Part shown: positions 1 to 64,000 of the stretch, piece by piece | How positions within the stretch are numbered: position 1 is the first letter of the stretch | Layout: each line of letters starts with the position of its first letter | Notes under the pieces: generated by a model | Told to the model about the DNA's origin: nothing | The model's database searches: none | The model's input: only the letters and a program-made list of their open reading frames with translations | Program-made: the position numbers and the translations under genes | From: an uncultured Bacteroidales bacterium | GTDB taxonomy: Bacteria; Bacteroidota; Bacteroidia; Bacteroidales; JAFGXI01 | Assembly (NCBI GenBank): GCA_947311115.1 | Contig: CAMZKE010000045.1 | Span: forward strand, 1,425 to 65,424 | Direction: 5' to 3' | DNA: 64,000 bases

Positions 1-830
1 CACGAGTTTATATAAGCTACATTGTCAGTAATACGGCTCTCATAGCCTAAACTCGCACAAATGTAAGCCGAGTTTAACTCTGCGATTAACTCCTCGTAAG
101 CGTACTCTTTTGAGCCAAATATTCCGCTCATATCACGGTTTAAACGGTGTTTTGCTCCGCTCCAATGTCCGAGCTCGTGAAAAGCAATTCCGTAAAAATT
201 AGCATCAGTCTCAAACTGCTTGCGAAGTGGCAAATGTATCTCATCAGTTCCAGGCAGGTAATAAGCCGAATTAATTGCAGAATAATTTATAATTGCTCCG
301 GTACTGTTTATAAGTTGCTCCGCTTGTTCGTTGCGTTCAAATTCTGTAAGTTGTTCAAGTTCCGAGTGCTTGTAATATTCTTGCGGTAAGTTCTCAATTT
401 GCGATATATTAAATACATTATATCCTTTTAAATATCCTCTTTTCTGATAATCAATATGTTCAATAGATAAGCCTTGCTTTAACATTTTTGTAATCATTGG
501 CGTAATATTTTCGCCTGTGTCTGCATCAAGGTATAAATGCGATTTATACACTACCAAAGCCGCCTTACTGCCTTTTTTTATCTTTCCGTTTAACTTGCTC
601 AACTGTTTAAAAGTCATCCACGAGTTATACGCATAAGCGTATTTTGTAGCTAAATATTGTAACATCAGTTGGTTTATACCGCTGTAAATATGATTAGTAT
701 CAGCATTACGAGCAAATATAAAATCATCAGACAATTTATACCAAGCAGAATTATAATTGCTTTGTTTGTGTTTCTCCAATAACTCAATAATTGTATCGGT
801 TATTCTTTCGTATATTTTGTTAGTGTTCAT
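1..830 (-). CDS. ardC: ArdC-like antirestriction protein (ssDNA-binding N-domain plus zincin-like metallopeptidase domain); C-terminus runs off the window
   Basis: Absent from the ORF track because the window edge truncates it. Manual minus-strand translation from ATG 830-828 stays open to base 1: MNTNKIYERITDTIIELLEKHKQSNYNSAWYKL...GIAFHELGHWSGAKHRLNRDMSGIFGSKEYAYEELIAELNSAYICASLGYE. HExxH followed by the RLNR..FG..YA.EEL.AEL block is the ArdC/DUF1738 signature as I remember it. Confidence 0.85.
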   Translation of the reverse strand, partial: MNTNKIYERITDTIIELLEKHKQSNYNSAWYKLSDDFIFARNADTNHIYSGINQLMLQYLATKYAYAYNSWMTFKQLSKLNGKIKKGSKAALVVYKSHLYLDADTGENITPMITKMLKQGLSIEHIDYQKRGYLKGYNVFNISQIENLPQEYYKHSELEQLTEFERNEQAEQLINSTGAIINYSAINSAYYLPGTDEIHLPLRKQFETDANFYGIAFHELGHWSGAKHRLNRDMSGIFGSKEYAYEELIAELNSAYICASLGYESRITDNVAYINS

Positions 831-852
831 TTTTCTAAATTTTAAAAGTTTG

Positions 853-1080
853 TTATTTGATTTGTTTATTGATTTGCGAAAGCTCCAAATTAAAAGCATC
901 AATTAAATATTGAAGGTCTTTATTTTTGCTTTTCATATACTCCAAAGCTTGTTTAGTATTAGATTTAATTTTGCTTTGTTTTTCCTTGCTTTTGCTCTTT
1001 GTTTTAGTATTCATTTTATCGGTGCAATTAAGACTAAAAGCAGTCCCAAAGCTTGGGACCGCTTTTAATTGGTTAAACAT
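853..1080 (-). CDS. hypothetical small Lys-rich protein, translationally coupled to the upstream ORF
   Basis: 75-aa ORF; its start overlaps the stop of 1080..1580 by 1 nt. Same strand as the ArdC-like gene. No recognisable motif. Confidence 0.4.
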   Translation of the reverse strand: MFNQLKAVPSFGTAFSLNCTDKMNTKTKSKSKEKQSKIKSNTKQALEYMKSKNKDLQYLIDAFNLELSQINKQIK

Positions 1081-1580
1081 TAAAATTTAATTTCTTGCTC
1101 TATTTCTTTAATTTTCTCAATTAAAGTATCTTTAATAGTTGCAATCACCTTTGTAAAAACTTCGGTGTTTGAAGTTTGAAAAACATTTCCGTTTTCATCG
1201 GTTAGTTTAATGTTCTCACCAAACTGCGGAGAGCCAACCACAAAAGCATTTAATTTTTTTCTGCTCTCCTCTAAAATCTCACGTTTTTCAATCAAAATTT
1301 TAAGGTTCTCAACCTTTTCAATTTTCTGTTCAAGTGATAATTCCACAGGTGGCGGAGTTGGAACAGGAGTTTCAACAATCGGTTTTTTAGTTGCCTCAAT
1401 TTTTGGAGTTTGCACACTTGAAGTTTTTTTAACTTCCTCTTTTTTCACTGTCTCGGCTTTGTTTTCTGTGTTCTTGTCTGCCGATTTCTCAACTGCTTTA
1501 TAAGTTGCAGGAGTTAGGTTTTTAAGGTCTTTTTTAAGCCCTAAACCGTTTGAACGTCTTGTTTTTGTTACTGTTGTCAT
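1080..1580 (-). CDS. hypothetical protein: Lys/Pro-rich N-half, structured C-half
   Basis: 166-aa ORF, first gene downstream (minus sense) of the 344-bp palindrome. No recognisable motif. Confidence 0.5.
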   Translation of the reverse strand: MTTVTKTRRSNGLGLKKDLKNLTPATYKAVEKSADKNTENKAETVKKEEVKKTSSVQTPKIEATKKPIVETPVPTPPPVELSLEQKIEKVENLKILIEKREILEESRKKLNAFVVGSPQFGENIKLTDENGNVFQTSNTEVFTKVIATIKDTLIEKIKEIEQEIKF

Positions 1581-1687
1581 AATAAATAAAATTTAAAAAA
1601 TTAATAAAAAAATACTCTGCGAAGACTTTCCCCACAGAAAGAAGTTTATAAATGTTGATAATAGATTTTGAGCGTGCAGTTTAAAAT

Positions 1688-2031
1688 CTATCATTATTTC
1701 TATTTTTTGTTTTTTATACATACCAATTCTATTTTAAAGTTTATAAATGCCTCTTAATGAGTTTATCGCGTTTGTTCAGCCGAGTAAATAGAAAGGCAGA
1801 AATACCGCACAGCAATAGTGATAGTTCTTAGTTTTTGGAGTGTTTAAATATTAACTCGTCGAAGACACCCGAAAACGCTCCGAAGACTTAGAAATATCTA
1901 TTTATATTCTATTGTGTGTGGTATTTTGACTTTCAAACTTTGCTGTACAATACCGAGACTCATTCAGAGGCTTTAACCTTAAAATTACAGTTGGTATAAA
2001 AAACAGAGAAAAAATAGAAATAATGATAGCT
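1688..2031. repeat. 344-bp imperfect palindrome: two ~160-nt arms around a centre at ~1845-1875
   Basis: Hand reverse-complement alignment pairs 1688-1712 (CTATCATTATTTCTATTTTTT...) with 2006-2030 (...AAAAAATAGAAATAATGATAG). Further pairs: 1750-1763 with 1958-1971, 1800-1818 with 1909-1927, 1820-1845 with 1877-1905. Mismatches and bulges occur throughout. Confidence 0.85.
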
Positions 2032-2144
2032 ATACCAAAAGTGAGGTACGAGCTTTTTCCTTATTGTACCACATAAAATTTATTAAGAATGATAAGGTTT
2101 TTGTATTAATTAGTATTAAATATGTTGGTAGAATATTTTACAAT

Positions 2145-2165
2145 AAAAAAGGGGCATAAAGCCCC
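2145..2165 (-). terminator. rho-independent terminator downstream of the 411-aa integrase
   Basis: GGGGC ATAAA GCCCC hairpin (2151-2165), followed on the minus strand by a T-run (A6 at 2145-2150 on plus). Confidence 0.55.
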
Positions 2166-2192
2166 CATCAATAAGTAAAAAAAACTAATTAA

Positions 2193-3428
2193 TTAAACTA
2201 CAAGATTAAATTTATCTTGCAAGTGTTCCATATCTCTTCCAACTTTTTTATCTAAAAGTTTAGCGTATATCTTTGTCATTTTTATTGATGAATGACCGAG
2301 CATTTTTGAAACTGTTTCTATTGGTACATCATTATTCAAAGTTACGGTTGTAGCAAAAGTATGGCGTGCAATATGGGTAGTTAATTTTTTATCTATACCA
2401 CAAATATCTGCAATCTCTTTTAAGTAAGCGTTCATCTTTTGATTTGACATTACCGGTAATAAAACATTTTTTATCTGACAATGAGGATGAAAATGATATT
2501 TCTCAATAATTGCCTCAGTAATTGGTAGCAAAGGTATATGACTACTACCATCGGTTTTAGTTCTGTTTATCATTACCCATTTATTGCCATCAGCTCCTGT
2601 TTTAATGTTTTCTTTGGTTAGCTTTTTTAAATCGGAATGTGCCAAACCGGTAAAACACGAAAACAAAAACATATCTTTTACTATTTCTAAGCGTTCTATT
2701 TTAAACTTTTTATTTATTAATGTATGTAATTCTTCTTCTGATAAAAATGGTCGTTCAGTTTTCTTAACTGTAATTTTAAAATTTACAAATGGGTCTTTTT
2801 TTAGCCAATCATTTGCCATTGCTATTTTTATTATTTTTTTAAAGATAGTTATATACTTCATTGTAGTATTATGAGAGCAATCTTTTTTTGTTTTTAGATA
2901 AATTTCAAATCCTTTAACAAATTTATTGTTCACATCAATAATATTTATGTCTTTTTGTTGATACTCTAATAACATATAATTAATTATATGCTTTAATGTA
3001 GATTTATATTTAGTAACCGTTGATTTTGAATAATCAATACCAATTAGTTTTTCCATTTCTAAATTATGTTCATTGAAAATATCAACCAAACTAACTATTT
3101 CTGTTTCATCTTCAATACCAAGATAAGCATCCTTTAACATTTGTGGTGTAATTTTTTGATTGGTTTCTCTCAAATATTTATAATGCTCATACATTGATGT
3201 TTTAATTGAAAACAAATAATCTGTTAAAGAACGTAATTTTCTTATACCTGTTTGCGGCATAGCTGTTTTTATATCCCATAATTCATAATCTATATCTCTA
3301 TGAACTGTCATATCAGATGTTTTACCACTTATTGTGATACGTAAATAAATTGGAGATTCTCCATTTGCATTTTTTCTGTGCTTCTTTACTATAAAGAGCT
3401 GTTTGAAAGTGTTTCTTTTTTTACTCAT
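2193..3428 (-). CDS. tyrosine-type site-specific integrase (Bacteroidota CTn/NBU-like, with N-terminal arm-binding domain)
   Basis: 411 aa. C-terminal catalytic block HIARHTFATTV...LGHSSIKMTKIYAKL (H-x-x-R ... Y). N-terminus FIVKKHRKNANGESPIYLRITISGK is typical of Bacteroidota integrases. Confidence 0.9.
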   Translation of the reverse strand: MSKKRNTFKQLFIVKKHRKNANGESPIYLRITISGKTSDMTVHRDIDYELWDIKTAMPQTGIRKLRSLTDYLFSIKTSMYEHYKYLRETNQKITPQMLKDAYLGIEDETEIVSLVDIFNEHNLEMEKLIGIDYSKSTVTKYKSTLKHIINYMLLEYQQKDINIIDVNNKFVKGFEIYLKTKKDCSHNTTMKYITIFKKIIKIAMANDWLKKDPFVNFKITVKKTERPFLSEEELHTLINKKFKIERLEIVKDMFLFSCFTGLAHSDLKKLTKENIKTGADGNKWVMINRTKTDGSSHIPLLPITEAIIEKYHFHPHCQIKNVLLPVMSNQKMNAYLKEIADICGIDKKLTTHIARHTFATTVTLNNDVPIETVSKMLGHSSIKMTKIYAKLLDKKVGRDMEHLQDKFNLVV

Positions 3429-3514
3429 TTTTTTTAAATTTTAATGGTTCAAAATTAAATATTTATAAGTAAAAATTAAAATGCAAAAGACTGCATATCA
3501 GTGCAAAAGAACCT

Positions 3515-3556
3515 AAATCGTGTCCACATTTTTCAGTTTGTGCTTGGACACGATTT
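3515..3556. repeat. 12-bp perfect inverted repeat AAATCGTGTCCA / TGGACACGATTT, with a third TGGACAC half-site just downstream
   Basis: Read directly. Lies between the integrase start (3428) and the tRNA-flank terminator. Candidate end or recombinase-binding site of the left-hand element. Confidence 0.5.
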
Positions 3557-3601
3557 GGACACAGAAAAATGTATTAAAATGCGTCATTTTAGCCTTTTTA
3601 A

Positions 3602-3640
3602 GGAAAATAAAAAAGCCTGAAAACTCACGTTTTCAGGCTT
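3602..3640 (-). terminator. rho-independent terminator lying (minus sense) just downstream of the displaced tRNA-Asp 3' fragment
   Basis: 11-bp stem AAGCCTGAAAA / TTTTCAGGCTT (3613-3623 with 3630-3640), followed on the minus strand by a T-run. This is the position expected for the original tRNA terminator. Confidence 0.6.
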
Positions 3641-3664
3641 TTACATTATTTTGCTTTGTTAAAA

Positions 3665-3677
3665 GCGGTCTGGACGA
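3665..3677. repeat. attL: 13-bp direct repeat GCGGTCTGGACGA (displaced 3' end of tRNA-Asp)
   Basis: Identical 13-mer at 18211-18223, inside the tRNA-Asp acceptor and T-stem. Confidence 0.75.
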
Positions 3678-3825
3678 TACCCACCATTACACAAATTACA
3701 CAATAAAAATATTTAAAATATTAGTGCGAGGATTGGAAACTCTCAAAGCTAATGATGTGAGCAAGTTAGGGAGTACTTAAATGTATTCCCTGCTTTTATT
3801 ATTTATTAATTTAAAATTGTGTAAG

Positions 3826-4068
3826 ATGAAAACAAAAGAGAGATTAAAAGAGTTTTACGAAAACCTTTATAATGATAGGTACAAAGATATATTAGAGGTT
3901 GTCAAAATTGATGTAGAGGTTATAAACGTGTACATTGTTGCTAAGGTAAAAAAAGATTTTCAATTTATAGAAATAACGCCGTTTAAAGATGCTAAAATAA
4001 TCGGTGTTAATATAGGTACAGGAGTAATAAAATTTATTGAGGATTTAAGAGATGAAAACAATTTATAA
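3826..4068 (+). CDS. hypothetical protein (first gene inside attL)
   Basis: ORF 3781..4068 trimmed to the internal ATG at 3826 (MKTKERLKEFYENLY...). No motif recognised. Confidence 0.4.
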   Translation: MKTKERLKEFYENLYNDRYKDILEVVKIDVEVINVYIVAKVKKDFQFIEITPFKDAKIIGVNIGTGVIKFIEDLRDENNL

Positions 4069-4438
4069 CATACAAGGCGATTTATTTAGTGATGCTGGAG
4101 TTTTGATTTTTAACGATATTGTTTCAAACAAAGAGGTTAATTTAGATTTGTTTAACATTGAATTTGCCAATGATATGGTATATAAATATCAACAGCAATC
4201 AATTATAACCTATTTAACAGGACTAACAGCACAGCAACAAAAAGCCCATACAATAACGATAACAAAAAAGAAAATAGAAATGTTTAATAACATCAACAGT
4301 ATATTAGTTGATAGTTTAAAAAACTTCAATTCTGATAAGATTATTACAGCTATTGGAATGTTATCGGAACTAACAAAAAACAAAACAAGTTTAACAAAGC
4401 TGGCGAAAATTAAAAGCTGGTTAAAAGAAAATTATTAG
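4052..4438 (+). CDS. hypothetical protein
   Basis: 128-aa ORF overlapping the preceding ORF by 17 nt. No motif recognised. Confidence 0.45.
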   Translation: MKTIYNIQGDLFSDAGVLIFNDIVSNKEVNLDLFNIEFANDMVYKYQQQSIITYLTGLTAQQQKAHTITITKKKIEMFNNINSILVDSLKNFNSDKIITAIGMLSELTKNKTSLTKLAKIKSWLKENY

Positions 4439-4459
4439 TAAAAATGTAAGTAACTGAAT

Positions 4460-4500
4460 AACAGCTAAAAGCTGTTTAAAAAGCCCTTACTTGATAATAT
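4460..4500 (+). promoter_or_regulatory. candidate double-strand origin: hairpin AACAGC/GCTGTT followed by CTTGATAATA
   Basis: CTTGATA at 4490-4496, about 40 nt upstream of rep. As I remember it, this heptamer is the nick-site core of pC194/pUB110-type plasmids and phiX174 (CTTG/ATA). Confidence 0.4.
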
Positions 4501-4533
4501 ACGAACTAAGTGGAGATTTTAAAAAGGTAAAAA

Positions 4534-6090
4534 ATGAGTAAAAACTCAAAAAATATAGACGGTAAAAATAATGTTAAGCGAAATTATACTTATAGCAATA
4601 AATTAGCATATAAAAATAAAGAAAATAAGCAAAAAGCACAGGCAATTTATGAATATTGCAAAGAGTGGGGAATAACACTACCAACAACTCGCAAAGAATA
4701 CAAAGAAAATAAAGACCTTGTACTTGCAGACAGAGAAACAGGCTATATTTTAGAGGAGTTTGATATTATCGCACGAGCTTATTACGATTTAAAACAGCCT
4801 ATCAATTCAGTATTAGCAGAGTTTCAAGATGATAACGGCAATAAACGTTATCAATTACTTATGTCGCAATATTCACGTAATAAGATTGATAGTATATGGA
4901 ATTATAAAAAAAGTAAAACGGCACGGCGAGTTTGGATAGAGTATTTAAAAGAACATACCGAACTAATAAAAGACTATGAGCCGAAACATCTAACTTTAAC
5001 CGTACCTCATAAAAACGGAACTTGGCGAGGTCAAGAATTTTTTGCAAAAGAACTTATCAAAGAATTTAACTTAATGCGTAAATCTGATAAGTTTAAACAG
5101 TATATTTATGCAGGTGCGTATAATATTGAAACAACAAAAACCGAAAACGGTAATCATACACACTTACACGCCTTAGTTTTTCAACATAAACAATATACAG
5201 TTAATAAAGTTAGAAAATTGATTGTTAAAGATTGGAACAAACGCACAGGTGCAACGCAGATAAGATATGAAAGTTTATATGTACATCAAAAAGATAACGC
5301 AGGGCGTTGGATAATTGAAACAAAAGAGGAATTATATCACAACGAGCTGGACGCTGACGGTAACGAAATAAAAGTAACACACAAAAACGCATATTCATTT
5401 AGAAAAAAGTTTTATTTAGATAACTCAAACGATTGGTACAGGAATTTAACAGACGTTGAGAAAATAGAGCAAATGAGTATTGGCATACTTGAAACATTAA
5501 AGTATAATTTTAAAGAGGAAGTATTTAAAAACCCTGACGGTACATATAACGTCTCATTTATGCACGAAACCCTTATAAATGGTAAAGGCTTACGTTTTTA
5601 TTCAAAGTTCGGTGCATTTTACGGCGAAAAAAAATTAAATTTAAAACAGGAGTTAGAACGTGATGAGCCTCTAACCGTTGAAAATGAGCAATACGATGAG
5701 AGCCAAGAGGACGACTACAAAACAGACACAAACAACACTATAATAAACACTTATAACCCTTTTACATACGAACACGCAAATTTAAACGAGTGCAAACTTA
5801 AATTAATACAAGTTGATAGATTAAAATTTTTGCGAAAGCCTGAAAAAAAGGAGGTTATTCTCACGCCGAACAAAGAGGATTTAATCGCTATTATAGACGG
5901 TTTAGATTTAAAAAAAATAGCTGAACTTATTGCCAAAGGACAGTTAAACGAAATTATAAAAGAGGAGTTTACAACGGACGATACGTTTACAACTGATGAT
6001 TTAGATGTAGGTAATATTTTGAATAAAGATGAATTTAAAAGTACAAACGATTTTATAAATGCGTTTGAGAATGATTTTTATAATGTTTAA
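4534..6090 (+). CDS. rep: rolling-circle replication initiator, HUH superfamily, Rep_1 (pC194/pUB110)-like motifs, with long acidic C-terminal extension
   Basis: Motif 1 KHLTLTVPHKNG. Motif 2 NHTHLHALVF (HUH). Motif 3 ETLKYNFKEE (catalytic Tyr in YxxK). The C-terminal ~140 aa are D/E/T-rich. Confidence 0.8.
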   Translation: MSKNSKNIDGKNNVKRNYTYSNKLAYKNKENKQKAQAIYEYCKEWGITLPTTRKEYKENKDLVLADRETGYILEEFDIIARAYYDLKQPINSVLAEFQDDNGNKRYQLLMSQYSRNKIDSIWNYKKSKTARRVWIEYLKEHTELIKDYEPKHLTLTVPHKNGTWRGQEFFAKELIKEFNLMRKSDKFKQYIYAGAYNIETTKTENGNHTHLHALVFQHKQYTVNKVRKLIVKDWNKRTGATQIRYESLYVHQKDNAGRWIIETKEELYHNELDADGNEIKVTHKNAYSFRKKFYLDNSNDWYRNLTDVEKIEQMSIGILETLKYNFKEEVFKNPDGTYNVSFMHETLINGKGLRFYSKFGAFYGEKKLNLKQELERDEPLTVENEQYDESQEDDYKTDTNNTIINTYNPFTYEHANLNECKLKLIQVDRLKFLRKPEKKEVILTPNKEDLIAIIDGLDLKKIAELIAKGQLNEIIKEEFTTDDTFTTDDLDVGNILNKDEFKSTNDFINAFENDFYNV

Positions 6091-6105
6091 TTAAAAAGTA
6101 GAAAA

Positions 6106-6438
6106 ATGAAAAGAATTGAAGTAATTGGAAACATCGGCAAAGATGCCGTAATTAAAGATTTTAACGACAAAAAAGCAATAAATTTTAATATTGCCGAAAA
6201 TGAGTATTACACAGATAAAGACGGCAATAAGATTGAAAAAACAAGCTGGTTTAATTGCACACTTTGGAAGTCTGAAAGTCAAAGTATTAAGATAGCGGAA
6301 TACTTAAAAAAAGGCGTTAAAGTGTTTATTGAGGGAACGCCAAAAGCTGATAGTTATATTACTGATAAAGGCGAGAGTGTTGCTTTTATTAATATTCAAG
6401 TTAAAAATATTGAGCTATTATCTAAGGTTGAGAACTAA
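6106..6438 (+). CDS. ssb: single-stranded DNA-binding protein (OB fold) lacking the usual acidic C-terminal tip
   Basis: MKRIEVIGNIGKDAVIK....AINFNIAENE......G...EKTSWFNCTLW...AEYLKKGVKVFIEGTP is the classic SSB OB-fold pattern. The protein ends ...ELLSKVEN, with no D-D-D-I-P-F type tail. Confidence 0.8.
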   Translation: MKRIEVIGNIGKDAVIKDFNDKKAINFNIAENEYYTDKDGNKIEKTSWFNCTLWKSESQSIKIAEYLKKGVKVFIEGTPKADSYITDKGESVAFINIQVKNIELLSKVEN

Positions 6439-6451
6439 CGGGTTGGGGCTA

Positions 6452-6480
6452 TGAAGCGAATCCCCTTATAGTTCGCTTCA
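6452..6480 (+). other. 9-bp stem hairpin TGAAGCGAA / TTCGCTTCA immediately after ssb
   Basis: Read directly. Flanked by repeated TGGGGCT (6444-6450 and 6500-6506) and a second small hairpin GGGCT/AGCCC (6502-6521). Confidence 0.6.
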
Positions 6481-6548
6481 ATTTTACAAATAGGCTTTCT
6501 GGGGCTTTGATTTATTAGCCCTTGTTATAGCCAGTTAATTTTATAAAG

Positions 6549-6830
6549 ATGTTTAAACAAATGAGCGACCAAATCACATTAAAAGAAGCAATTAAACTTA
6601 TAGATTCAAGTTCAGAAACATATAGTTTACATACGGTTATCATAGATGATAATGGAAATAAAATGCCAGTTTATAGTGGTGATTATTTATCAGAATCGCC
6701 AGTAAATACAATAGAAAGTTTTGTTAAAGAAACTGATAATTATGGTTCGTTTTGGCTTAAATTTTACGGTGAAATGGATTTGGTTGTCGCAAAATACCAA
6801 ATAGTTGATGAAAATGGCGAACCTGTTTAA
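6549..6830 (+). CDS. hypothetical protein, bracketed by a 15/16 inverted repeat
   Basis: 93-aa ORF. TGTTATAGCCAGTTAA (6523-6538) and TTAATTGGCTATAACA (6827-6842) are reverse complements with one mismatch. Confidence 0.45.
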   Translation: MFKQMSDQITLKEAIKLIDSSSETYSLHTVIIDDNGNKMPVYSGDYLSESPVNTIESFVKETDNYGSFWLKFYGEMDLVVAKYQIVDENGEPV

Positions 6831-6910
6831 TTGGCTATAACACAAAAGTAACCGCCGTTTGTATGGCGGTTAATGACTGTTAGCGTGCGTTTTAATGCAC
6901 GATTTTCAAA

Positions 6911-7096
6911 ATGTTAATAGTAGTAATAACAATATTATCAATAATTATAGTAATACAGTCTATTGGGCTGTATTACTTAAATTTATCATTTAAAAAACTT
7001 GTAAAGATGGCAAAAAAAGAATGTAAAAATAAAAATGTTGTAAAAGTAAAATCAAAAGTTAAACCTCTTAATAATTATTATATATGGCTCAATTAG
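6911..7096 (+). CDS. small membrane protein (N-terminal TM helix, Lys-rich C-terminus)
   Basis: MLIVVITILSIIIVIQSIGLYYL followed by KKLVKMAKKECKNKNVVKVKSKVK. Confidence 0.4.
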   Translation: MLIVVITILSIIIVIQSIGLYYLNLSFKKLVKMAKKECKNKNVVKVKSKVKPLNNYYIWLN

Positions 7097-7284
7097 AATT
7101 TAAACATACACATTTAACCTTATCGGACGTTGCAGATAGTTACGGTATTAGTATAAGTACATTACACAAGTGGTTAAAGCCAATTAAAAATGATTTGTTA
7201 AAGTTATCAAAAGTAAATACTAAACGTTTAAGAACTTTAAACAGCAAGCAATTAAACAAAATTCAAAATTTTTTATCTGCATAA
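7084..7284 (+). CDS. helix-turn-helix DNA-binding protein (excisionase/regulator-like)
   Basis: LTLSDVADSYGISISTLHKWLKP is a canonical HTH. The gene ends directly before the iteron array. Confidence 0.5.
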   Translation: MAQLEFKHTHLTLSDVADSYGISISTLHKWLKPIKNDLLKLSKVNTKRLRTLNSKQLNKIQNFLSA

Positions 7285-7291
7285 ATAAGAG

Positions 7292-7380
7292 CAATTAACT
7301 ACAATTAACTACAATTAACTACACTTAGCTACACTTAATTATACTTAGCTATACTTAGTAATATTTAGTGATATGCTTAA
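7292..7380. repeat. about nine tandem 10-bp iterons (CAATTAACTA x3, then CACTTAGCTA-type variants)
   Basis: Read directly: caattaacta caattaacta caattaacta cacttagcta cacttaatta tacttagcta tacttagtaa tatttagtga. The 10-bp period matches the helical repeat. Confidence 0.8.
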
Positions 7381-7405
7381 ATTTTCATAGTTGTATTATT
7401 GCAAC

Positions 7406-7930
7406 GTGAAAAAGAAAATTATAATATATTCAATTATTGCCGTGCTGGTAGTACTTGCTTTTTTTGGTATCAAAAAAGCAAAAAAAATGCTTGCGTTAAA
7501 AAAAGCAAAAGTAAACGTATTAGATTTTCAGTTGTTAGATAATATCGGCGTTAAAACATTAAACACAGGATTTAATACAAAAGTAGATTTAAAATTACAA
7601 AACTATTCGCCGAACACTTACCAATTAGAGCAATTACAAGTTGATTTATATACTCCGTCTGGTCAATTATTAGCAGAACAACAACAACCAATTAAACCAA
7701 CGGAAATAAAACCAAACGCTAATACAACCGTTTCTATTAATCATTATATCAAAAGTGAAAAGTTTTTAGACTTGCTATCTGAAAATGATTATATAGATAA
7801 AAAAGAAACTGTTTTAGAAATAGCAATGAAATTATTATCAATGGATTTAAGCGGTGTTAATTTAACAATAAAAGGTTTTGCAATTATTGACGGTCTGGAA
7901 ATACCAATAAATGAAAATATATCTTTATAA
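7406..7930 (+). CDS. membrane-anchored beta-rich protein, possibly LEA_2/NDR1-like fold
   Basis: Track ORF 7391..7930 (TTG) trimmed to GTG 7406 (MKKKIIIYSIIAVLVVLAFFGI). VDLKLQNYSPNTYQLEQLQVDLYTPSGQLLAE resembles the LEA_2 pattern from memory. Weak. Confidence 0.45.
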   Translation: MKKKIIIYSIIAVLVVLAFFGIKKAKKMLALKKAKVNVLDFQLLDNIGVKTLNTGFNTKVDLKLQNYSPNTYQLEQLQVDLYTPSGQLLAEQQQPIKPTEIKPNANTTVSINHYIKSEKFLDLLSENDYIDKKETVLEIAMKLLSMDLSGVNLTIKGFAIIDGLEIPINENISL

Positions 7931-10011
7931 TGTTAGAAAATTTAAACATAGAGAAACCAAAATATATTGACGGTATAGTAAAGTATAATGCCACATTAGA
8001 GGACACCTTAAAACTTGTTTCTTTGATTAGTTCAAGAGATAGTTATCAAGTTAAAGGATTAGCCGAAAAGTTAAAAGCTGGTACAGTAGAGCAAACAGCA
8101 CATAATATTTGGAATTTCTTAAAATCAAACATACCATATAAAGAGGACACACGAGGAACGGAACAAGTAAGAACGCCAGCACGAGTTATTGAGGACGCAA
8201 AAAATGGCATTGGCGTTGATTGTGATTGTATGACTACCTTAGTGAGTGCAATTTTAAAGGAATTAAACATTAAACATTATTACAAGGTTGTAGCTTGGCA
8301 GGGCGATAATTACGCACATATATATCCTGTTGCTATTGACAATAACGGCAATGAATACGCTATTGACGGAATACCTGAAATAATACAATTTAATGTTGAG
8401 TTACCGTATTCATCTGAATTAAAATTTAATCAAAATTATTATAAAATGGATTTACAAGAATTAAACGGCACAGTTGCAGAACTTGAAGAAAAGCAAATTG
8501 CTGACGACTTTTTTAATACGGAGTTAAGCGGTGCAAATACTGATGAGGATAGCGAGGAAAGTTTAGATAAATACTATTCTGAAAATTATCACGCTTTAAT
8601 GGGTAATTATATTGTTGTTGATGATGAGCAAGACGCTGAATTTATTTTAGCTGGTGCTGATTTTTTTGAGGGCATATTTTACAAACAAACGCAATTATTA
8701 CTATCAAATTTGCGTAAAGAAAAAGAAAACCCTACTTTTTTAAGTAAATATCAAAACACAGAAAAAGAAATTGCCATTGCTGAAACTGTTTTGGTGAATT
8801 GGAAAGAAGATATTTTGCCAGCAATTTTAACAGAGGCGATACAGGATAGTGATAAATACAAAGATTTTTATATCGAACTTCGCAAAGGTATAACCGAATA
8901 TACAAGAAATAACGAGTTAAACGGTGTTGAGGACTTTGATATTTATTTAAAAGCTATCGGCGAGGACGAATTAAACGAATTGGAGTTAAATGGCTCATTA
9001 GACGGTTGGTTTAAAAAGGCTTGGAATAAAGTTAAAACAGGCTTAAAAAAAGCTGGTAAAAAGGTTAAAAACGGACTTTTAAAAGTTGGGCGTAAACTTC
9101 ATAGAGTCGCAATGTTCCCTGCACGAGCAACGGTATTTCCTATATTGCGAGCTGGTGGCGGTATATTATTTTTAGCACGATACGCAAACCCTGCTGACTT
9201 AAAAAAGTCTGCTAAGTTAAGAGAAAAGAAACGCCGTGCTGATTTTATAGTACACAAACTTGTTAGAGTTTTAGGGTATAATTTATCAAAGTTTGATAAC
9301 CTTGTTAAAGCTGGTATAAAAACAGCTTTTGGTGGCGTTGATAAAGCCTTTGCAAGATTAAAAAGAGGTAAACAGTTATACGGTACAGAACTTAACGGCG
9401 AATTAGGATTTTGGGCAACAGCCGCAAGTGCTGTAATAGGTTTAATTGGTAAACTTTGGAAGTTTATACAAAAGATTTTCAAAAAGAAACCAAAAGACCC
9501 AAAATTAACGGCTGGTGATTTTGCAAACGGTAGTACTGCAAACAATAACGCTGGTAATGATAACAACGATAATGCTGGTAATGATGATTACGCTGGTAAC
9601 GATTACAACGATAATGCTGGTAACAATTCAAAAAGTACAAGAATGAGTACATCAAATACAAAAGAAGAGGGCGGAAAAACTAAAAACGCATCAATAGTTG
9701 CTAAAGCTAAAGAGTTTACGAAAAAACATAAAACTACTTTAATAATAGTATCTATTGTTATTGTGTTGTTGATTGTAGGTTTTGTTTTTTGGAAAAAAAG
9801 CCACAGCAAGCCGAAAAAACGCAGAAGTGTAAACGGTAGGCAAAAAGCCTTAAACGGAACAAGAGTTGTAACGAGTACAAGCGTTAAAACTATTGACACA
9901 GGAAAGCGTTTAAAACAAATGCACCGTATTGCAAAAAGAATGAGAAAACAATATCCGAACGCTAAATACTCCACTTTGTTAAAAAAAGCAAGTAAAGAGC
10001 TTAAAAAGTAG
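7930..10011 (+). CDS. large transglutaminase-like cysteine peptidase domain protein with amphipathic Lys-rich region, N/D/G low-complexity repeats and C-terminal TM
   Basis: Cys-His-Asp core pattern GVDCDCMTTLVSAIL...NYAHIYPVAID...YAIDG. Residues ~350-520 are Lys-rich amphipathic helices. NDNAGND repeats occur at 9540-9625. TM segment TTLIIVSIVIVLLIVGFVFW. TAATG coupling with the previous ORF. Confidence 0.6.
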   Translation: MLENLNIEKPKYIDGIVKYNATLEDTLKLVSLISSRDSYQVKGLAEKLKAGTVEQTAHNIWNFLKSNIPYKEDTRGTEQVRTPARVIEDAKNGIGVDCDCMTTLVSAILKELNIKHYYKVVAWQGDNYAHIYPVAIDNNGNEYAIDGIPEIIQFNVELPYSSELKFNQNYYKMDLQELNGTVAELEEKQIADDFFNTELSGANTDEDSEESLDKYYSENYHALMGNYIVVDDEQDAEFILAGADFFEGIFYKQTQLLLSNLRKEKENPTFLSKYQNTEKEIAIAETVLVNWKEDILPAILTEAIQDSDKYKDFYIELRKGITEYTRNNELNGVEDFDIYLKAIGEDELNELELNGSLDGWFKKAWNKVKTGLKKAGKKVKNGLLKVGRKLHRVAMFPARATVFPILRAGGGILFLARYANPADLKKSAKLREKKRRADFIVHKLVRVLGYNLSKFDNLVKAGIKTAFGGVDKAFARLKRGKQLYGTELNGELGFWATAASAVIGLIGKLWKFIQKIFKKKPKDPKLTAGDFANGSTANNNAGNDNNDNAGNDDYAGNDYNDNAGNNSKSTRMSTSNTKEEGGKTKNASIVAKAKEFTKKHKTTLIIVSIVIVLLIVGFVFWKKSHSKPKKRRSVNGRQKALNGTRVVTSTSVKTIDTGKRLKQMHRIAKRMRKQYPNAKYSTLLKKASKELKK

Positions 10012-10072
10012 ATTTATAGCGATTTGAGATAATTTAAAAAGTATTATTTATAAACCTTAAATATTTTTAAAA

Positions 10073-10813
10073 ATGGACGAGAATTTTAACAATTCAGAGC
10101 TAACAGAAGAAGAAATTGTTTTAGCTGGAATGGGCGGAAATGATGAAGATTTTACCGCAGAGGAAAACGAAAAAGATTTAGTTTTAGACGGAGATTTAGG
10201 ACGTTGGGGACGTAGAAGATACTCGCCAAAACGTTACAGACGTGTAAGAGTTGCTTCTATTGGTAAAAATACCGCCGCAAGTTTATTCAGAAAACAAGCC
10301 TTAGAACGTGTTTCTAAAATGTCGCCTGATGTTCAAAAGAAACTTATCAAAGGACAGGCTCAAATTTCTGATATGGTATATTATGCTTGTGGCGAACTTG
10401 CCGGACGTTCAGTTGATTTAGTTGATGAGAGTGTAAACCGTACACTTGGCGTTACTAACCTTGACGGTGGTAAGATTGACAAAGACAAAGAATTTGTTTT
10501 ATCGGCTGTTAAGTTTGCTTGGGACGATAACTCTTTAAAAGGTGCGTATGCAGACCCTATCCCTGCCGAAGTTATTAACGGTGAGTTTGAATTGCAGTTA
10601 AACGGTAAAAAAGTTATTGACAATATGCCAATGGCAATATTTACTGACGGTGTGAATGGTTACAATGTAAACAAGCCTTATGCTTATTACGTTTTAAACA
10701 ACCCTAAGCATATCAAACCGCAGACTACTATTGAGTTGGAAGTAAAAACAGCCTATAATGTAAATGGTTTCTTAAAAGTTTACTTAATCGGTACATCGGT
10801 TAAACCTTTTTAA
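10073..10813 (+). CDS. candidate major capsid protein: acidic leader, Arg-rich arm, beta-rich C-domain
   Basis: RWGRRRYSPKRYRRVRV arm, then a strand-rich C-half ending TIELEVKTAYNVNGFLKVYLIGTSVKPF. A strong terminator hairpin follows. The functional call is inference only. Confidence 0.35.
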   Translation: MDENFNNSELTEEEIVLAGMGGNDEDFTAEENEKDLVLDGDLGRWGRRRYSPKRYRRVRVASIGKNTAASLFRKQALERVSKMSPDVQKKLIKGQAQISDMVYYACGELAGRSVDLVDESVNRTLGVTNLDGGKIDKDKEFVLSAVKFAWDDNSLKGAYADPIPAEVINGEFELQLNGKKVIDNMPMAIFTDGVNGYNVNKPYAYYVLNNPKHIKPQTTIELEVKTAYNVNGFLKVYLIGTSVKPF

Positions 10814-10837
10814 CACACACAATTTTTATTAATAATT

Positions 10838-10880
10838 AAAGCGTACAGGTAATAGTTGTACGCTTTTAATTAATTTTTTT
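10838..10880 (+). terminator. rho-independent terminator after the candidate capsid gene
   Basis: 10-bp stem AAAGCGTACA / TGTACGCTTT (10838-10847 with 10857-10866), followed by a T-rich run. Confidence 0.6.
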
Positions 10881-10898
10881 AACTTAAAATTTTAACAA

Positions 10899-11123
10899 AT
10901 GGCAATTTCAAAAAGGGCACAAATGGCGTTAAATGCTGTTAATTCATTTGACGAAGTGGACGCAAAAGATTTTAGTAATGCAATAACTTTTGGTAACAAA
11001 TATTTTAAAGTACGCCAATTTATAGCCACAGGCTTAAAAAAAGCTGAAAAAACAGAAAGTACAGAAAGTACAGAAAGTACAGAAAGTACAGAAAGTACAG
11101 AGGGTACAAGTGATAAATTGTAA
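10899..11123 (+). CDS. hypothetical protein with (TES)n tandem repeat
   Basis: 74-aa ORF; C-terminus is KTESTESTESTESTESTEGTSDKL. Confidence 0.45.
   Translation: MAISKRAQMALNAVNSFDEVDAKDFSNAITFGNKYFKVRQFIATGLKKAEKTESTESTESTESTESTEGTSDKL
11052..11105 (+). repeat. 9-bp tandem repeat ACAGAAAGT x5 plus one variant, in frame inside the 74-aa ORF
   Basis: Read directly. Confidence 0.9.
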
Positions 11124-11134
11124 AACAATAAGTA

Positions 11135-11473
11135 ATGCAAAAAATTCAAGCTATAAAAGTTGAGATACCAAACGGACAAGATACAATTACTGTTACTGAT
11201 GATTTAACAGTTGGTTATTCAAAGTTTACAGGTGTTGCCGTTGTCAATAGTCAAGCTGGTAACGATGTTTTAAAATCTGTAATGTTTGACGGCAAAGAAC
11301 TTTTGCCGAAAAATACAGAGGTTGCACTTATACAATCTACAACAAATGTTATTCCTGATGAGAGGTTTTTTTCTGTAAACGAAAAAAATCAAAACTCATC
11401 AATAGAATTAACAATAAAAGCAAGTAATACAGCAGGGCGTGCATATAACGTTTATTTAAGATTAGAAAAATAA
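11135..11473 (+). CDS. small beta-rich protein (candidate capsid or vertex component)
   Basis: 112 aa. The ending SSIELTIKASNTAGRAYNVYLRLEK parallels the C-terminus of the 246-aa protein. Confidence 0.35.
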   Translation: MQKIQAIKVEIPNGQDTITVTDDLTVGYSKFTGVAVVNSQAGNDVLKSVMFDGKELLPKNTEVALIQSTTNVIPDERFFSVNEKNQNSSIELTIKASNTAGRAYNVYLRLEK

Positions 11474-11475
11474 CG

Positions 11476-11802
11476 ATGTTACACAAAGTTAATGCAAGTA
11501 TAACAGGGCGTTTAATACCATTTAGAACGGAGTACAAACCTAAACGTAAAGAATTGTTAAAAGGTGTGTATTTCCCTAATTATAATAATTTAGTTAAGAG
11601 AAAAGCAACGTTAAGTATATTTATCAATAATGAAATAGTTATTGATGAAATGCACCCTGTTGATATTCATACTTCATTAAATAAACGTTTACGTGTTATT
11701 GATAGAATAATCAATGAGCCTGTTACTGTTATTTTTAAAGCTGATAGTGAAAAAACATTTTTTGTATCCTGTTATTTAGAAACACAAGTAATTGATGAGT
11801 AA
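11476..11802 (+). CDS. small beta-rich protein (candidate structural)
   Basis: 108 aa. The ending VTVIFKADSEKTFFVSCYLETQ repeats the same pattern more loosely. Confidence 0.3.
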   Translation: MLHKVNASITGRLIPFRTEYKPKRKELLKGVYFPNYNNLVKRKATLSIFINNEIVIDEMHPVDIHTSLNKRLRVIDRIINEPVTVIFKADSEKTFFVSCYLETQVIDE

Positions 11803-12136
11803 ATTAACCGAACATATTATTTTAAACGACCTAAAAAAACGAGGTATAACAAATTATACAATTAAAGAATATAATTTGATACGTCCAGACTTTATTAAGG
11901 TTGGTAAACGAGAGTTGATTTATTTACATTTATTTGAGGCAAGAACAAAAGAAAAAGGTTTTGATGTATTGTTATATTCTGATGAGGATAAAATATTGTA
12001 CACGCAAGAAAATACAGTAAAAACATTAGAAGTATATACAAGTAATATTCTAACAGTTTTTGAGAGTGATATTCGCTCGATAATAAAGGCTAAACCTGAA
12101 ACTTATTTTATTCAATTTTACAAAGTAACCTATTAA
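11792..12136 (+). CDS. hypothetical protein
   Basis: 114-aa ORF overlapping the previous ORF by 11 nt. No motif. Confidence 0.4.
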   Translation: MMSKLTEHIILNDLKKRGITNYTIKEYNLIRPDFIKVGKRELIYLHLFEARTKEKGFDVLLYSDEDKILYTQENTVKTLEVYTSNILTVFESDIRSIIKAKPETYFIQFYKVTY

Positions 12137-12147
12137 CACAAAAAGCA

Positions 12148-13104
12148 ATGAGTAAGAAAAGAATAATACAAGCCGAAAGCGATGAACAAATAAAAAATTT
12201 TGTTTCAACTTATAAATATTGGGCAATATTAGACGGTAGCGATGAGCTGGCAAATTCTAATATTGAGAATGTAGATTTTGAAAAAGAATTAATAAAAGCT
12301 ATTGATGTAGGTATTAAGAGAGGGCGACAATATTTAGTTATTCGTGTTGGAAGTAATGAGTATAATAGTCGTACCAATGATGAAATGGTAATAAGTTTAT
12401 CTAATTATACAAATCCAATTACAGAACAATACGCACCAAACACACAACCAAACGCACCAATTATTTTAAGTGGTCTTAACAAGCCGTTAAATAATACAGG
12501 CATAACAGCAACGGAAATGCAAACTTATTTAAACGGTGCATTAGAAAGGCAACAAAAGGAATTTGAGGCAATGAATAAAAGTACCCTTGCAGGCTTGCAG
12601 GCTGAAATGAAAAAACAGCAAGCTGAACAGGAAATTGCACTTTTAAAGCAAATGCACGAGCAACAAATGAATTTTGAACGCCAATTATTACAGCGTGAAC
12701 GTGAGGAGTTAGAACGTAAACAACGAGAGCTGGAAGTGGAACGAGAGGAGTTTGAATTTGAAAAACAAGAAAACAAAGAGGGTATAAAAGGATTTGTTTC
12801 AACACTTGCAGGCTTTGGACGTGATTTAGTGGACGATGTTTTGCCAAAAAAAGATAAAGAAGATACTGAGCTAAAAGGAACTGAAAATATTGACACTTCA
12901 AATGTTGATAATACAGAAACTTTACAATTTGAGGACACGGAAACAAACGATAACAACGAGGCAGATATAATTTTAGACGGCATAGAAAAAATGAGCAAAG
13001 AGGATTTGCAAGTTATACAGGAACTACTTGCCGAAAAATTAAAAGATAACAACACAGAAAAAAACAAAGAATTTACTAACGATAAAACGCAAGAAAATGA
13101 ATAA
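12148..13104 (+). CDS. coiled-coil, E/Q/K-rich protein with acidic tail (scaffold-like)
   Basis: Central QQKEFEAMNK...LQREREELERKQRELEVEREEFEFEKQE heptad-like stretch. D/E/T/N-rich C-terminus. Confidence 0.5.
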   Translation: MSKKRIIQAESDEQIKNFVSTYKYWAILDGSDELANSNIENVDFEKELIKAIDVGIKRGRQYLVIRVGSNEYNSRTNDEMVISLSNYTNPITEQYAPNTQPNAPIILSGLNKPLNNTGITATEMQTYLNGALERQQKEFEAMNKSTLAGLQAEMKKQQAEQEIALLKQMHEQQMNFERQLLQREREELERKQRELEVEREEFEFEKQENKEGIKGFVSTLAGFGRDLVDDVLPKKDKEDTELKGTENIDTSNVDNTETLQFEDTETNDNNEADIILDGIEKMSKEDLQVIQELLAEKLKDNNTEKNKEFTNDKTQENE

Positions 13105-13396
13105 GTATAATATTGAAGTAAGAGTAAACGATAACGGTAAAATAAAGAGCTTACATATAGATATGCAAGCGGAAAGTTTAACACACTTAGCAAGCGAAAT
13201 ACAAGGCTTGCAACAATTAAACAAAACTCTTTCGCACGATGATTTTATGCAAGCAAAAGAATTGATTATACAAAAACCGCAGTTAGTAACTACTATTAAA
13301 GAGGTTATTAACGAAACCGAAGATTTAAGCGAAACTCAAATGCTGATGAAAGCCCCGAGTTTAATTCGTAGATTTATTAAAGTATTAAAAGATTAG
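13097..13396 (+). CDS. hypothetical protein
   Basis: 99-aa ORF overlapping the previous ORF by 8 nt (ATGAATAA). Confidence 0.4.
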   Translation: MNKYNIEVRVNDNGKIKSLHIDMQAESLTHLASEIQGLQQLNKTLSHDDFMQAKELIIQKPQLVTTIKEVINETEDLSETQMLMKAPSLIRRFIKVLKD

Positions 13397-13400
13397 AAAA

Positions 13401-13835
13401 ATGAACCCTAAATTATTAGCCTTAGCCAGCAATTTAGATGTAAATAAGATAATAAAATACGTTATTATCCTTATTGTTGTTTTAATTGCAATTCGTTACA
13501 TTAAAAAGTATGTTAAAAAACATAAAAACGAGCAAGTAGTAGCCAATTTAGAGCAAGATATAAAGGTAAACAAATTATCTTATCCTTTATCTTATTATCC
13601 ATTATGGGCAGATGAGCTTTTTAAGGCAATGGACGGTATGGGAACTAATGAAGATGTTGTTTTTAAAATCTTTGGAAAACTTAAAACAAAAGATGATGTA
13701 TTGCAGTTAATTACAGCTTTTGGAGTGAAAAAAGAGGAAACATTAACGCAATGGCTTGTTGATGATTTAAGTGATGATGATAGAAACGCACTTAATCGTT
13801 TAATGAGTGATAAAAATATAAATTATCAGTTTTAA
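13401..13835 (+). CDS. membrane-anchored protein with a single annexin-type repeat
   Basis: TM segment IIKYVIILIVVLIAIRYI. Then WADELFKAMDGMGTNEDVVFKIFGKLKTKDDVLQLITAF matches the annexin repeat consensus A..L.KAM.G.GT.E..LI.I...R.......I as I remember it. Confidence 0.55.
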   Translation: MNPKLLALASNLDVNKIIKYVIILIVVLIAIRYIKKYVKKHKNEQVVANLEQDIKVNKLSYPLSYYPLWADELFKAMDGMGTNEDVVFKIFGKLKTKDDVLQLITAFGVKKEETLTQWLVDDLSDDDRNALNRLMSDKNINYQF

Positions 13836-13921
13836 ATGAAAAAGAAAAAAATACAAGTGTTTACCTATGTTGTAGGTGTTGATATTGTAGGACAACCTTT
13901 GATTGTAAAACATTATGTATA

Positions 13922-14410
13922 ATGAAAATAACAAAGAAAACATATACATTAATAGCAATATTATTAGTTGTTATAGTTTTATTTGTTATCATAACTCGTA
14001 AGAAAATGGCAGAGATAAAAGAATGTAGTTTTTTTGACACAAAAGAATTTGATAGCCCAGATGTTCAAGGAAGTGGCAAGAATATGCAACACACAACATT
14101 ATTAATGCTTTGTGAGGCTCGTAAAATTGCAAATGTACCGTTTAAAATAAATAGCGGTTTTAGAACTATTGAACACAATGCAAAAGTTGGCGGTGTTGTT
14201 AATTCAGCTCACACGAGAGGCTATGCAATAGATATAAGCACGCCAAACGGACACAATCAAAAATTAATTGTTAAGGCTTTAAGACAAGCAGGATTTAAAC
14301 GCTTTGGAATTTATACAAATTTTATTCACGCCGATAACGACCCTATAAAAAAACAGTTTGCATATTGGGGAACAGCAAAGGAACGTTTTAACCCTTTTCA
14401 TTTAGCATAA
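13922..14410 (+). CDS. peptidase M15A-type cell-wall hydrolase with N-terminal signal anchor (endolysin candidate)
   Basis: TM segment TYTLIAILLVVIVLFVIIT. Then INSGFRTIEHNAKVGGVVNSAHTRGYAIDIS...FIHADND (the H..D...H zinc-site pattern of Peptidase_M15_3). Confidence 0.75.
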   Translation: MKITKKTYTLIAILLVVIVLFVIITRKKMAEIKECSFFDTKEFDSPDVQGSGKNMQHTTLLMLCEARKIANVPFKINSGFRTIEHNAKVGGVVNSAHTRGYAIDISTPNGHNQKLIVKALRQAGFKRFGIYTNFIHADNDPIKKQFAYWGTAKERFNPFHLA

Positions 14411-14616
14411 TGATAATGAATAATGTTAAAACATATATAGCGGTGGTATTGTACTTTATTAACGAAAATATGAGTATTGATAATATATTGAGTTTATCTA
14501 TTGCAGTATTTACAGTTATATACTTATTGCTGGGTATTGTTTTAAAATTTAGAAAAGTTATTGAAAATGACTGCAAAACAAAGAAAAATATTAATAATAA
14601 TTTTAGTGATAATTAG
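14410..14616 (+). CDS. small two-TM membrane protein (holin or membrane-protein candidate)
   Basis: TAATG coupling to the M15 gene. Two hydrophobic segments: TYIAVVLYFI and LSLSIAVFTVIYLLLGIVL. Confidence 0.4.
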   Translation: MIMNNVKTYIAVVLYFINENMSIDNILSLSIAVFTVIYLLLGIVLKFRKVIENDCKTKKNINNNFSDN

Positions 14617-14671
14617 TGTTGTTGCTTCGTCATCGGCAACCATACTACAACTAAGTGAAGTAAAAAAATGA
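14567..14671 (+). CDS. possible 34-aa single-pass membrane peptide
   Basis: Manual translation MTAKQRKILIIILVIISVVASSSATILQLSEVKK. It overlaps the 3' end of the previous ORF in another frame, so only one of the two may be real. Confidence 0.25.
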   Translation: MTAKQRKILIIILVIISVVASSSATILQLSEVKK

Positions 14672-14781
14672 AAGGTTTAACAAGTCTTATAATACTGATA
14701 ATTATAGTGGCAATAGCATATTCAGTATATAAGAAGTATAAAACTTTTAATAAAATAAAGAACTTTTTAAAATTTTGGTAA
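14668..14781 (+). CDS. possible 37-aa single-pass membrane peptide
   Basis: Manual translation MKGLTSLIILIIIVAIAYSVYKKYKTFNKIKNFLKFW. ATGA overlap with the preceding small ORF. Confidence 0.3.
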   Translation: MKGLTSLIILIIIVAIAYSVYKKYKTFNKIKNFLKFW

Positions 14782-14782
14782 A

Positions 14783-15439
14783 ATGAGCAGATTTATAAAA
14801 ATTGCACTTGTTATGTTGGCTTTTGCTTTTGGTTTTTTCCTGTATAAAAAAGCAAAGGACAAAGAGAATGATAAAAAGAAAAACAATGAGTTAAACGGTG
14901 CATTAGACGGTTTTTTTGTTACCGAGAGTATAAAGAACTTAGATGAGCTTAAAAAACAGTACCGAAAATTAAGTATGATTTACCACCCGGACAAAGGGGG
15001 AAGTGTAGAGCAAATGCAGGCTTTAAATGATGAGTACGATAAGCTAAGGGCAAAACTTAAAGCTGGTGCAAACTTATCGGACGAGGAAAGCGATTTAGAG
15101 GACGAGCTGGACGAGGTTTACAAAGAAGTTATAAGCACTTTAATTTTAATACCAAACATTGATATAGAACTTATCGGCTCTTGGATTTGGATTAGTGGGA
15201 ACACGTACCCTATTAAAGATATGCTAAAAGATTTAAACTTCAAATTCGCACGTAACAAAAAAATGTGGTATTGGCACGGCGATACTCCATATAAAAAGAA
15301 ATCAAAAGTAAAATATTCTATTGATGAGATTAGAGAGATGTATAAAAACCAAAAGATACAAAAGAACTACGGCAATAGAATATTAAACGGCTTATACAAA
15401 GATATGAGCTATTTACAAGGACTTTTAAACTATCGTTAA
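14783..15439 (+). CDS. membrane-anchored J-domain (DnaJ-like) protein
   Basis: N-terminal TM FIKIALVMLAFAFGFFLY. J-domain LDELKKQYRKLSMIYHPDKGGSVEQMQALNDEYDKL with the HPD motif. Trp-rich C-terminal domain ELIGSWIWISGNTYPIKDMLKDLNFKFARNKKMWYWHG. Confidence 0.7.
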   Translation: MSRFIKIALVMLAFAFGFFLYKKAKDKENDKKKNNELNGALDGFFVTESIKNLDELKKQYRKLSMIYHPDKGGSVEQMQALNDEYDKLRAKLKAGANLSDEESDLEDELDEVYKEVISTLILIPNIDIELIGSWIWISGNTYPIKDMLKDLNFKFARNKKMWYWHGDTPYKKKSKVKYSIDEIREMYKNQKIQKNYGNRILNGLYKDMSYLQGLLNYR

Positions 15440-15440
15440 T

Positions 15441-15881
15441 ATGGGAAATGTTATAAGTAGTATATTAAACGGTGCAACAAAAGGCATATTAAACGGTGCA
15501 AATAATATTATTGATAATATTGTTACTAATAAAGAGGAAAAAACACAGCTAAAAAACGAACTTACAAAAATATTAACCGAAAATGCTAACATTCAAGAAC
15601 AGGAACTTACAAAGAGGTTACAATATGATATGTCTTCTGATAGTTGGCTGGCAAAGAACATAAGACCGTTATCATTAGTATTCACAACATTATTTATATT
15701 TGGTATTACTCTAACAGACGGTAATATTGGAAGTTTTACCATTAACACGGTTTACATTGATTTGTTTAAATCGCTGTTAATGGTGCAATACTCCTTTTAT
15801 TTTGGCTCTCGTGCATTAACTAAATCACTTGCTTATTTAGATAAGTTTGATATAAGACTTTTTGGAAAGAAAAAAAGATAA
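15441..15881 (+). CDS. holin-like membrane protein (resembles the 3TM gene-transfer-agent holin family)
   Basis: The N-terminal pattern GANNIIDNIVTNKEEKTQLKNELTKIL, followed by hydrophobic segments, resembles GTA_holin_3TM proteins from memory. Last + strand gene of the block. Confidence 0.4.
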   Translation: MGNVISSILNGATKGILNGANNIIDNIVTNKEEKTQLKNELTKILTENANIQEQELTKRLQYDMSSDSWLAKNIRPLSLVFTTLFIFGITLTDGNIGSFTINTVYIDLFKSLLMVQYSFYFGSRALTKSLAYLDKFDIRLFGKKKR

Positions 15882-15911
15882 CAGGTATTTGCTTTTTTTG
15901 TTTTTTGTGTT

Positions 15912-15941
15912 AAACGTCCTCTATTTTGAGGGCGTTTTTTT
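15912..15941. terminator. hairpin plus T-run between the convergent late block and the PIN gene
   Basis: AAACGTCCTC / GAGGGCGTTT (one mismatch), followed by TTTTTTT. Confidence 0.45.
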
Positions 15942-16368
15942 ACGTTTTTAAATATTCTAACGGTGTAAATATTTGTAAATCAGAAGTGTTAAAATCTTTT
16001 TTATTCCTGGTAATAATTATGTTTATATTATTATTATAAGCACAAGCATTTATTAAACTATCCTCAAAGTCTTTAAAGTTTGAATTTAAAGCATATATAA
16101 CATCTATATCAGATAAATGAATAAGATTAACATAATTAAGTAGCTTTAACACTCCAAACATTGCCGTATCATTATTTGTATAGCGTGAGATTATATAATA
16201 AAGAGTATCTAAACTTAAAGAGGCATAAAAAAGTTTTGCGTTATTGTTTATTAATTTTTTTATAAATTCTTTAACATTATAATCTGTATTTCTATTAGTC
16301 AATATATCAACACATACATTAACATCTAATAGTAAATTTTTAGGCGTGTTTGTTTTTCCTATACTCAT
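15940..16368 (-). CDS. PIN-domain toxin (VapC-like)
   Basis: Track ORF 15940..16419 trimmed to internal Met (MSIGKTNTPKNLLLDVNVCVDIL...). LLDVNV contains the first PIN acidic residue. Sits downstream of, and overlaps, a Phd-like ORF. Confidence 0.6.
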   Translation of the reverse strand: MSIGKTNTPKNLLLDVNVCVDILTNRNTDYNVKEFIKKLINNNAKLFYASLSLDTLYYIISRYTNNDTAMFGVLKLLNYVNLIHLSDIDVIYALNSNFKDFEDSLINACAYNNNINIIITRNKKDFNTSDLQIFTPLEYLKT

Positions 16369-16636
16369 TGTATTCTTTTTTTGTTTTATTATAATCAATA
16401 TCAGCATCAATAATTCCAAGTAATTCGGATATATCTGTATTTAAACTTTCGTTTTTCTCTTTATTATTTAACCTATTCCATTCATCAAAACTAATCATAA
16501 CAATATTAGTTTTTTTGTTGCGATGAATGATAACAACTTCTTTCTTGTCGGATACCTTATCAAGTATAAATTTAGGTTTTCTTGTTAGTTCTGTTATGTT
16601 TATTACTTCCATAATCAAATTTTTTAAATTAAACAT
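16340..16636 (-). CDS. Phd/YefM-type antitoxin
   Basis: 98 aa. VINITELTRKPKFILDKVSDKKEVVIIHRNKKTNIVMISFDEWNRL fits the Phd/YefM N-terminal pattern. Confidence 0.6.
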   Translation of the reverse strand: MFNLKNLIMEVINITELTRKPKFILDKVSDKKEVVIIHRNKKTNIVMISFDEWNRLNNKEKNESLNTDISELLGIIDADIDYNKTKKEYNEYRKNKHA

Positions 16637-16652
16637 TTTTACAAAGATAGTG

Positions 16653-16688
16653 TTTTTCGTCTAATTAGTCAAATGATTAGACGAAAAA
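16653..16688. promoter_or_regulatory. 13-bp perfect palindrome TTTTTCGTCTAAT / ATTAGACGAAAAA upstream of the TA operon (operator candidate)
   Basis: Read directly; 17-52 nt upstream of the antitoxin start codon. Confidence 0.5.
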
Positions 16689-16735
16689 AGACACGCTTAA
16701 TTATTCGTTTAATTAAACAAATTATGTTATTTAAC

Positions 16736-16812
16736 ACTAAAAAACGACTAAAAAACGACTAAAAAACGACTAAAAAACGACTAAAAAAGCACTAAAAAAC
16801 ATCTAAAAAAGC
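16736..16812. repeat. seven tandem 11-bp repeats ACTAAAAAACG (phased A6 tracts)
   Basis: Read directly: four perfect copies, then three variants (ACTAAAAAAGC, ACTAAAAAACA, TCTAAAAAAGC). Confidence 0.9.
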
Positions 16813-16964
16813 ACTAATTTTAGTACCTGAATAGTGCGAAAACACTATCTAAGTTAGTTAATTTAGTAATAAATCAGTAATTTTTTACTTTGGCACGGTT
16901 TTTAACTTGCTTTCATCTAAAAGAGTTTCCTCGTACGATAGTACGAAATAGTAAATAAAAACAT

Positions 16965-17921
16965 TTAGAATAAATCAAACTTTTTAATTTCATTTATTTT
17001 TATTTCATCTACTACTTTTGCATAAATTTGAGTTGTACTTATTTTTTTATGTCCAAGTAATTTACTTATTACCTCTATTGGAATACCTAAACTAAGCCCA
17101 ACCGTTGCAAATGTATGACGTGCTACGTGAAAGGTTAATGTTTTACTTATATCGGTAAGTTTAGCAATTTTCTTTAAATTTTCGTTTGTTTTTTGATTGC
17201 TGACAACACGGAACAAATAACCGTTGTATGATGTAGGTAATAAACTTAATGCTTTATTGTTCAAAGGTACACGAACAAAATCTTTTGTTTTATGCTGTTT
17301 TATTTCAATTATATTATTTACTATATGTTTTGATTGCAAGTTCTTTATATCGGCAAATCTTAACCCTGTATAACACGAAAATAAGAAGTAAGAACAAACG
17401 TTTTTTATTGCCTCGTTGTTTGTTTCGGCTCTTAGTTTTTCAATTTTATTAATTTCTTTTTTTGTTAAAAAATCTCTTTTGCCCTCAATTCTGCCAATTT
17501 TGATACTATTAAAAGGATTGTGTTCTTTTGATATTATACCCTCGTTTATTGCTTTGTTAAGTGTTGATTTCAAAAAAGCATAAGTTTTTAAAATTGTATT
17601 CCTGTTATTACCCAGCTCTACGGTCATATATTTTTCGTATTCATAAATAAACTGCCTGTTAATTTCGTTTAGTTTTAAGTTTTTTCTAAATTTTTTTAGC
17701 TTGCTTTTTTGTGTTCTGTAAGTTTTTTTTGTTTCCTTGCTGTACTGATGAGAGTATTTATTCATAAAAAAATCTACAAAACTGAAAAAATCTAAATCTT
17801 TTTTTTGTGTGTGTTCAATTTTTTTTTGAGCAGAAAAATAACCGTTTAAAATTTCTACATTGCTTGAATTTGTTGAATAATACATATTTTTGTTTTTTGT
17901 GTTAGAAAACATAAAACGCAA
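16965..17921 (-). CDS. int: tyrosine recombinase/integrase of the phage-like element
   Basis: HVARHTFATVGL...LGHKKISTTQIYAKV catalytic block. Adjacent to attR and tRNA-Asp. The true start may be the Met at 17885. Confidence 0.9.
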   Translation of the reverse strand: MRFMFSNTKNKNMYYSTNSSNVEILNGYFSAQKKIEHTQKKDLDFFSFVDFFMNKYSHQYSKETKKTYRTQKSKLKKFRKNLKLNEINRQFIYEYEKYMTVELGNNRNTILKTYAFLKSTLNKAINEGIISKEHNPFNSIKIGRIEGKRDFLTKKEINKIEKLRAETNNEAIKNVCSYFLFSCYTGLRFADIKNLQSKHIVNNIIEIKQHKTKDFVRVPLNNKALSLLPTSYNGYLFRVVSNQKTNENLKKIAKLTDISKTLTFHVARHTFATVGLSLGIPIEVISKLLGHKKISTTQIYAKVVDEIKINEIKKFDLF

Positions 17922-17971
17922 AAATCGGACAAAATATTTTTTTATTTCAAAAAAAAAGTTTATAATTGCGT

Positions 17972-18142
17972 TGCGAAAATCTAAAAAAAATACGATATTT
18001 GTTGAGTAAAGTAATTACTGAAAGATATTTTACACAAAAATTGACCGCTTAGATTTTCGCACAAAAATAAAGCGGTCTTTTTTTATGTTCTTTTTTTAGT
18101 GAATAAAAAAAACGCCCTTCGTGAATTTTTGCGAAAATCTAA
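17972..18142. repeat. three copies of TGCGAAAATCTAA (two direct, one inverted) between int and attR: arm-type site candidates
   Basis: Direct copies at 17972-17984 and 18130-18142; inverted copy TTAGATTTTCGCA at 18049-18061. Confidence 0.55.
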
Positions 18143-18210
18143 GGACGTTTTCAAAAACAAGTTGTGTAACTTGTGTATGTGAGCCTGCAAACTTAGTGTT
18201 TACAGGCGTT

Positions 18211-18223
18211 GCGGTCTGGACGA
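18211..18223. repeat. attR: 13-bp direct repeat GCGGTCTGGACGA inside tRNA-Asp
   Basis: Identical to 3665-3677. Confidence 0.75.
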
Positions 18224-18285
18224 GACTCGAACTCGCGACCCCATGCGTGACAGGCATGTATTCTAACCAACTGAACTACCAAACC
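18212..18285 (-). tRNA. tRNA-Asp (anticodon GTC)
   Basis: Manual fold of the minus strand: GGTTTGG TA GTTC AGTTGGTTA GAAT A CATGC CTGTCAC GCATG GGGTC GCGAG TTCGAGT CTCGT CCAGACC G. The 7-bp acceptor has one G:U pair. GTC is central in the anticodon loop. No encoded CCA. Confidence 0.85.
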
Positions 18286-18368
18286 ATTTTAAGAACTATG
18301 CTTTTGTTTTAAAGCGGTGCAAAGATAAATATTATTTTTTATTTTGCAATAATTTATCAAAAAAAAAT

Positions 18369-19076
18369 CTATTTTTTTAAACTTATTATTTTAAACTCAA
18401 TTCTATTGTTTAAAGCTCTACCTTCTTCAGTATTATTAAATCCTAAAGGAAATCTTAAGCCATATCCTTTTTTTGATAAGCGTTTTTCTTTTATTCCTTT
18501 CTTAACTACATAATTATATACAGTTTCTGCTCTTTGTTCAGAAAGCAACATACTTTGTTTATCATCAAGTGTATTATCTGTGTGTGCAGATATTTCTATT
18601 ACAATTTTTTTATTTCTTTTTAAAAACTGAACAAATCTATTTAATTCTAATTCTGATTCTGGTTTTAAAACAGCAGTTTTATCTTTAAAAAAAATATTAT
18701 TTAATCTAACAACTTGATCTTTTTTTAGTGGAGCAAGAAAAAGATTCTGTTCATCAATTTCTGTATATTTTTCAAGCTTAGTAACATCTAGAGATTTTGT
18801 TACACTATAATAACCTTCTGCAAGAGCCATATACCCATATTTTTTTCCATAAGGCAGAATTATTTGATACTTTCCATCACGAGGGTCAATACGGGCAACT
18901 CCGGCTTCGTTTCCTGTCGATAAAACTTCGTATACAATTCTAACATCTACATCAACAGGCATCATATTCCTTTCGTTTAATACTTTTCCTTTTATTAAAA
19001 CTACAGGTTTGCTCGATTGACCGTATATTACAAGACTTAGAAATAAAAATATTACTGTGTGTGTTTTTCGGTGCAT
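18369..19076 (-). CDS. OmpA-family protein with N-terminal carboxypeptidase-regulatory-like domain
   Basis: C-terminal IEISAHTDNT...SEQRAETVYNYVV...NNRIEFKI OmpA-C pattern. Start trimmed to ATG 19076 (MHRKTHTVIFLFLSLVIYGQ signal peptide). Confidence 0.75.
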   Translation of the reverse strand: MHRKTHTVIFLFLSLVIYGQSSKPVVLIKGKVLNERNMMPVDVDVRIVYEVLSTGNEAGVARIDPRDGKYQIILPYGKKYGYMALAEGYYSVTKSLDVTKLEKYTEIDEQNLFLAPLKKDQVVRLNNIFFKDKTAVLKPESELELNRFVQFLKRNKKIVIEISAHTDNTLDDKQSMLLSEQRAETVYNYVVKKGIKEKRLSKKGYGLRFPLGFNNTEEGRALNNRIEFKIISLKK

Positions 19077-19155
19077 AATAATATTATTTTTCTTCGAAAA
19101 TATTAAATATTTTACTAAAAATACCAATAAATATACGCTTGTTAATAAATAATTA

Positions 19156-19716
19156 CTATTTGTTAAATTGATTCATAGTTCTTTCAATTCCAATTGTCCC
19201 ATAACTTTTTATTATCTGAATACAAGTATCAATATGATTATCTAATTCTTTTCTTTCTAACTCTGTCCATTTACCTAATACAAAATCAACTTGTTTCCCT
19301 TTTAAAAATTCATCACCAATTCCAAATCTTAATCTAGGATAAGCTGATGTATTTAAAACTTGTTGAATACTTTTTAAACCATTGTGCCCTGCGTCTCCTC
19401 CTTTAGGTTTTAGACGAAGTGTTCCGTAAGGTAATGCTAAATCATCAACTACTACTAAGGATTTATTAATTGGTATTTTTTCTTTTTGCAACCAATAATT
19501 AACGGCTTTACCACTTAAATTTACGTAAGTATTTGGCTTTAAGAGTATAAACGTTCTTCCTTTAAATTTTACATAAGCTACAGAACCATAACGCTGCTCC
19601 TTAAAAACAGTTTTGGACGCATCTACAAGAGCGTCCAAAACCATAAATCCTATATTATGACGAGTATTTTTATACTCATCACCTATATTTCCTAATCCTG
19701 TGATTAAATATTTCAC
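19156..19716 (-). CDS. pth: peptidyl-tRNA hydrolase
   Basis: MKYLITGLGNIGDEYKNTRHNIGF and GGDAGHNGLKSI motifs. Confidence 0.9.
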   Translation of the reverse strand: MKYLITGLGNIGDEYKNTRHNIGFMVLDALVDASKTVFKEQRYGSVAYVKFKGRTFILLKPNTYVNLSGKAVNYWLQKEKIPINKSLVVVDDLALPYGTLRLKPKGGDAGHNGLKSIQQVLNTSAYPRLRFGIGDEFLKGKQVDFVLGKWTELERKELDNHIDTCIQIIKSYGTIGIERTMNQFNK

Positions 19717-19727
19717 AGTTTTAAATA

Positions 19728-20360
19728 TTACTCTTCAGTTTTATCTGCAGTATCACCTTCAGTTCCTTCAGCTCCTTCTTCTGCATCTTCTTCTGCAGAA
19801 GCACTTTCACTTCTTGCAACTCTTGTTACTTTTACAGCGCATACAATTGAATTTGCAGGGTCTAATAACTCAAGGTTTTTAAAATTTAAATCTCCAATTT
19901 TAATTCCTTTTCCAATTACTAGATGCTCTACATTTATTTCAAACACCTCAGGCATATCTGAAACGAGACCTTTTACTTTTAAGCGTCTTAGGTTAAGAAC
20001 CATGCGTCCACCATCTAAAACTCCTTTTGCTGCACCAACTAATTTAACAGGTAAAGCTGTTTTAACTGGTTTATTATCTACAACCTCAATAAAATCAATA
20101 TGCATTATATTGTCTTTTACCGGATGAAATTGCAATTCTTGAATTATTGCTTTGTGTTTAGCACCATCAATATCAATATTTATTTCAAATACATCTGGAG
20201 TATAAACTATTTTTTTAAATTCATTTTCGTGAGCATAAAAATTTACATTTTTATCTCCTCCATACAAATTACAAGGAACCATTCCTTCTTTGCGTAAATT
20301 TTTTGTTGCTTTCTTTCCCAACTCTGTTCTTAGAGTTCCTTTAATATCAATACTTTTCAT
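19728..20360 (-). CDS. rplY: 50S ribosomal protein L25/general stress protein Ctc
   Basis: LRTELGKKATKNLRKEGMVPCNLYGG N-terminus, acidic C-terminal tail, conserved pth neighbourhood. Confidence 0.85.
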   Translation of the reverse strand: MKSIDIKGTLRTELGKKATKNLRKEGMVPCNLYGGDKNVNFYAHENEFKKIVYTPDVFEINIDIDGAKHKAIIQELQFHPVKDNIMHIDFIEVVDNKPVKTALPVKLVGAAKGVLDGGRMVLNLRRLKVKGLVSDMPEVFEINVEHLVIGKGIKIGDLNFKNLELLDPANSIVCAVKVTRVARSESASAEEDAEEGAEGTEGDTADKTEE

Positions 20361-20456
20361 TATATAAATAATATTATGCTACTAGGAATCAAGATTTTCA
20401 AGTTTCCCCATCACATGTTTGACTTTTTAAATAGTTTGCAAAAGTAATACTTTTAT

Positions 20457-21398
20457 TTAAACAATAAAACTATTACTAATAGATTCGTAATGATAAACTT
20501 TATTTATTGTTTCTGCAAAAATATCAGCGACAGATAAAACCTTTATTTTTTCACAATCAGGATTTACAGGAATAGAATCGCTAACAATAAGCTCTGTTAA
20601 ATCAGAATTTTTTATTCTATCATAAGCAGGACCTGATAAAACAGGATGTGTAGCTATAGCTCTCACACTCTTGGCTCCTCTGGAAATCATTATACCGGCT
20701 GCTTTTGTTACTGTTCCTGCAGTGTCAATCATATCATCAAGAATAATAACATTTTTATCTTTTACCTCACCAATAACTGTCATTTCACCTACCTCGTTTG
20801 CTTTATCTCTTGATTTATGAGAAACAACCATCGGACAACCTAGAAATTTAGAATATGCATTTGCTCGTTTTGCACCTCCCATATCAGGAGAGGCAATAAC
20901 TAAATTATCTAAATTTAACGATTTAATATATGGAACAAATACTGATGAAGCGTATATATGGTCAACAGGGACATTGAAAAAACCTTGTATTTGGTCTGCA
21001 TGCAAATCCATTGTCATTACACGACTTACGCCTGCTGCTGTTAATAAATCTGCCATTAGTTTTGCTCCAATAGAAACACGTGGCCTATCTTTTCTGTCTT
21101 GACGAGCAAAACCAAAATATGGAATTACTGCAATTATTTTATATGCTGATGCTCGTTTAGCGGCATCAATCATTAATAATAATTCAAAAAGATTTTCGGT
21201 TGGTGCAAATGTTGATTGCACAATAAATACATGTTTACCTCTAACTGTTTCGTCAAACGATGGTACAAATTCGCCATCGCTAAACTGTACTACTGATGAT
21301 TTACCTAATGTTGTGCCATAGGCTTTAACAATTTTTTCTGCTATATACTTGCTTTCTCTCCCCGAAAAAAACTTTATACTTGAGTTATCTGCTCTCAT
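20457..21398 (-). CDS. prs: ribose-phosphate pyrophosphokinase
   Basis: DLHADQIQGFFNVPVDH and VIILDDMIDTAGT PRPP-binding motifs. Confidence 0.9.
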   Translation of the reverse strand: MRADNSSIKFFSGRESKYIAEKIVKAYGTTLGKSSVVQFSDGEFVPSFDETVRGKHVFIVQSTFAPTENLFELLLMIDAAKRASAYKIIAVIPYFGFARQDRKDRPRVSIGAKLMADLLTAAGVSRVMTMDLHADQIQGFFNVPVDHIYASSVFVPYIKSLNLDNLVIASPDMGGAKRANAYSKFLGCPMVVSHKSRDKANEVGEMTVIGEVKDKNVIILDDMIDTAGTVTKAAGIMISRGAKSVRAIATHPVLSGPAYDRIKNSDLTELIVSDSIPVNPDCEKIKVLSVADIFAETINKVYHYESISNSFIV

Positions 21399-21537
21399 TA
21401 TTAAATAATTATTTATTAAGTTACAAACTTAGATATTTGTATTCTAATTTTTACTTTTTATTATTAACAATTAGCAAACATTTTTTAACCAAAAAGGCTA
21501 TTTCAATATAATTTCAAGAAAAACACTCTTAAGTAAA

Positions 21538-22524
21538 TTATTTTAAATGATTTATGAAGTTTTTCTTTATTTTATAGTAATCTGAATAACTAAAAACACA
21601 TTCCTTTAAACAAATAGAACAGCCTTTATTATCGTTAAAATATGGCAAACATTTACTTCTTATAATATGCGTTTCTCGTTTTGAAGGATGTATTATTGGT
21701 TTTTCTAAAATTGCTATAGGAGGACATTTTCTAATACATTTATTGCAAGAATCGCAAAACTGTTTAATCCAATCATGATTATTATTATCGGTAATGGGTA
21801 GGTTTTCAATACTTGTAAAAATTGCGGATATTCGTTGCCTAGCTCCAAATTCAGGAGTTATTAATAATCCATGCTTTCCTAAGCAGCCTAATCCGGCTTT
21901 TTTTGCTAATGGAGGATAAAGAACTAAGCCACCTAATGGGTGACTTGCCTGTGCATAAAAATTATTATTTCTTAAATATTCACTTAGTTTATTTGTTATA
22001 ATTCCTAAATCATCATAAGTTTCAAATACAGCACTAAAAGTTTCAATACTCGGTGCTTTTGCAATTTTTCCTTTATCCATTTCTTTTATAAGTACAATTG
22101 CATTATTGTAACGTATTGCTCGTTCTTTAAAAATTAATTCGCGAGGAATTTTAGTAAAACCAATTTGCTTTATACCTAACGACTCAGCATATTTCACAAA
22201 CTTGCTTAATTGCTTTTGTGATATTTCATTATTTGGATTGTTTGGATTTTTATTTATTGATTTTATTGCTATTCTGCCCTGTTTTATACATGATTTAAGA
22301 TATTTACCAATTACCTTAATGTTTTGCATGCTAAAAGGTATTTCACCTCCTTTTGCTATCTTTTTAGGGTTAGGCCATGTTTTTTCCGGTGATAATTCAG
22401 ATGATAATATAAAATTATTATTTTTAGTTAATTGTTTTTCAAGATTAAACCATTTAGTAACTTTAAATTGGATTATTCGAAGTATTAATTTTTCAATAAT
22501 ATTATACTTTTTACTCATTAACAA
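21538..22524 (-). CDS. 4Fe-4S dicluster protein of the QueG/reductive-dehalogenase-like superfamily
   Basis: C-terminal CDSCNKCIRKCP and CSICLKEC cysteine clusters. Exact function not resolvable from sequence. Confidence 0.45.
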   Translation of the reverse strand: MLMSKKYNIIEKLILRIIQFKVTKWFNLEKQLTKNNNFILSSELSPEKTWPNPKKIAKGGEIPFSMQNIKVIGKYLKSCIKQGRIAIKSINKNPNNPNNEISQKQLSKFVKYAESLGIKQIGFTKIPRELIFKERAIRYNNAIVLIKEMDKGKIAKAPSIETFSAVFETYDDLGIITNKLSEYLRNNNFYAQASHPLGGLVLYPPLAKKAGLGCLGKHGLLITPEFGARQRISAIFTSIENLPITDNNNHDWIKQFCDSCNKCIRKCPPIAILEKPIIHPSKRETHIIRSKCLPYFNDNKGCSICLKECVFSYSDYYKIKKNFINHLK

Positions 22525-22567
22525 AGAATTGTTTTCTTCAAATTTACAATTATTTAACCAATAAAAA

Positions 22568-22595
22568 AAGGCTAACTCAATAAAGAGAAAGCCTT
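22568..22595 (-). terminator. candidate terminator of the sdh operon
   Basis: AAGGCT...AGCCTT stem, followed on the minus strand by a T-run. Confidence 0.4.
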
Positions 22596-22618
22596 AAATA
22601 AATATATTTTACTAAATT

Positions 22619-22710
22619 AATCTTCTCGCCTCAAGCGAACGAGGTATCATTATAGAAAACAATATTCAATACGCCCAAGAGGCAGGGAATTTAACCCAAA
22701 CAGATTAAAT
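22619..22710. repeat. dispersed ~95-bp intergenic element, copy 1
   Basis: Conserved ends AATCTTCTCGCC.CAAGCG.ACGAGGTATCA and GGGAATT.AA.CCCAAACAGATTAAAT are shared with the reverse complements of 49409-49509 and 58374-58468. Confidence 0.8.
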
Positions 22711-23453
22711 TAGTCTCTTGCCGAAGCACATAAAAACTCACGATTAAGTCGAGCAATATGCGAAATTGAAATTCCCTTTGGGCATTCTATTTCGCAAGCA
22801 CCAGTGTTAGTACAGTTACCGAAGCCAAGCTCATCCATAGTAGCAATCATTGCCTTAGCACGTCTTGCCCCTTCAACTTTACCTTGTGGTAATAATGCAA
22901 GTTGTGAAACTTTATTAGCAACAAATAACATTGCTGATGAGTTTTTACAAGTAGCAACACAAGCACCACAACCAATACATGTAGCGGCATCCATAGCCTC
23001 ATCAGATTCAATTTTGCCAATTGCAATTGCATTAGCATCAGGAACACCTCCTGTGTTAACTGAAACATAACCCCCTGCTTGTAAAATTTTATCGTAAGCT
23101 GTACGGTCAACCATTAAATCCTTTATTACAGGAAAACCACCCGAACGCCAAGGCTCAATAGTAATAGTATCTCCATCTTTAAACTTACGCATATGCAATT
23201 GACAAGTAGTAATTTCTGTATCAGGTCCGTGTGCTCTACCGTTAATGTATAGTGAACACATTCCGCAAATACCTTCTCTACAATCGTGGTCGAAAGCAAT
23301 AGGCTCAGTACCCTGTGCAAGAAGTTGCTCATTTAAAACGTCCAACATTTCTAAGAATGATGAGTCTTCAGTTATATTAGCAATCTGATATTCTTCAAAC
23401 TGACCTTTTGATGTGGCATCTTTTTGACGCCAAGCTTTTATTTTTAAGTCCAT
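22710..23453 (-). CDS. sdhB: succinate dehydrogenase/fumarate reductase iron-sulfur subunit
   Basis: [26 protein letters not shown] and [15 protein letters not shown] cluster motifs. Confidence 0.9.
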
Positions 23454-23463
23454 TTTTCTTCTT

Positions 23464-25404
23464 TTACTTGTAGTTTCTAACTTTTACCTCAATAGCTTCA
23501 TACTTTAACTCTTCTTTGTGTAACTCAGGAGCAACATCATCGCCTTTATATTCCCAAGCTGCAACATAAGTAAAGTTAGCATCATCACGTTTTGCTTCAC
23601 CTTCTTCTGTTTGGTGTTCTTCACGGAAATGACCACCTGCAGATTCTTCACGATGTAAAGCATCTCTTGCCATTAATTCTCCTAATTCAAGAAAATCGGC
23701 AACACGGTTAGCTTTTTCAAGCTCAATATTCAAACTATCAGCAGTTCCAGGAACTTTTACTTCTTTCCAAAATTCTTTACGTAATGCTGAGATTTTCTCT
23801 ATAGCTGTTTCTAAACCTTTTTTGTTACGAGCCATTCCTACATTATCCCACATTATATGGCCTAATTCTTTATGAATAGAATCAACTGTACGAGAACCTT
23901 GAATACTCATTAATTTGTCGATATGTGCAATAACATTAGCTTTTGCATCAATAAATTCTTTAACTTCATCAACATTCATACGTGGTGTATGAATTTCGTC
24001 AGCCAAATAATTTTGAATTGTAAATGGTAAAACAAAATATCCATCGGCTAAACCTTGCATTAATGCAGATGCACCTAAACGGTTAGCTCCGTGGTCAGAG
24101 AAATTAGCTTCTCCTGCCGCATATAACCCGGGAATAGATGTCATTAACTCGTAATCAACCCAAATACCACCCATTGTATAGTGAATAGCAGGGTAAATCA
24201 TCATTGGCGTTTTATATGGATTTTCATCAACAATTTTTTCGTACATTTGGAATAAATTTCCATAACGTTCGCGAATTAAGTCTTCTCCTAATCGCTCAAT
24301 TGCCGATTTAAAATCTAAATAAACTGCCTGTCCTGTTCCAACACCAAAACCGGCATCGCAACGTTCTTTAGCAGCACGCGATGCAACATCACGAGGTACT
24401 AAGTTACCAAAAGCAGGATATCTTCTTTCTAAATAATAATCTCTTTGTTCTTCTGTTAAATCTGTTGGTTTTAATCTACCTTCACGAATTGCAACAGAAT
24501 CTTCAATATTTTTTGGTACCCAAATTCTTCCATCGTTACGAAGAGATTCCGACATCAAAGTTAATTTTGATTGAAAATCGCCATGAACAGGAATACATGT
24601 AGGGTGAATTTGAACATAGCAAGGGTTAGCCATGTACGCACCTTTCTTATATGCTTTCCATGCCGCAGAACCATTACTTCCCATAGCATTTGTTGATAAG
24701 AAAAATAAATTACCATAACCACCTGTTGCTAGTACAACTGCATGACCAAAATGAGCTTTTATTTCTCCTGTAATAAGGTTACGAGTAATAATACCGCGAG
24801 CCTTACCATCAACTACTACAACGTCCATCATTTCAGTACGATTATGCATTTCAACAGTACCTGCATGAATTTGACGATTTAAAGCACCATAAGCACCTAA
24901 AAGTAATTGTTGTCCGGTTTGACCACGAGCATAAAATGTACGACTTACTTGAGCACCACCAAATGAACGGTTAGCTAGAAGTCCGCCATATTCGCGTGCA
25001 AAAGGTACACCTTGTGCAACACATTGGTCAATTATATCGTTTGATACTTGGGCAAGACGATATACGTTAGCTTCTCTAGCACGATAATCTCCACCTTTTA
25101 CTGTATCATAAAATAAACGGTAAATTGAATCACCATCGTTTGGATAATTTTTTGCTGCATTAATTCCTCCCTGAGCTGCAATAGAGTGAGCTCTACGAGG
25201 AGAGTCTTGGTAACAAAAAACTTTTACTTTAAAACCTAGTTCGCCAAAACTTGCTGCGGCAGCACCACCTGCAAGACCTGTACCAACTACAATTATATCT
25301 AATTTACGTTTATTAGCAGGGTTAACAAGTCCTTGATGTGCCTTGTAATTATCCCATTTTTCTGCTACTAAACCTTCTGGTATTTTTGAATCTAATTTTG
25401 TCAT
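23464..25404 (-). CDS. sdhA: succinate dehydrogenase/fumarate reductase flavoprotein subunit
   Basis: FAD-binding [37 protein letters not shown]. Confidence 0.9.
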
Positions 25405-25419
25405 CTTAATATATTAAAT

Positions 25420-26109
25420 TTACGCAAAAAGCATTAAAAAAATTGGAATTATCGCGAAACCTCCACCTACTGCAAAAGCAAATAAATAACCTACTACAGT
25501 CCATCGTTTTCTCCATTTGTCATTACTCATTCCAATAGTTTGGAAAGCCGACCAGAAACCGTGAGTTAAGTGAAATCCTAATGCAATTGCACCAAGCATA
25601 TAAACAATAGAGTACACAACACCTAAACTAGCATCAGTAAACAAACCTGCTACTAAGGCGTAAGCATTTTCCATCATTTCACCATCAACATTAACTTCAT
25701 TTAATAAAGGAGAACCTGTAACTTTAATTTTCCAAAAGAAATTAAAGATATGTAATACAAGAAATGCTAAAATCATGCTTCCTAAAATATACATATTTTT
25801 TGAAGCCCAAGAACTTTGGTGAGAATTTACAGTCTTATTGTAACTCTCCGAACCTCTTGCTTTTTGGTTTTGAAGTGTTAGTATTGAAGCATAAATAATA
25901 TGCACAATAAAACCCAAAGCCAAAAGCGGTTGCATAACTTGAATTATAGGATTAGTTCCCATAAAATGTGATACGATATTAAACGCATCAGGACCTAACA
26001 GTAACGCCAAGTTTGCTGTTAAGTGCACTAACAAGAACATAACAAGGAATAAGCCTGTTATACTCATGAAAAACTTCTTTCCAATTGAAGAAGACACAAA
26101 TCCACTCAT
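25420..26109 (-). CDS. sdhC: succinate dehydrogenase/fumarate reductase cytochrome b subunit (Bacteroidota type)
   Basis: 229-aa polytopic membrane protein with conserved His residues; first gene of the sdhCAB cluster. Confidence 0.8.
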   Translation of the reverse strand: MSGFVSSSIGKKFFMSITGLFLVMFLLVHLTANLALLLGPDAFNIVSHFMGTNPIIQVMQPLLALGFIVHIIYASILTLQNQKARGSESYNKTVNSHQSSWASKNMYILGSMILAFLVLHIFNFFWKIKVTGSPLLNEVNVDGEMMENAYALVAGLFTDASLGVVYSIVYMLGAIALGFHLTHGFWSAFQTIGMSNDKWRKRWTVVGYLFAFAVGGGFAIIPIFLMLFA

Positions 26110-26540
26110 AATCTATATAGTTTAAAATTAATTTATAATTCGTATCTACAAATGTATATTTTACAATACTTTTATTTAATGTTTGAAAACATAAATTGAA
26201 TAATTTAGACAACATCTAAATAAAGATGTAATAGTATTTTATTAATTATCAGCAAATAATAACATTGCGTTAACCTACGTTATTTATACGTTTTTCTTTT
26301 TCTGAGATGAGGCGACGAACCATGCCGCTGTATATGAATACTGCAAATGGTTTGCAACGAAGTATAAGGAAAAGAAAAATGCAAAATGTATTACCCCAAC
26401 TTGGTGATTTACATTTTTAGATTTATTGGCTAGCTATTAATGGTTTATATAGCGTATTTTGGTGTTAATTTGGTATAACAGCTCTATTGTTAATTTCTAT
26501 GAATAATTTGGGTTAGAGTACATAGAGGTATTATAATAAA

Positions 26541-26579
26541 AAATCCCAAGTAAAACATTAACTTGGGATTTTTATTTTT
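26541..26579. terminator. bidirectional rho-independent terminator downstream of acnB
   Basis: 11-bp stem AAATCCCAAGT / ACTTGGGATTT, flanked by an A-run and a T-run. Confidence 0.7.
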
Positions 26580-26591
26580 GTAAAATGCTTA

Positions 26592-29144
26592 TTAGATATC
26601 TCTTCTTTTATAAAGAGCTTCACCTGTTTCTTCGTCAAACTGAAGGTATTTGTATATATCATCTTGATTACCATCAATATTTTTATTGTAATACTCAAAA
26701 TACTCTTCCGGTGTAGGTAATTTGCTTGTTAAAGCAACTACGGCTCCAAGTTCAGCAGAACCTAAAAATACTTGAGCTTCGTTACCCATACGGTTGTCGA
26801 AGTTACGTGTCGATGTTGAGAATACATAATCGCCATCGGCTACACGTAGTTGGTTACCCATACAAAGTGAACAGCCCGGTACTTCAATTCTTGCACCAAT
26901 CTGATTAAATACAGAGAATAAACCTTCTTCTTTAAGCTTTGCTTGGTCCATACGTGTAGGAGGGGCGATAAATGTACGAGTCTCTTTATTTACACCGTGG
27001 CCTTCCCAAATTTTACCTGCCGCACGGAAATGACCAATATTAGTCATACAAGAGCCTAAGAATACATCAGATATTTTTGTTCCTGCAACTTCTGATAGCA
27101 CTTTAACATCGTCAGGGTCGTTAGGACAACAAAGAATAGGTTCTTTAATATCTGCTAAATCAATCTCAATAATTTGTGCGTATTCTGCGTTTTCATCGCG
27201 TTCCATCAATTTAGGGTTTTTCAACCATTCTTTAACTGCATCTATACGTTTTTGAATAGTTGGTGCGTGTTTGTATCCATCTTCAATCATTTTTTCCATC
27301 ATAGCGATGTTAGATTTTAGATATTTTACAACCGACTCTTCTGATAATTTAATGGTAGCGGCGGCTGCCGAACGTTCTGCAGCAGCGTCGGTAAGTTCGA
27401 AAGCTTGTTCAACGGTAATATCAGGTAAACCTTCCATTTCAAGAATACGACCGTTAAATACATTAATTTTATTCTTCTTAGGAACAGTCATTAAACCTTC
27501 TTTAATAGCTTGTAAAGGAATTGAATTTACAACATCACGTAAGGTTATACCTTTGTTTAGTTTTCCTTTAAATTTAACCAATACCGATTCTGGCATATCT
27601 AAAGGCATAAATCCTAAAGCTCCGGCAAAAGCAACTAAACCTGAACCCGCAGGAAATGAAATTCCAAGAGGGAAACGAGTGTGTGAATCGCCACCTGTTC
27701 CAACTGTATCTGGCACTAATAAACGGTTTAACCATGTATGAATAACTCCGTCGCCCGGATTTAAAGCAACACCTTCTCTATCTGAAATAAATTTAGGTAA
27801 ATAACGGTGCATTTTTACATCAGTTGGTTTAGGGTAAGCTGCTGTATGACAGAATGATTGCATAAACATTGGTGATTGAAATTTTAAACAAGCTAACTCT
27901 GTTAACTCATCTGCTGTCATAGGACCGGTTGTGTCTTGAGAACCAACTGTTGTCATAAATGGCTCAACTGCTTGACCAGGTAGAACTCCTTTTTCGCCAA
28001 TAGCTTTACCTACCATTTTTTGAGCTAATGTATATCCTTGTCCTTCTTTGTGTTTAGGTTGTTCAACTACAGCAAATACATCAATATCACCCATATTTAA
28101 AGCTTTACGGGCTTTCATTGTAAGGGCTTTACCAATAATTAAGTTCATTCGCCCACCTGCTTGATATTCATCAGCAATTGTTGATGGTTTTAACTCAAAA
28201 GTAGAGATAACTTCTCCGTTTTGGTTAGTAATCTTACCTTCTTTAGTGTTTATTGTGATAATATCTCCTGAGTTCATTTTTGTAACATCACAAATAATAG
28301 GCATTCCTCCTGAATCTTCAACGGTATTGAAGAAAATAGGAGCAATAACACCACCAAGAATAAACCCTTCTCTACGTTTATTAGGTACAGCAGGAATATC
28401 TTCACCAATATGCCATAATACAGAGTTTGTAGCCGATTTTCTTGAAGAACCTGTACCAACAACATCGCCAACAAAAGCTACTTTATTTCCTTCTGCTCTC
28501 CATTTTGCAATAGTTGCATTTCCTTCAGGGAACAAAGTTTTTCCCATAGCTAAAGCGTGTAAAGGAATATCAGGACGAGTAGAAGCGTCAGAAGCAGGCG
28601 AGAAATCATCAGTATTAATTTCTCCGTCAACTTTGTAAACTTTTACAGTTTCTGCTTCAGGTAAAGGCTTGCGAGTAGTAAACCACTCTGCATTTGCCCA
28701 AGAAGTTAGAACTTGCATAGCAAATTCGTTAGATTTGCTCATTTCAGCAATAGTATCGAACGAATCGTAAACTAAAGTTATGTTTTTTAGAGCTTCTACA
28801 GCAAACTGAGCTATTTCATTATCTTTTAATGCGTCAATAAGTGGGCTTACATTGTAACCTCCAATCATAGTTCCTAAAATACGAACTGCATTTTCTTTAT
28901 TTATTAATGGAGATGTTTTATTTCCTTTAAGAATATCATTTAAAAAATCTGCTTTTACTTCTGCTGCAGGGTCAACTCCCGGTGCAATTCTTTCTGTAAA
29001 TAAATTTAAAAGAAATTCTTCTTTTCCGGCAGGAGGATTTTGTAATAACTCGCAAAGTTCTGTGGTTTGATTGGCATCTAATGGTAAAGCAGGAATTCCT
29101 TTTTCTGCTCTATATGCCTCGTGTTTTAGATAATTTTCAATCAT
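26592..29144 (-). CDS. acnB: bifunctional aconitate hydratase 2/2-methylisocitrate dehydratase
   Basis: 850 aa. N-terminus YLKHEAYRAEKGIPALPLDANQTTELCELLQNPPAGKEEFLLNLFTERIAPGVD closely parallels E. coli AcnB as I remember it. Confidence 0.9.
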   Translation of the reverse strand: MIENYLKHEAYRAEKGIPALPLDANQTTELCELLQNPPAGKEEFLLNLFTERIAPGVDPAAEVKADFLNDILKGNKTSPLINKENAVRILGTMIGGYNVSPLIDALKDNEIAQFAVEALKNITLVYDSFDTIAEMSKSNEFAMQVLTSWANAEWFTTRKPLPEAETVKVYKVDGEINTDDFSPASDASTRPDIPLHALAMGKTLFPEGNATIAKWRAEGNKVAFVGDVVGTGSSRKSATNSVLWHIGEDIPAVPNKRREGFILGGVIAPIFFNTVEDSGGMPIICDVTKMNSGDIITINTKEGKITNQNGEVISTFELKPSTIADEYQAGGRMNLIIGKALTMKARKALNMGDIDVFAVVEQPKHKEGQGYTLAQKMVGKAIGEKGVLPGQAVEPFMTTVGSQDTTGPMTADELTELACLKFQSPMFMQSFCHTAAYPKPTDVKMHRYLPKFISDREGVALNPGDGVIHTWLNRLLVPDTVGTGGDSHTRFPLGISFPAGSGLVAFAGALGFMPLDMPESVLVKFKGKLNKGITLRDVVNSIPLQAIKEGLMTVPKKNKINVFNGRILEMEGLPDITVEQAFELTDAAAERSAAAATIKLSEESVVKYLKSNIAMMEKMIEDGYKHAPTIQKRIDAVKEWLKNPKLMERDENAEYAQIIEIDLADIKEPILCCPNDPDDVKVLSEVAGTKISDVFLGSCMTNIGHFRAAGKIWEGHGVNKETRTFIAPPTRMDQAKLKEEGLFSVFNQIGARIEVPGCSLCMGNQLRVADGDYVFSTSTRNFDNRMGNEAQVFLGSAELGAVVALTSKLPTPEEYFEYYNKNIDGNQDDIYKYLQFDEETGEALYKRRDI

Positions 29145-29249
29145 ATTTAGATATTTATATTATGTAATATTTTGAAGAAAAACAAAAGTATTAAAAATAA
29201 AGCAAATATTTTATGTTTTATAGCTATTCTAATTCATAAAAAAGCAAAA

Positions 29250-29277
29250 AAAAAGCTAACCATTGGTTAGCTTTTTT
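29250..29277 (-). terminator. terminator downstream of the beta-barrel gene
   Basis: AAGCTAACC A TTGGTTAGCTT hairpin, flanked by A and T runs. Confidence 0.6.
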
Positions 29278-29293
29278 TTATTTTTATTTTTTT

Positions 29294-30157
29294 TTAGAAA
29301 TAAAAATTAAGATTTAATGCTGCAGAAACTTGAGTATCAAAACCAAAATGAGATTCTTTACCTGTTATTATATTTCCAATAACAGAAGCTGTACCTGTAT
29401 TTGGCATTTCTTCTTGCTCTATTAAACCTTCGCCCTGAGAAGCAAAAAATACACCATAAGCAACTTCTCCTGAAACAGAAAATTTAGGAGCAAAGAAATA
29501 TTCTACACCAACAAATCCTTGAAGGTTAAAACCAAATTGAGGAGCTTGTTTATTAGATACGTATCTTTTAGTAACTTGTCCTACATTTCCTGTAGTCCAG
29601 TCTGTTGAAGTTGGAGCTATATTGTTTCCATCCATAACATTACCATATTTGTATGTTTCTTTGTTTGTATTCATGCCAAAAAGAAATTGACCTCCATAAA
29701 TACCCTGTAGTCTTCCTTTTCCTCTACGTTTTTCAATACCAACGCCTAAAGTAATGTTCATTTTATTTACCGAACGAATATCTTCAACAGTCATTGTGTC
29801 TGTTGACACATAAGAGTCGTCTTTTACATAGTTGTGAAATTTATCGTGAGTATAACCGATTCTAAAAATTCCACGATATGCTGTATTTGCATCAATCATT
29901 TTTTTACCTGTAATTGAAAATGGGTGTGCCGCAGTAAAACCAAAAGCAGGAGCTGTATTAGCAGCATTACCATTAAACATATTACCAAAATATGTAAAAA
30001 ATGGACTTGCATCAACACTTATTGAATAATCACCAGCTTCAGGTAAAATTGGAATTCCTCGTTTTGAAACGAAATCAGAAGAAGCCGTTTCGTCTTGTGC
30101 AAACATTGTTAAAGCAGCAAATACTGCAAGTACTGTCAATGTAAATTGTTTTTTCAT
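29294..30157 (-). CDS. outer-membrane beta-barrel protein
   Basis: Signal peptide MKKQFTLTVLAVFAALTMFAQ, alternating beta pattern, C-terminal ...LNLNFYF. Confidence 0.65.
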   Translation of the reverse strand: MKKQFTLTVLAVFAALTMFAQDETASSDFVSKRGIPILPEAGDYSISVDASPFFTYFGNMFNGNAANTAPAFGFTAAHPFSITGKKMIDANTAYRGIFRIGYTHDKFHNYVKDDSYVSTDTMTVEDIRSVNKMNITLGVGIEKRRGKGRLQGIYGGQFLFGMNTNKETYKYGNVMDGNNIAPTSTDWTTGNVGQVTKRYVSNKQAPQFGFNLQGFVGVEYFFAPKFSVSGEVAYGVFFASQGEGLIEQEEMPNTGTASVIGNIITGKESHFGFDTQVSAALNLNFYF

Positions 30158-30320
30158 ACTATATTATTTATAAGTTTAAGTAACAAATGTAAGTAAGAAT
30201 TATTAAAATATGAATTATTTAGTAAGATAATGTTTAAACTATTTTTATTTTTTAATATTCATCCTAATGGAAATGTTATTCTTTTGCTGTGTATGTTATT
30301 GGTGTGTAGGTTGTTGTGTT

Positions 30321-32426
30321 TTAACTAATGCTTTCCCATTTAAAATGTTGTTTTTCGTTATTGGTTAAATTCTTTTTTAATATTTGATTATATGATTCGT
30401 CAAGATTAGGGTCTTTGTCAAGAATTTTAATGGCTATTTGTCTAACAAATTCTAATATTTGCCCATCTTTTGCAAGGTTTGCAATATTTAATTCAATTGG
30501 CATACCACTTTGTTGAGTTCCATCTATAGAGCCAGGACCTCTTAGTTTTAAATCAACCTCCGAAATTTCAAAGCCATCGGAGCTGCGAACCATTGTCTCA
30601 ATACGCTTTTTCCCATCGTTTGTTAGTTTGTTTCCCGTCATTAGAATACAGTACGACTGTTCTGCACCTCGTCCAACTCGCCCTCGTAGTTGGTGTAATT
30701 GAGATAGTCCGAAACGCTCGGCACTTTCAATAATCATAACGCTTGCATTTGGCACGTTTACACCAACTTCAATAACCGTAGTAGCTACCATTATTTTTGT
30801 AATTCCTTTTACAAAAAAATTCATAGCTTTTTCTTTTTCGGCGGGTTTCATTTTGCCGTGAACTACACTTATCCCATATTTTTCTTGCGGAAATGCACGA
30901 GTTATACTTTCAAGCCCATCTTCAAGGTCTTTAAAATCCATTTTTTCACTTTCTTGAATTAATGGATAAACAATATATACCTGCCTTCCTTTATCAAGTT
31001 CATCTTTAATGAATTTAAAAACACGAAGTCTTTGCGAATCAAAACGATGTACGGTTTTTATTTCTTTTCTTCCTGGAGGTAACTCGTCAATAATTGATAC
31101 GTCTAAATCGCCATAAAGAGTCATTGCTAAAGTACGAGGTATTGGGGTAGCTGTCATTACTAAAATATGTGGGGGTTTTATGTTCTTTTTCCACATTTTT
31201 GCACGTTGTGCTACGCCAAAACGGTGCTGCTCATCAATAACTACATAACCAAGGTTATTAAATTTTACTTTGTCTTCAATAAGTGCATGAGTACCTATTA
31301 ATATATTAATTTCGCCTTCTTCTAATTGTTTGTGCAAAATTCTACGTTCTTTTGCTTTGGTTGAGCCTGTTAAAAGTGATATGTTTAATCCAAGTCCGAT
31401 TAATAATTCTTTTATTGATTCAAAATGCTGAATTGCAAGAATTTCAGTAGGAGCCATTATTGCTGTTTGGTAATTGTTGTCTATAGCAATTAAAGCGGTC
31501 ATAAGAGCTACAAGAGTTTTTCCGCTTCCTACATCGCCTTGCAAAAGACGGTTCATTTGTTTGCCTGAGCCAAAATCTATACGAATTTCTTTGATTACTC
31601 GCTTTTGTGCATTTGTTAGCTCAAACGGTAGGTTGTTTTTGTAAAATTTATTAAAAAAATCGCCTACAACACTAAACTGATATCCGTGAGATTTCTCAAT
31701 TCTAACTTTTTTAAGCCGTAAAAGTTTTAGTTGAATATAAAAAAGTTCTTCAAATTTTAAGCGATATTCCGCCATTTTTAGAGTTTCTAAATCAGACGGA
31801 AAATGTATATTTTTTAAAGCATCTTTTAATGGTAAAAGTTTATATTTATCGGTAATATATGCAGGTAATGTTTCCCATATACTACTGTAAACTTGCTGCA
31901 TTAATGTTTGTTGAATTTTAAGAATAGCTTTTGATGTTAAAAACATATTCTTCATTTTTTCACTTGTGTGATATGCAGGTTCTAATGCTGAGTTTATTTT
32001 GTTATCGTATTTTGAAAGTTCTTCAATTTCGGGATGTACAATATTAAATTTATTATTGAAAATTGTTGGTTTCCCAAATATAATATATTCTATATCAGGC
32101 TTTATACTGTCTTTTATCCATTTAACACCTTTAAACCAAACAAGTTCTATTGTACCTGTTTCGTCGGTAAAATTTGCAGATAGTCGCTTTTTAAATTTTG
32201 TGCCGGTTTCCGAAAGACTTGTAAATTTACCTCGTATTTGAATGTATGCAAGGTTTTGGCTTATTTCATTAATTTTATAAAATTTACTTTTGTCGATGTA
32301 TTTGTATGGATAATAACGAATTAAATCGGCATAAGTAAATAATCCAAGCTCCGATGCTAATAGCTCGGCTTTTTTAGGACCAACTCCTTTTAAAAATTTA
32401 AGTTCGGTATTTAACTTGTCGTTCAA
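30321..32426 (-). CDS. recG: ATP-dependent DNA helicase RecG
   Basis: 701 aa. LQGDVGSGKT Walker A, VIDEQHRFG, QLHQLRGRVGRG. Confidence 0.9.
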   Translation of the reverse strand: MNDKLNTELKFLKGVGPKKAELLASELGLFTYADLIRYYPYKYIDKSKFYKINEISQNLAYIQIRGKFTSLSETGTKFKKRLSANFTDETGTIELVWFKGVKWIKDSIKPDIEYIIFGKPTIFNNKFNIVHPEIEELSKYDNKINSALEPAYHTSEKMKNMFLTSKAILKIQQTLMQQVYSSIWETLPAYITDKYKLLPLKDALKNIHFPSDLETLKMAEYRLKFEELFYIQLKLLRLKKVRIEKSHGYQFSVVGDFFNKFYKNNLPFELTNAQKRVIKEIRIDFGSGKQMNRLLQGDVGSGKTLVALMTALIAIDNNYQTAIMAPTEILAIQHFESIKELLIGLGLNISLLTGSTKAKERRILHKQLEEGEINILIGTHALIEDKVKFNNLGYVVIDEQHRFGVAQRAKMWKKNIKPPHILVMTATPIPRTLAMTLYGDLDVSIIDELPPGRKEIKTVHRFDSQRLRVFKFIKDELDKGRQVYIVYPLIQESEKMDFKDLEDGLESITRAFPQEKYGISVVHGKMKPAEKEKAMNFFVKGITKIMVATTVIEVGVNVPNASVMIIESAERFGLSQLHQLRGRVGRGAEQSYCILMTGNKLTNDGKKRIETMVRSSDGFEISEVDLKLRGPGSIDGTQQSGMPIELNIANLAKDGQILEFVRQIAIKILDKDPNLDESYNQILKKNLTNNEKQHFKWESIS

Positions 32427-32432
32427 GAGTTA

Positions 32433-32729
32433 TTACTTCTTTTTTATTTGGGTTAATCTTTCGTAGCGTTTATTACCTCTATTCCACGAGCTAAACGCTA
32501 CAAAAATACCAGCAATAGTAAATACAACAATTTTTGATACTATATACCCTAATGTAAGAGTTTCTTTAATTGCGTTTAGTGAAAAATCCCATTTAAATAC
32601 TAAATCTATAAAAAATGCAACAATTGGTGAAATAATAATAAAAATTATAGCTATTTTAAATATGTAAGTAGTTTTTCCATTTTCATTAATACGCTCCCAT
32701 TTTTTTATAAATTTTTCATCTTTGGTCAT
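32433..32729 (-). CDS. small two-TM membrane protein (paralog of the next gene)
   Basis: Shares the pattern F I . . W E R . . . . G . T . . I ... W N . G . K R Y with 32742..33056. Confidence 0.5.
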   Translation of the reverse strand: MTKDEKFIKKWERINENGKTTYIFKIAIIFIIISPIVAFFIDLVFKWDFSLNAIKETLTLGYIVSKIVVFTIAGIFVAFSSWNRGNKRYERLTQIKKK

Positions 32730-32741
32730 AGCTGTGCTAAT

Positions 32742-33056
32742 TTAATTGTTATTTTCTACTTCGTCTCTTTTTTCAATTACTTGATTATATCGTTTAATTC
32801 CACTATTCCAATTAACATAGCCTAATATTGCACCAGCAAGAGGGAAAATAATTATTTTTAAGTAAAAGTCGTTAGTTTTAAACTCGTTTATAAATGCTTC
32901 TAAGGTGAAATTACCATCAAAAATAATATTAAATAAAGGTATAAAAACAATCATTGCTCCACCCCATAACAATGCAAAACGAATAATAAAATATGTTCTG
33001 CCTTTAGCTATTCTTCTTTCCCAAGTAGCAATAAATTTTTCCGGTGATAATGCCAT
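32742..33056 (-). CDS. small two-TM membrane protein (paralog)
   Basis: See the previous feature. Confidence 0.5.
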   Translation of the reverse strand: MALSPEKFIATWERRIAKGRTYFIIRFALLWGGAMIVFIPLFNIIFDGNFTLEAFINEFKTNDFYLKIIIFPLAGAILGYVNWNSGIKRYNQVIEKRDEVENNN

Positions 33057-33057
33057 T

Positions 33058-34578
33058 TTAATTTTTTATTAATTTCCTTGCAATATAACTATTTTCTGAG
33101 AAAATTTTAATAAAATATATTCCAACTTTTTGTTTTTGTAAATTTATATTTGTTTGATGTTTGTTAATTTGTTCTTTTGAAAAAATTAGATTTCCTGTTG
33201 AATTATAAATTTCTATTTTATTTATATTTGAATTGTTTGATATTGTAAATGTTCCTTTTGTTGGGTTCGGGAATATATTAGTTGTTTTTTTCTGATTATA
33301 ATTTTTTTTGTCTTCAAGAATTGTTATTGGTGAGCCCCATTCTTCAATTCCTTTTTTAAAGTATATTAATCTTTCTGTCGGATATGCGTAAAGTGAAGGG
33401 TGGAAACATGCAAAATAATGATTTATTAGAACTCCACAACCCTCAATGTATGTGTTTTCTATATTTGGGGTAAAGTTATTTGTATTTGATATGTTTTTTG
33501 TAGCTATCGATAATATTAGTATTGAATCGTTATATTCTTGATAATAAAACGTTGATTCAACTCCATATAGAATAGGTTTTGGATTAGGGCTAATAACATA
33601 ACGATTATTATAACTACGACATGCAGTATTAGGTAATAACACATCATCATATCTAAAATATGGTTTACATATTATTGTGTCGCTTAAATTATTTATAGTT
33701 AATGTTGTTGTGTCATTAAAAAATACCTCAGGTGTTTGACACCAAGTACTCGCTCTTTTTCTTGAAATTGTATATTTAACAGTTTCGTAATTGTTAGAAA
33801 ATTCCTTATTTAATACAATACGTTTCTCATTGTAATAACGGAGTTCCCCAGAGGAACAAGGAGTTCCTACAAAATTTTTAATAAAATACTGGAATTCATC
33901 TCCTATTTCAAAATTGTAAACTTCTCTTAAGGTTAAAACGCTATAACCTATTCCTTCCAATGAATGTTGAACAATTGAGTTGTTTATCTTTCTTAAATCA
34001 GGAATGCTAATTATACCATTATTTTTAGAAATAATAATATTTATACTGTTTATATCGCTATTATTAACTATATTATTTGCACTATCTTTTAGGTTTAGTT
34101 CAATATATTTTACACTATCTGTTCCGTTATAAATATTTAATGTGTCTATGTTAACAATAGTGGCTTCAATATAATTTCCATTATTATAGTTTTTGAACAC
34201 CCATGATTCATTAATATTAGCAAGTACGTCTATATAAAATGTGTCTGTTCTGTAAATAAGTTTTGTTGTTTGGTTAAATATTTCAATGGATTTACTGCCT
34301 ATAATGCTACCTGAATATTTATTAAAACAATTAGCTGTAAAATAGCAAGTATCTTTTATCAAATCATTTGAGTAGTAATATATTGTAGTGTCATTATTTG
34401 ATATGCTACTGTCTATTTTCACCCTTGAATAATAATGTTGAGCAGGTTCATCATTAAAACTATATGCGTCTTGCGCTAAGTATCTTAATGAATTAGTTGT
34501 GTAGTTTATAGCCCAATTCTGTGAATATAATAAGTTTAAATTAAATATTAAAATTAATAATGTAATTGTTGTTTTCAT
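33058..34578 (-). CDS. secreted protein with T9SS C-terminal sorting domain
   Basis: Signal peptide. C-terminal NIFPNPTKGTFTISNN...IEIYNSTGNLIF...GIYFIKI is the Por/T9SS tail pattern. Confidence 0.75.
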   Translation of the reverse strand: MKTTITLLILIFNLNLLYSQNWAINYTTNSLRYLAQDAYSFNDEPAQHYYSRVKIDSSISNNDTTIYYYSNDLIKDTCYFTANCFNKYSGSIIGSKSIEIFNQTTKLIYRTDTFYIDVLANINESWVFKNYNNGNYIEATIVNIDTLNIYNGTDSVKYIELNLKDSANNIVNNSDINSINIIISKNNGIISIPDLRKINNSIVQHSLEGIGYSVLTLREVYNFEIGDEFQYFIKNFVGTPCSSGELRYYNEKRIVLNKEFSNNYETVKYTISRKRASTWCQTPEVFFNDTTTLTINNLSDTIICKPYFRYDDVLLPNTACRSYNNRYVISPNPKPILYGVESTFYYQEYNDSILILSIATKNISNTNNFTPNIENTYIEGCGVLINHYFACFHPSLYAYPTERLIYFKKGIEEWGSPITILEDKKNYNQKKTTNIFPNPTKGTFTISNNSNINKIEIYNSTGNLIFSKEQINKHQTNINLQKQKVGIYFIKIFSENSYIARKLIKN

Positions 34579-34799
34579 ATTTTTTAACTATGATTTGCTC
34601 AAATATACAAAATAATTTATTATTTTTGTAACAATAGAAGTAAAATAACTATGATAATTTATTCACAAAATAAATATTTGAATATTAAGCGTAGAGATAA
34701 TTTTGCTTATTCTTTTAATGCAAAATAATTGCATTCCTTTTTAATTATCGCATTAAGCGATATTTCATTTTTTAATAATCATATAAAATATAATGTCTT

Positions 34800-36176
34800 A
34801 TGGAATTACCATTCGCAGAATCGTATAGAATAAAAATGGTTGCTCCCATTAAAAAGAGCACAAGAGAACAACGTGAACAATGGCTTAAAGAAGCTAAAAA
34901 TAATTTATTTAATTTAAAATCAGACCAAGTATTTATTGATTTGTTAACCGACTCTGGTACAGGAGCAATGAGTGAACAACAGTGGGCTGCAATGATGTTA
35001 GGTGATGAGTCTTATGCAGGAGCATCATCGTATTATAATCTTAAAAATGCAATTAAAAATATCTTGGGGTTTGAACATTTTATTCCAACACACCAAGGTA
35101 GAGCAGCCGAAAATGTGCTTTTTTCTGTTTTAGTTGAAGAGGGCGATGTTGTACCCGGAAACTCACATTTTGATACTACAAAAGGGCATATTGAGTTTCG
35201 TAAAGCAACGGCAGTTGATTGTACTATTGATGAGGCATTTCATACAGAGTTAGAGTATCCTTTTAAAGGGAATGTAGATTTAAATAAATTAGAAAAGGTA
35301 TTTGCTGAAAACGATGCGAGTAAAATTAAATTTATTATTGTAACTATTACGAATAATACATCAGGAGGGCAGCCTGTTTCAATGCAAAATATTAAAGAAG
35401 TAAGTGCGTTTGCAAAGAAAAAAGGAGTTATGCTGGTTATGGATTCGGCTCGTTTTGCAGAAAATGCATATTTTATAAAAACACGTGAAAAAGGCTACGA
35501 AAATAAAACAATAAAAGAAATAGTTGCTGAAATGTACACATATGCTGATGCAATGACAATGAGTAGTAAGAAAGATGCTATTGTTAATATGGGTGGCTTT
35601 ATAGCAATGCGTAGCAAAGATTTATTTGATAAAGCTGCTGTTTTTAATATTATGTTCGAAGGTTTTTTAACTTATGGAGGAATGAGTGGTAGAGATATGA
35701 ATGCTCTTGCTCAAGGTCTTGATGAAGGTACTGAGTTTGAAACTCTTGAAAGTAGAATTAAACAAGTTGAATATCTTGGCAATAAATTAATAGAATGGAG
35801 TATTCCTGTACAACGACCAATTGGTGGACATGCCGTGTTTATTGATGCTGATAAAGTATTTCCAAATATTCCTAAAACAGAATTTAGAGCCCAAACTTTG
35901 GCTTTAGAGTTATATTTAGAAGCAGGTATTAGAGGGGTAGAGATTGGTGCAATTTTAGCAGATAGAGACCCTGTTACTCGTGAAAATAGATTTGGCGGTT
36001 TAGAGTTTGTTCGTTTGGCAATTCCTCGTCGTACATACACAAATAATCATATGGATGTTATTGCGGCTGCAATTAAAAATGTTTTTGACCGTAGAAATGA
36101 AATAACAAAGGGTGTTAAAATTGTAAAAGAAGCTCCAATTATGAGGCATTTTACTGTTGAACTTGAACGTTTATAG
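34800..36176 (+). CDS. tnaA: tryptophanase/tyrosine phenol-lyase family beta-eliminating lyase
   Basis: VFIDLLTDSGTGAMS, IPTHQGRAAE, VMDSARFAENAYFIK and MSSKKDAIVNMGG (PLP lysine) closely parallel E. coli TnaA. Confidence 0.85.
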   Translation: MELPFAESYRIKMVAPIKKSTREQREQWLKEAKNNLFNLKSDQVFIDLLTDSGTGAMSEQQWAAMMLGDESYAGASSYYNLKNAIKNILGFEHFIPTHQGRAAENVLFSVLVEEGDVVPGNSHFDTTKGHIEFRKATAVDCTIDEAFHTELEYPFKGNVDLNKLEKVFAENDASKIKFIIVTITNNTSGGQPVSMQNIKEVSAFAKKKGVMLVMDSARFAENAYFIKTREKGYENKTIKEIVAEMYTYADAMTMSSKKDAIVNMGGFIAMRSKDLFDKAAVFNIMFEGFLTYGGMSGRDMNALAQGLDEGTEFETLESRIKQVEYLGNKLIEWSIPVQRPIGGHAVFIDADKVFPNIPKTEFRAQTLALELYLEAGIRGVEIGAILADRDPVTRENRFGGLEFVRLAIPRRTYTNNHMDVIAAAIKNVFDRRNEITKGVKIVKEAPIMRHFTVELERL

Positions 36177-36190
36177 TTTTTTGTAAGGGA

Positions 36191-36606
36191 ACGCTAAGAA
36201 TATAATATCACGCGAAGAACGCTAAGAACCGCGAAGAAAAATATTGCGAGCTTTGCGTTTAATCTTTGCGTACTTTGCGAGAAAATAAAATAGAAATAGA
36301 AATATCACGCGAAGAACGCGAAGAACCGCTATGAACTGCTAAGAAAAACATTGCGAGCTTTGCGTATAATCTTTGCGTATTTTGCGAGAAAATAAAAAGA
36401 AATATAAATATCACGCGAAGAACGCTAAGAACCGCGAAGAACGCTAAGAAAAACATTGCGAGCTTTGCGTATAATCTTTGCGTACTTTGCGAGGAAATAA
36501 AATAGAAATAGAAATATCATGCGAAGAACGCTAAGAACCGCTAAGAACGCTAAGAAAAACATTGCGAGCTTTGCGTATAATCTTTGCTAATTTTGTGAGA
36601 AAAAAA
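36191..36606 (+). repeat. array A: four tandem ~97-106-bp structured repeat units upstream of the GxxExxY gene
   Basis: Units start with ATATCACGCG at 36205, 36302, 36408 and 36514. Each has CGC[GT]AAGAA 9-mers followed by TTGCGAGCTTTGCGTATAATCTTTGCGTACTTTGCGAG. Confidence 0.9.
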
Positions 36607-36639
36607 TATAAACATTGTGATAAATTAAAAAGATAAATA

Positions 36640-37017
36640 ATGACAGAAAATCAAATCTCATATGAAATAATTGGTGCTGCATTAGAAATTCATAAAACTG
36701 TTGGACCGGGATTATTAGAATCAGCTTATGAAAGTGCATTAGCTTTTGAATTAAATGAAATGGGATTCGATGTAAAACAACAGTTGCCTATGCCATTTAT
36801 TTACAAAGATGTAGAACAAGATGTGGGGTATCGCATTGATTTATTAGTAGATGATAAAGTAATAATTGAACTAAAATCAGTTGCTAATTTAGCGGAAGTG
36901 CATTTTGCTCAAACATTGACATATTTACGATTATCGGGTAAAAAGTTGGGATTATTAATTAACTTTAACGAGAAATATTTAAAAAATGGGATTCATCGGA
37001 TTGTAAATAATCTGTAA
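36640..37017 (+). CDS. GxxExxY protein (PD-(D/E)XK nuclease-like family)
   Basis: GPGLLESAYESAL (GxxExxY), RIDLLVDDKVIIELKSV (D...ExK) and LLINFN match the TIGR04256-type family as I remember it. Confidence 0.8.
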   Translation: MTENQISYEIIGAALEIHKTVGPGLLESAYESALAFELNEMGFDVKQQLPMPFIYKDVEQDVGYRIDLLVDDKVIIELKSVANLAEVHFAQTLTYLRLSGKKLGLLINFNEKYLKNGIHRIVNNL

Positions 37018-37040
37018 TTAGTGTAGAGTAAGTAAAAACC

Positions 37041-37283
37041 TTACGCACAACATTAATAAATACATAGCGAGGAAATAAAAAGAAATAGAAATATCACGCT
37101 AAGAACGCTAAGAATCGCAGAGACCGCTAAGAAAAACATTGCGAGCTTTGCGTGTAATCTTTGTGTACTTTGCGAGAAAAGAAAGATAAGGATATCACGC
37201 AGAGAACGCTAAGAACCGAGAAGAATGCTAAAATAACTTTGCGTACTTTGCGTGTAATCTTTGCGAACATTGCGAGAAAAGAA
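37041..37283 (+). repeat. array B: two units plus a partial unit of the same repeat, upstream of the acyl-CoA synthetase-like gene
   Basis: ATATCACGCTAAGAACGCTAAGAATCGCAGAGACCGCTAAGAAAAACATTGCGAGCTTTGCGTGTAATCTTTGTGTACTTTGCGAG, and so on. Confidence 0.9.
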
Positions 37284-37310
37284 ACTAAATAAAAAAATAA
37301 AACAAAAAAT

Positions 37311-39368
37311 ATGATAACAAAAGAATTAATATCTCCAAAAAGTATAGTAGTAGTAGGAGGAACTGATAATATTCACGCTCCGGGAGGAAAAGTTTTAAAA
37401 AACCTATTAGATGGTAATTTTGCAGGTGATTTGTATGTTGTAAATCCCAAAAAAGATGAAATACAAGGTTTAAAAGTACATCATAATGTTGAAGAATTGC
37501 CTAATGTTGATTTAGCGATAATGGCTATTGCTGCAAAGTTTATTCCTGATACAGTAAAAACATTAACCGAGCAAAAATTTACAAAAGGGTTTATTATTCT
37601 TTCAGCAGGTTTTTCAGAGGAAAATGAAGAAGGTGCAAGGCTTGAAGCACAAGTAGTTGAGCAAATAAATAAATACGATGGTTCGTTAATTGGTCCAAAT
37701 TGTATAGGTGTGTTAAATACTAATTATAACGGTGTTTTCACCACTCCAATACCTAGTTTAGATCCAAAAGGAGTTGATTTTATTTCAGGTTCAGGAGCTA
37801 CAGCAGTATTTATAATGGAAAGCGGTGTGCCAAAAGGTTTAACATTTAATTCAGTTTATTCTGTTGGTAATTCTGCACAACTTGGAGTTGAAGAAGTTTT
37901 AGAATATCTTGATGAAACTTTTGATGTAGAAACTTCGTCGCTAGTGAAACTGCTTTATATTGAAGATATTGATAAACCTGAGAAACTACTTAAACACGCA
38001 TCATCGTTAATTAGAAAAGGTTGTAAAATTGCTGCAATTAAATCGGGTGGCTCTGAGGCAGGTAGTCGTGCAGCAAGCTCTCATACAGGTGCTTTGGCAA
38101 GCCCTGATGTGGCTGTAGATGCACTATTTAAAAAATCAGGTATTGTGCGTTGTCATTCGCGTGAGGAACTTACAACGGTGGCTTCTGTATTTATGCACCC
38201 TCAACTTACAGGGAAAAATATAGCCGTAATTACTCATGCAGGAGGTCCGGCAGTAATGCTTACCGATACGCTTTCTAACAATGGTTTAGACGTTCCACAT
38301 ATTGAAGGCGAAAAAGCTGATGAATTGGTTACAAAACTGTTTCCGGGTTCGTCGGTGGCAAATCCAATTGACTTTTTAGCAACTGGTACAGCAGAGCAAT
38401 TAGGCGATATTATTGATGCCGTAAATAACGATTTTGATAATATTGATGCGATGGTTGTAATTTTTGGTAGCCCTGGACTTTTTCCTGTTTACGATGTTTA
38501 CGATTTGCTTGATGAGAAAATGAAAAACAGTAGAAAACCTATCTATCCTGTTTTACCTTCGGTAGTTAATGTTGCTGATGAGATTAAACATTTTCTTGCA
38601 AAAGGTAGAATTAATTTTCCTGATGAGGTGTTGCTAGGCGAGGCTTTGGCAAAAGTATATAATAATTCTAAACCAGTTGAAGAGAATATTCAGTTACCGG
38701 AAATTGATAAAACTAAAATACGTTCAATTATTGATACTTGCGATAATGGTTATATTAATTCTGAAAAAATGATGGGATTGCTTGATGCTGCCGGAATTAG
38801 TAGAGCAGGAGAGGCTGTTGTAACAACTAAAGAGGAAGCTGTAGAACGTGCAAATGCACTTGGCTTACCTGTTGTTATGAAGGTTGTAGGACCTATTCAT
38901 AAGTCTGATGTTGGAGGTGTTGTTTTAAATGTAAATGACAATCAAACTATAGTTGCTGAGTTTGAACGAATGATGCAAATAAAAGATACAACTGCTATAT
39001 TAATTCAGCCAATGCTTTCGGGTACAGAACTTTTTGTAGGTGCAAAACGTGAAGATAAATTCGGGCATATGGTACTTTGCGGTTTAGGTGGTATTTTTAT
39101 TGAAGTTTTAGAAGATGTACAGGCTGGTTTAGCACCGCTTTCGCTTGATGAAACTTACAGCATGATACAAAATTTAAATAGCTATGGCATTATTAAAGGG
39201 GCTAGAGGACAGGAAGGTGTAAACGAAGATATGTTTGCTGAAATTGTTCAACGTGTTGCCGCATTAGTAAGCGTTGCTCCCGAAATTTTTGAAATGGACT
39301 TAAATCCACTTTTGGGAAGTAAAGACAAGGTTATTGCTGTTGATGCCAGAATTCGTATTGAAAAGTAA
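37311..39368 (+). CDS. acetate--CoA ligase family protein (ADP-forming acyl-CoA synthetase; CoA-binding plus ATP-grasp domains)
   Basis: 685 aa. N-terminal CoA-binding PKSIVVVGGTDN...GPNCIGV, a His-loop-like SSHTGALAS, and a C-terminal ATP-grasp region. Confidence 0.75.
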   Translation: MITKELISPKSIVVVGGTDNIHAPGGKVLKNLLDGNFAGDLYVVNPKKDEIQGLKVHHNVEELPNVDLAIMAIAAKFIPDTVKTLTEQKFTKGFIILSAGFSEENEEGARLEAQVVEQINKYDGSLIGPNCIGVLNTNYNGVFTTPIPSLDPKGVDFISGSGATAVFIMESGVPKGLTFNSVYSVGNSAQLGVEEVLEYLDETFDVETSSLVKLLYIEDIDKPEKLLKHASSLIRKGCKIAAIKSGGSEAGSRAASSHTGALASPDVAVDALFKKSGIVRCHSREELTTVASVFMHPQLTGKNIAVITHAGGPAVMLTDTLSNNGLDVPHIEGEKADELVTKLFPGSSVANPIDFLATGTAEQLGDIIDAVNNDFDNIDAMVVIFGSPGLFPVYDVYDLLDEKMKNSRKPIYPVLPSVVNVADEIKHFLAKGRINFPDEVLLGEALAKVYNNSKPVEENIQLPEIDKTKIRSIIDTCDNGYINSEKMMGLLDAAGISRAGEAVVTTKEEAVERANALGLPVVMKVVGPIHKSDVGGVVLNVNDNQTIVAEFERMMQIKDTTAILIQPMLSGTELFVGAKREDKFGHMVLCGLGGIFIEVLEDVQAGLAPLSLDETYSMIQNLNSYGIIKGARGQEGVNEDMFAEIVQRVAALVSVAPEIFEMDLNPLLGSKDKVIAVDARIRIEK

Positions 39369-39386
39369 TAAATATTTATAATAACA

Positions 39387-39457
39387 ATTTGTCATTCTGA
39401 ACAGAGCGAAAAATTTATGATATATCAGATTATTTACTATCGTTCAGAATGACAAAT
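39387..39457. terminator. 16-bp-stem palindrome between convergent genes
   Basis: ATTTGTCATTCTGAAC (39387-39402) pairs with GTTCAGAATGACAAAT (39442-39457); 39-nt loop. Confidence 0.6.
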
Positions 39458-39464
39458 ATTACTG

Positions 39465-42380
39465 TTAATTAAAACTAATTTCATCGGCAAAAATATAAGC
39501 TTTATTGCCCTCACCTAAATGTCCTTTTGGACAAATATTGTGGTTTTTGGCAAAAACTTTTATGTATTTTACTTTTTTAGGATAAAATTGAGTTTCAAAA
39601 GTTTTAATTTGTACTGTATAATTTAATTTATCAATATTGTTATTGATTTTTCCGACAGGAGCAAAGTATTTATTATCGTTTGATACCCAAAATTCTACAT
39701 AGTCAGGCATAAATATCCAGGAACGTGCATCTTGAATAAAATTAATGCTAAGTTTTGTGAGTTTTGTTGGTTTGCCTAAATCAATTACGGCTTCTAAATC
39801 ATCGTAATAATAAGCTTGCCAAACACCTGTTTTAAAATTTTCGGTACCTGTTAATCCATCAATTAAAGCATCATTTCCTCCAGCAGAATATTGTTCTTGG
39901 TATTTGTTTTTTATTTTTATTGATATATTTTTATCTATTTTAAAAAACTCACCTTCAACCGTTTTACTACTTTTGCCATTTTTTTCTGCTCTAATATTTA
40001 TATTACACTTTTCGTAAATAGAAAATGGTTTTGTGTATTCTTTTTCATTGTCATCATTAATTGAATAAAATATTTTTGCATCTGTTTCGGCATCAATTTT
40101 TATAATAGTTGAGTCTTTAAAAGTTCTTTTGCAACCATCAAAAGTTGGTAACGCTACAATTATGTTGTCCGAAATTAATGAGTTTGGTAAATCTTTTTTT
40201 GAAAACGAAATATTCTTGGTTTTATCCATCACGAAAGTGAGTTTTCCACCTTTTACAATATCGCTATACATAATATATGCTTTATTATATTTTTTACCAT
40301 TAAGCATTATTTCTTTAATAACAGTATTTGTTGCGTTATCGCCGGTTTTTTCAATAATAAATTGTTTCCCGTTTTCAAGATTTATTTTTATTTCATCAAA
40401 TTGTGGCTTGCCAAAAACATACTCGCCATTTGCAGGATTAACAGGGTAAAAACCCATACAAGAAAATACGTACCAAGCCGACATTTGTCCGCAATCTTCG
40501 TTTCCGCAAAGACCATTGGGTTGGTCGCTATATAGCTCATCAATAATACGTTGAACATATTTTTGTGTTTTCTTAGGTTTGTTTACAAAATTATATAAGT
40601 ATGCCATATGATGACTTGGTTCGTTTCCGTGAGCATATTGCCCTATAAGCCCTGTTATATCGGCTTGTTTACGTCCTTTTGTTTGTGTTGATGCGGAGAA
40701 TAAATTATCTAACTGTTTTTCAAATTGTGCATTGCCTCCCATCATATTTATTAGAGTGTAAATATCTTGTGGAACATAAAAACTGTATTGCCATGAGTTT
40801 GCTTCGGTAAAATTAAAATCTACTTCCGATGGGTCGAAAGGCTGTTTCCATGTTTCGTTGAGTTTAGGACGCATATAACCAATGTTTTTATCAAAAATAT
40901 TTTTGTAAGATTGTGCACGTTCGGTAAAGCGATTATAAATGCTATCTTCACCTGCTTTTTTAGCTATTTGTGCAATACACCAATCATCGTAAGCATATTC
41001 AAGAGTTTTTGAAACAGATTCGGCATCGTCTTTAATAGAGATGTAACCGTTTGTTTTATAAGATTTAAGCCCTAAATGATTTTGATTTGCCGATGTTAAC
41101 ATCATTTGTAAAAGTGTATCGGCAGCTATGTTAGTTAAACCTTTTAAATATGCGTCGGTAATAACCGGAATTGCGTGATATCCAATCATACAACCTGTGT
41201 AATTTCCTGCAAGCTCCCATATGGGAAGAATACCACCTGTTTTGTATTGATTTTGCATTGTTTGAATAAATTTACCGGTTTTTTCGGTCTGCAAAATTGT
41301 GTAAAGTGGGTGAGTAGCTCTGTATGTGTCCCATAGTGAGAAAACTGTATATTGGTCGGTGTTAAAATAATGTATTTCTTGGTCCATACCTCTATATTTA
41401 CCATCAATATCTGAAAATAAATTAGGAACAATAAAATTGTGATATAGTGCAGTGTAAAAGGCTGTTTTTTTAGATGTATTGTTGTCGGTAATTGTTATTT
41501 TATTTAATTCTTTACGCCATCTATTTTGGTTTTCTGTTTTTATTTTATCGAAATTCCAAGTTTGGTTTTCGTTGTATAGGTTGTTTTTTGCACCTCGTAT
41601 GTCAACGGCAGATAATCCGACACGAACTAAAAGCTCTTTGTTTTTTAGGGTGTTAAATTGTACTGATGCAACAATATCGGTTGATTTTAAATTGTTTGTT
41701 GTAATTATTTTACCTTCTGATTTTACTTTTAATGTGTCAATTTTTTGTGAAAATTCTATATAAAAATATACAAATTGTTTTTTTGCCCAAGCCGATGATA
41801 TTCGGTAACCTTCGATGGTTGAGTCGTTTACTAAGTGAATAAATGCGTCTAAAACTTTGTCGCGATGATTTAAATCGAGAACTATTTTATTATTATTTGT
41901 TTGTGCGAATTTATATTTGTGAAACCCTGTACGTGGAGTTGTAGTAAGTTCAACAAAAATATTGTGTTTGTTTAGTTTTACTGAATAATATCCTGCTTGG
42001 GCAGTTTCGTTATTGTGTGAAAATGATGATGAATATTCATTGTTATTATAAACAGCTTTTCCTGTTGTTGGCATTAATAGTATATCTCCATAATCTGAAA
42101 CACCGGTTCCACTTAGGTGGGTGTGCGAAAAACCATAAATTATACTATCAGAGTAGTGATATCCGGAACAACCATCCCAACCTTCAATACGTGTATCGGG
42201 GCTTAGTTGTACCATTCCAAATGGTGATGTTGCTCCAGGGTAAGTGTGTCCGTGCCCAGCAGTGCCAATAAATGGGTTTACATATTGTAATACATCGGTG
42301 TTTTTATTTGTTTCTTCTTTTTTTGTGCTACACGAAAATAGCATTGCTAATGATAGTATTAATAATATTTTTGTTCTCAT
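39465..42380 (-). CDS. GH92-family alpha-mannosidase with additional C-terminal carbohydrate-binding-like domain
   Basis: 971 aa. VNPFIGTAGHGHTYPGATSPFGMVQLSPDT and SHTHLSGTG are the characteristic GH92 N-terminal motifs. Lipoprotein-type signal sequence. Confidence 0.85.
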   Translation of the reverse strand: MRTKILLILSLAMLFSCSTKKEETNKNTDVLQYVNPFIGTAGHGHTYPGATSPFGMVQLSPDTRIEGWDGCSGYHYSDSIIYGFSHTHLSGTGVSDYGDILLMPTTGKAVYNNNEYSSSFSHNNETAQAGYYSVKLNKHNIFVELTTTPRTGFHKYKFAQTNNNKIVLDLNHRDKVLDAFIHLVNDSTIEGYRISSAWAKKQFVYFYIEFSQKIDTLKVKSEGKIITTNNLKSTDIVASVQFNTLKNKELLVRVGLSAVDIRGAKNNLYNENQTWNFDKIKTENQNRWRKELNKITITDNNTSKKTAFYTALYHNFIVPNLFSDIDGKYRGMDQEIHYFNTDQYTVFSLWDTYRATHPLYTILQTEKTGKFIQTMQNQYKTGGILPIWELAGNYTGCMIGYHAIPVITDAYLKGLTNIAADTLLQMMLTSANQNHLGLKSYKTNGYISIKDDAESVSKTLEYAYDDWCIAQIAKKAGEDSIYNRFTERAQSYKNIFDKNIGYMRPKLNETWKQPFDPSEVDFNFTEANSWQYSFYVPQDIYTLINMMGGNAQFEKQLDNLFSASTQTKGRKQADITGLIGQYAHGNEPSHHMAYLYNFVNKPKKTQKYVQRIIDELYSDQPNGLCGNEDCGQMSAWYVFSCMGFYPVNPANGEYVFGKPQFDEIKINLENGKQFIIEKTGDNATNTVIKEIMLNGKKYNKAYIMYSDIVKGGKLTFVMDKTKNISFSKKDLPNSLISDNIIVALPTFDGCKRTFKDSTIIKIDAETDAKIFYSINDDNEKEYTKPFSIYEKCNINIRAEKNGKSSKTVEGEFFKIDKNISIKIKNKYQEQYSAGGNDALIDGLTGTENFKTGVWQAYYYDDLEAVIDLGKPTKLTKLSINFIQDARSWIFMPDYVEFWVSNDNKYFAPVGKINNNIDKLNYTVQIKTFETQFYPKKVKYIKVFAKNHNICPKGHLGEGNKAYIFADEISFN

Positions 42381-42398
42381 ATTCTTTTGTTTTATTTT

Positions 42399-42700
42399 TT
42401 TCTCGCAAAGTACGCAAAGATTACACGCAAAGCACGCAAAGTTATTTTATCGTTCTTCTCTGTTCTTGTCGTTTTCTGCATTATTTTTATCTTTTTTTTC
42501 TCGCAAAGTACGCAAAGATTATACGCAAAGCACGCAATATTTTTCTTAGCGTTCTCTGCGATTCTTAGCGTTCTCTGCGTGATATTTTTATTTATCTTTT
42601 TTTCTCGCAAAGTACGCAAAGATTATACGCAAAGCTCGCAATATTTTTCTTAGCGTTCTCTGCGTGATATTTTATTCTTCTTTTATTTCTCGCAAAGTTT
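42399..42700 (-). repeat. array C: three units plus a partial unit of the same repeat, inverted, upstream of the GH92 gene
   Basis: TTCTCGCAAAGTACGCAAAGATTA starts at 42399, 42498 and 42602 (partial copy at 42687). This is the reverse complement of the array A/B units. Confidence 0.9.
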
Positions 42701-42712
42701 TATTTTTATTAT

Positions 42713-43642
42713 TTAATCCATTATCATGGCAGCAGCACCCAAAAGTCCTGCATTTTTATCTATTAATTTTGAAGGTAGAATTTCTACTGTATTTTTAAAT
42801 ATCTTCAACATATTATTGTTCATTGCATTTTCGGTAGCAGGAATAATTAGAGAGTGAGCTTTGGCTAATCCACCGGATAAAAATACTGCTTCTGGGCTAA
42901 ATAATGCAGTATAATCGGCAATTGCTTTACCAAGTATTTCTCCTGTAAATTCGATTGACTTAATAGCTACTTCATCGCCACTTAATGCTGCGGAGTATAT
43001 ATCTTTTGCTTCAAAGTTATTAATTTTTGATAGCACAGAATTTGATTGTTTAAGTATTTGGTTCGCTGTTTTAACAATGCCTGTTGCCGATGCGTAAGTT
43101 TCTAAACAGCCATTGCGTCCGCATCCACATTCTCTACCGTTTTCTTTTATTATTATATGTCCAAATTCGCCTGCAAATCCGGTTGAACCGTAAAGCATTT
43201 CGCTATTGACAACAATGCCTGAACCAAGTCCTGTGCCAAGAGTAATTACCACAAAATTTTTCATTAGTTTGGCATCGCCATATATCATTTCGGCGTAAGC
43301 TGCCGCATTTGCATCGTTTGTAAGTTTTGTATTTAATCCTATATTTTCTCTAAATAGTTTCGCAAGAGGAATAACTTCGTCCCAACCTAAGTTTGGTGCA
43401 AATTCAATGTTTCCTGTAAAATAATTTCCGTTTGGAGCTCCAATACCAATACCTAAAATATTATTGTAATTTTTATTTTCATCAATAATAATAGGAGCAA
43501 TATAATCGGCAAACTCTTTACCTGTTTTAAATTTGTTTGTTTTGTAATTTATTTGATTTAAAATTTTGCCATCAGAATTTACCCATGCAATTTCTATATT
43601 AGTTCCGCCAATGTCAATTCCTATTGAAATTTTATTTCTCAT
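42713..43642 (-). CDS. ROK-family sugar kinase
   Basis: GIDIGGTN, and CGCGRNGCLETYAS zinc motif. Confidence 0.85.
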   Translation of the reverse strand: MRNKISIGIDIGGTNIEIAWVNSDGKILNQINYKTNKFKTGKEFADYIAPIIIDENKNYNNILGIGIGAPNGNYFTGNIEFAPNLGWDEVIPLAKLFRENIGLNTKLTNDANAAAYAEMIYGDAKLMKNFVVITLGTGLGSGIVVNSEMLYGSTGFAGEFGHIIIKENGRECGCGRNGCLETYASATGIVKTANQILKQSNSVLSKINNFEAKDIYSAALSGDEVAIKSIEFTGEILGKAIADYTALFSPEAVFLSGGLAKAHSLIIPATENAMNNNMLKIFKNTVEILPSKLIDKNAGLLGAAAMIMD

Positions 43643-45044
43643 TATTTAGTTTTTTTATTTTATGTCCATAGACTCCGTAAAAAATAATATACATTAGCCC
43701 GATTAATGGTATAATAAATGAAATTTGAATATTGTATGCTTCAATAATATGGCTTTGTATCCACGGAAGTGCGGCACCGCCAACTATTGCCATTACAAGT
43801 AACGATGAACCTTGACTTGTATATTTACCTAAATCTTTAATTGCTAATGTGAAAATATTTGACCAACCAATAGAGAAAAATAGACCCGCTCCGAGTATAG
43901 ACCACATTGCTATTGTGCCGTTTGAAAACATTGCGGTAAGTATTAAACCTACATTAATTATCATAAATATGACTAACGAACGTGCCGGTTTTCCTTTTCC
44001 TATTGCAAAAGCTACTATGCTTAATGCTATGTATATTAGGTATGTGTATATTTTTGAGAAGCTTAGCATTTTGAAATGGAAATAACCATTGCTAAATTTT
44101 ATTGATGTGGCAAAGTAAATAAAAAAGAATACAGTAAGAGCAATCAAAATCATTGAAATATACTTTTTAATAGGCTTAATATTTGCGTTTAGCGATTGAC
44201 TTGCCATTAATCTGCCTATCATTAAACCACCCCAAAAATATGATAAGAAATAGCTTGCTTCGTTTTCTTCCAATCCCATTACGTTCTCATTTTTAAGAAA
44301 TTCAACTATCCAAGTGCCAATAGAAACCTCAGAGCCTACATAAAAGAAAATTGCAAAGATGCCGAATACTAAATGTCTATTTTTAAATATTGCAAAACCT
44401 GTTTCTATTTTATCGTCGTTACGAAAGGCCGGCATTTTAGCAAGTTTTACAAGCAGTGCCATAAGTAAAAAAACAAATCCGTAAATTAGGTAGGTTTTTG
44501 TAACCGCCTCTATTGTTTGCTCACCATTTGAAAACACTTCGTAAATTAAAATTGTGCCAATAATAGGTCCTATTGTTGTGCCAAGTGAGTTAAAACCTTG
44601 TGCTAAGTTTAGACGGCTCGATGCAGTTTCCGGTTTGCCAATTATTGCTGCGTAAGGGTTCGAGCAAATTTGTAAAAGAGTAACTCCTGTAGCAAGAATA
44701 AATAACGAAACTAAAAATGCGTAATATGATGCTAGCATTGCTGCAAAATAAAAGCTGAGACTTCCTGTCCCTGTTATAATAAGGCTGATAATCATGCCAT
44801 TATTATAACCAATTTTATTAATGGGGTCTTTTCCTGATAACGAACTTATTAAAAAATATGTAAGAGAAACAATAAAAAATGCACCAAAAAATGACATTTG
44901 CACAAGTGAACGTTGGGTAGCAGATAAATCGAAAATACTTTGGAAAGTATTAACAAGAATATCGTTCATTACAGTTATGAATCCCCAAAAAAAGAAAAGA
45001 GATATTAAACTTACAAGAGCAACAATATTATTTTTTTTATCCAT
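43632..45044 (-). CDS. sugar MFS transporter (FucP/glucose-galactose type)
   Basis: 470-aa protein with about 12 TM segments, overlapping the downstream kinase gene. Confidence 0.7.
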   Translation of the reverse strand: MDKKNNIVALVSLISLFFFWGFITVMNDILVNTFQSIFDLSATQRSLVQMSFFGAFFIVSLTYFLISSLSGKDPINKIGYNNGMIISLIITGTGSLSFYFAAMLASYYAFLVSLFILATGVTLLQICSNPYAAIIGKPETASSRLNLAQGFNSLGTTIGPIIGTILIYEVFSNGEQTIEAVTKTYLIYGFVFLLMALLVKLAKMPAFRNDDKIETGFAIFKNRHLVFGIFAIFFYVGSEVSIGTWIVEFLKNENVMGLEENEASYFLSYFWGGLMIGRLMASQSLNANIKPIKKYISMILIALTVFFFIYFATSIKFSNGYFHFKMLSFSKIYTYLIYIALSIVAFAIGKGKPARSLVIFMIINVGLILTAMFSNGTIAMWSILGAGLFFSIGWSNIFTLAIKDLGKYTSQGSSLLVMAIVGGAALPWIQSHIIEAYNIQISFIIPLIGLMYIIFYGVYGHKIKKLNNEK

Positions 45045-45102
45045 AAATGTGCTTTGTACAAAGATATAATTTTAGTTGAATTTATGAAATGTGATATGTT
45101 AA

Positions 45103-45669
45103 TTATAAAATATTAGTTATAATTAATTCACAATTGCCTAAAGCATGAATGTTGAATTCATTTCTGCTTTTTGTTATTTCAATAAAATCGCCTTGCTTAG
45201 CAGTTACCTTATCATTTATTTTTATATGGCCTTTGTAAATGTAAATAAAAACGAATTTTGATTGCTTATATGGTGTGTAATTATATTTTTCTGCTTTATT
45301 TATTGTTAAATATGAAAGTTTTGATTTTGTATTATGATCTGTCATAACGTTAAAATCGGTGCATTTTCCAATAGAAGTAGTTTTCCAACTTCCTTCAAAT
45401 TCATCAGTATCAAATTTTTCTAAAATCTTTTTATGATGGTTTTCATGTTCAATTTTAATTTCACCATTAAGAATCATTAATTTTCTTGAAACGTTTGGTA
45501 AAATAGTGAATTCTGATTTCTCTACGTTTATATTTGCGGTGCTAATTCTAAATGAAAAGTCAAGGTCTTTATAATTTTTATTTTTAGGATAAATATATAG
45601 TTGTGTTGTAGTACCTCCAGACCATGTACTCGTACTTTGTTCTTTTGATGTTATAATGTTTATATTCAT
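45103..45669 (-). CDS. HutD/Ves-family cupin protein
   Basis: 188 aa. N-terminal TSTWSGGTTTQLYIYP resembles the HutD W.GG.T.E..I.P pattern. Confidence 0.5.
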   Translation of the reverse strand: MNINIITSKEQSTSTWSGGTTTQLYIYPKNKNYKDLDFSFRISTANINVEKSEFTILPNVSRKLMILNGEIKIEHENHHKKILEKFDTDEFEGSWKTTSIGKCTDFNVMTDHNTKSKLSYLTINKAEKYNYTPYKQSKFVFIYIYKGHIKINDKVTAKQGDFIEITKSRNEFNIHALGNCELIITNIL

Positions 45670-46979
45670 TATATTACACTAATTCTAACTTTCTTTTTCT
45701 TTATTCGAGTATTGTTAAGTTTATTGATAATAAAATCGGCTTTGTTTTTATGTACGGCAACATAAACAGCATCTTGTTTTAGCTCAATAATACCAATTTC
45801 ATCTTTATTGAGTTTAGCTTGTTTAAAAAACAAGCCGGCAATATCACCCTTAGAAATTTTGTCTTTTCTGCCGCCATTAATATGTAAAGTAACCCATTGT
45901 GGCGATTTAGGTATTGGTTTGTATTCAAATTTAACTTCCTCAATATTTGAAATATACTCTGGTAAATTATCATTTTTCCAAGTAAGTATATATGCAGTTC
46001 CTTCAGTGTTCATACGGGCAGTACGACCATTCCTGTGTATAAATTCTTTTTCCTTTACAGGGAGTTGATAATGAATAATATATTTAAGTTCAGGTATATC
46101 AATGCCACGAGCTGCAATATCGGTAGCAATAATTAATTTATGCGAACCATTTCTAAATTTTAAAAGTGTATGCTCACGGTCTTGTTGCTCCATTCCGCCA
46201 TAATATGTACCATATCTAATACCTTCTTTATCTAAAAATTCGCCAACATATTGTATAGTATCTTTAAAATTACAGAAAATAATACCCGGAGTATTGCCAA
46301 TATTTGAAAGTATTTTAACAAGCGTCTCAAGTTTATCCTTATCTGGTGAAACAACAATTTTTACTTCTAATTTTGGTATTCCATCATCAGAGAAGTCTAT
46401 TTCGTTTGGATTTTTAAGCTTTACAAAATCGGGTATTTCAACACCTTTAGTTGCTGAGGTTAAAATTTTCTTTTTAACTTCTGTTAGTTCTAAAATAATT
46501 TCACGCATTTCTTTTTCAAAACCAATTTCTAATGATTTATCAAATTCGTCTAATACGAGAGTTGTAATATGTTCAGTAGTAAATCGTTGTCGGCGAATAT
46601 GGTCGGCAACTCTACCGGGTGTTCCTATTAATATTGCCGGTCTGTGTTTTAATTCAATTTTTTCTTTAGAACCGGAACGACCACCATAAACAGCATTAGC
46701 TTTAAACCCTGACCCCATCTCACGTACAACACTTTCTATTTGTATTGCAAGTTCGCGTGTAGGAACAAGAATAAGTGTTTGAATTTCATTACAATTTTCA
46801 TCTAATTCTGCAATAATTGGAAGCAAAAAAGCCAAAGTTTTTCCGGTACCTGTTGGTGAAAGTAAAATTATTTCGTTTGAAGAATGTATTGCATAAGTTG
46901 CTTCTTCTTGCATTGGGTTTAATTTCTCAATATTTAATTTTTTGAGAATTTCATTCTGATTTCGTATTGTTTTTGACAT
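45669..46979 (-). CDS. DEAD-box-type RNA helicase with DbpA-like C-terminal RNA-binding domain
   Basis: SPTGTGKT, LVLDEFD, TSAT and HRNGRTAR motifs. C-terminal INGGRKDKISKGDIAG. Confidence 0.8.
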   Translation of the reverse strand: MSKTIRNQNEILKKLNIEKLNPMQEEATYAIHSSNEIILLSPTGTGKTLAFLLPIIAELDENCNEIQTLILVPTRELAIQIESVVREMGSGFKANAVYGGRSGSKEKIELKHRPAILIGTPGRVADHIRRQRFTTEHITTLVLDEFDKSLEIGFEKEMREIILELTEVKKKILTSATKGVEIPDFVKLKNPNEIDFSDDGIPKLEVKIVVSPDKDKLETLVKILSNIGNTPGIIFCNFKDTIQYVGEFLDKEGIRYGTYYGGMEQQDREHTLLKFRNGSHKLIIATDIAARGIDIPELKYIIHYQLPVKEKEFIHRNGRTARMNTEGTAYILTWKNDNLPEYISNIEEVKFEYKPIPKSPQWVTLHINGGRKDKISKGDIAGLFFKQAKLNKDEIGIIELKQDAVYVAVHKNKADFIINKLNNTRIKKKKVRISVI

Positions 46980-47042
46980 TTTGCAAAGGTAATATTATTT
47001 TTTATAGATAAATAAGTTAAATTTGTCGAAAATGTAACTGTT

Positions 47043-48119
47043 ATGAGGATTATTATTTTCTTTAGTTTGATATTGTATGTAAGTGTAAGTTTTGGACAGT
47101 TCAATCAACTGTTTAATAAACAAGAGGCTTTGGATTTGGTTGCTATATGCAATTATTGGGTAAATGGTAAAATAGATGGGGTTGATTCCACTTATATTGA
47201 CACTTCGGAATATAAATTGTTATATGAATCAAAACCAACAAAAATGGATAATATATGGCAGTTATGGCAAAAAGAAAACGATGCAGTAGTTATAAATTTA
47301 CGAGGAACTACAAGTAAATCAATATCTTGGTTCGAAAATTTTTATGCAGCTATGATTCCTGCCGAAGGCGAAATGCTTTTGCCTGATAGCCAGGAGGTGA
47401 AATATAAATTTGCCGAAAACCCTAATGCTACAATTCATACAGGTTGGGCTATTGGAGTTGAAACTATGCTACCTGATATATTAAAGCATATTAAAGAAGT
47501 AAATAAAAAAGGTATATATAATGTTTATATTACTGGTTTTAGTCAGGGGGGTGCATTAGTGCATTTACTAAGAGCTGCATTAGAATATATTCCTGAAGAA
47601 CAGTTATCATCAAAAAATAAATTTAAAGTTTATTCCTTTGCCGGTCCAAAACCCGGTAATAGATTTTTTGCTTATGATTATGCAAGTTATACAAGTATAA
47701 AAAATCCATCATACTCAATTATTAATGCAGAAGATTGGGTGCCACAAGTACCTTTTACAATACAATCGCCTGATAACATGTCAGAAGCAAACCCATTTAT
47801 AGCACTAGAAAATAATGATTATAAAATGTCGTTATTTAAACGAATTTTTATAAAACGTATTTATTATTCAATGAAAAAACCTGTAAAAAAAAGTCAGAAA
47901 CGATTTAAAAAAGTGTTAGGTTCTGATATTGAAAAGAAAATAAAGAATACCATAGGCAATTTTGAAACACCTAATAATACAGACGATTTTTCATATTCAC
48001 CAGTAGGTATTCAGGTAATATTACATCCTTGGAAAGCTAAAACAAACGATAAAATGTTGTCAATTTTTTGGCAACACTTACCTGCTCATTATTATTATTT
48101 AATTAAAGACCAGTTGTAA
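47043..48119 (+). CDS. class 3 lipase-like protein (paralog 1)
   Basis: Signal peptide. ITGFSQGGAL (GxSxG). Collinear similarity to 48207..49283 over the full length. Confidence 0.65.
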   Translation: MRIIIFFSLILYVSVSFGQFNQLFNKQEALDLVAICNYWVNGKIDGVDSTYIDTSEYKLLYESKPTKMDNIWQLWQKENDAVVINLRGTTSKSISWFENFYAAMIPAEGEMLLPDSQEVKYKFAENPNATIHTGWAIGVETMLPDILKHIKEVNKKGIYNVYITGFSQGGALVHLLRAALEYIPEEQLSSKNKFKVYSFAGPKPGNRFFAYDYASYTSIKNPSYSIINAEDWVPQVPFTIQSPDNMSEANPFIALENNDYKMSLFKRIFIKRIYYSMKKPVKKSQKRFKKVLGSDIEKKIKNTIGNFETPNNTDDFSYSPVGIQVILHPWKAKTNDKMLSIFWQHLPAHYYYLIKDQL

Positions 48120-48206
48120 AAAAAAGCATAAATCATAAAAAATATTAATTTAGAACGATTATGTATAAGAAGTAAATATTATATTTAACTTTGCTCAAAA
48201 AACATA

Positions 48207-49283
48207 ATGAAAAAAAATATAATAGGATTATTACTAATTGTATATTCAACAATGTCATTTTCTCAATTTAATATAGCTTTTGATAAGCAAGAAGCTATAA
48301 ATATGGCTGCAATTAGTAATTACTGGATAAACGGAATGATTGAAGGAATGGATTCTACCCATGTTGATTCTGAATATAAATTAGTATTTAGTTCGAAAAT
48401 ATATAAAATGAAAAACGAATGGCAATTGTTAGAGAAAGGTAAAGATGCAATTGTAATACATTTAAGAGGTACAGCAAGGGAATCAGTATCGTGGTTTGCT
48501 AATTTTTATGCTGCAATGATTCCAGCTCAAGGCAAGATGTTATTACCTGATAGTCAAGAAGTAATATATAAATTTGCCGAAGATTCAAGAGCTGCAGTTC
48601 ACGTTGGCTGGGCGATGGGAGTTGAGTTTATGTTATCAGATATTCTCGAAAAAATAAAAGAATATAACGATAAAGGAGTTTATAATATATATATAACAGG
48701 GCATAGTCAGGGAGGTGCTTTATCTCATTTATTACGAGCTGCTTTTGAGTATTTACCTGATAGTTTGTTATCGAAGAAAAATAGATTTAAAGTTTATACT
48801 ATTGCATCGCCTAAACCGGGAAACAGATTTCTTGCCTATGATTATGCTACATATACAACGCTTAAAAATCCATCTTTTTCTATTATAAATAGTTCAGATT
48901 GGGTACCAATGTTACCTTTTAGTGTTCAGTCAACCAAAAATATGCCAGAAATAAATCCTTTTAAATCCTTGAATAGTAATGAGTTTGATATGTCGCTTGT
49001 TAAGCGTGTGGTTGTTAAGCATATGTTTAATTCGCTTGTAAAACCTATTGATAAGAGTCAAAAACGCTTAATAAAAAAGTTAGGTAAAAATATGCGAAAA
49101 AAGATTGAAGACATAGTTGGTGAATTTGATGTGCCTAATACTGTTAAAGATTTCGCATATTTCCCAATGGGTTTACAAATTGTGTTAAAACCAATGAAAG
49201 GTAAATCTGATGATAAATTAGTAAATTTGTTTTGGCAACATTTACCGGCTCATTACTTATATTTAATTAACGAACAATTGTAA
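48207..49283 (+). CDS. class 3 lipase-like protein (paralog 2)
   Basis: ITGHSQGGAL; same length (358 aa) and same C-terminus FWQHLPAHY.YLI..QL. Confidence 0.65.
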   Translation: MKKNIIGLLLIVYSTMSFSQFNIAFDKQEAINMAAISNYWINGMIEGMDSTHVDSEYKLVFSSKIYKMKNEWQLLEKGKDAIVIHLRGTARESVSWFANFYAAMIPAQGKMLLPDSQEVIYKFAEDSRAAVHVGWAMGVEFMLSDILEKIKEYNDKGVYNIYITGHSQGGALSHLLRAAFEYLPDSLLSKKNRFKVYTIASPKPGNRFLAYDYATYTTLKNPSFSIINSSDWVPMLPFSVQSTKNMPEINPFKSLNSNEFDMSLVKRVVVKHMFNSLVKPIDKSQKRLIKKLGKNMRKKIEDIVGEFDVPNTVKDFAYFPMGLQIVLKPMKGKSDDKLVNLFWQHLPAHYLYLINEQL

Positions 49284-49408
49284 TGAAATTTTCTAATTTC
49301 GTACTAGGTCTGATGAATTTACAAAAAATCTGTCGTTACTTTCAAAAAAATATTACATTGAAAACTAAGTCTAACTTACCTTAGCCAAATACTCCACTTG
49401 CTACAATG

Positions 49409-49509
49409 ATTTAATCTGTTTGGGTTTAATTCCCCGTCCCTTGTGACGTATAAAAGAATAGTATTCCAAAACGATACCTGATACCTCGTCCGCTTGCGGC
49501 GAGAAGATT
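49409..49509. repeat. dispersed ~95-bp intergenic element, copy 2 (inverted relative to copy 1)
   Basis: ATTTAATCTGTTTGGGTTTAATTCCCC...TACCTCGTCCGCTTGCGGCGAGAAGATT. Confidence 0.8.
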
Positions 49510-49585
49510 CATTTTTACTCTGTTCTAATTTTATTTAAATATTTTCAACAAAATAGTATAAGATTTACTATTTTTATAAAATATT

Positions 49586-50923
49586 ATGAGAAACAAGATA
49601 AAATACGTTTTAGATACTTTTTTTATATATCATAAAATTGATAGGGAAAAGATTGATATTCATTATGGTATAGATCTTGAATCGAAAATTCAGGTTAAAC
49701 AATCGAATCTTATTTATATTTTTTCTGACCGATTTGATATTAACTATAATAACGTTGTGTGGAAGCAGTGGCTTGATAGAAATATTCCTTTTTTGTTTGA
49801 CCGAAGTACCAACAAAAATATTATTGAAGAAGTTGATGGCAATATTGTTATTAACTACGATATTTTTGCTGCGGCATTTTATTTGTTATCTGGCTATAGT
49901 GAGCTAGTTAACGATGAAAGAGATACTCTTGGTAGAATAAAATACGAAGATAGTATTCAAGCTAATTTAAAAATAACAGAGCTTCCTGTTGTAAATTATT
50001 ATTTTAATATTTTAAAAACTGCTATTGAAAAAGCATACAATATATCTATAGAAACAAATATTTGGGGCGATAAAAAATTTGCAACTTGCTTAACACACGA
50101 TATTGATTATATTCATACACCATGGTCAAAAAATGGATTAAGATATATACTTACTACTAATGTTGTTACTAATATTCAATTACCAATAAAAAAAATAACA
50201 CAAAATAAAGCTTGGTGTAATTTTGAAGAAATAATAAGCATTGAAAAAGAACGTAATGCAAAATCAACATTTTTTATTTTACCAAATAATCAAAAATCGG
50301 ATAAAGGATTTGATAACGCTGATTACACCTTAAAAGAAATTGAAAAATATTTGGAATACATTGAAAGTGAAGGTTTTGAGATTGGTGTTCATCCTAGCAT
50401 TTGTACACATAGAACTTGTTCAAGATTAAAAGATGAAGTAGAAAAATTAGCAAAATATAAACCAAGCTCTAACCGGTTTCATTTTTTAATATACAAACCC
50501 GGGCAAACTAGAAAAACACTAGAAGTAAATAATATAAAAACTGATTCTACATTGGGGTTCTCTCAACATATTGGTTTTAGAAATTCGTTTTGCCAACCAT
50601 TTTATTTATATAATTTTGAGGAGGATAAAACTTCAACTGTGCTTGAAATTCCGTTAAATATTATGGATTTAACATTGTACGATAAAAGATATATGAATAT
50701 TAAACGTGATAAAGTTTTAAGTCGTATAGAAACGCTTATACAAGAAACTGCAAAATTTAATGGCGTTTTAACTGTACTGTGGCATAATAATTTCCTTTCA
50801 GATTTTTTATATAAGGGATGGAAGGGTGTTTACATTAAGCTATTAGATAAACTTAATCAAAAAAACTCAGTACTTACTGACTGTTACACAATATCTCAAA
50901 AAATAACCAATATAAAATCATAG
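49586..50923 (+). CDS. hypothetical protein, possibly polysaccharide-deacetylase-like
   Basis: CLTHDIDYI and GVHPS are reminiscent of NodB-type motifs. Weak. Confidence 0.3.
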   Translation: MRNKIKYVLDTFFIYHKIDREKIDIHYGIDLESKIQVKQSNLIYIFSDRFDINYNNVVWKQWLDRNIPFLFDRSTNKNIIEEVDGNIVINYDIFAAAFYLLSGYSELVNDERDTLGRIKYEDSIQANLKITELPVVNYYFNILKTAIEKAYNISIETNIWGDKKFATCLTHDIDYIHTPWSKNGLRYILTTNVVTNIQLPIKKITQNKAWCNFEEIISIEKERNAKSTFFILPNNQKSDKGFDNADYTLKEIEKYLEYIESEGFEIGVHPSICTHRTCSRLKDEVEKLAKYKPSSNRFHFLIYKPGQTRKTLEVNNIKTDSTLGFSQHIGFRNSFCQPFYLYNFEEDKTSTVLEIPLNIMDLTLYDKRYMNIKRDKVLSRIETLIQETAKFNGVLTVLWHNNFLSDFLYKGWKGVYIKLLDKLNQKNSVLTDCYTISQKITNIKS

Positions 50924-50928
50924 CTGTT

Positions 50929-51450
50929 ATGAGAATGAAAAGTATATTATTAAGATTAATAATTAGAAGCTCTAAACCTAAATATTTAGTTGGTCTTTTT
51001 GTGTTACAGATAATTTTTTCAGTATTTATGTTTTTTGCAGTTCAAACAATTAAAGAAGATACAGGCAAAGCAATTTTAGATACTCAGTTTAGGTACAATA
51101 TTGAGAAAGTTTCAGATTTTTTTACTTCTTATGGCGATGATGGATTAATAACATATAATAAGATTCAATTAATCGATTTATTTTATCCATTAGTTTATTC
51201 ATTACTACTTTCAAGTATATTATATTTACTTTTTTCTCACTCAAAAACCGTAGCTATAATTCTTATGCCAATTGTTGCCGCTTATTTTGACTATGTTGAG
51301 AATTTTCTATTATTTATTTCTACCAGAACTTTTCCAGACTTAAATCCTGCAATGATTAAAATTGCAAGTTTTGCTACATCACTAAAGTGGAGTTTAATAT
51401 ATATTTCTGTTGTGTTTATTATTATTGGATTGCTACGAAAAAAGAAATAA
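50929..51450 (+). CDS. polytopic membrane protein
   Basis: 173 aa with about 4 hydrophobic segments. Confidence 0.5.
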   Translation: MRMKSILLRLIIRSSKPKYLVGLFVLQIIFSVFMFFAVQTIKEDTGKAILDTQFRYNIEKVSDFFTSYGDDGLITYNKIQLIDLFYPLVYSLLLSSILYLLFSHSKTVAIILMPIVAAYFDYVENFLLFISTRTFPDLNPAMIKIASFATSLKWSLIYISVVFIIIGLLRKKK

Positions 51451-51909
51451 TTACATAATTTTATTTATTATATACTCTTTTTTCTGAAAATTAAAGCTAT
51501 TTCCTACTTGTTTGTTCTGAAGTATTTTGCCTAATGGTGATGCTAATGATATTGAGTAAAATACATCATTTTCAATTTCGATTTTTCCAAAAGCTATTGA
51601 AATAAAATAATTGCCATTATTAGTGTAAACAACACTACCGTATATAACTCTATCATTATTTTTTTGTAAATCAATTTTTGATAATTCTTCAATAAATTTG
51701 TTTGTGATAGATAGTTGTTTTTCAGCTTTTTGAATTTCAATATTCATCATCTCTCTACCTGTTTCAAATTTATCGCCTGCACTACTTTTTGTGTCGTTAT
51801 TTCTTGATTCTATGGTCTCGGTAATATCTTTTTGCAAAATCTTAGCTTTGCTATTTAAGCTATCAGAAATATATTTATGTAGTATTTGTTTAGTGTTTTT
51901 AATTGCCAT
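51451..51909 (-). CDS. hypothetical protein with GreA/GreB C-terminal-like end
   Basis: The C-terminus SLASPLGKILQNKQVGNSFNF....YIINKI resembles the GreA C-domain pattern. Weak. Confidence 0.3.
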   Translation of the reverse strand: MAIKNTKQILHKYISDSLNSKAKILQKDITETIESRNNDTKSSAGDKFETGREMMNIEIQKAEKQLSITNKFIEELSKIDLQKNNDRVIYGSVVYTNNGNYFISIAFGKIEIENDVFYSISLASPLGKILQNKQVGNSFNFQKKEYIINKIM

Positions 51910-52040
51910 TATTTATAATATTAACAACAGATATACGCTGAGTTTGTTTGAAAATTAAGTATAAGTTTCGGTGTTTACAAATGACACACCGAAACTTTTT
52001 TATTCTTTTATTTGTGTATTATATGTATATGTTTTTAAAT

Positions 52041-52730
52041 TTATACATTATTTAACGCTGCATTTAAAAAGTCGAATCTAACTTGGTAATCATCAATAGA
52101 TAAATTAATAACTTTTTGAGCTTCTTCTGCACCATAAACATGAGTAATTTCACATTCGTTACCTTCTTCTCCAGGAACATTTTTGTAAGTTAAAAAATAA
52201 TGCTTTAATCGTGTAATAATAGCTTCTGGAACATCTTTAATATCCTGAAACTCACCATAAACAGCATCGCCTTTTAATACGGCAATTATTTTATCATCAG
52301 CTTCGTTCCCGTCAATCATACGTAAGCCGCCAATAGGAATAGATTGTACAAGAATATCGCCGTGAGTAATTTCTTTCTCGGTTAGCACACAAATATCTAA
52401 AGGGTCGCCATCACCTTTAATGTCTTTTTTGCCAGACATTTCTGCTGAGAATTTTGCTAATGAATTTCCACAAAAAGTTTGAGGTATAAACCCATACAAG
52501 GCTGGTACAATATTTGAAAACTTTTGTGGTCTGTCAATTTTTAAATAGCCACTAACTTTATCTATCTCATATTTTACCGTATCGGTTGGTACAACTTCAA
52601 TAAAACTAGTTACAATATTTGGTGCATACTCACCAATGTCAATTCCGTGCCATGGGTGCGATTTATACCTTAATCCCATTAATCGACCTATAGGGTCCAT
52701 TAGTTTATTCGATGTTCTTTTCTTTTCCAT
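52041..52730 (-). CDS. ppa: inorganic pyrophosphatase (family I, long form)
   Basis: VEVPTDTVKYEIDK, GDGDPLDICVL, NEADDKIIAV. Confidence 0.8.
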   Translation of the reverse strand: MEKKRTSNKLMDPIGRLMGLRYKSHPWHGIDIGEYAPNIVTSFIEVVPTDTVKYEIDKVSGYLKIDRPQKFSNIVPALYGFIPQTFCGNSLAKFSAEMSGKKDIKGDGDPLDICVLTEKEITHGDILVQSIPIGGLRMIDGNEADDKIIAVLKGDAVYGEFQDIKDVPEAIITRLKHYFLTYKNVPGEEGNECEITHVYGAEEAQKVINLSIDDYQVRFDFLNAALNNV

Positions 52731-52845
52731 TTTGCAAATTTAAGGTTTTATTTATAATAATTATAAATAATAGTAAATTATTTCATTAAGCTTACGCTAA
52801 TTGTTAAAGAAAGTTTGTAAATTTGTGTTTATAAAAACAATACTA

Positions 52846-55755
52846 ATGAGAAAACTACTTCTACCTATTTTAATTGTTGTTCAGTTTTATGCCTTTTCAC
52901 AGCATAAATCAATAATGCAAGAACAAAGCGAAATTTATAATGCAAAAAATATTTCGGCTTCAGAATATTATAAAATTAATATTCCTGAAAAAATTAACCA
53001 ACAAAAAAGTACTGATGCTTGCAATTTAAATAAAATTGTATTTGGTTGGCATCCATATTGGGTAAATGGCTTAGAGGCAAATTACGATTGGAATTTAATT
53101 TCTGATTTTTGTTATTTTTCTTACGAAGTAAATGCCTCAACAGGTAATGCAAGCACAACACATAGCTGGGCAACAACAAGCGTTGTAACCGAAGCTATAA
53201 ACAATGGAGTAAATACTCATTTGTGTGTAACATTATTTAGTGACCACGCAACATTGCTAAATAGTTCAACTGCAAAGCAAACCCTAATTAATAACCTAAT
53301 TACGCTTATTAGCGACCGTGGTGCAAAGGGTGTAAATATTGATTTTGAGGGAGTAAGCTCTTCGTTAAAAGATGAATTAACTGCATTTATGATTGACCTA
53401 AGTAACCAAATGCACTCACAAATACCTGGCTCAATAGTTAGTTTAGATATGTTTGCGGTTGATTGGAACGGAACAATGGATGTAGCTGCAATGGCTCCTT
53501 ATGTTGATTTATTTATGGTTATGGGTTACGATTATTATTGGAACGGTAGCTCTACTGCAGGACCAAACTCTCCTTTATATTCATTTACGTCATCGTACAA
53601 TTACAATCTTTCTAAAACAATAACATACTATTTAGATGCCGGTGTACCAAACAATAAGTTAGTTATGGGCATTCCATATTATGGACGCGATTGGCCAACT
53701 GAAAATTCATCAATACCATCATCAACAACAGGAAATGGAGGAAGTCGTACATACAAAACTGTAATGGATAATGCTAATGGCTATTACAATACAAGACTTT
53801 GGGACGAAAATACATTTAATTCTTATTACACATATTATAATGGTGGTTGGAGACAATGTTTTTCTGATGATGAATATACTCTACCGTATAAATATGAACT
53901 TTTTAACAGACGTGGTATTGCAGGTATAGGAATATGGACTCTTGGTTACGACGATGGTTATACTGCCTTATGGGATTTGCTTCGTGATTATTTTACCGAT
54001 TGTAATACAACTGTTTGTAGCGATACAATTTACGATATGGGAGGTCCGGCAATGAATTATTACGATAACGAAGATTATACCTATACAATAGCACCAACAG
54101 GGGCAATGAATTTAAGTTTAAATTTTACAGAATTTTCGCTTGAAGATAATTTTGACTCATTATGGATTTACGATGGAAGTAGTATAAATGCACCTCTAAT
54201 AGGGGGGTATTCAGGAACAAATTCACCGGGAAATATTGTCTCAACAGGAAATGCACTTACATTGAAATTTAATTCAGATGGAGCAACAACCGAAAGTGGT
54301 TTTAAAGCAATCTGGCACTGTAATATTGATGCTCAAAACCCAACCACAGTAGTCAATACAAACGAATGGGAAACAGAAAATTTTACACAAAGTTTTACTG
54401 ATAACGATAACTCGCAAATTGATATGAAATTTTATCAAGTTTTGTACAACAATGGTACAAATTGGAAAACAAATACAAATAATGGTTTCTTTTTTGATGA
54501 GTTTGTTGATACATTAAATTGGACATCAATAAGTGGAAATTGGAACAATAATAATAGTGAATATAACCAAACAGACGAAACTAGTGCAAATACAAATTCT
54601 TATGCTTTTATAAACCAAGATGGGCAGTATAGCTATTTGTATCAATGGCGAATGAAAATTTCAGGCACAGGAACAAATCGTCGTGCAGGAATTTATTTTT
54701 TTAGTGATGATGCTTCGCAAGTTCAAAGAAATAATGCATATATGATTTATTTTAGGGTTGACCAAAACAAATGCCAGATTTATAAATCGGAAAACGATAC
54801 TATACATATTAAAACTGATGATAATTGCAATGTTGATGTAGATACTTGGTACGATTATAAAGTTATTTTTAATACTGTAACCGGCAAAATAAGTGCATAC
54901 CAAAATGATATTTTGGTTTCTGAATGGATTGATTCAAATCCGTATTTATCAGGTGATTATATATCGTTTAGAACAGGAAACTGTAATGTGTATTATGATG
55001 ATTTTAATGTCTTTAAATCAAGAAATTCTAATGTTATAATTACACTTGGTACAAATTCAACAAACGATGTGCAAAATCAAAATATTGATATTAATTCACC
55101 TGCTTGCCGAGTAAAATCGGTTGTTACAGATATTGCCAATAATTTTTCTGATATTGCCGATTCTATAATAAATATTGATTGGTCCGTGCCAACAGATGTT
55201 AGTTTTGTAAACGATGGTTTATCAACCGATATTGATACAATTGCCTCTTATTCGGCAATGAATGCCAATTGGGATATTGCTGCTGACAACAACTCGGAAA
55301 TTAAAGATTATTGGTACTCAATAGGAACAACAATAGGTGGTACAGAATTATTAGGCTGGACAAATACTAATAATACAAACAGCTTTACTAATTCAAATCT
55401 TGGGGTAGTGCAAAATACAATATATTATATAAATGTAAAATCGGAAAATAATGCAGGGCTTTTTTCAAATATTTTAAGCTCAGATGGCGTAATAATAACT
55501 GATAACACATTGTTTGTAGCTGATAATTATAATAATGACATTATAAAAATATATCCAAACCCTGTACATGATAAGCTAAATATTAAAATTAAAAATTCTA
55601 ATAAAACACATTATGTTATAATTTATACAATTAGCGGAAAAATTATTTATCAACAACAATATTCTGTTAATAACATTAGTATAGACGTAAGCTCTTACGA
55701 TAAAAACTTATATATATTAATAATTGATGGTGATAAGTTTCAGTTTGTAAAATAA
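52846..55755 (+). CDS. GH18 chitinase-like secreted protein with CUB-like domain and T9SS C-terminal sorting domain
   Basis: Track ORF trimmed to ATG 52846 (MRKLLLPILIVVQFYAFSQ). GVNIDFEG GH18 catalytic motif. C-terminal IKIYPNPVHDKLNIKI...IYTISGKIIY. Confidence 0.7.
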   Translation: MRKLLLPILIVVQFYAFSQHKSIMQEQSEIYNAKNISASEYYKINIPEKINQQKSTDACNLNKIVFGWHPYWVNGLEANYDWNLISDFCYFSYEVNASTGNASTTHSWATTSVVTEAINNGVNTHLCVTLFSDHATLLNSSTAKQTLINNLITLISDRGAKGVNIDFEGVSSSLKDELTAFMIDLSNQMHSQIPGSIVSLDMFAVDWNGTMDVAAMAPYVDLFMVMGYDYYWNGSSTAGPNSPLYSFTSSYNYNLSKTITYYLDAGVPNNKLVMGIPYYGRDWPTENSSIPSSTTGNGGSRTYKTVMDNANGYYNTRLWDENTFNSYYTYYNGGWRQCFSDDEYTLPYKYELFNRRGIAGIGIWTLGYDDGYTALWDLLRDYFTDCNTTVCSDTIYDMGGPAMNYYDNEDYTYTIAPTGAMNLSLNFTEFSLEDNFDSLWIYDGSSINAPLIGGYSGTNSPGNIVSTGNALTLKFNSDGATTESGFKAIWHCNIDAQNPTTVVNTNEWETENFTQSFTDNDNSQIDMKFYQVLYNNGTNWKTNTNNGFFFDEFVDTLNWTSISGNWNNNNSEYNQTDETSANTNSYAFINQDGQYSYLYQWRMKISGTGTNRRAGIYFFSDDASQVQRNNAYMIYFRVDQNKCQIYKSENDTIHIKTDDNCNVDVDTWYDYKVIFNTVTGKISAYQNDILVSEWIDSNPYLSGDYISFRTGNCNVYYDDFNVFKSRNSNVIITLGTNSTNDVQNQNIDINSPACRVKSVVTDIANNFSDIADSIINIDWSVPTDVSFVNDGLSTDIDTIASYSAMNANWDIAADNNSEIKDYWYSIGTTIGGTELLGWTNTNNTNSFTNSNLGVVQNTIYYINVKSENNAGLFSNILSSDGVIITDNTLFVADNYNNDIIKIYPNPVHDKLNIKIKNSNKTHYVIIYTISGKIIYQQQYSVNNISIDVSSYDKNLYILIIDGDKFQFVK

Positions 55756-55809
55756 AAAAAACAAAACCTTTATTGTATTTTTGCGTTAGTATTATGATTA
55801 AGTAATTTT

Positions 55810-57954
55810 ATGAGATATTATATTTTATTGGTTATTATATTTATGTCGTTAGTTTCTGTTGCTCAGAAAACTATCGTTATTAAAAGTGATACCATAGACT
55901 CTTATCCTGTATCAGAATATGTGTATATTTATAAAGATACAGCTCGGAACATGAGCATTGATAAGATGATTCTGTTTGAAAATGAAAAATATTTTACTCT
56001 TAATAACTCATCAAATATTAATTTTGGCTTTACTAAAGATATTTATTGGATAAAATTTTCGGTTATTAATAAAACTAATCGAGTTAAAAACTTAGTATTT
56101 TCAATTGATTATCCGTTATTACGATCTATTCATTTTTACGCAATAAAAGGAACCGATTTAGAGAAGAAAGTAATAACAGGAGAACAGGAAGTGTTTTCTT
56201 CACGCGATATAAAAGACCGCACATTTCTTTTTGATTTAGACCTAGAGCCGAACATACAATACTCATATTTTGTTAGGGTTAATAGCGAGGGTACAACTCT
56301 TCGCTTACCTATGTCTATAAACACTTATAAGTCATACATTAAAGCCAATAATTAAAAAGTTATTATTAATGGTGTATTAGTTGGATTATTACTGTTTTCA
56401 ATTTTATTTAATCTATTTCTACTTATTGTTACCAGAGATATTATAAATTTTTATTATACTGTTTTTGTGTTCTTGTTGGCATTCTTTTTAATAAATATTA
56501 CAGGTTTAACATACAAAAATTTATGGCCAAATATGCCATGGTGGCAACAACATTCTACAACAATGTTTGCTGCAGCTGCCAATATATTTTTATTATTATT
56601 TACACGCGAATTTTTTAATTTTAAGAAAAACCATAAATTTATTAATAAACTAACATGGGGCATAATTATTTTAATAATAATTTCACTAATATTAAATGTA
56701 TTTGATTCTACTTTTAGTTTGTCAATGTTGATGGTAAACATTATATCACTTATTGTGATATTTTTAATATTTACAGTTTCTATTTTAGGCTTGTTTGACA
56801 AAAATAAATTAGCAATATATTTCCTATTTTCATTTACAGCATTAGTTATTGGCACAACCTTATATGTCCTTCGTAACCTTGGAATAATTGACAGCAATAC
56901 ACTCGCAGAAAGTGGCTTAAAAATAGGTTTTCTTGTAGAAATAATATTTTTAATGTTTGCTGTGTTACATAGGTATAGATATCTTGAAAAAGTAGATAAT
57001 AACAGATTAGAAAATTTAGTAAAAGAAAGAACTAAAAAATTAGTTACTCAAAAGGAAGAGATTGAAACCCAGCGTGATAGAATTTTGTCGCAACACAAAG
57101 AAGTTTTAATGCAGAAAAATTTAATTTCAGAAAAAAATAATGAAATTAAAGATAGCTTTAATTATGCTAAATTAATTCAAAATGCTGTGCTAACGCCTCG
57201 CAAAGAGTTAGATAGAGTTCTTGATGATTATTTTATAATAAATTTACCAAAAGAAACTCTTGGTGGCGACTTTTATTGGACATACGAACAAAATGGTAGA
57301 GTTTATATTGCTGTTGCAGACTGTACAGGACATGGAGTTCCCGGAGCAATGATGAGTATGCTTGGTATTTCAGCACTGAATGAAATTGTGAGAAAATACG
57401 ATGATATAAAACCATCAGAAATTTTAAATGAATTAAGTACAAATATTCAAAAGGCATTACACCAAGAAGGTGCAATTGGAGAGTCGAAAGATGGTATGGA
57501 TATAAGTGTTTGCATGATAGATAAGGTTACTAACACAATGCTTTATGCAGGGGCTAATAATCCTATTTATATCATTAGAAATGATAAGTTTAATGTTGAT
57601 TATTCTGATGATAGATTTAAATTATTTGAGTTTGATAATAATTTGCTGTTAGAGCTTAAAGCAGATAAAATGACGATAGGTTATAATTATAATAAAACTA
57701 ATAAATTTTCTGATAAAAAAGTAAACATAAAAAATGGCGATATGATTTATATGTTTTCCGATGGTTTTTCTGACCAATTTGGTGGAGAAAATGGAAATAA
57801 ATATAAATTAGGAAGATTTAGAAATTTATTAGCCAATAATAGCACTATACAAAATAGATTAGAACAATATGATGTTATTATGGCTGAATTATATAATTGG
57901 AAAAATAATATTGAACAAATAGACGATATTCTTATTCTTGGAATGAGAATGTAA
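55810..57954 (+). pseudogene. 7TMR-DISM sensor / PP2C (SpoIIE) phosphatase gene interrupted by a single in-frame TAA at 56353-56355
   Basis: ORFs 55810..56355 and 56467..57954 are in the same frame. Manual translation of 56356-56466 has no further stop and encodes the missing TM helices (KVIINGVLVGLLLFSILFNLFLLIVTRDIINFYYTVF). C-terminal DCTGHGVPGAMMS and FSDGFSDQFGG are SpoIIE/PP2C motifs. Confidence 0.7.
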
Positions 57955-57956
57955 AT

Positions 57957-58370
57957 TTATAAAGATTTAAAAATACGAGCCAAAGAGTATCCCGGTGCAT
58001 TTAAATCTAAATCTAAAAAATATCCGAATGGAGTTTGATACACTTCGTAATCAGCATTCTTTAAGCGAGCTTCTGCCTTATCGAAAAGTTGTTTTGTAAA
58101 TTCTGCCGAGGCTTTACTTTCCGATAAATGAGCAAAAGAATGTAAAATTACACGTTTTGTATTGTTTTTCGATGCAGCCCATTTTAGGTTTTTAACCATC
58201 TTTTTTTCAAAAGCATTAAACTCTTTTTCTTCGTCTTCTGCTTCGGCATGAATAAATGCAACTAAACAATCGGTATATTCTTTACCATCGTTTATAGTTT
58301 CGTATTCTTCTAAATTCTTAATTTTTGGTAAATAACCAAATTTATCGGAGTATATCATTAATAGTTTCAT
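57957..58370 (-). CDS. stand-alone homolog of the archaeal threonyl-tRNA synthetase editing domain (DTD-like fold)
   Basis: MKLLMIYSDKFGY...CLVAFIHAEAEDE...RVILHSFAHLSESKA...YEVYQTPFGYF...GYSLARIF parallels the Pyrococcus ThrRS N-terminal editing domain as I remember it. Confidence 0.6.
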   Translation of the reverse strand: MKLLMIYSDKFGYLPKIKNLEEYETINDGKEYTDCLVAFIHAEAEDEEKEFNAFEKKMVKNLKWAASKNNTKRVILHSFAHLSESKASAEFTKQLFDKAEARLKNADYEVYQTPFGYFLDLDLNAPGYSLARIFKSL

Positions 58371-58373
58371 AGT

Positions 58374-58468
58374 ATTTAATCTGTTTGTATTTAATTCCCC
58401 CCCCCTTTTTTAGCGTTTAAAAAATTGTTATTTCATATTAATATTTGTTCACTTTCGGCGAGGATGTC
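58374..58468. repeat. dispersed ~95-bp intergenic element, copy 3 (degenerate interior)
   Basis: ATTTAATCTGTTTGTATTTAATTCCCCC...TTTCGGCGAGGATGTC shares both ends with copy 2. Confidence 0.6.
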
Positions 58469-58482
58469 CATTTTTATGCAAT

Positions 58483-59616
58483 TTAATAAATTTTTGTTCC
58501 AACAGCAAATTCAATAAAATCAGCTTTAGCACCGTTTTGAGTTTTAAAACTTATTTGTGCGAAAAAATGATTTGTAATATTATATCTATATCCTAATCTT
58601 GCCCATAATCTACCTTTTAAAGTGGTATAATTAAAGTAGGTGCCTAAATCAGTTAAAAAGTCGAATTTATTTATATGTAAAACATGCGATAAGTGTATGG
58701 TGTAAAATATTCGTTGAGTCTCGGTTTTGTTTTCGTAACCTGCATGAGTAATGATAGAGCCATCGTAAAACGCATCTAATCCGCCACCCCAACTTGTAAT
58801 AGGAGAATATCGACGGTTGTAATTTGCAGAAATAGACCACATTAAATATAATGGTGATTCTGTATTATAAGTCTCAACACATGCTCCAATAGCTCCAAAA
58901 ACAACAAACGAATTTTTCTTAAATTTAGGCACTTCAATTATATTAATATTTTTGCCTCTATAAAATTTATCGTCATATTTTTTTGTATTAAAATAATAGC
59001 GAATACTTGCATTAACACCGTAATTATTTAGTCCGTAATTTGGCATTTTTAAAGCTCCATTTGAAAAATGAGTAAAATGCCCACCTAAAATAAAATCTAA
59101 TCGTTGCGATATTTGGTATTTAAAATTAAATTCAATATTTGCAAAATACTCAACTGGTGTACTTATTACATCGTTTAAACTATCTTTTGAAGTTGTATGG
59201 TATTTATCGAAAAAGCCTAAACCTAATGAATATTCATAATTAAACGAAAACTTTTTTATTCTAAAAAAATTACCGTTAAAAAATACATGAAATGCAAATG
59301 GGTTGCCTAAAATATTAGGGCTGTTATAAAAACCTTTGTAAAATCCTATTCCATAACTAGGATATCCCCACTTTTTATGCCACCAATTACTGCCTTTTGT
59401 TTGAATACCAAATTTTATATTTATTGCTGTGTAATTATCGTTTAAAATACCATTATTACTGTTATTTAAAAAGTAACCGTATTGAAATTCGGGTTCAATA
59501 TAAAATAACTTTGTGTTTATACTATCTTGAGCAAAAACATTAAAACTTATAAATAATATTATATAGAAAATAAACTTTTTAATTTTCAAACCTTTTATTT
59601 TTTCTAAACTTTCCAA
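58483..59616 (-). CDS. acyloxyacyl hydrolase / PagL-like outer-membrane lipid A deacylase family
   Basis: Beta-barrel-like sequence with the GGHFTHFSNG motif. Confidence 0.55.
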   Translation of the reverse strand: MESLEKIKGLKIKKFIFYIILFISFNVFAQDSINTKLFYIEPEFQYGYFLNNSNNGILNDNYTAINIKFGIQTKGSNWWHKKWGYPSYGIGFYKGFYNSPNILGNPFAFHVFFNGNFFRIKKFSFNYEYSLGLGFFDKYHTTSKDSLNDVISTPVEYFANIEFNFKYQISQRLDFILGGHFTHFSNGALKMPNYGLNNYGVNASIRYYFNTKKYDDKFYRGKNINIIEVPKFKKNSFVVFGAIGACVETYNTESPLYLMWSISANYNRRYSPITSWGGGLDAFYDGSIITHAGYENKTETQRIFYTIHLSHVLHINKFDFLTDLGTYFNYTTLKGRLWARLGYRYNITNHFFAQISFKTQNGAKADFIEFAVGTKIY

Positions 59617-59624
59617 CTTTCTAA

Positions 59625-61751
59625 CTAATTGAGTTTTTCTTTTAATTTTAACTGAATTCTGTTTCTTTGTTTATCAATATCTAAAACTTCAACCATAACT
59701 TGTTGGTGTAGGCGAACAATTTTATGAGGGTCGTTAATAAATTCGTCAGCCATATTTGAAATGTGAATTAAGCCATTTTGTTTTATACCAATATCGGTAA
59801 AAGCACCAAAGTTAGTTACATTATTAATTATTCCGGGTAAAATATCTCCTGATTTTATATCGTCAATAGTTTTAATGTCAGCAAATTCGTGAACCCTAAC
59901 AGCTTTGCGTGGGTCTAAGCCGGGTTTTAAAAGTTCGGTTTTAATATCTTTTAGTGTTTCTAAACCAATTTTATTGGAAGCATATTTTTGAATATCAATA
60001 TTATTAATTAGGTTTTCGTTGCCAATTAATTCGGTTACTTTTAATGATAAATCCTTAGCAATTTTATTTACAATTTTGTAGCTTTCAGGGTGTACTGCTG
60101 AGTTATCGAGAGGATTATCGCCATTTTTTATACGTAAAAACCCGGCACATTGCTCAAAGGCTTTTGCACCCATTCCTTTTACTTTTTTTATTTCGTTTCT
60201 ATTATTAAATGCACCGTTTTCGGTACGGTATTTTATAATTTCCGATGCAAGTTTATCGCCAATACCGGCTACATATTTAAGTAAATATTTCGATGCAGTA
60301 TTTATGTCAACTCCAACTTTATTTACGCAACTTTCTACTACTAAATCCAAGTTTTCTTGTAAAAGTTTTTGGTCAACATCGTGTTGATATTGCCCAACTC
60401 CAATCGATTTTGGTTCAATTTTAACAAGCTCAGAAAGAGGGTCAACCAAGCGGCGACCAATAGAAACAGTTCCTCTAACAGTAACGTCATACTCAGGAAA
60501 TTCCTCTCTGCCAACTTTCGATGCTGAGTAAATTGATGCTCCGGCTTCATTTACAATATATACTCTTACCTCACGGTCAAATTTTGTGTTTTTTACTAAG
60601 CGTTCGGTTTCTCTACTAGCTGTACCATTTCCTATTGCAATGGCTTCTATTTTGTATTGTTCAACGAGCAAGCCAAGTTTTTTCATAGCTTGTTTATATT
60701 CATTTTTAGGAGGGTGAGGATATATTGTTGCATTGTTAAGCAAATCACCTTGTTCGTTTAAACAAGCTAATTTACAACCTGTTCTAAATCCGGGATCAAT
60801 AGCTAATACACGTTTTTGCCCAAGTGGTGGAAGCAATAATAATTGACGTAAATTTTCAGCAAATACTGTGATAGACTCCTTATCAGCTTTTTCTTTCTGT
60901 TTTTTTAAGAATTCGTTTTCTAGCGATGGCTGTATAAGTCGTTTATACGAATCTTTTATTGCTTTTTGCATTAATTTACTCGATTCGTTATTCGATTTTA
61001 TAAAAATACGCTCTATTCTGTTTAAAGCACTTTCTTCGTCAACATTAGCTTTCAGTCGTAAAAAACCTTCAGTTACAGCTCTGTTTATTGCTAAAAACCT
61101 ATGTGAAGGAATGCGGTTTAAACTTTCATTCCAATCAAAGTAATCTTTATATTTATCGGCTTCTTCTTTTTTACTTGAAACAACTTTAGATATTATTTCT
61201 GCATTGCGTTCAAATTGTTGACGTATATTTTTACGTGTTATTTCATTTTCGCTAACACGCTCTGCAATAATATCTAAAGCTCCTTGTATTGCATCGTTAA
61301 CATTATCAACATTATTATTTAAAAACCTTTCAGCTTTGAAAAACGGAGCAGTTTCGTTTTGCTTCATTATTATATTTGCCAATGGTTCTAAACCCTTTTC
61401 TTTTGCAACACTAGCCTTTGTTTTGCGTTTTTGTTTATATGGTAAGTATATATCTTCAAGAGTATCTATATCAATAGCATTATTAATCCTATTTTGTAGT
61501 TCATCGTTAAGTTTTCCTTGCTCGTTTATCGATTTCAATATTGCCTCTTTTCTTTTATCAAATTCTAAAAGAATTTTATATTCTTTTTGTATATCGGCAA
61601 TCATAACTTCATCTAAATTGCCTGTTAATTCTTTTCTGTATCTCGATATAAAAGGGATTGTAGCACCTTCGTTAAGTAAATTTAGAGTGTTGCGAACACT
61701 GTTTTCTTTTATATTTAAACTTTTGGCAATTCTCGAAATATATTGTTCCAT
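59625..61751 (-). CDS. tex: Tex-family transcription accessory protein (S1 RNA-binding domain at C-terminus)
   Basis: Start trimmed to ATG 61751 (MEQYISRIAKSLNIKENSVRNTLNLLNEGATIPFISRYRKE). YqgF-like and HhH regions. C-terminal S1 domain GIINNVTNFGAFTDIG. Confidence 0.9.
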   Translation of the reverse strand: MEQYISRIAKSLNIKENSVRNTLNLLNEGATIPFISRYRKELTGNLDEVMIADIQKEYKILLEFDKRKEAILKSINEQGKLNDELQNRINNAIDIDTLEDIYLPYKQKRKTKASVAKEKGLEPLANIIMKQNETAPFFKAERFLNNNVDNVNDAIQGALDIIAERVSENEITRKNIRQQFERNAEIISKVVSSKKEEADKYKDYFDWNESLNRIPSHRFLAINRAVTEGFLRLKANVDEESALNRIERIFIKSNNESSKLMQKAIKDSYKRLIQPSLENEFLKKQKEKADKESITVFAENLRQLLLLPPLGQKRVLAIDPGFRTGCKLACLNEQGDLLNNATIYPHPPKNEYKQAMKKLGLLVEQYKIEAIAIGNGTASRETERLVKNTKFDREVRVYIVNEAGASIYSASKVGREEFPEYDVTVRGTVSIGRRLVDPLSELVKIEPKSIGVGQYQHDVDQKLLQENLDLVVESCVNKVGVDINTASKYLLKYVAGIGDKLASEIIKYRTENGAFNNRNEIKKVKGMGAKAFEQCAGFLRIKNGDNPLDNSAVHPESYKIVNKIAKDLSLKVTELIGNENLINNIDIQKYASNKIGLETLKDIKTELLKPGLDPRKAVRVHEFADIKTIDDIKSGDILPGIINNVTNFGAFTDIGIKQNGLIHISNMADEFINDPHKIVRLHQQVMVEVLDIDKQRNRIQLKLKEKLN

Positions 61752-61878
61752 ATTTTTTATTTGTGTATGCAAAAATAGAAAATAATAAATAAAAAGCTTG
61801 TTAATTTCTTTGTTGATAAGAATTTTACACATATTCATATTTTAGTATGTTAATTTTTATTTTTGTACAAAAGGATAA

Positions 61879-63717
61879 TTGCAGAAAATGACAGAGAAGT
61901 ATTCAGAAGATTCAATAAAAACGCTCGATTGGAAAGAACACATCAGACGTCGTCCGGGAATGTACATTGGAAAACTTGGTGATGGGACATCAGCTGATGA
62001 TGGCATTTATATTTTAATAAAAGAGGTTTTAGATAATTCTATTGATGAATACATGATGGGTAATGGAAAGCAAATAGACATTACTATTACTGATGAATTT
62101 GTTACAATACGAGATTACGGGCGGGGTATTCCTTTAGGAAAAGTAAAAGATGTTGTATCTAAAATGAATACAGGAGCCAAATACGATAGCAAAGTATTTA
62201 AAAAAACTGTAGGACTTAATGGTGTAGGAACAAAAGCCGTAAATGCATTATCCGAAAAATTTATTATTACCTCGTATCGTGAAGGCGAAGCTAAAGCCGT
62301 AGAGTTTTCTAGAGGTGAGGTTGTTACTGATGATAAAATTTTTAAAACTGAAGAAAACAACGGAACCAAAGTAATTTTTTATCCTGATAAAGAAATATTT
62401 AAGAATTATAAATATAATTTTGAGTTTATTGAAACAATGTGCCGTAACTATGTTTATTTAAACACAGGGCTTACATTAATTTTAAATGGACAGAAATTTA
62501 ATTCAAAACACGGACTTCGAGATTTACTTAACGAAAATATGAGTGGTGAGGGTTTATATCCAATAATTCATTTTGTTGACGATGATATAGAAATAGCTCT
62601 TACACATGGAAATCAGTATGGAGAAGAATATTATACATTTGTTAATGGACAGCATACAACTCAGGGAGGTACTCACTTAATAGCATTTAGAGAGGCAATA
62701 GTTAAAACTGTCCGCGAATTTTATAACAAAAGTTTCGATGCTTCTGATATTCGCACGTCAATAGTTGGGGCAATAAGTATAAAAGTTGAAGAACCGGTTT
62801 TTGAATCTCAAACAAAAACTAAACTTGGCTCAAAAGAAATGGAGCCAAATGGAGCAACTGTTCGTAATTTTATTGTAGATTTTATAAAAACGAAACTCGA
62901 CAATTATTTACATAAGCATCCTGATACCGCAGAAATATTATTACATAAAATTCAAAGTTCAGAAAAAGAGCGAAAGGCTATTTCCGGAATTAAGAAGATA
63001 GCGAGAGAGCGAGCAAAAAAAGTATCGTTACACAACAAAAAATTACGCGATTGCAAAATACATTATAGTACAAATAAAGATAGAACAGAAGAGACCCAAA
63101 TATTTATTACAGAGGGCGATTCGGCTAGTGGTTCAATAACAAAGGCTCGCGATGTACAAACGCAAGCCGTGTTTAGTTTAAAAGGTAAACCACTTAATAG
63201 TTATGGACTTACAAAAAAAATTGTTTATACTAACGAAGAATTTAATTTATTGCAAGCAGCACTTAATATTGAAGATGGTTTAGATACATTACGTTATAAT
63301 AAAGTTATAATTGCAACTGATGCCGATGTTGATGGTATGCATATTAGATTGTTGCTTATAACTTTCTTTTTGCAATTTTTTCCTGAATTAATAAAAGCCG
63401 ACCATTTATTTATATTACAAACACCTTTGTTTAGAGTTAGAAACAAACAAAAAACTTTTTACTGTTATTCTGATGAGGAAAGACAACATGCTATTAAAGA
63501 GTTAAAAGGCCAGCCGGAAATCACACGATTTAAAGGACTTGGTGAAATATCGCCAAAAGAATTTAGTGCATTTATTGGCGAAGAAATAAGGTTAGAAAAA
63601 GTTGAACTGAAGAAATACGACAATATTGGCGATTTATTAGAATTTTATATGGGTAAAAATACACCTGATAGACAAGACTTTATTGTAAATAACTTAAAAA
63701 TAGAAGAAGAAATCTAA
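61879..63717 (+). CDS. parE: DNA topoisomerase IV subunit B (type IIA topoisomerase B subunit)
   Basis: [48 protein letters not shown]-like and DADVDGMHI motifs. 612 aa and followed by parC. The start may be ATG 61888. Confidence 0.8.
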
Positions 63718-63746
63718 TATTTTAGAACAATTAGTAATCGAGAAAA

Positions 63747-64000
63747 ATGACAGACGGAATAGAAAACATAGATGAACAAAATAAGGAGGATATTCAATCC
63801 GTTGAAAATATAGAAAATTCTGAAGAACCAGGTAAAATTACCAAACTTGGAGGAATGTTTCGAGAATGGTTTTTAGACTATGCATCGTATGTTATTTTAG
63901 AACGAGCTGTACCTCATTTGTATGATGGATTAAAACCAGTTCAGCGTCGTATTTTGCACTCTATGAAACGCTTAGATGATGGACGCTACAATAAGGTTGC
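63747..64000 (+). CDS. parC: DNA topoisomerase IV subunit A, N-terminal fragment (runs off the window)
   Basis: Manual translation from ATG 63747: [11 protein letters not shown]...[43 protein letters not shown]. Confidence 0.8.

Follow-up and report, generated by a model that had tools for sequence, protein, structure and literature searches.

In integrative elements of Bacteroidota, a long imperfect hairpin is fixed in position and orientation before a gene cassette that ends in an ArdC-like antirestriction gene, and it has been shaped by selection to fold on the template strand of this operon. We describe it from the window, by which we mean the whole 64,000-nucleotide stretch analysed here, and from its counterparts in related loci. 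Our tentative proposal is that it serves as a promoter or priming signal in its single-stranded DNA (ssDNA) form, similar to the Frpo and sso elements, because it folds on the template strand, keeps a fixed place before an anti-restriction cassette and is linked to a rolling-circle family with a nick motif on the same strand. The features of the region, from the left edge of the window, are:

1-830, minus strand: ArdC-like antirestriction gene with ArdcN and zincin metallopeptidase domains, cut by the window edge
853-1080, minus strand: ORF75, the second cassette gene, overlapping the ORF166 stop; 46-50 aa in relatives
1080-1580, minus strand: ORF166, the first cassette gene, with a disordered N-terminal half and a conserved C-terminal 90 aa
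1651-1689, plus strand: conserved block ATGCAGATAATAGATTT(T)GAGCGGnGTTCA bearing the stem-loop SL2, between the operon and the hairpin base
1688-2031, plus strand: long imperfect hairpin, with a 5' arm at about 1688-1852, a short variable apex at about 1853-1872 and a 3' arm at about 1873-2031
1820-1831, plus strand: 5'-arm core GATAGTTCTTAG, pairing with 1887-1898, with conserved T.T and G.A mismatches; nearly invariant in the alignment
1887-1906, plus strand: 3'-arm core CTTAGAAATATC, followed by the bulged A/T-rich TATTTATAT
1912-1942, plus strand: promoter-like boxes, TTG at 1912-1914 (in duplex), then 20 nt, then AAACTTTG at 1935-1942 (in an internal loop opposite 1781-1790)
2150-2166, minus strand: intrinsic terminator of int1, insulating the hairpin and cassette against read-through
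2193-3428, minus strand: tyrosine integrase int1, 411 aa, with Arm-DNA-binding, SAM-like and catalytic domains
3665-3677, plus strand: 13-bp copy of the tRNA-Asp 3' end, GCGGTCTGGACGA, at the junction of element B (left) and element A (right)

Only five inverted repeats in the 64 kb have arms of 30 nt or longer within 700 nt. The one at 1688-2031 is the longest, and no other is as large. A repeat search found its arms at 1688-1743 and 1974-2029 (56 nt, 80% complementary) together with nested inner arms, and the ssDNA fold of 1680-2040 is a single continuous, imperfect hairpin of 344 nt, running from 1688 to 2031. The original prediction had called for both strands to be folded as ssDNA. The plus strand reaches -76.9 kcal/mol, compared with -26.9 +/- 3.8 kcal/mol in dinucleotide shuffles (z -13.2; 0 of 100 shuffles as good), and the minus strand reaches -69.0 kcal/mol (z -12.1). 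These values confirm the 344-nt structure that had been placed directly upstream of an ArdC-like operon. Wider limits of 1561-2162, obtained by lenient local alignment, were rejected as an AT-rich over-extension, the flanks being unpaired in the MFE fold. Next to the hairpin base, 1663-1669 pairs with 1683-1689 to form the small stem-loop SL2.

The operon itself was also predicted correctly, as three co-oriented, coupled ORFs of which the last is ArdC-like: they are ORF166, ORF75 and the ArdC gene that begins at 830. The ArdC-like protein matches PF08401 (ArdcN, 7e-24) and PF18818 (zincin peptidase, 8e-35), and HELGH, an HExxH sequence, is present in its translation. The gene is accordingly classed as encoding a predicted protein of the ArdC type, with an ssDNA-binding ArdcN domain and a C-terminal zincin metallopeptidase carrying HExxH. 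ArdC homologues are found in dsDNA tailed phages too. ORF166 has more than 200 homologues in Bacteroidales, Marinilabiliales and other Bacteroidota MAGs, none with an assigned name, and its predicted fold has no match in the PDB. Exact-protein look-up of ORF75 and ORF166 of the window gave no record, and a comparison of the cassette proteins with PADLOC and NCBIfam gave no informative match. ORF166, the small ORF of 46-50 aa and ArdC recur together, with 26 ArdC ORFs in 25 loci. The gene that usually follows the cassette encodes a 108-aa protein, c2 (18 loci).

To follow the hairpin in relatives, 31 distinct loci from different Bacteroidota MAGs were fetched via ORF166 homologues. Contigs with hairpin-bearing loci include JBBIRU010000024.1, DAOQYW010000017.1 and CAYTWH010000017.1. 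As the original prediction anticipated for related elements, analogous structures exist: of the 31 loci with an ORF166 homologue, 29 carry a homologous hairpin at the corresponding position, ahead of the cassette of ORF166, small ORF and ArdC. The relatives' hairpins measure 270-900 nt and end 60-110 nt ahead of the ORF166 start. Among loci with enough upstream sequence the exception is L021, which has no long hairpin and is missing ArdC as well. The far side of the hairpin varies, being occupied by an integrase, a host aconitase gene or defence genes, and the hairpin is kept regardless. It also persists in short remnants whose ArdC seems split or truncated.

Within the hairpin, conservation follows the secondary structure. 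The basal stem of ~150 bp is constant in length across loci, and the apex is free to vary between 44 and 372 nt. A nearly invariant core frames the apex on the plus strand, in the order GATAGTCCTTAG, apex, CTTAGGAATATCTATTTAT. The conserved bulge (TATTTATAT) is a site of insertion, with an extra branch of 27-76 nt in five loci. Each locus has a single copy of the core 16-mer, in every case antisense to ORF166, and the remainder of the 689 kb of fetched DNA has none. RNAalifold analysis of 12 native sequences gave 86 pairs, 45 of them with compensatory double changes. In this 12-sequence alignment 92.7% of cells are paired, compared with 81.3% in shuffles (0 of 500 shuffles as high); cells changed on both sides number 131, compared with 47; and covariation is 0.393, compared with 0.185. 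Sliding the partners by 1-3 columns lowers the paired share to 41-52%. With 25 non-redundant loci and the apex trimmed, compensation is seen in 46 of 93 consensus pairs. Such compensatory changes and covariation across loci exclude an inert inverted duplication. The hairpins constitute a deeply diverged family with strong covariation and a clear strand signature. The hairpin region 1600-2180 has no blastn match (word 11) among 72,556 plasmids and 50,697 phages, and an exact 16-mer scan of IMG/VR gave 90 matches, all due to chance.

The strand signature comes from the mismatches in the stem. Folding was performed with G.T pairs forbidden, which treats the strands alike, and isolated 1x1 mismatches were counted, each type being compared with the complementary type that the minus strand would carry. 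On the plus strand there are 35 G.T mismatches versus 3 A.C, 74 A.G versus 11 C.T, 55 T.T versus 7 A.A, and 12 G.G versus 0 C.C. For G.T versus A.C, 18 loci favour G.T and 1 favours A.C (binomial p = 7e-8, a value that overstates independence because the loci are related). The mismatch types enriched on the plus strand are the more stable ones in nearest-neighbour data. The plus strand also gives the better fold in 25 of 25 loci, with a mean advantage of 8.1 kcal/mol. Taken together, the mismatch asymmetry and the folding energies indicate that the functional single strand is the plus strand of the window. This strand serves as the template for ORF166, ORF75 and ArdC, and its sense matches that of the Rep, SSB and structural genes of the carrier family. 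The original prediction of a single-strand promoter or initiation element is therefore borne out in one respect, since the selected strand is the operon template as such an element requires, and is less certain in another, since the consensus score of the promoter boxes is no better than chance.

These boxes lie in the 3' arm. The TTG and TT.GC.G.ACA columns are invariant in the alignment, and the arrangement TTG-N20-nAnnTT(T/C)G is conserved in position. The nAnnTT(T/C)G box belongs to a conserved internal loop that sits directly above the invariant stem GTTCTGC/GCAGA.AC, and an A/T-rich bulge lies upstream. In the folded plus strand, the TTG/AAACTTTG layout is directed towards the base of the hairpin and the operon. 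On the other strand, the mirror position is without such boxes, and that arm (s3) has the lowest promoter score. TTG-N20-AAACTTTG resembles the -33/-7 boxes of Bacteroidota promoters, as a partial match only: the first T of the -7-like box is usually missing, and the box reads TTCG in 9 of 25 loci. The best TTTG-N17-23-TAnnTTTG score in the relevant arm averages 8.16/10, compared with 7.64 in shuffled sequence, which is not above chance. Of the -33 TTTG/-7 TAnnTTTG duplex for which a search was originally suggested, the conserved TTG-N20-nAnnTT(T/C)G is present, while the consensus score, at 8/10, does not rise above shuffles. Because of this score, the initiation site and the promoter mechanism are what we infer rather than what we observe.

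In the mechanism that we tentatively favour, the single-stranded molecule would be DNA rather than RNA. The plus strand would arise in single-stranded form at cell entry or as the strand displaced during rolling-circle replication. In this form, 1688-2031 would snap back to a duplex of ~160 bp, which could stay free of SSB and recruit the host transcription or priming machinery. RNA polymerase might start inside the stem at TTG-N20-nAnnTTTG, with the -7-like box held in the internal loop. RNA synthesis would then exit the hairpin base with the plus strand as template, producing an mRNA for ORF166, ORF75 and ArdC before the complementary strand is made, and the same mRNA could prime synthesis of that strand too. 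Conversion to dsDNA would abolish the hairpin and silence the cassette. The stem speaks against this reading in one way, in that no canonical Bacteroidota promoter is convincingly rebuilt in it.

The main rival reading, which we consider unlikely, is that the plus strand instead encodes a structured non-coding RNA, antisense to the ArdC operon, which would act as a cis-antisense regulator or as an independent RNA. The excess of G.U, G.A and U.U over A.C, C.U and A.A suits RNA as well as DNA. RNA families typically show the kind of covariation, conserved internal loops and variable apical and bulge expansions found here, and to that extent the loops and length-variable insertions count against an ssDNA promoter. 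Immediately 5' of the hairpin, the plus strand carries a conserved TAGATTT(T)G that is similar to a -7 box (TAnnTTTG). This sequence is one arm of SL2, however. Its T run covaries with the A run of the other arm, and through this covariation the window, L001, L005 and L006 lose the TAnnTTTG register; we therefore rejected it as a -7 box. A -33 box at the proper distance is missing, as is a conserved plus-strand terminator past the hairpin. The Rfam 15 covariance models gave no credible match to the hairpin even at E <= 1, only chance-level matches with E of 0.15-0.66. Among the isolated mismatches, G.T (35) is rarer than A.G (74) and T.T (55), which would be unusual in an RNA helix. In addition, the hairpin was never found without the cassette in searches that went through ORF166 only.

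The original prediction placed the hairpin in the leading region of a Bacteroidota integrative and conjugative element. This setting finds no support in the gene neighbourhood: no relaxase, coupling protein, T4SS or oriT-type gene is found within 10 kb in any of the 31 loci, and a conjugative leading region was rejected on these grounds. The neighbours are instead a tyrosine integrase and a phage-like module with an endolysin, a holin and a jelly-roll capsid-like protein. A co-oriented integrase lies directly upstream of the hairpin and cassette in 13 loci (the window and 12 others). Upstream neighbours other than integrase include the host aconitase gene in L003 and a WYL protein with a methylase in L006.

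In the window, a second GCGGTCTGGACGA copy is found at 18211-18223, inside the tRNA-Asp gene at 18211-18285. The 14.5-kb stretch between the two copies is element A. The GCGGTCTGGACGA junction therefore assigns the hairpin, its ArdC cassette and int1 to a second element, B. The two elements are integrated in tandem at tRNA-Asp, with B running off the left window edge. Element A encodes an HUH rolling-circle Rep (4534-6090) with the motifs HLTLTVP, HTHLHALVF and LKYNFK and a weak match to Rep_1, and an SSB at 6106-6438. An HUH Rep could in principle double as a relaxase. Element A also encodes a 693-aa protein with a transglutaminase-like domain, an M15 endolysin, a holin-like protein, a PIN/Phd toxin-antitoxin pair and several conserved proteins without assigned function, and its second integrase, int2, adjoins tRNA-Asp. 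The sequence CTTGATAATA, a nick sequence of the pC194/phiX type, occurs on the plus strand 38 nt upstream of the element A rep. Its location on this strand predicts displacement of the strand that runs antisense to the int/ArdC side.

Five hairpin-bearing loci link the cassette to element A. In L009, L010, L012, L031 and L032, the cassette is followed by an opposite-strand module with a glucosaminidase, a peptidoglycan-binding protein, RadC, c6, c7, c5 and c33. The c6, c7, c5 and c33 families are homologous to, and collinear with, element A genes of unassigned function, and the hairpin-bearing elements and element A therefore form one family. The cassette is missing from element A, the L037 contig (13.1 kb, no terminal overlap), L039 and L040-L055, and it is an accessory module of the carrier family. 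Rep, SSB and the nick motif were seen only in the hairpin-less relatives element A and L037; in the fetched hairpin-bearing loci, the replication module lies beyond the stretch covered. A metagenome scan with a c33 alignment returned only relatives without the cassette, and hence no link between the hairpin and a type of Rep.

The carrier looks like an integrative phage-like element of ~14 kb (13-15 kb class), judging from its gene content. The protein c33 (246 aa) is predicted (pLDDT 70.9) to combine a beta jelly-roll-like domain with an N-terminal arm that is basic and disordered. The best PDB match of the predicted structure is the SPV1 capsid protein (E 1e-4, TM 0.51), and further matches include the SH1 and PBCV-1 capsid proteins and the coat proteins of geminiviruses and luteoviruses. 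Matches in BFVD include CRESS-virus capsids, all with low TM. A 318-aa protein was also considered as a capsid candidate and was ruled out by its coiled-coil richness and acidic tail. No packaging ATPase was found among the larger ORFs with Pfam and PHROGs. The carrier is small, has lysis genes and a single gene orientation, and encodes c33 with its jelly-roll match; these traits argue that it is virus-like, and it is probably a small tailless temperate virus. Packaging of ssDNA stays a proposal because a VapE-like primase gene lies near the structural module in one relative. The Rep and structural proteins have no detectable similarity to those of cultured phages, and tblastn searches of phages and plasmids gave no match with ORF166, Rep or the 318-aa protein as query. 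The carrier family is absent from INPHARED, PLSDB and IMG/VR (scanned in the last case with ORF166, c5 and c33).

A rolling-circle family raises the question of whether the hairpin is simply the sso of its element, priming the complementary strand, with its proximity to ArdC incidental. We consider this improbable. In its size and imperfect palindrome the hairpin is similar to ssoA, ssoU and the f1 minus-strand origin, and it is located on the predicted displaced strand, as marked by CTTGATAATA upstream of the rep of the neighbouring element A. The SL2 loop, GAGCG(G/T), presumably resembles the CS-6 motif of ssoA, TAGCGT. Frpo itself reportedly primes DNA synthesis in vitro, as the title of Masai & Arai 1997, a reference in PMC9849209, has it. 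Relatives with the same Rep are nevertheless without the hairpin, which disfavours a pure sso: element A, L037 and L039 share the structural genes (A and L037 also Rep and SSB) and none of them carries it. An essential origin would not be restricted to an accessory cassette. The survival of the hairpin in short remnants in which ArdC is apparently truncated or split also counts against this reading.

A role at the level of dsDNA or sense RNA, such as a recombination or cruciform site, a repressor operator, a structured 5' leader or an insulator against integrase read-through, is the least probable of all and very unlikely: the hairpin does lie between the integrase terminator and the operon, and the leader in the window has a terminator-like hairpin (1615-1639, minus strand), but such a role predicts no selection on folding of the antisense strand, which all 25 loci favour, the leader terminator is not conserved in other loci, compensatory changes over ~90 pairs are unexpected for a protein operator, and an attP or recombination site was rejected with the att repeat located on the opposite side of int, beyond it and not at the hairpin.

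The proposed ssDNA promoter would extend a mechanism with a narrow known distribution. Single-strand promoters are known from a few closely related sequences on proteobacterial conjugative plasmids, and large-scale searches for them relied on sequence similarity or on the sigma-70 consensus (PMC11541004). Bacteroidota are not mentioned in that survey (Nature 2024), and no paper joining ssDNA promoters with Bacteroidota was among the top-ranked papers of our literature search. The hairpin is deeply diverged, covarying and strand-marked, and it would therefore offer an independent, evolution-based definition of the requirements of a single-strand promoter. What is new here is the hairpin family, the host phylum with its different promoter type and the virus-like carrier. 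The expression of anti-defence genes from an entering single strand would reach another phylum and probably a virus-like element. In addition, an integrative element family missing from current virus catalogues is flagged.

A more far-reaching reading sees the carriers as a hitherto unrecognised virus family of Bacteroidota, temperate, small (13-15 kb), replicating by rolling circle and packaging the plus strand, and the hairpin as their phylum-specific single-strand promoter. We regard this combination as doubtful. If it were true, the antisense anti-restriction cassette would be transcribed from virion ssDNA before any restriction-sensitive dsDNA exists, and a Frpo-like mechanism would be known for the first time from a phage and from a host whose promoters are not of the sigma-70 type.

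The closest parallels to the hairpin are found on conjugative plasmids. Frpo stem-loops form in the transferred strand, where they recruit RNA polymerase to drive the leading genes, and conversion to dsDNA turns them off (PMC9849209, PMC11541004). Similar to the Frpo/ssi elements of F, ColIb-P9 and related conjugative plasmids, the hairpin is an imperfect stem-loop of one DNA strand on the scale of ~300 nt, and it is located just upstream of early anti-defence or establishment genes that are templated by the folding strand. The Frpo/ssi elements have an unpaired region at a -10-like box, and the hairpin has one at its -7-like box. For both, conversion to dsDNA is predicted to act as an off-switch. 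The differences are substantial. The hairpin has no sequence similarity to any plasmid searched, and its apex is free in length (44-372 nt). Its hosts are Bacteroidota, in which sigma reads -33/-7 rather than -35/-10 boxes, and these are partly present. Its carrier bears an integrase, is phage-like and belongs to a family with rolling-circle replicons, in contrast to an oriT-adjacent leading region.

Rolling-circle replicons and filamentous phages provide two further parallels. The sso elements (ssoA, ssoU, ssoT and ssoW, and sso1 of ICEBs1) form long imperfect palindromes whose activity is restricted to the displaced strand and to one orientation. They are recognised by RNA polymerase as single-strand promoters and are associated with HUH Rep replicons. 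The hairpin shares with them the long imperfect palindrome and the association with an HUH Rep family, and under the proposed mechanism it would also share their dependence on strand and orientation and their recognition by RNA polymerase. It differs in being tied to an accessory anti-restriction cassette rather than to the replication module and in being missing from relatives with the same Rep, and RS-B and CS-6 are not demonstrated in it. In the Ff phages (f1/M13), the minus-strand origin is a hairpin of the packaged strand that mimics a promoter and is used by host RNA polymerase immediately after entry, and the hairpin would correspond to it in these respects. The Ff origin yields only a short primer and drives no gene, whereas the hairpin described here has a three- to four-gene operon downstream on its template.

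For the carrier, the nearest described class is that of the FLiP-related phages. These rolling-circle ssDNA phages and prophages of Bacteroidetes have genomes of up to 17 kb (PMC5894146). The carrier resembles them in its host phylum, its 13-15 kb size class, its rolling-circle Rep, its absent packaging ATPase, its lysis genes and its integrated copies. It differs in that its capsid candidate, c33, appears to have a single rather than a double jelly roll. With respect to the hairpin, neither homology nor genomic setting makes it a member of the Frpo/ssi elements; as far as can be judged from its sequence, it would work in the same way as Frpo, ssi and sso.

In the relatives, the hairpin upstream of the ORF166/ORF75/ArdC cassette has been enlarged by insertions that are themselves self-complementary (L003, 9242-9855; L009; L014-L016, L023 and L029). 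Those at the apex reach 372 nt; those at the conserved bulge, an A/T-rich site in the 3' arm, form branches of 27-76 nt. The basal 150 bp of the hairpin is constant in length.

The cassette itself varies. L023, L027, L030, L031 and L036 keep the hairpin and ORF166, the first cassette gene, and seem to have an ArdC gene that is cut short or split, or none at all; these loci look like decaying remnants. The ORF166 homologue at L021 10001-10456 is the only one found with neither a downstream ArdC gene nor an upstream hairpin core, the nearly invariant sequence that frames the apex. Multiple copies can coexist, with four in one MAG (Marinilabiliales BM703) and two on contig DAOQYW010000017.1. In L001, the closest long relative, the ArdC cassette is directly followed by a complete type I restriction-modification system (3686-10665), which consists of HsdM, a DUF1016 protein, HsdS and a 1000-aa protein of HsdR size.

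Two minus-strand features lie at or near the base of the hairpin in the window:
1615-1639, minus strand: stem resembling a terminator, TTCTGTGGGGAAAGTCTTCGCAGAG and then a T-run, located in the leader that separates the hairpin from the start of ORF166
1593-1721, minus strand: 42-aa ORF overlapping the hairpin base

The other loci do not conserve the terminator-like stem. The 42-aa ORF is unlikely to be a gene. Its equivalent is sometimes joined to ORF166 by gene callers, which gives N-terminal extensions (P0059, P0107), and the shared 'KKQK...QNLLS' reflects a conserved DNA block.

Small repeats accompany both integrases:
3516-3556 and 3611-3642: two repeat features between int1, the integrase of the hairpin-bearing element, and the att repeat
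18048-18061 and 18130-18143: 14-bp arms of an inverted repeat without mismatches, CTTAGATTTTCGCA / TGCGAAAATCTAAG, separated by a 68-nt spacer

One feature of the int1-att interval is an inverted repeat of 12 bp (AAATCGTGTCCA...TGGACACGATTT); the other is a bidirectional terminator-like hairpin with a 14-bp stem. The 14-bp repeat, located between int2, the integrase of the neighbouring element A, and tRNA-Asp, folds as ssDNA with a z of about -4 and may be a binding region for an integrase or excisionase.

Element A comprises:
3665-18223: integrated element of 14.5 kb, flanked by direct repeats that copy 13 bp of the tRNA-Asp 3' end
replication genes: HUH Rep, accompanied by a nick-type motif (CTTGATAATA, 4490-4499), and SSB
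10073-10813: 246-aa jelly-roll-like protein
693-aa protein: DUF553
other genes: M15 endolysin, holin-like protein, PIN/Phd pair, integrase

Its Rep and a 318-aa protein have no match in INPHARED, the family of its 246-aa protein has none in IMG/VR, and its PHROGs matches are confined to the SSB, endolysin and integrase. Element A probably represents a small temperate virus family, so far unrecognised.

What the first reader, a model, noticed from the sequence alone, without database searches (positions are those of the whole stretch)
3665..18223. About 14.6-kb tail-less, terminase-less phage-like rolling-circle element integrated in tRNA-Asp
Seen: GCGGTCTGGACGA occurs at 3665-3677 and 18211-18223. 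The right copy is the 3' end of an intact tRNA-Asp(GTC). The left copy is followed (minus sense) by the terminator hairpin expected downstream of that tRNA, so 3678-18210 is an insertion with its integrase next to the tRNA. From 3826 to 15881 every ORF is on the + strand, with frequent TAATG/ATGA coupling. The order is two small ORFs, HUH Rep, SSB, HTH protein and a 10-bp iteron array. About 20 ORFs follow in which I find no terminase, portal, tail or any Walker-A (GxxxxGK[ST]) motif. They do include at least eight predicted membrane proteins, three small beta-rich proteins, a coiled-coil acidic protein, an M15 peptidase with signal anchor and a holin-like protein. Inference: a temperate virus-like element with a small capsid. 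It may be membrane-containing and may package ssDNA, as Microviridae or FLiP-like phages combine an RCR Rep with no packaging ATPase. The gene set (transglutaminase-like giant protein, annexin repeat, J-domain) matches no phage family I recognise.
Basis: partly seen in the sequence, partly recalled or inferred. Interest (0 to 1): 0.85.

Follow-up and report, generated by a model that had tools for sequence, protein, structure and literature searches.

The report
Integrated tailless jelly-roll virus, undescribed family
A 14.5-kb insertion in a tRNA-Asp gene of a Flavobacteria-like bacterium looks like the dormant genome of a tailless virus from a widespread group that phage and virus databases do not yet contain, although no virus particle has been shown.

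Summary
GCGGTCTGGACGA occurs only at 3665-3677 and 18211-18223. The right copy is the 3' end of tRNA-Asp(GTC). A related MAG has the same terminator hairpin and tRNA with nothing between them, so 3678-18210 (14,533 bp) is an insertion. No Walker-A motif occurs in any frame, and no terminase, portal or tail family matches.

A block of about 12 genes (7391-14410) recurs in order in over 40 loci from Aquimarina isolates and from Flavobacteriales, Cytophagales and Saprospiraceae MAGs. It holds a 246-aa jelly-roll protein whose best solved-structure match is the SPV1 capsid. It also holds two paralogous 110-aa beta-sandwich proteins (pLDDT 90.6), a membrane-anchored transglutaminase-like protein and a lysis cassette.

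Replication and lysogeny modules are swapped around this block: HUH Rep plus SSB here, VapE-like helicase elsewhere. Cargo genes also vary. No core protein matched PHROGs, GenBank phages, PDB sequences or IMG/VR.

Best reading (about 0.7): a temperate tailless virus of an undescribed family. ssDNA packaging and an internal membrane remain inference. The 10-bp array is more likely an operator than a Rep iteron.

The parts
3606..3647 (-). Terminator hairpin that originally followed tRNA-Asp; host DNA left of the insertion
   Evidence: Inverted repeat I2, 19-nt arms, 89% complementary. The same hairpin lies directly next to the intact tRNA in the empty site L048.
3665..3677 (.). attL core, a 13-bp copy of the tRNA-Asp 3' end
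   Evidence: Exact repeat, 2 copies in the window, 0 expected.
3781..4068 (+). Small early ORF (95 aa; an alternative start is at 3826), unknown function
   Evidence: ORF list. No Pfam or PHROG hit.
4052..4438 (+). Small early ORF (128 aa), unknown function; also present in L001
   Evidence: jackhmmer hit in L001. No family hit.
4534..6090 (+). Divergent HUH rolling-circle Rep of the pC194/Rep_1 type (518 aa)
   Evidence: Pfam Rep_1 E 1.2e-4, below the cut-off. The sequence carries motifs HLTLT, HTHLHALV and ETLKYNFK. 41% identical homologue in L001. No hit in phages, plasmids or PDB.
6106..6438 (+). Single-strand DNA-binding protein, OB fold only (110 aa)
   Evidence: Pfam SSB 3.7e-18 and phrog_44 3.9e-23.
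6549..6830 (+). Acidic small ORF (93 aa), unknown function
6911..7096 (+). Small membrane protein (61 aa)
   Evidence: TM-like segment at residues 1-19. Homologue in L009.
7084..7284 (+). Xis/AlpA-like small HTH protein (66 aa)
   Evidence: Weak HTH_23 hit and phrog_1553 excisionase 7.6e-4. Family found in 22 related loci.
7294..7373 (.). Array of about 6-8 degenerate 10-bp repeats (TTAACTACAC) just upstream of the structural operon; probable operator or late-promoter element
   Evidence: TRF: 7295-7357, 6.3 copies, 86% matches. Similar arrays in L009 and in L047, which has no Rep. The region does not fold, z +1.1.
7391..7930 (+). p179: N-terminal membrane anchor plus beta-rich, LEA_2-like domain; first gene of the conserved block
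   Evidence: Family present in 32 loci. TM segment. LEA_2 matched by 3 proteins of the pooled scan, attributed to this family by inference.
7930..10011 (+). 693-aa transglutaminase-like (DUF553) protein with C-terminal membrane anchor and basic tail; probably carried in the particle for entry
   Evidence: DUF553 in 29 of 30 family members. LPD1 (polyvalent-protein domain) in 20 of 30 longer relatives. TM at residues 598-616, net charge +23.
10073..10813 (+). 246-aa single jelly-roll protein with a disordered Arg-rich N-terminal arm; candidate capsid protein
   Evidence: AF2 pLDDT 80-90 over residues 70-246. Best PDB match is the SPV1 capsid 6oj0_A (E 1.1e-4, TM 0.51 by target length); other matches include SH1, PBCV-1 and plant-virus coats. 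CRESS-virus capsids appear among the BFVD matches. 560 cluster representatives at E<=1e-3.
10899..11123 (+). Variable small ORF (74 aa) with a (TES)n repeat
   Evidence: 9-bp x 5.6 repeat at 11052-11101. This slot varies from about 50 to 170 aa among loci.
11135..11473 (+). b112: compact 8-stranded beta-sandwich (mini jelly roll); candidate capsid or vertex protein
   Evidence: AF2 pLDDT 90.6, pTM 0.82. Only generic jelly-roll matches: PliG, CBM35, GOLD domain, circovirus coat, HHIV-2 6h82_b; TM 0.4-0.5.
11476..11802 (+). b108: tandem paralogue of b112
   Evidence: hhalign probability 96.7%, E 3.6e-10. jackhmmer finds two copies per locus in most of 35 loci.
11792..12136 (+). b114: third small beta-rich core protein, not detectably related to b112
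   Evidence: Family present in 35 loci. hhalign against the other families is negative.
12148..13104 (+). cc318: coiled-coil protein with an acidic tail (net charge -25); scaffold- or tape-measure-like role is a guess
   Evidence: Family present in 37 loci. Charge. No family hit.
13097..13396 (+). p99: conserved small core protein, unknown function
   Evidence: Family present in 28 loci.
13401..13835 (+). anx144: membrane anchor plus annexin-like repeat; candidate lipid-binding structural protein
   Evidence: Annexin matched by 14 proteins of the pooled scan, whose window member of this 30-protein family matches at 9e-4; best E 1.6e-5. TM at residues 11-29.
13922..14410 (+). M15 peptidase endolysin with a signal anchor
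   Evidence: Peptidase_M15_3 2e-15 and phrog_894 endolysin 6e-24.
14410..14616 (+). Small membrane protein (68 aa) inside the lysis cassette
   Evidence: TM segment. Present in the closest relatives.
14783..15439 (+). Membrane-anchored J-domain protein shared with tailed phages
   Evidence: DnaJ 6e-6 and phrog_15863 1.7e-37. tblastn hits in Enterococcus and Fusobacterium phages.
15441..15881 (+). Holin
   Evidence: GTA_holin_3TM 3.4e-5 and phrog_3427 holin 1.4e-17.
15912..15944 (+). Terminator-like hairpin plus T-run that ends the long + strand operon
   Evidence: Fold -7.5 kcal/mol, z -3.5. The integrase-less contig L001 ends at the homologous point.
15940..16419 (-). PIN-domain toxin (cargo)
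   Evidence: PIN_3 1.1e-12.
16340..16636 (-). Phd/YefM antitoxin (cargo)
   Evidence: PhdYeFM_antitox 3e-10.
16736..16810 (.). 11-bp x 6.8 tandem array (ACTAAAAAACG) downstream of the integrase gene, between its 3' end and the antitoxin gene; function unknown, possibly arm-type sites
   Evidence: TRF score 122, 92% matches.
16965..17921 (-). Tyrosine integrase
   Evidence: Phage_integrase 9e-22 and Phage_int_SAM_5 3e-16. 68% identical integrase next to tRNA-Asp in L009.
18211..18285 (-). tRNA-Asp(GTC); its 3' end (18211-18223) is the attR core
   Evidence: ARAGORN and Rfam; repeat.

Best explanation
Positions 3678-18210 are the integrated genome of a temperate, tailless virus of Bacteroidota from a family not yet described.

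Shown:
- A tyrosine integrase inserted the element at the 3' end of tRNA-Asp through a 13-bp core.
- The element has one unidirectional operon (3781-15881) and a minus-strand lysogeny and cargo unit (PIN/Phd toxin-antitoxin, integrase).

Inferred life cycle:
1. On induction the integrase, perhaps helped by the small Xis/AlpA-like HTH protein, excises a circle of about 14.5 kb.
2. The pC194-type HUH Rep nicks it. Rolling-circle copies are coated by the element's own SSB.
3. The HTH protein acts at the 10-bp repeat array to turn on the conserved structural block.
4. The 246-aa jelly-roll protein and the paralogous b112/b108 mini jelly rolls (possibly also b114) form an icosahedral shell.
5. The membrane-anchored proteins (p179, the 693-aa transglutaminase-like protein, the annexin-like protein, small TM proteins) populate a lipid layer or the vertices.
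6. The genome is enclosed by co-assembly or condensation, not by a motor, because no ATPase is encoded.
7. The holin and M15 endolysin lyse the cell.
8. On entry the DUF553 papain-like domain of the 693-aa protein is guessed to cut peptidoglycan or host proteins.

Whether the packaged DNA is single- or double-stranded is open. I put ssDNA at roughly 40% for this Rep+SSB clade.
For: Integration: exact direct repeat, tRNA, adjacent integrase and an empty site in L048. The closest relative, L009, sits at the same tRNA. Another clade uses tRNA-Leu beside prs-L25-pth.

Conserved block: p179, the transglutaminase-like protein, the jelly-roll protein, a variable slot, b112, b112', b114, cc318, p99, the annexin-like protein and the endolysin keep their order in more than 40 loci.

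Folds: a jelly roll whose top PDB hit is the SPV1 capsid protein. SPV1 builds its shell from single jelly-roll proteins over a lipid layer (PMC8459092). b112 is a high-confidence 8-strand sandwich with a tandem paralogue.

Virus-style modularity: the same block is joined to Rep+SSB (window, L001), to a VapE/DUF5906 helicase (L010, L046, L062, L045), and in L046 to an S24 LexA/CI-type repressor.

Cargo typical of prophages: a toxin-antitoxin pair here; type I, III and ISP restriction systems, a KAP NTPase, an AAA_21 protein, and Fur with a TonB receptor elsewhere.

Own lysis cassette.

Free-standing form: L001 is a 13,160-bp metagenome contig made only of the element. It has no integrase and no host flanks. 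It is collinear with window 3702-15941.

Spread: one MAG chromosome carries three copies. One variant was seen in 113 sample blocks.

No relaxase, T4SS or packaging ATPase.
Against: - No virion, excision product or circular contig has been seen. L001 has no terminal overlap.
- All long metagenome contigs are host-embedded.
- Fold matches are weak (TM about 0.4-0.5). Jelly-roll sandwiches are common in non-viral proteins: CBMs, PliG and TNF-like domains also appear in the hit lists.
- There is no sequence link to any capsid in PDB, PHROGs or GenBank phages.
- The strongly Arg-rich arm is present in only about 23% of distant relatives.
- A 14-kb genome without a packaging ATPase and without a double jelly-roll protein has no bacterial precedent.
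- Rep rests on a sub-threshold Pfam hit plus motifs read by eye.
- No obvious repressor is encoded in this copy.
Confidence: 0.7

Rival explanations
1. A membrane-vesicle or pleomorphic element. It is an integrative plasmid-like replicon that spreads in lipid vesicles studded with its own membrane proteins (pleolipovirus- or plasmavirus-like), with no icosahedral capsid. The jelly-roll proteins would be spikes or receptor binders.
For: Eight membrane-anchored proteins and an annexin-like lipid-binding repeat. No packaging ATPase. Replication modules are swapped around one structural block, as in Pleolipoviridae (own knowledge). The jelly-roll hit lists also hold TNF-like and tail-fibre-tip proteins.
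Against: A complete holin-endolysin cassette argues for lytic release, not budding. Three or four small soluble beta-sandwich proteins, including a conserved paralogue pair, are more than a spike needs. The top solved-structure match is a capsid shell protein.
Confidence: 0.12
2. A phage satellite. It is an integrative element that relies on a helper phage's capsid. The conserved block would serve helper hijacking, not virion building.
For: Size 13-15 kb, tRNA integration, a small Xis/AlpA-like HTH gene, and in most relatives a VapE-like primase-helicase as in P4-like and PICI elements. No recognisable capsid by sequence.
Against: About 12 conserved genes spanning roughly 7 kb, with jelly-roll folds and an own lysis cassette, are far more than known satellites carry. 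No helper-type genes (HK97 capsid, small terminase, portal) are present. The window's element uses an RCR Rep and SSB. L001 appears alone on its contig.
Confidence: 0.08
3. A defective or domesticated island. It is a decayed prophage remnant or a host-retained lysis or bacteriocin-like module that no longer moves.
For: No excision product has been observed. No repressor is identifiable in this copy. Most instances sit inside chromosomes.
Against: All core ORFs are intact, at 93% coding density. The direct repeats are exact. An empty site exists in a relative. Insertion sites differ between genomes, and one genome carries three copies. An integrase-less stand-alone contig exists.
Confidence: 0.05
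4. A mobilisable or conjugative integrative element whose HUH protein acts as a relaxase.
For: HUH enzymes include relaxases. LPD1 polyvalent proteins also occur on conjugative elements (own knowledge).
Against: No T4SS, coupling protein or any P-loop ATPase is present. None is seen in about 45 related loci. The Rep motifs fit the replicative pC194 type. Most relatives lack the HUH protein altogether.
Confidence: 0.02

Closest known systems
Finnlakeviridae (Flavobacterium phages FLiP and phiCjT23)
   Same: Host class Flavobacteriia. Small genome with all core genes in one orientation. A rolling-circle-type Rep. No packaging ATPase. A virion-associated cell-wall enzyme is predicted. Lytic release. 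Minimal sequence similarity to other viruses (PMC7654751). phiCjT23 is temperate (PMC9719478, abstract).
   Different: [quoted passage not shown] Here no ORF can hold a double jelly roll, and there is no tblastn similarity to any GenBank phage. The candidates are one 246-aa single jelly roll plus paralogous 110-aa sandwiches. The element is about 14.5 kb, and most relatives replicate with a VapE-like helicase.
Portogloboviridae (Sulfolobus polyhedral virus 1)
   Same: The best solved-structure match of the 246-aa protein is an SPV1 capsid chain. In SPV1 both shell proteins, VP4 and VP10, are single jelly rolls, and the shell lies over a lipid layer and a condensed genome. The nine SPV1 ORFs with assigned functions do not include a packaging ATPase (PMC8459092).
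   Different: SPV1 is archaeal, non-lytic, about 20 kb dsDNA, and has a nucleoprotein core. The fold match is weak (TM 0.39 by query length, 0.51 by target length; 12% identity). There is no sequence relation and no shared genes. Common ancestry is not shown.
Corticoviridae (PM2) and related tailless proviruses
   Same: A roughly 10-kb circular genome with an RCR Rep, many small membrane proteins, small HTH regulators, and integrated copies in marine bacteria (own knowledge; tailless prophages under 16 kb are reported as common in Vibrio, PMC11630473, abstract).
   Different: PM2 has a double jelly-roll capsid protein and an FtsK/HerA-type packaging ATPase. Both were looked for here and are absent.
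Helvetiavirae (Sphaerolipoviridae, Matshushitaviridae)
   Same: Shells built from two separate single jelly-roll proteins encoded side by side, over an internal membrane (own knowledge; kingdom definition in PMC8328091, abstract). Here b112 and b108 are adjacent paralogous beta-sandwiches. SH1 and HHIV-2 chains appear among the fold hits.
   Different: Those viruses encode the FtsK/HerA packaging ATPase, which is absent here. Their capsid proteins are larger (own knowledge). No sequence relation was detected.

Membership tests
tRNA-integrating tyrosine-recombinase element (prophage or island) | Direct repeat that duplicates the tRNA 3' end, integrase next to the tRNA, and an unoccupied site in a relative | tested here: met
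   Empty site L048 aligned across the junction at 85% over 251 nt.
Caudoviricetes (tailed phages) | HK97-fold capsid protein, portal, large terminase, tail genes | tested here: not met
   No such Pfam or PHROG family in any of the 21 ORFs. No Walker A in six frames.
Finnlakeviridae | [quoted passage not shown] | tested here: not met
   The 246-aa protein folds as one jelly roll over residues 70-246. The other beta proteins are about 110 aa. The only longer structural ORFs are the coiled-coil cc318 and the 693-aa DUF553 protein. No tblastn hit to GenBank phages.
Finnlakeviridae | Circular ssDNA genome inside an internal membrane | not testable with these tools
   Needs particles, nuclease typing and lipid analysis.
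Finnlakeviridae | RCR-type Rep and no packaging ATPase | tested here: met
   Rep_1 (weak hit) plus motifs. No P-loop motif. Most relatives of the block lack Rep.
Corticoviridae / Bamfordvirae in general | Double jelly-roll capsid protein plus FtsK/HerA-type packaging ATPase | tested here: not met
Helvetiavirae | Two single jelly-roll capsid proteins | tested here: inconclusive
   b112 and b108 are adjacent paralogous 8-strand sandwiches. The fold hits are generic. Their place in a shell is unknown.
Helvetiavirae | FtsK/HerA-type packaging ATPase | tested here: not met
Microviridae | F-type capsid protein, phiX174-type Rep and a 4-7-kb genome | tested here: not met
   No Pfam or PHROG match to microvirus proteins. 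The element is 14.5 kb.
Tubulavirales (filamentous phages) | Zot/pI-type morphogenesis ATPase and extrusion without lysis | tested here: not met
   No P-loop motif. A holin and an endolysin are present.
Phage satellites (PICI or P4-like) | Integrase, regulator and primase/replicase with few or no virion genes; dependence on a helper | tested here: inconclusive
   Integrase, HTH protein and (in relatives) VapE are present. However, a 12-gene conserved block with jelly-roll folds and a lysis cassette is also present. Helper dependence cannot be tested here.
Conjugative or mobilisable elements | Relaxase with T4SS or coupling protein | tested here: not met
   and the gene tables.

The most novel reading that the evidence does not exclude
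This is the first recognised member of a new family, possibly a higher rank, of Bacteroidota viruses. Its capsids would be built from separate small single jelly-roll proteins, including a tandem paralogue pair that looks like an unfused minimal double jelly roll. It would have membrane-anchored accessory proteins and no packaging ATPase. One and the same virion module is combined with either a rolling-circle Rep+SSB or a VapE-type helicase. The same shell may therefore carry ssDNA in some lineages and dsDNA in others. The group is common in marine Flavobacteriia (560 clusters at 50% identity for the jelly-roll protein) yet absent from IMG/VR, PHROGs and GenBank phages.
Probability: 0.45. Interest if true: 0.88.

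Novelty: new variant of a known kind. Interest (0 to 1): 0.74.

Why it matters
Tailless prophages are systematically missed by marker-based virus finders. Here a whole group present in cultured Aquimarina strains and many marine and sediment MAGs gave no hit in IMG/VR, PHROGs or GenBank phages.

If it makes particles, three things follow:
- It adds a bacterial lineage that builds a shell without a packaging motor and without a double jelly-roll protein.
- The adjacent paralogous mini jelly rolls bear on how double jelly-roll capsid proteins arose from single ones.
- The swap between rolling-circle and helicase-type replication around one virion module would give a tractable system for asking whether one capsid can package ssDNA or dsDNA. 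At present that question rests mainly on FLiP versus PM2 and on archaeal pleolipoviruses.

The elements also carry toxin-antitoxin and restriction systems. They therefore matter for defence-gene traffic in marine Bacteroidota. Lysogens exist in culture collections, so the claim can be tested directly.

Tried and rejected
- Sequence links to known viruses. tblastn of Rep, the 693-aa protein and the 246-aa protein against 50,697 GenBank phage records gave nothing. PHROGs gave nothing for 15 of 20 ORFs, and nothing for 131 distant relatives of the jelly-roll protein. HMM searches of PDB sequences with three profiles and with Rep gave nothing meaningful.
- IMG/VR. Four scans (single protein, then profiles of the jelly-roll, b112 and DUF553 proteins) gave no confirmed relative. 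These scans rely on exact degenerate peptide patterns and could miss divergent copies.
- Rep against 72,556 plasmids: no hit.
- Circular genomes. L001 has no direct or inverted terminal repeat. The one metagenome scan returned only short contigs or host-embedded ones.
One homologue search with the single 112-aa sequence returned only 3 proteins. It had to be repeated with a profile.
- A common origin of the 246-aa jelly roll and the b112 family was rejected: hhalign probability 0.3-0.9%. b114, p179, cc318, p99 and anx144 are unrelated to each other.
- The 10-bp array as a Rep origin was judged unlikely.
- Literature. Five searches found no description of this group. The nearest leads were unrelated: the Mu-like fF4 prophage, the FLiP-like Pms1 prophage, and the 4.6-kb archaeal Charybdis elements.
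- No sequence of 18 nt or more is shared between the element and the rest of the window in a way that would suggest a CRISPR spacer. The single chance match is AT-rich.

Full report
**1. The observation**

GCGGTCTGGACGA occurs exactly twice in the 64-kb window, at 3665-3677 and 18211-18223, and never in shuffled sequence. ARAGORN and Rfam both place tRNA-Asp(gtc) at 18211-18285 on the minus strand. The right copy is therefore the 3' end of the tRNA. The repeat does not extend beyond 13 bp: no second copy of the longer tRNA 3' segment exists.

Left of the left copy lies a 19-nt-arm hairpin at 3606-3647. I tested the insertion claim directly. A gapped pattern (hairpin arm, 5-35 nt, tRNA 3' end running on into the tRNA body) was scanned over 185,579 species genomes. 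It hit one contig of a Bacteroidetes MAG, L048. There the hairpin and the intact tRNA are adjacent.

The attB rebuilt from the window (3500-3677 joined to 18224-18330) aligns to L048 across the junction at 85% identity over 251 nt. So 3678-18210, 14,533 bp, is an insertion. Its G+C (29.8%) is close to that of the flank (31.0%).

**2. Content of the insertion**

Twenty-one ORFs from 3781 to 15881 lie on the + strand at 93% coding density. A strong terminator-like hairpin follows the last one (z -3.5). The minus strand carries only a PIN_3 toxin, a Phd antitoxin and a tyrosine integrase.

Pfam and PHROGs recognise the following:
- an SSB;
- an M15 endolysin;
- a 3-TM holin;
- a membrane-anchored J-domain protein, which is shared with Enterococcus and Fusobacterium phages;
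- a DUF553 transglutaminase-like domain at the N-terminus of the 693-aa protein;
- a weak annexin repeat;
- a small HTH protein with weak excisionase-type hits;
- a sub-threshold Rep_1 match (E 1.2e-4).

The Rep call is strengthened by three motifs visible in the sequence, which match the pC194 pattern as I know it: HLTLT, HTHLHALV and ETLKYNFK. It remains weak, because Rep has no relative in GenBank phages, PLSDB plasmids or PDB.

No [AG]xxxxGK[STGA] motif exists in any of the six frames of 3600-18300. Eight proteins carry a TM-like segment. No terminase, portal, tail, relaxase or T4SS family was hit.

**3. The block is a conserved unit**

The 246-aa protein has 29 close relatives among 5.8 billion proteins. 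A profile search of 1.84 billion cluster representatives gave 560 at E<=1e-3 and 224 at E<=1e-10.

Loci fetched through this protein come from cultured Aquimarina species (mytili, longa, sediminis, hainanensis and others). They also come from Flavobacteriales, Cytophagales and Saprospiraceae MAGs and from metagenomes.

tblastn and jackhmmer over these loci show one gene order in more than 40 of them. The order is HTH (position variable), p179, a roughly 90-aa ORF, the DUF553 protein, the jelly-roll protein, a variable small ORF, b112, a second b112-like gene, b114, cc318, p99, the annexin-like protein and an M15 endolysin.

Family-level scans added three points:
- DUF553 is present in 29 of 30 members of the large-protein family. 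The polyvalent-protein domain LPD1 is present in 20 of 30, all longer forms.
- Annexin was matched by 14 proteins of a pooled scan of five small families. The window's anx144 protein is one of them, so I attribute the matches to that 30-member family.
- LEA_2 was matched by three proteins of the same scan, which I attribute to p179.

**4. Folds**

With a 26-sequence alignment AlphaFold2 gave the 246-aa protein a disordered N-terminal 70 residues. These include RRRYSPKRYRRVR. Residues 70-246 form a beta sandwich at pLDDT 80-90.

Foldseek against PDB put an SPV1 capsid chain first (6oj0_A, E 1.1e-4, TM 0.51 by target length). SH1, PBCV-1 capsid chains and plant and gemini-virus coats follow. Furin P-domains, BcsB and tail-fibre tips also appear. 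BFVD returned many uncharacterised viral proteins and CRESS-virus capsids.

SPV1's shell proteins VP4 and VP10 are both single jelly rolls over a lipid layer (PMC8459092).

b112 (11135-11473), modelled with 65 sequences, is a very confident 8-strand sandwich (pLDDT 90.6, pTM 0.82). Its matches are generic jelly rolls: PliG, CBM35, GOLD domain, nucleoplasmin, circovirus and bromovirus coats, and HHIV-2 chain b, at TM 0.4-0.5.

b112 and the next gene are paralogues (hhalign probability 96.7%, E 3.6e-10). Most loci hold the pair. The 246-aa protein is not detectably related to them, and the other small core proteins are unrelated to each other.

The jelly-roll folds are therefore supported. A capsid role is an inference from fold, gene context and the basic arm. 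That arm is strongly Arg/Lys-rich in only about 23% of distant relatives.

**5. Modularity and mobility**

The same block is joined to different early modules:
- Rep plus SSB in the window and in L001;
- a VapE-like/DUF5906 helicase in Aquimarina and many MAGs;
- an S24 LexA/CI-type repressor in L046.

Integration sites differ. The window and its closest relative L009 use tRNA-Asp. L003 and L005 use tRNA-Leu beside prs-L25-pth. Many loci have no tRNA within 10 kb. One 2.1-Mb MAG chromosome holds three copies.

Between the lysis genes and the integrase, or between the early and late modules, relatives carry the following cargo:
- a ParE/Phd toxin-antitoxin pair;
- type I, type III and type ISP restriction systems;
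- a KAP NTPase;
- an AAA_21 protein;
- Fur with a TonB-dependent receptor.

The window carries PIN/Phd in that slot.

L001 is a 13,160-bp JGI contig that holds nothing but the element. It is collinear with window 3702-15941 and ends at the post-holin terminator. It has no integrase, no toxin-antitoxin pair, no host flank and no att core. It has no terminal overlap or inverted repeat, so circularity is not shown.

This pattern is what temperate virus groups look like: a fixed morphogenesis-plus-lysis block, exchangeable replication and lysogeny modules, and moron slots.

**6. The 10-bp array**

TRF finds 6.3 copies of TTAACTACAC at 7295-7357, and by eye about 8 degenerate copies span 7294-7373. 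The array sits between the HTH gene and p179.

Similar 10-bp arrays occupy the same place in L009 and in L047. L047 has no Rep. The region has no excess single-strand structure (z +1.1).

I therefore read it as an operator or activator array for the late operon, not a Rep iteron. Candidate hairpins for a rolling-circle origin lie after SSB (6446-6480, z -2.0) but are unproven.

**7. Comparison with known groups**

The closest in lifestyle and host is Finnlakeviridae. FLiP infects Flavobacterium, has all genes in one orientation, an RCR-like Rep, a virion lytic enzyme and no packaging ATPase (PMC7654751). Its defining double jelly-roll capsid protein is absent here, and there is no sequence similarity.

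Corticoviridae and Helvetiavirae both require an FtsK/HerA ATPase that is absent here. Portogloboviridae give the best fold match and share the design of a single jelly-roll shell with no identified motor. They are archaeal, and the match is weak.

Microviridae, filamentous phages, tailed phages and conjugative elements each fail a defining feature.

Five literature searches found no description of this group.

**8. Verdict**

- Rolling-circle replication belongs to this clade, not to the group as a whole.
- ssDNA and a membrane are still guesses.
- The iteron is probably a regulatory array.

The best explanation, at about 0.7, is an intact temperate tailless virus of an undescribed family. 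The main rivals are a vesicle-borne or pleomorphic element (0.12) and a satellite (0.08).

It is also limited by the pattern-based nature of the collection scans and by the lack of any experimental or read-level evidence of excision.

Noticed in passing
window 2193-3428 (minus strand) and 3515-3556: A second, larger tyrosine integrase (411 aa, with an Arm-DNA-bind_5 domain) lies just outside attL. The empty-site relative L048 has an AraC-like gene there instead. Similarity to L048 starts only at about 3541, next to a perfect 12-bp inverted repeat (3515-3526 / 3545-3556). A second integrated element probably extends leftward out of the window.
   Followed up: partly
window 16736-16810: A clean tandem array, 11 bp x 6.8 copies (ACTAAAAAACG, 92% matches), lies between the antitoxin gene and the integrase gene. 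It may be arm-type recombinase sites or an operator. This was not tested.
   Followed up: no
window 11052-11101 and 9541-9628: Two in-frame coding repeats. A 9-bp x 5.6 repeat gives (TES)n in the variable 74-aa ORF. A degenerate 24-bp repeat gives an Asn/Gly/Asp-rich low-complexity stretch in the 693-aa protein just before its membrane anchor.
   Followed up: no
L028, L032, L036 (all on OZ238992.1, a 2.1-Mb Flavobacteriales MAG chromosome): Three separate copies of the structural block sit in one small genome. Two have an Arm-type integrase at the left end. One has a type III restriction system after the lysis genes and a KAP NTPase between the modules.
   Followed up: partly
L004, L006, L007, L008 versus L003, L005: Elements with an identical jelly-roll protein differ after the lysis genes. 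Some carry a 1638-aa type ISP restriction enzyme and a DUF488 gene where others go straight to the integrase and tRNA-Leu. This variant was recorded in 113 sample blocks of the collection.
   Followed up: no
L062 2760-5776: A Fur regulator and a TonB-dependent receptor are inserted between the VapE replication module and the structural block. This is a possible iron-uptake cargo.
   Followed up: no
L065 9547-12787: A four-gene segment of about 1.9 kb (139, 57, 152 and 114 aa) is repeated in tandem downstream of the lysis genes. It is either a real duplication or an assembly artefact.
   Followed up: no
L001 1150-2684: In the integrase-less contig the Rep homologue (41% identity) is split into 202-aa and 259-aa ORFs. 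This is a frameshift, a sequencing error or a genuine two-part Rep.
   Followed up: no
L021, L028, L030 downstream of the lysis genes: Large proteins (1005-1732 aa) with a T9SS C-terminal sorting domain lie just after the block in three loci. It is unclear whether they are element cargo or host flank.
   Followed up: no

Follow-up and report, generated by a model that had tools for sequence, protein, structure and literature searches.

In our study, the interval from nucleotide 10073 to 11802 of the window (the whole stretch of 64,000 nucleotides that was analysed) was found to contain what is probably the capsid module of a new group of tail-less temperate phages, in which putative roles can be given to the individual proteins. 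Judged from predicted folds and gene context, three of its genes probably encode proteins that form the shell and the vertices of a tail-less virus not described before, which is integrated in a genome of the marine Flavobacteria type. We put the chance at slightly better than even that this interval forms the central part of the virion module of a temperate phage that is integrated, lacks a tail, probably contains a membrane and has a Flavobacteriia-type host. The features of the interval were as follows.

10073–10813, plus strand: p246, candidate major capsid protein, 246 aa (ORF, family alignment, AF2 model, Foldseek)
10202–10252, plus strand: codons of the Arg-rich arm, RWGRRRYSPKRYRRVRV, residues 44–60 of p246 (translation; basic stretch in homologs)
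10838–10866, plus strand: hairpin terminator or attenuator 3′ of p246, with 11 pairs and a T-rich tail
10899–11123, plus strand: p74, small helical protein, 74 aa, the conserved "variable slot" of the module (ORF; hhalign to the slot family)
11135–11473, plus strand: p112 (slot A), 112 aa, predicted small beta-sandwich; candidate penton or minor capsid protein
11476–11802, plus strand: p108 (slot B), 108 aa, fast-evolving tandem paralog of p112 by profile comparison (hhalign)

Results

Structure and conservation of p246

The three open reading frames named in the first-pass annotation (246, 112 and 108 aa) were present with exactly the peptides quoted there. A fourth, p74, had been overlooked. 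It matched the variable-slot family (hhalign Prob 82%), is a conserved member of the module and ends in a (TES)n low-complexity tail, which is encoded by a 9-bp tandem repeat.

The p246 protein contained a conserved leader at residues 1–19 (ELTEEEIVLAG), followed by an acidic insert at 20–43, the Arg-rich stretch at 44–60, a conserved basic helix at about 70–92 and a jelly-roll-like beta-sandwich at about 93–246. The acidic leader, Arg-rich stretch and strand-rich C-terminal half that had been read from the sequence were thus all borne out: residues 1–43 were acidic, the stretch lay at the position listed above, and the AF2 model was confident and strand-rich at residues 70–246 (pLDDT 80–90). 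The N-terminal ~70 residues were predicted to be disordered, with pLDDT below 50 at residues 1–11 and 19–69, followed by a confident beta-sandwich.

The comparison of the model by Foldseek, which had been proposed as a check, returned a capsid chain of Sulfolobus polyhedral virus 1 (SPV1, Portogloboviridae) as the best PDB match (6oj0_A; E 1.1e-4, prob 1.00, identity 12%, TM 0.39/0.51, the latter on the target). Other matches included coat proteins of gemini- and luteoviruses and chains from the entries of the SH1 particle and the PBCV-1 capsid; capsid proteins of CRESS-DNA viruses were present among the matches in BFVD. Jelly-roll capsid proteins ranked first, at modest TM values of 0.3–0.5 and beside non-viral sandwiches such as the furin P domain, BcsB, PorU and CBM35. 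The disordered basic arm, the jelly-roll-like sandwich and the best match to a capsid chain support p246 as a candidate capsid protein, with fold matches that are modest.

A basic stretch was found at the position of the arm in 26 of the 26 aligned homologs, with 4–14 K/R residues. In most of them the arm was short (4–7 K/R), and in homologs carrying the acidic insert its net charge was about 0. A disordered, positively charged segment before the folded domain is thus a character of p246 that its homologs keep. The basic helix weakly resembled the basic regions of bZIP proteins (E 0.017), and p246 was without a signal peptide. At E ≤ 1e-3, the p246 family comprised 560 representative clusters (50% identity) among 1.84 billion proteins.

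The mean identity of p246 was the highest in the module (0.67 vs 0.28–0.57 for the other proteins). The strong terminator noted after its gene was confirmed as the 11-pair hairpin with its T-rich tail. A hairpin of ≤ −13 kcal/mol was present 3′ of the p246 ortholog in 26 of 27 loci, against a background of 13% of random 110-nt windows and 8–39% after other module genes. This conserved hairpin and the high conservation would fit an abundant shell protein, and because p246 combines the two it is the likely main shell protein.

The two small beta-sandwich proteins and their relation to p246

The AF2 model of p112 was a confident small beta-sandwich (pLDDT 89.5). Its Foldseek matches were generic jelly-roll-like or beta-sandwich proteins, all with E ≥ 1e-3. 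Lambda gpJ, Ena fibres and GOLD domains stood at the top, and the matches also included PM2 P2, SPV1 6oj0_Z and, with TMq 0.53, a chain from the particle entry of HHIV-2. We found 72 homologs of p112, none of them named. Slot B, which contains p108, had the lowest conservation in the module (mean pairwise identity 0.28).

In the first-pass annotation, the C-terminal end of p246 was described as echoed in p112 and more loosely in p108. This echo did not rise above chance in the window sequences: BLASTP of p246 vs p112 gave E 0.46, with 7 of 21 positions identical, and neither of the other two pairs (p112 with p108, p246 with p108) gave a hit. Profile-profile alignment among the three, suggested at the same time, separated the pairs. 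Slot A and slot B, with the window sequences excluded, aligned with hhalign Prob 95.3% and E 2.3e-8 over 111 columns; the p112 family profile matched the slot-B family with Prob 96.8% and E 2.2e-10, and the p108 clade of the window matched it with Prob 96.7%. Homology between p112 and p108 spans the full length and not the last strand alone (Prob 95.3–96.9%, E 2e-8 to 2e-10, ~110 columns). On these profile scores, the two proteins are diverged full-length tandem paralogs.

Between the p246 and p112 families the similarity was borderline: hhalign gave Prob 33% and E 4.5e-4 over 83 columns, and 16% in the reverse direction, with E values ranging to 1.6e-3. This score was above the background of unrelated module families (E ≥ 0.03), and in our own comparison the aligned segments coincided with predicted strands in both AF2 models. 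Comparison of p246 with the p108 (slot-B) profile gave no signal. The suggestion that all three may be paralogs is hence upheld for p112 and p108, is borderline for p246 and p112, and finds no signal for p246 and p108. No relation was found in profile comparison between the jelly-roll families (p246, p112, p108) and the other families of the module.

The surrounding element

The interval lies within an element of about 13–16 kb, the features of which were as follows.

2193–3428, minus strand: tyrosine integrase, 411 aa, left side of the element (scan for known families)
4534–6438, plus strand: replication genes, 518-aa Rep and SSB (motifs, Rep_1, SSB match)
7391–7930, plus strand: tm179, membrane-anchored protein, first conserved gene of the module (synteny)
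7930–10011, plus strand: tg693, transglutaminase-like (DUF553), with hydrophobic segments and a Lys-rich tail (Pfam DUF553 1.1e-8; synteny)
11792–13835, plus strand: p114, p318 (coiled-coil, acidic), p99 and p144 (TM and weak annexin-like repeat), conserved module genes
13922–15881, plus strand: lysis region as a whole, including a 68-aa TM protein
13922–14410, plus strand: M15 peptidase endolysin with N-terminal TM segment (Pfam Peptidase_M15_3 2.1e-15; PHROG endolysin)
14783–15439, plus strand: J-domain membrane protein
15441–15881, plus strand: holin (GTA_holin_3TM at the Pfam cut-off; PHROG holin 1.4e-17)
16965–17921, minus strand: second tyrosine integrase, 318 aa, beside tRNA-Asp
18211–18285: tRNA-Asp

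The translated Rep contained the HUH (HTHLHALV) and ExxKYxxK (ETLKYNFK) motifs and matched Pfam Rep_1, the family of pC194/pUB110-type rolling-circle Rep proteins, at 1.2e-4, with 22.1 bits, under the cut-off of 33.2; the SSB matched its family at 3.7e-18. The module order was a membrane protein, a large transglutaminase-like protein, p246, four small proteins, a coiled-coil protein, endolysin and holin. The synteny set consisted of about 27 genome loci plus L036–L038 and L053–L058, and the gene order was kept in about 27–30 loci, mainly of Flavobacteriales and many of Aquimarina. More than 30 loci carried the module; a single genome had as many as three copies (three in one MAG chromosome), and the flanking genes were swapped. 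An integrase occupied the equivalent place in L036, and replication genes varied between loci. The longer tg693 homologs, in L053–L058, contained LPD1 together with DUF553. The tripeptide L(N/A)G was ~3-fold enriched in the tg family, where two positions were conserved, and one position was conserved in the p246 leader. Reading these peptides as protease sites found no tie to cleavage and stays an idea.

Integrase, replication genes and lysis cassette in one co-oriented block, which recurs with different flanks, correspond to the organisation of a temperate prophage. Tail, portal, terminase and other hallmarks of tailed phages were absent from the Pfam, PHROG and NCBIfam scans of the element, as was any packaging ATPase family, and no Walker A motif was found in any element ORF. 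No scan returned relaxase or secretion genes. A circular form was sought in the fetched loci, none of which had a terminal overlap. Contigs of ~15.7 kb with the same start recurred in several assemblies; they look like a shared assembly breakpoint and were rejected as proof of circularity. The 3′ part of the tRNA-Asp had no second copy in the window that could mark an att site, and no convincing long direct repeat was found.

Database and literature searches

No Pfam, PHROG or NCBIfam match was found for p246, p112, p108, p114 and p318, and the PHROG scan of 98 diverse family members was likewise without a match. The tblastn search of p246, tg693 and Rep against deposited phage genomes (50,697 for p246) gave no match, and the p246 profile built from the alignment had no relative among 2.9 million IMG/VR viral contigs. 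Searching the PDB by sequence with the p246 family profiles returned noise only, the bZIP basic region included. Literature searches yielded no description of the element family. The "Charybdis" elements are unrelated, archaeal and ~4.6 kb long.

Discussion

Comparison with known viruses

SPV1, which supplied the best solved-structure match of p246, shares with it a jelly-roll of ~175–180 residues. The shell and penton of SPV1 are built from separate single jelly-roll proteins (VP4, VP10) over an internal membrane (PMC8459092). Unlike the element, it is an archaeal, non-lytic virus with a 20-kb dsDNA genome that a separate nucleoprotein wraps. Two lipid-containing ssDNA phages that infect Flavobacterium, FLiP and PhiCjT23 (Finnlakeviridae and relatives), share with the element the host phylum, a small genome and the lack of a tail, and PhiCjT23 is in addition temperate, with related sequences in Flavobacterium genomes. 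The PhiCjT23 genome has 7,642 nt (PMC11945456), whereas the element has about 13–16 kb. The FLiP penton P12 is a small canonical beta-sandwich protein (PMC9719478). However, the major capsid protein of both phages is a double jelly-roll, unlike p246; no double jelly-roll protein was detected, and neither phage was among the best 50 PDB fold matches listed for p246.

Sphaerolipoviruses, P23-77 also among them, are dsDNA viruses that have a packaging ATPase. The element ORFs differ from them in containing no Walker A motif, and the FtsK/HerA-type packaging ATPase of Varidnaviria-type tail-less phages (PRD1, PM2, sphaerolipovirus) was not found in the element. The sphaerolipovirus shell proteins, ~185/232 aa for VP7/VP4 of SH1 and ~173/291 aa for VP16/VP17 of P23-77, exceed p112 and p108 in size. 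Fold matches are shared, a chain of the SH1 entry with p246 and a chain of the HHIV-2 entry with p112, and sequence similarity is absent. SH1, HHIV-2 and HCIV-1 have separate single-barrel capsid proteins, a single-barrel penton and an internal membrane (PMC6414509).

The coat proteins of Circoviridae and other CRESS-DNA viruses, of Geminiviridae and of the luteo-/nodavirus type contain, like p246, a disordered basic arm followed by a jelly-roll, and several of them were among the fold matches. In many ssDNA viruses, packaging of the genome depends on N-terminal basic arms (PMC11945456). The virus groups named here infect eukaryotes and have T=1 or T=3 capsids and genomes of a few kb, and their TM values were 0.2–0.3; in the p246 family, by contrast, most members have a short arm, and a conserved acidic leader comes before it. 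The element far exceeds in size the small T=1/T=3 viruses behind the analogy that was drawn in the first reading. To enclose a genome of ~13–16 kb, a single-jelly-roll shell would have to have a large T number or be helped by a second shell protein.

The p112 protein resembles pentons of the PRD1 P31 and FLiP P12 type in its length (~110–125 residues, a range that includes PRD1 P31), its single beta-sandwich and the position of its gene beside a candidate shell gene; there was no sequence match or significant fold match of p112 to these two proteins.

Proposed roles of the module proteins

The analysis shows the sequence features, the predicted folds, the paralogy, the synteny, the conserved hairpin, the relative conservation and the lack of matches to known families; the roles of shell, penton and arm, the strandedness of the genome and the existence of particles are what we infer from them. 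In the proposed explanation, p246 would be the main shell protein, with its C-terminal ~175-residue jelly-roll building the capsomers. Its disordered N-terminus would face inward, where the basic stretch and the basic helix may touch the genome or an acidic lipid surface, and the invariant leader ELTxEEI(I/V)L(A/S)G may serve for docking or else be a propeptide. The extra acidic insert of the window clade would offset its enlarged Arg stretch. The hairpin 3′ of p246 may keep its transcript above the level of the downstream genes. The small beta-sandwiches p112 and p108 would occupy minor positions. For p112, which is conserved, the five-fold (penton) unit is the most likely role, a putative one for a protein that matched generic beta-sandwiches, in every case with E ≥ 1e-3. 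The fast-evolving p108 may be a partner that is exposed or associated with the vertex. Replication of the genome would fall to the HUH Rep together with the SSB and, given the absence of a packaging ATPase, its enclosure would proceed without a motor, so that it could be ssDNA, as in FLiP. Its strandedness is uncertain, since the replication genes vary between loci. Exit from the host would take place via holin and endolysin.

The same folds could be arranged in the opposite way, with the shell made of p112–p108 heterodimers as upright single jelly-rolls side by side, as VP7–VP4 in sphaerolipoviruses, and with p246 as a penton, vertex or genome anchor whose N-terminal arm points inward. The two small proteins are adjacent paralogs, and HCIV-1 and HHIV-2 have capsomers that are heterodimers of two single-barrel major capsid proteins, with a penton, VP9, that has an N-terminal extension contacting the membrane (PMC6414509). 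The matches of p112 to the HHIV-2 particle-entry chain and PM2 P2, and those of p246 to the SH1 particle-entry chain and PBCV-1 capsid chains, agree with this arrangement. However, slot B is the least conserved in the module (0.28), an unusual trait in a major shell subunit, whereas p246 is the most conserved; the conserved hairpin sets apart p246 and not the pair; a domain size of 100–120 aa is low for a major capsid protein; and the packaging ATPase of sphaerolipoviruses was not found. We regard a p112–p108 shell as unlikely. Somewhat more improbable is an internal role for p246, as a genome-condensing or membrane-associated core protein, in which case the true major capsid protein would be another module protein (e.g., p114, the N-terminal part of p318, or tm179) and p112 and p108 would be spike or decoration domains. 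The basic arm and bZIP-like basic helix may point to binding of nucleic acid, p112 matches the fibre- or adhesin-type sandwiches of lambda gpJ and Ena, and several module proteins are without a fold assignment. Against this, the folded 175-residue jelly-roll of p246 best matches a capsid shell protein, its high conservation and terminator fit an abundant shell protein, and the remaining module families show no relation to the jelly-roll families.

A viral nature of the module can itself be questioned, as it may be the cargo of a non-viral integrative element (e.g., secreted or surface beta-sandwich proteins together with a polyvalent effector and a lysis/release cassette) with an incidental likeness to jelly-rolls. 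The empty searches of viral contigs and phage collections, the failure to find a circular form in the fetched loci, the many cellular proteins among the beta-sandwich matches and the presence of LPD1 "polyvalent" domains also in conjugative elements (family description) would agree with such cargo. Yet the holin and endolysin at the end of the module, together with integrase, Rep and SSB, form a temperate-phage organisation, relaxase and secretion genes were absent from every scan, and p246 lacks a signal peptide and has the disordered basic arm typical of coat proteins. Up to three copies of the module per genome, with flanking genes swapped, also argue against it, and we consider a non-viral cargo very unlikely. 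The preferred reading is still a tail-less temperate phage with p246 as its shell protein. Its fullest form, a new family of phages that are temperate, lack a tail, contain a membrane and infect marine Flavobacteriia, with a basic-arm single jelly-roll shell, two tiny paralogous jelly-roll proteins, an ssDNA genome, rolling-circle replication and ATPase-free enclosure, is a tentative proposal that we find plausible but would not yet expect to hold in every part.

Significance of the module

Few tail-less phages of Bacteroidota have been cultured, and FLiP and PhiCjT23 both have double jelly-roll capsids. The module is a candidate single-jelly-roll virus group outside the coverage of current virus-detection resources, and it is spread through many marine Flavobacteriales genomes, mostly of Aquimarina and at times in multiple copies. 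The carriers include Aquimarina mytili KCTC 23302, A. longa SW024, A. sediminis w01 and A. hainanensis KCTC 42423; several carrier strains are in culture collections, and the prediction is therefore directly testable. If confirmed, it would give a new virus family together with profile models by which marine metagenomes could be searched for it, and it would inform the relation between single- and double-barrel capsids. Should the fullest form of the reading be true, these elements would be the bacterial single-barrel counterpart of FLiP and PhiCjT23, and the duplication of p112 and p108, with the faint likeness of p246 to p112, would capture the duplication and divergence of jelly-rolls within one virion module.

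Open reading frames of the candidate capsid module

The G+C content of the window was about 30%, and four co-oriented open reading frames (ORFs), named here by the amino acid length of their products, were found in the interval:

10073-10813, ORF of p246, the protein with the Arg-rich arm
10838-10866, hairpin of 11 pairs with a T-rich tail
10899-11123, ORF of p74, absent from the first-pass annotation
11135-11473, ORF of p112
11476-11802, ORF of p108

All peptides quoted in the first-pass annotation, which had proposed p246, p112 and p108 as a candidate capsid module, were found in the ORF translations. The acidic leader of p246 comprised residues 1-43, followed by RWGRRRYSPKRYRRVRV at residues 44-60, and the 11-pair hairpin was present where a strong terminator had been described after p246. 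The strand-rich C-terminal half was recovered as a beta-sandwich of residues 70-246 (pLDDT 80-90) by AlphaFold2 with the family alignment; residues 1-11 and 19-69 had pLDDT below 50. The C-terminal strand pattern claimed to be common to the three proteins was at chance level among the window sequences: BLASTP gave E 0.46 between p246 and p112 (7/21 residues identical) and no match of p108 with either. The low-complexity (TES)5 tail of p74 was encoded by a 9-bp in-frame tandem repeat at 11037-11108, and the p74 homolog of the related locus L038 contained (TTKA)n in its place.

Family and predicted fold of p246

No match of p246 was found in Pfam, PHROGs and NCBIfam, nor by tblastn among 50,697 deposited phage genomes. 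A word index returned 29 homologs, all unnamed, and a full profile search extended the family to 560 representative clusters at E <= 1e-3. Ninety-eight diverse members had no PHROG match, and their profile had no PDB sequence match. The family alignment contained four segments: a leader with invariant ELTxEEI(I/V)L(A/S)G, a variable segment holding a basic stretch of 4-14 K/R always preceded by Gly, a conserved basic helix (ASRFRKQ.LERV) and, last, a roughly 155-residue domain that is also conserved. A long acidic insert was found only in the clade of the window, where the basic stretch was correspondingly longer.

The top PDB match of the p246 model in Foldseek was the SPV1 capsid chain 6oj0_A (E 1.1e-4, prob 1.00, TM 0.39/0.51), followed by chains of the PBCV-1 capsid, KHP30 capsid and SH1 particle entries. 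Gemini- and luteovirus coat proteins were also matched, as were cellular sandwiches (furin P domain, BcsB, PorU and CBM35). The BFVD matches formed a like mixture, including CRESS-DNA virus capsid proteins.

Relationship between p112 and p108

A profile search with p112 found 72 homologs, all unnamed. Its AlphaFold2 model was confident (mean pLDDT 89.5) with eight or nine strands, and its Foldseek matches were all weak and generic (best E 1e-3): lambda gpJ domain, Ena fibre subunits, GOLD domains, YPM and nucleoplasmin cores, with a chain of the HHIV-2 particle entry (TMq 0.53), SPV1 6oj0_Z and PM2 P2 listed as well. The slot after p112 encoded a protein of 101-122 aa in every related locus. 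Profiles of the p112 position (slot A) and the p108 position (slot B), with window sequences left out, matched at Prob 95.3% and E 2.3e-8 over 111 columns, and a deeper p112 alignment matched slot B at 96.8% (E 2.2e-10). The window p108 alone obtained no score against the slot-B model, and p108 with its close relatives (L036-L038) matched the slot-B family at 96.7% (E 3.9e-10). On these profile matches, p112 and p108 are diverged tandem paralogs.

The earlier suggestion that all three proteins are possibly diverged paralogs held for p112 and p108. For p246 and p112, deep alignments gave Prob 33% (E 4.5e-4, 83 columns) and 16% in the reverse direction, and no signal was found in the profile comparison of p246 with the slot-B family. 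The p246-p112 signal stood above the background seen between module families that are unrelated (E >= 0.03) and, in our comparison, the aligned segments coincided with predicted strands in both AlphaFold2 models; it is not conclusive.

Gene order and spread of the module

One gene order, established by tblastn and ORF maps, was kept in about 27 genome loci, mostly of Aquimarina and other Flavobacteriales, and was present in further metagenome contigs. It starts with the membrane-anchored tm179, then a ~95-aa protein and a large DUF553 transglutaminase-like protein (tg693 in the window; 700-1070 aa across loci, with LPD1 in addition in L053-L058), followed by p246, a small helical protein in the p74 slot, p112, p108, p114, the acidic coiled-coil protein p318, p99 and a TM protein (about 136 aa), and it ends with a cell-wall hydrolase, then small membrane proteins together with a holin.

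Three separate whole-module copies (L019, L023 and L027) were present on one 2.1-Mb Flavobacteriales MAG chromosome (OZ238992.1), and the index of the assembly collection listed one p246 protein (P0017) in 113 blocks. Two alternative downstream flanks were found among L053-L058, dividing L054, L056, L057 and L058 from L053 and L055. One form contained an integrase and then host housekeeping genes; the other contained a 1638-aa Type ISP restriction-modification enzyme and DUF488. The Type ISP form occurred on contigs of about 15.7 kb (common start in L054, L056 and L057; coverage up to 157x) and may represent defence cargo or an episomal form.

Other genes and ends of the element

The following features were found in and around the module in the window:

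2193-3428, tyrosine integrase flanking the element
13401-13835, 144-aa protein with an N-terminal TM and a weak annexin-repeat match (Pfam Annexin E 9e-4, below cut-off)
14783-15439, membrane-anchored J-domain protein p218 (phrog_15863, E 1.7e-37) in the lysis region next to the holin
15940-16636, minus strand, overlapping small ORFs of 159 and 98 aa between holin and integrase
16965-17921, tyrosine integrase flanking the element and abutting tRNA-Asp
18211-18285, tRNA-Asp

Also joined to the module were an SSB, an excisionase-like HTH protein and a protein of 518 aa bearing HUH and ExxKYxxK motifs (Rep_1 match below threshold). The downstream end of the module contained a TM-anchored M15 endolysin, the J-domain protein, for which tblastn found homologs in phages of Enterococcus and Fusobacterium, and the holin. 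A phage membrane protein would not usually show a match to annexin repeats. The small ORF pair is toxin-antitoxin-like; at its position the closest relative, L036, contained a toxin of the ParE/YoeB type with a PhdYeFM antitoxin. The 11-bp unit ACTAAAAAACG was repeated in tandem seven to nine times (16725-16823) in the stretch that separates the antitoxin-like gene from the second integrase, and these copies could be iterons or binding sites of an integrase or repressor. Neither a duplicated tRNA-Asp segment nor the element ends were found in the window; the two integrases may be explained by nesting or tandem placement of two elements, or by an att site that lies elsewhere than in the tRNA. 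No ORF of the element contained a Walker A motif or matched a terminase, portal, HK97-type capsid or tail family. As predicted from its genes, this layout is that of a small temperate, tail-less phage.

Different window proteins contained a motif that was nearly the same in DNA (in frame) and in peptide (8983-9012, 14888-14917, 12529-12545 and 15465-15481; also 8514-8533 and 8907-8926). It reads ELNG(S/A)LDG(W/F)F in tg693 and p218; p318 has LNGALE and the holin has ILNGATKGILNGA. The tg family was about 3-fold enriched in L(N/A)G, and EEADIVLxG of tg homologs was similar to EEIVLAG of the p246 leader. The motif could be a shared processing or docking signal. An in-frame tandem repeat at 9545-9623 encodes a (NAGND)-like low-complexity tail in tg693.

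Candidate main shell protein

Conservation and a hairpin, two independent results of the comparison of loci, both point to p246 as the predicted main shell protein. Over 231 locus pairs p246 was the most conserved module protein (mean identity 0.67), followed by p99 (0.56), p112 and p318 (0.48 each), p114 (0.33) and p108 (0.28). A stable hairpin was found at most 110 nt from the p246 stop codon in 26 of 27 loci (median -17.5 kcal/mol), with differing sequences; 13% of random windows had one, and other module genes were followed by one in 8-39% of cases. A terminator or attenuator kept right after one late-operon gene would be expected for the product required in the largest amount. The rapid divergence of p108 is consistent with a position that is exposed or interacts with the host.

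Three other explanations were weighed. A shell of p112-p108 heterodimers, as in sphaerolipoviruses, would draw on the tandem paralogy of these proteins and has to be set against the conservation and hairpin of p246; we consider it unlikely. That p246 is a core protein, which its basic segments would favour and its capsid-like fold speaks against, appears less probable still. The least probable is a non-viral module, for which the cellular sandwich matches and the lack of p246 matches in phage genomes may be cited, and against which the holin and endolysin stand.

With p246 as the shell protein, its jelly-roll would form the capsomers around a lipid-lined core, several module proteins being membrane-anchored. 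The basic arm and helix would face the genome or membrane, and the conserved leader would be a docking motif or propeptide. p112 would sit at the five-fold positions and p108 would be a diverged partner to it, and the large DUF553/LPD1 protein would travel in the virion as an entry or 'polyvalent' protein. The genome, possibly ssDNA, would come from rolling-circle replication and be enclosed without a motor, and exit would proceed via holin and endolysin.

Comparison with known systems

SPV1, whose capsid chain is the solved structure nearest to p246 by fold, has a shell of single jelly-roll proteins (VP4 hexamers and VP10 pentamers) with an inner membrane beneath (PMC8459092). The nearest systems by biology are FLiP and PhiCjT23, lipid-containing ssDNA phages of Flavobacterium with a double jelly-roll capsid protein (PMC9719478); tblastn against deposited phage genomes found no sequence relationship of p246 to them. 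The arm-plus-jelly-roll design resembles that of coat proteins from small viruses with ssDNA or ssRNA genomes (PMC11945456), but the element is three to five times larger than these. A packaging ATPase is among the defining features of PRD1-, PM2- and sphaerolipovirus-type viruses; none was found when searched for in the element. No paper describing this element family was found in the literature. With all protein roles predicted from sequence and structure models, the element is probably a tail-less jelly-roll phage of a new family.
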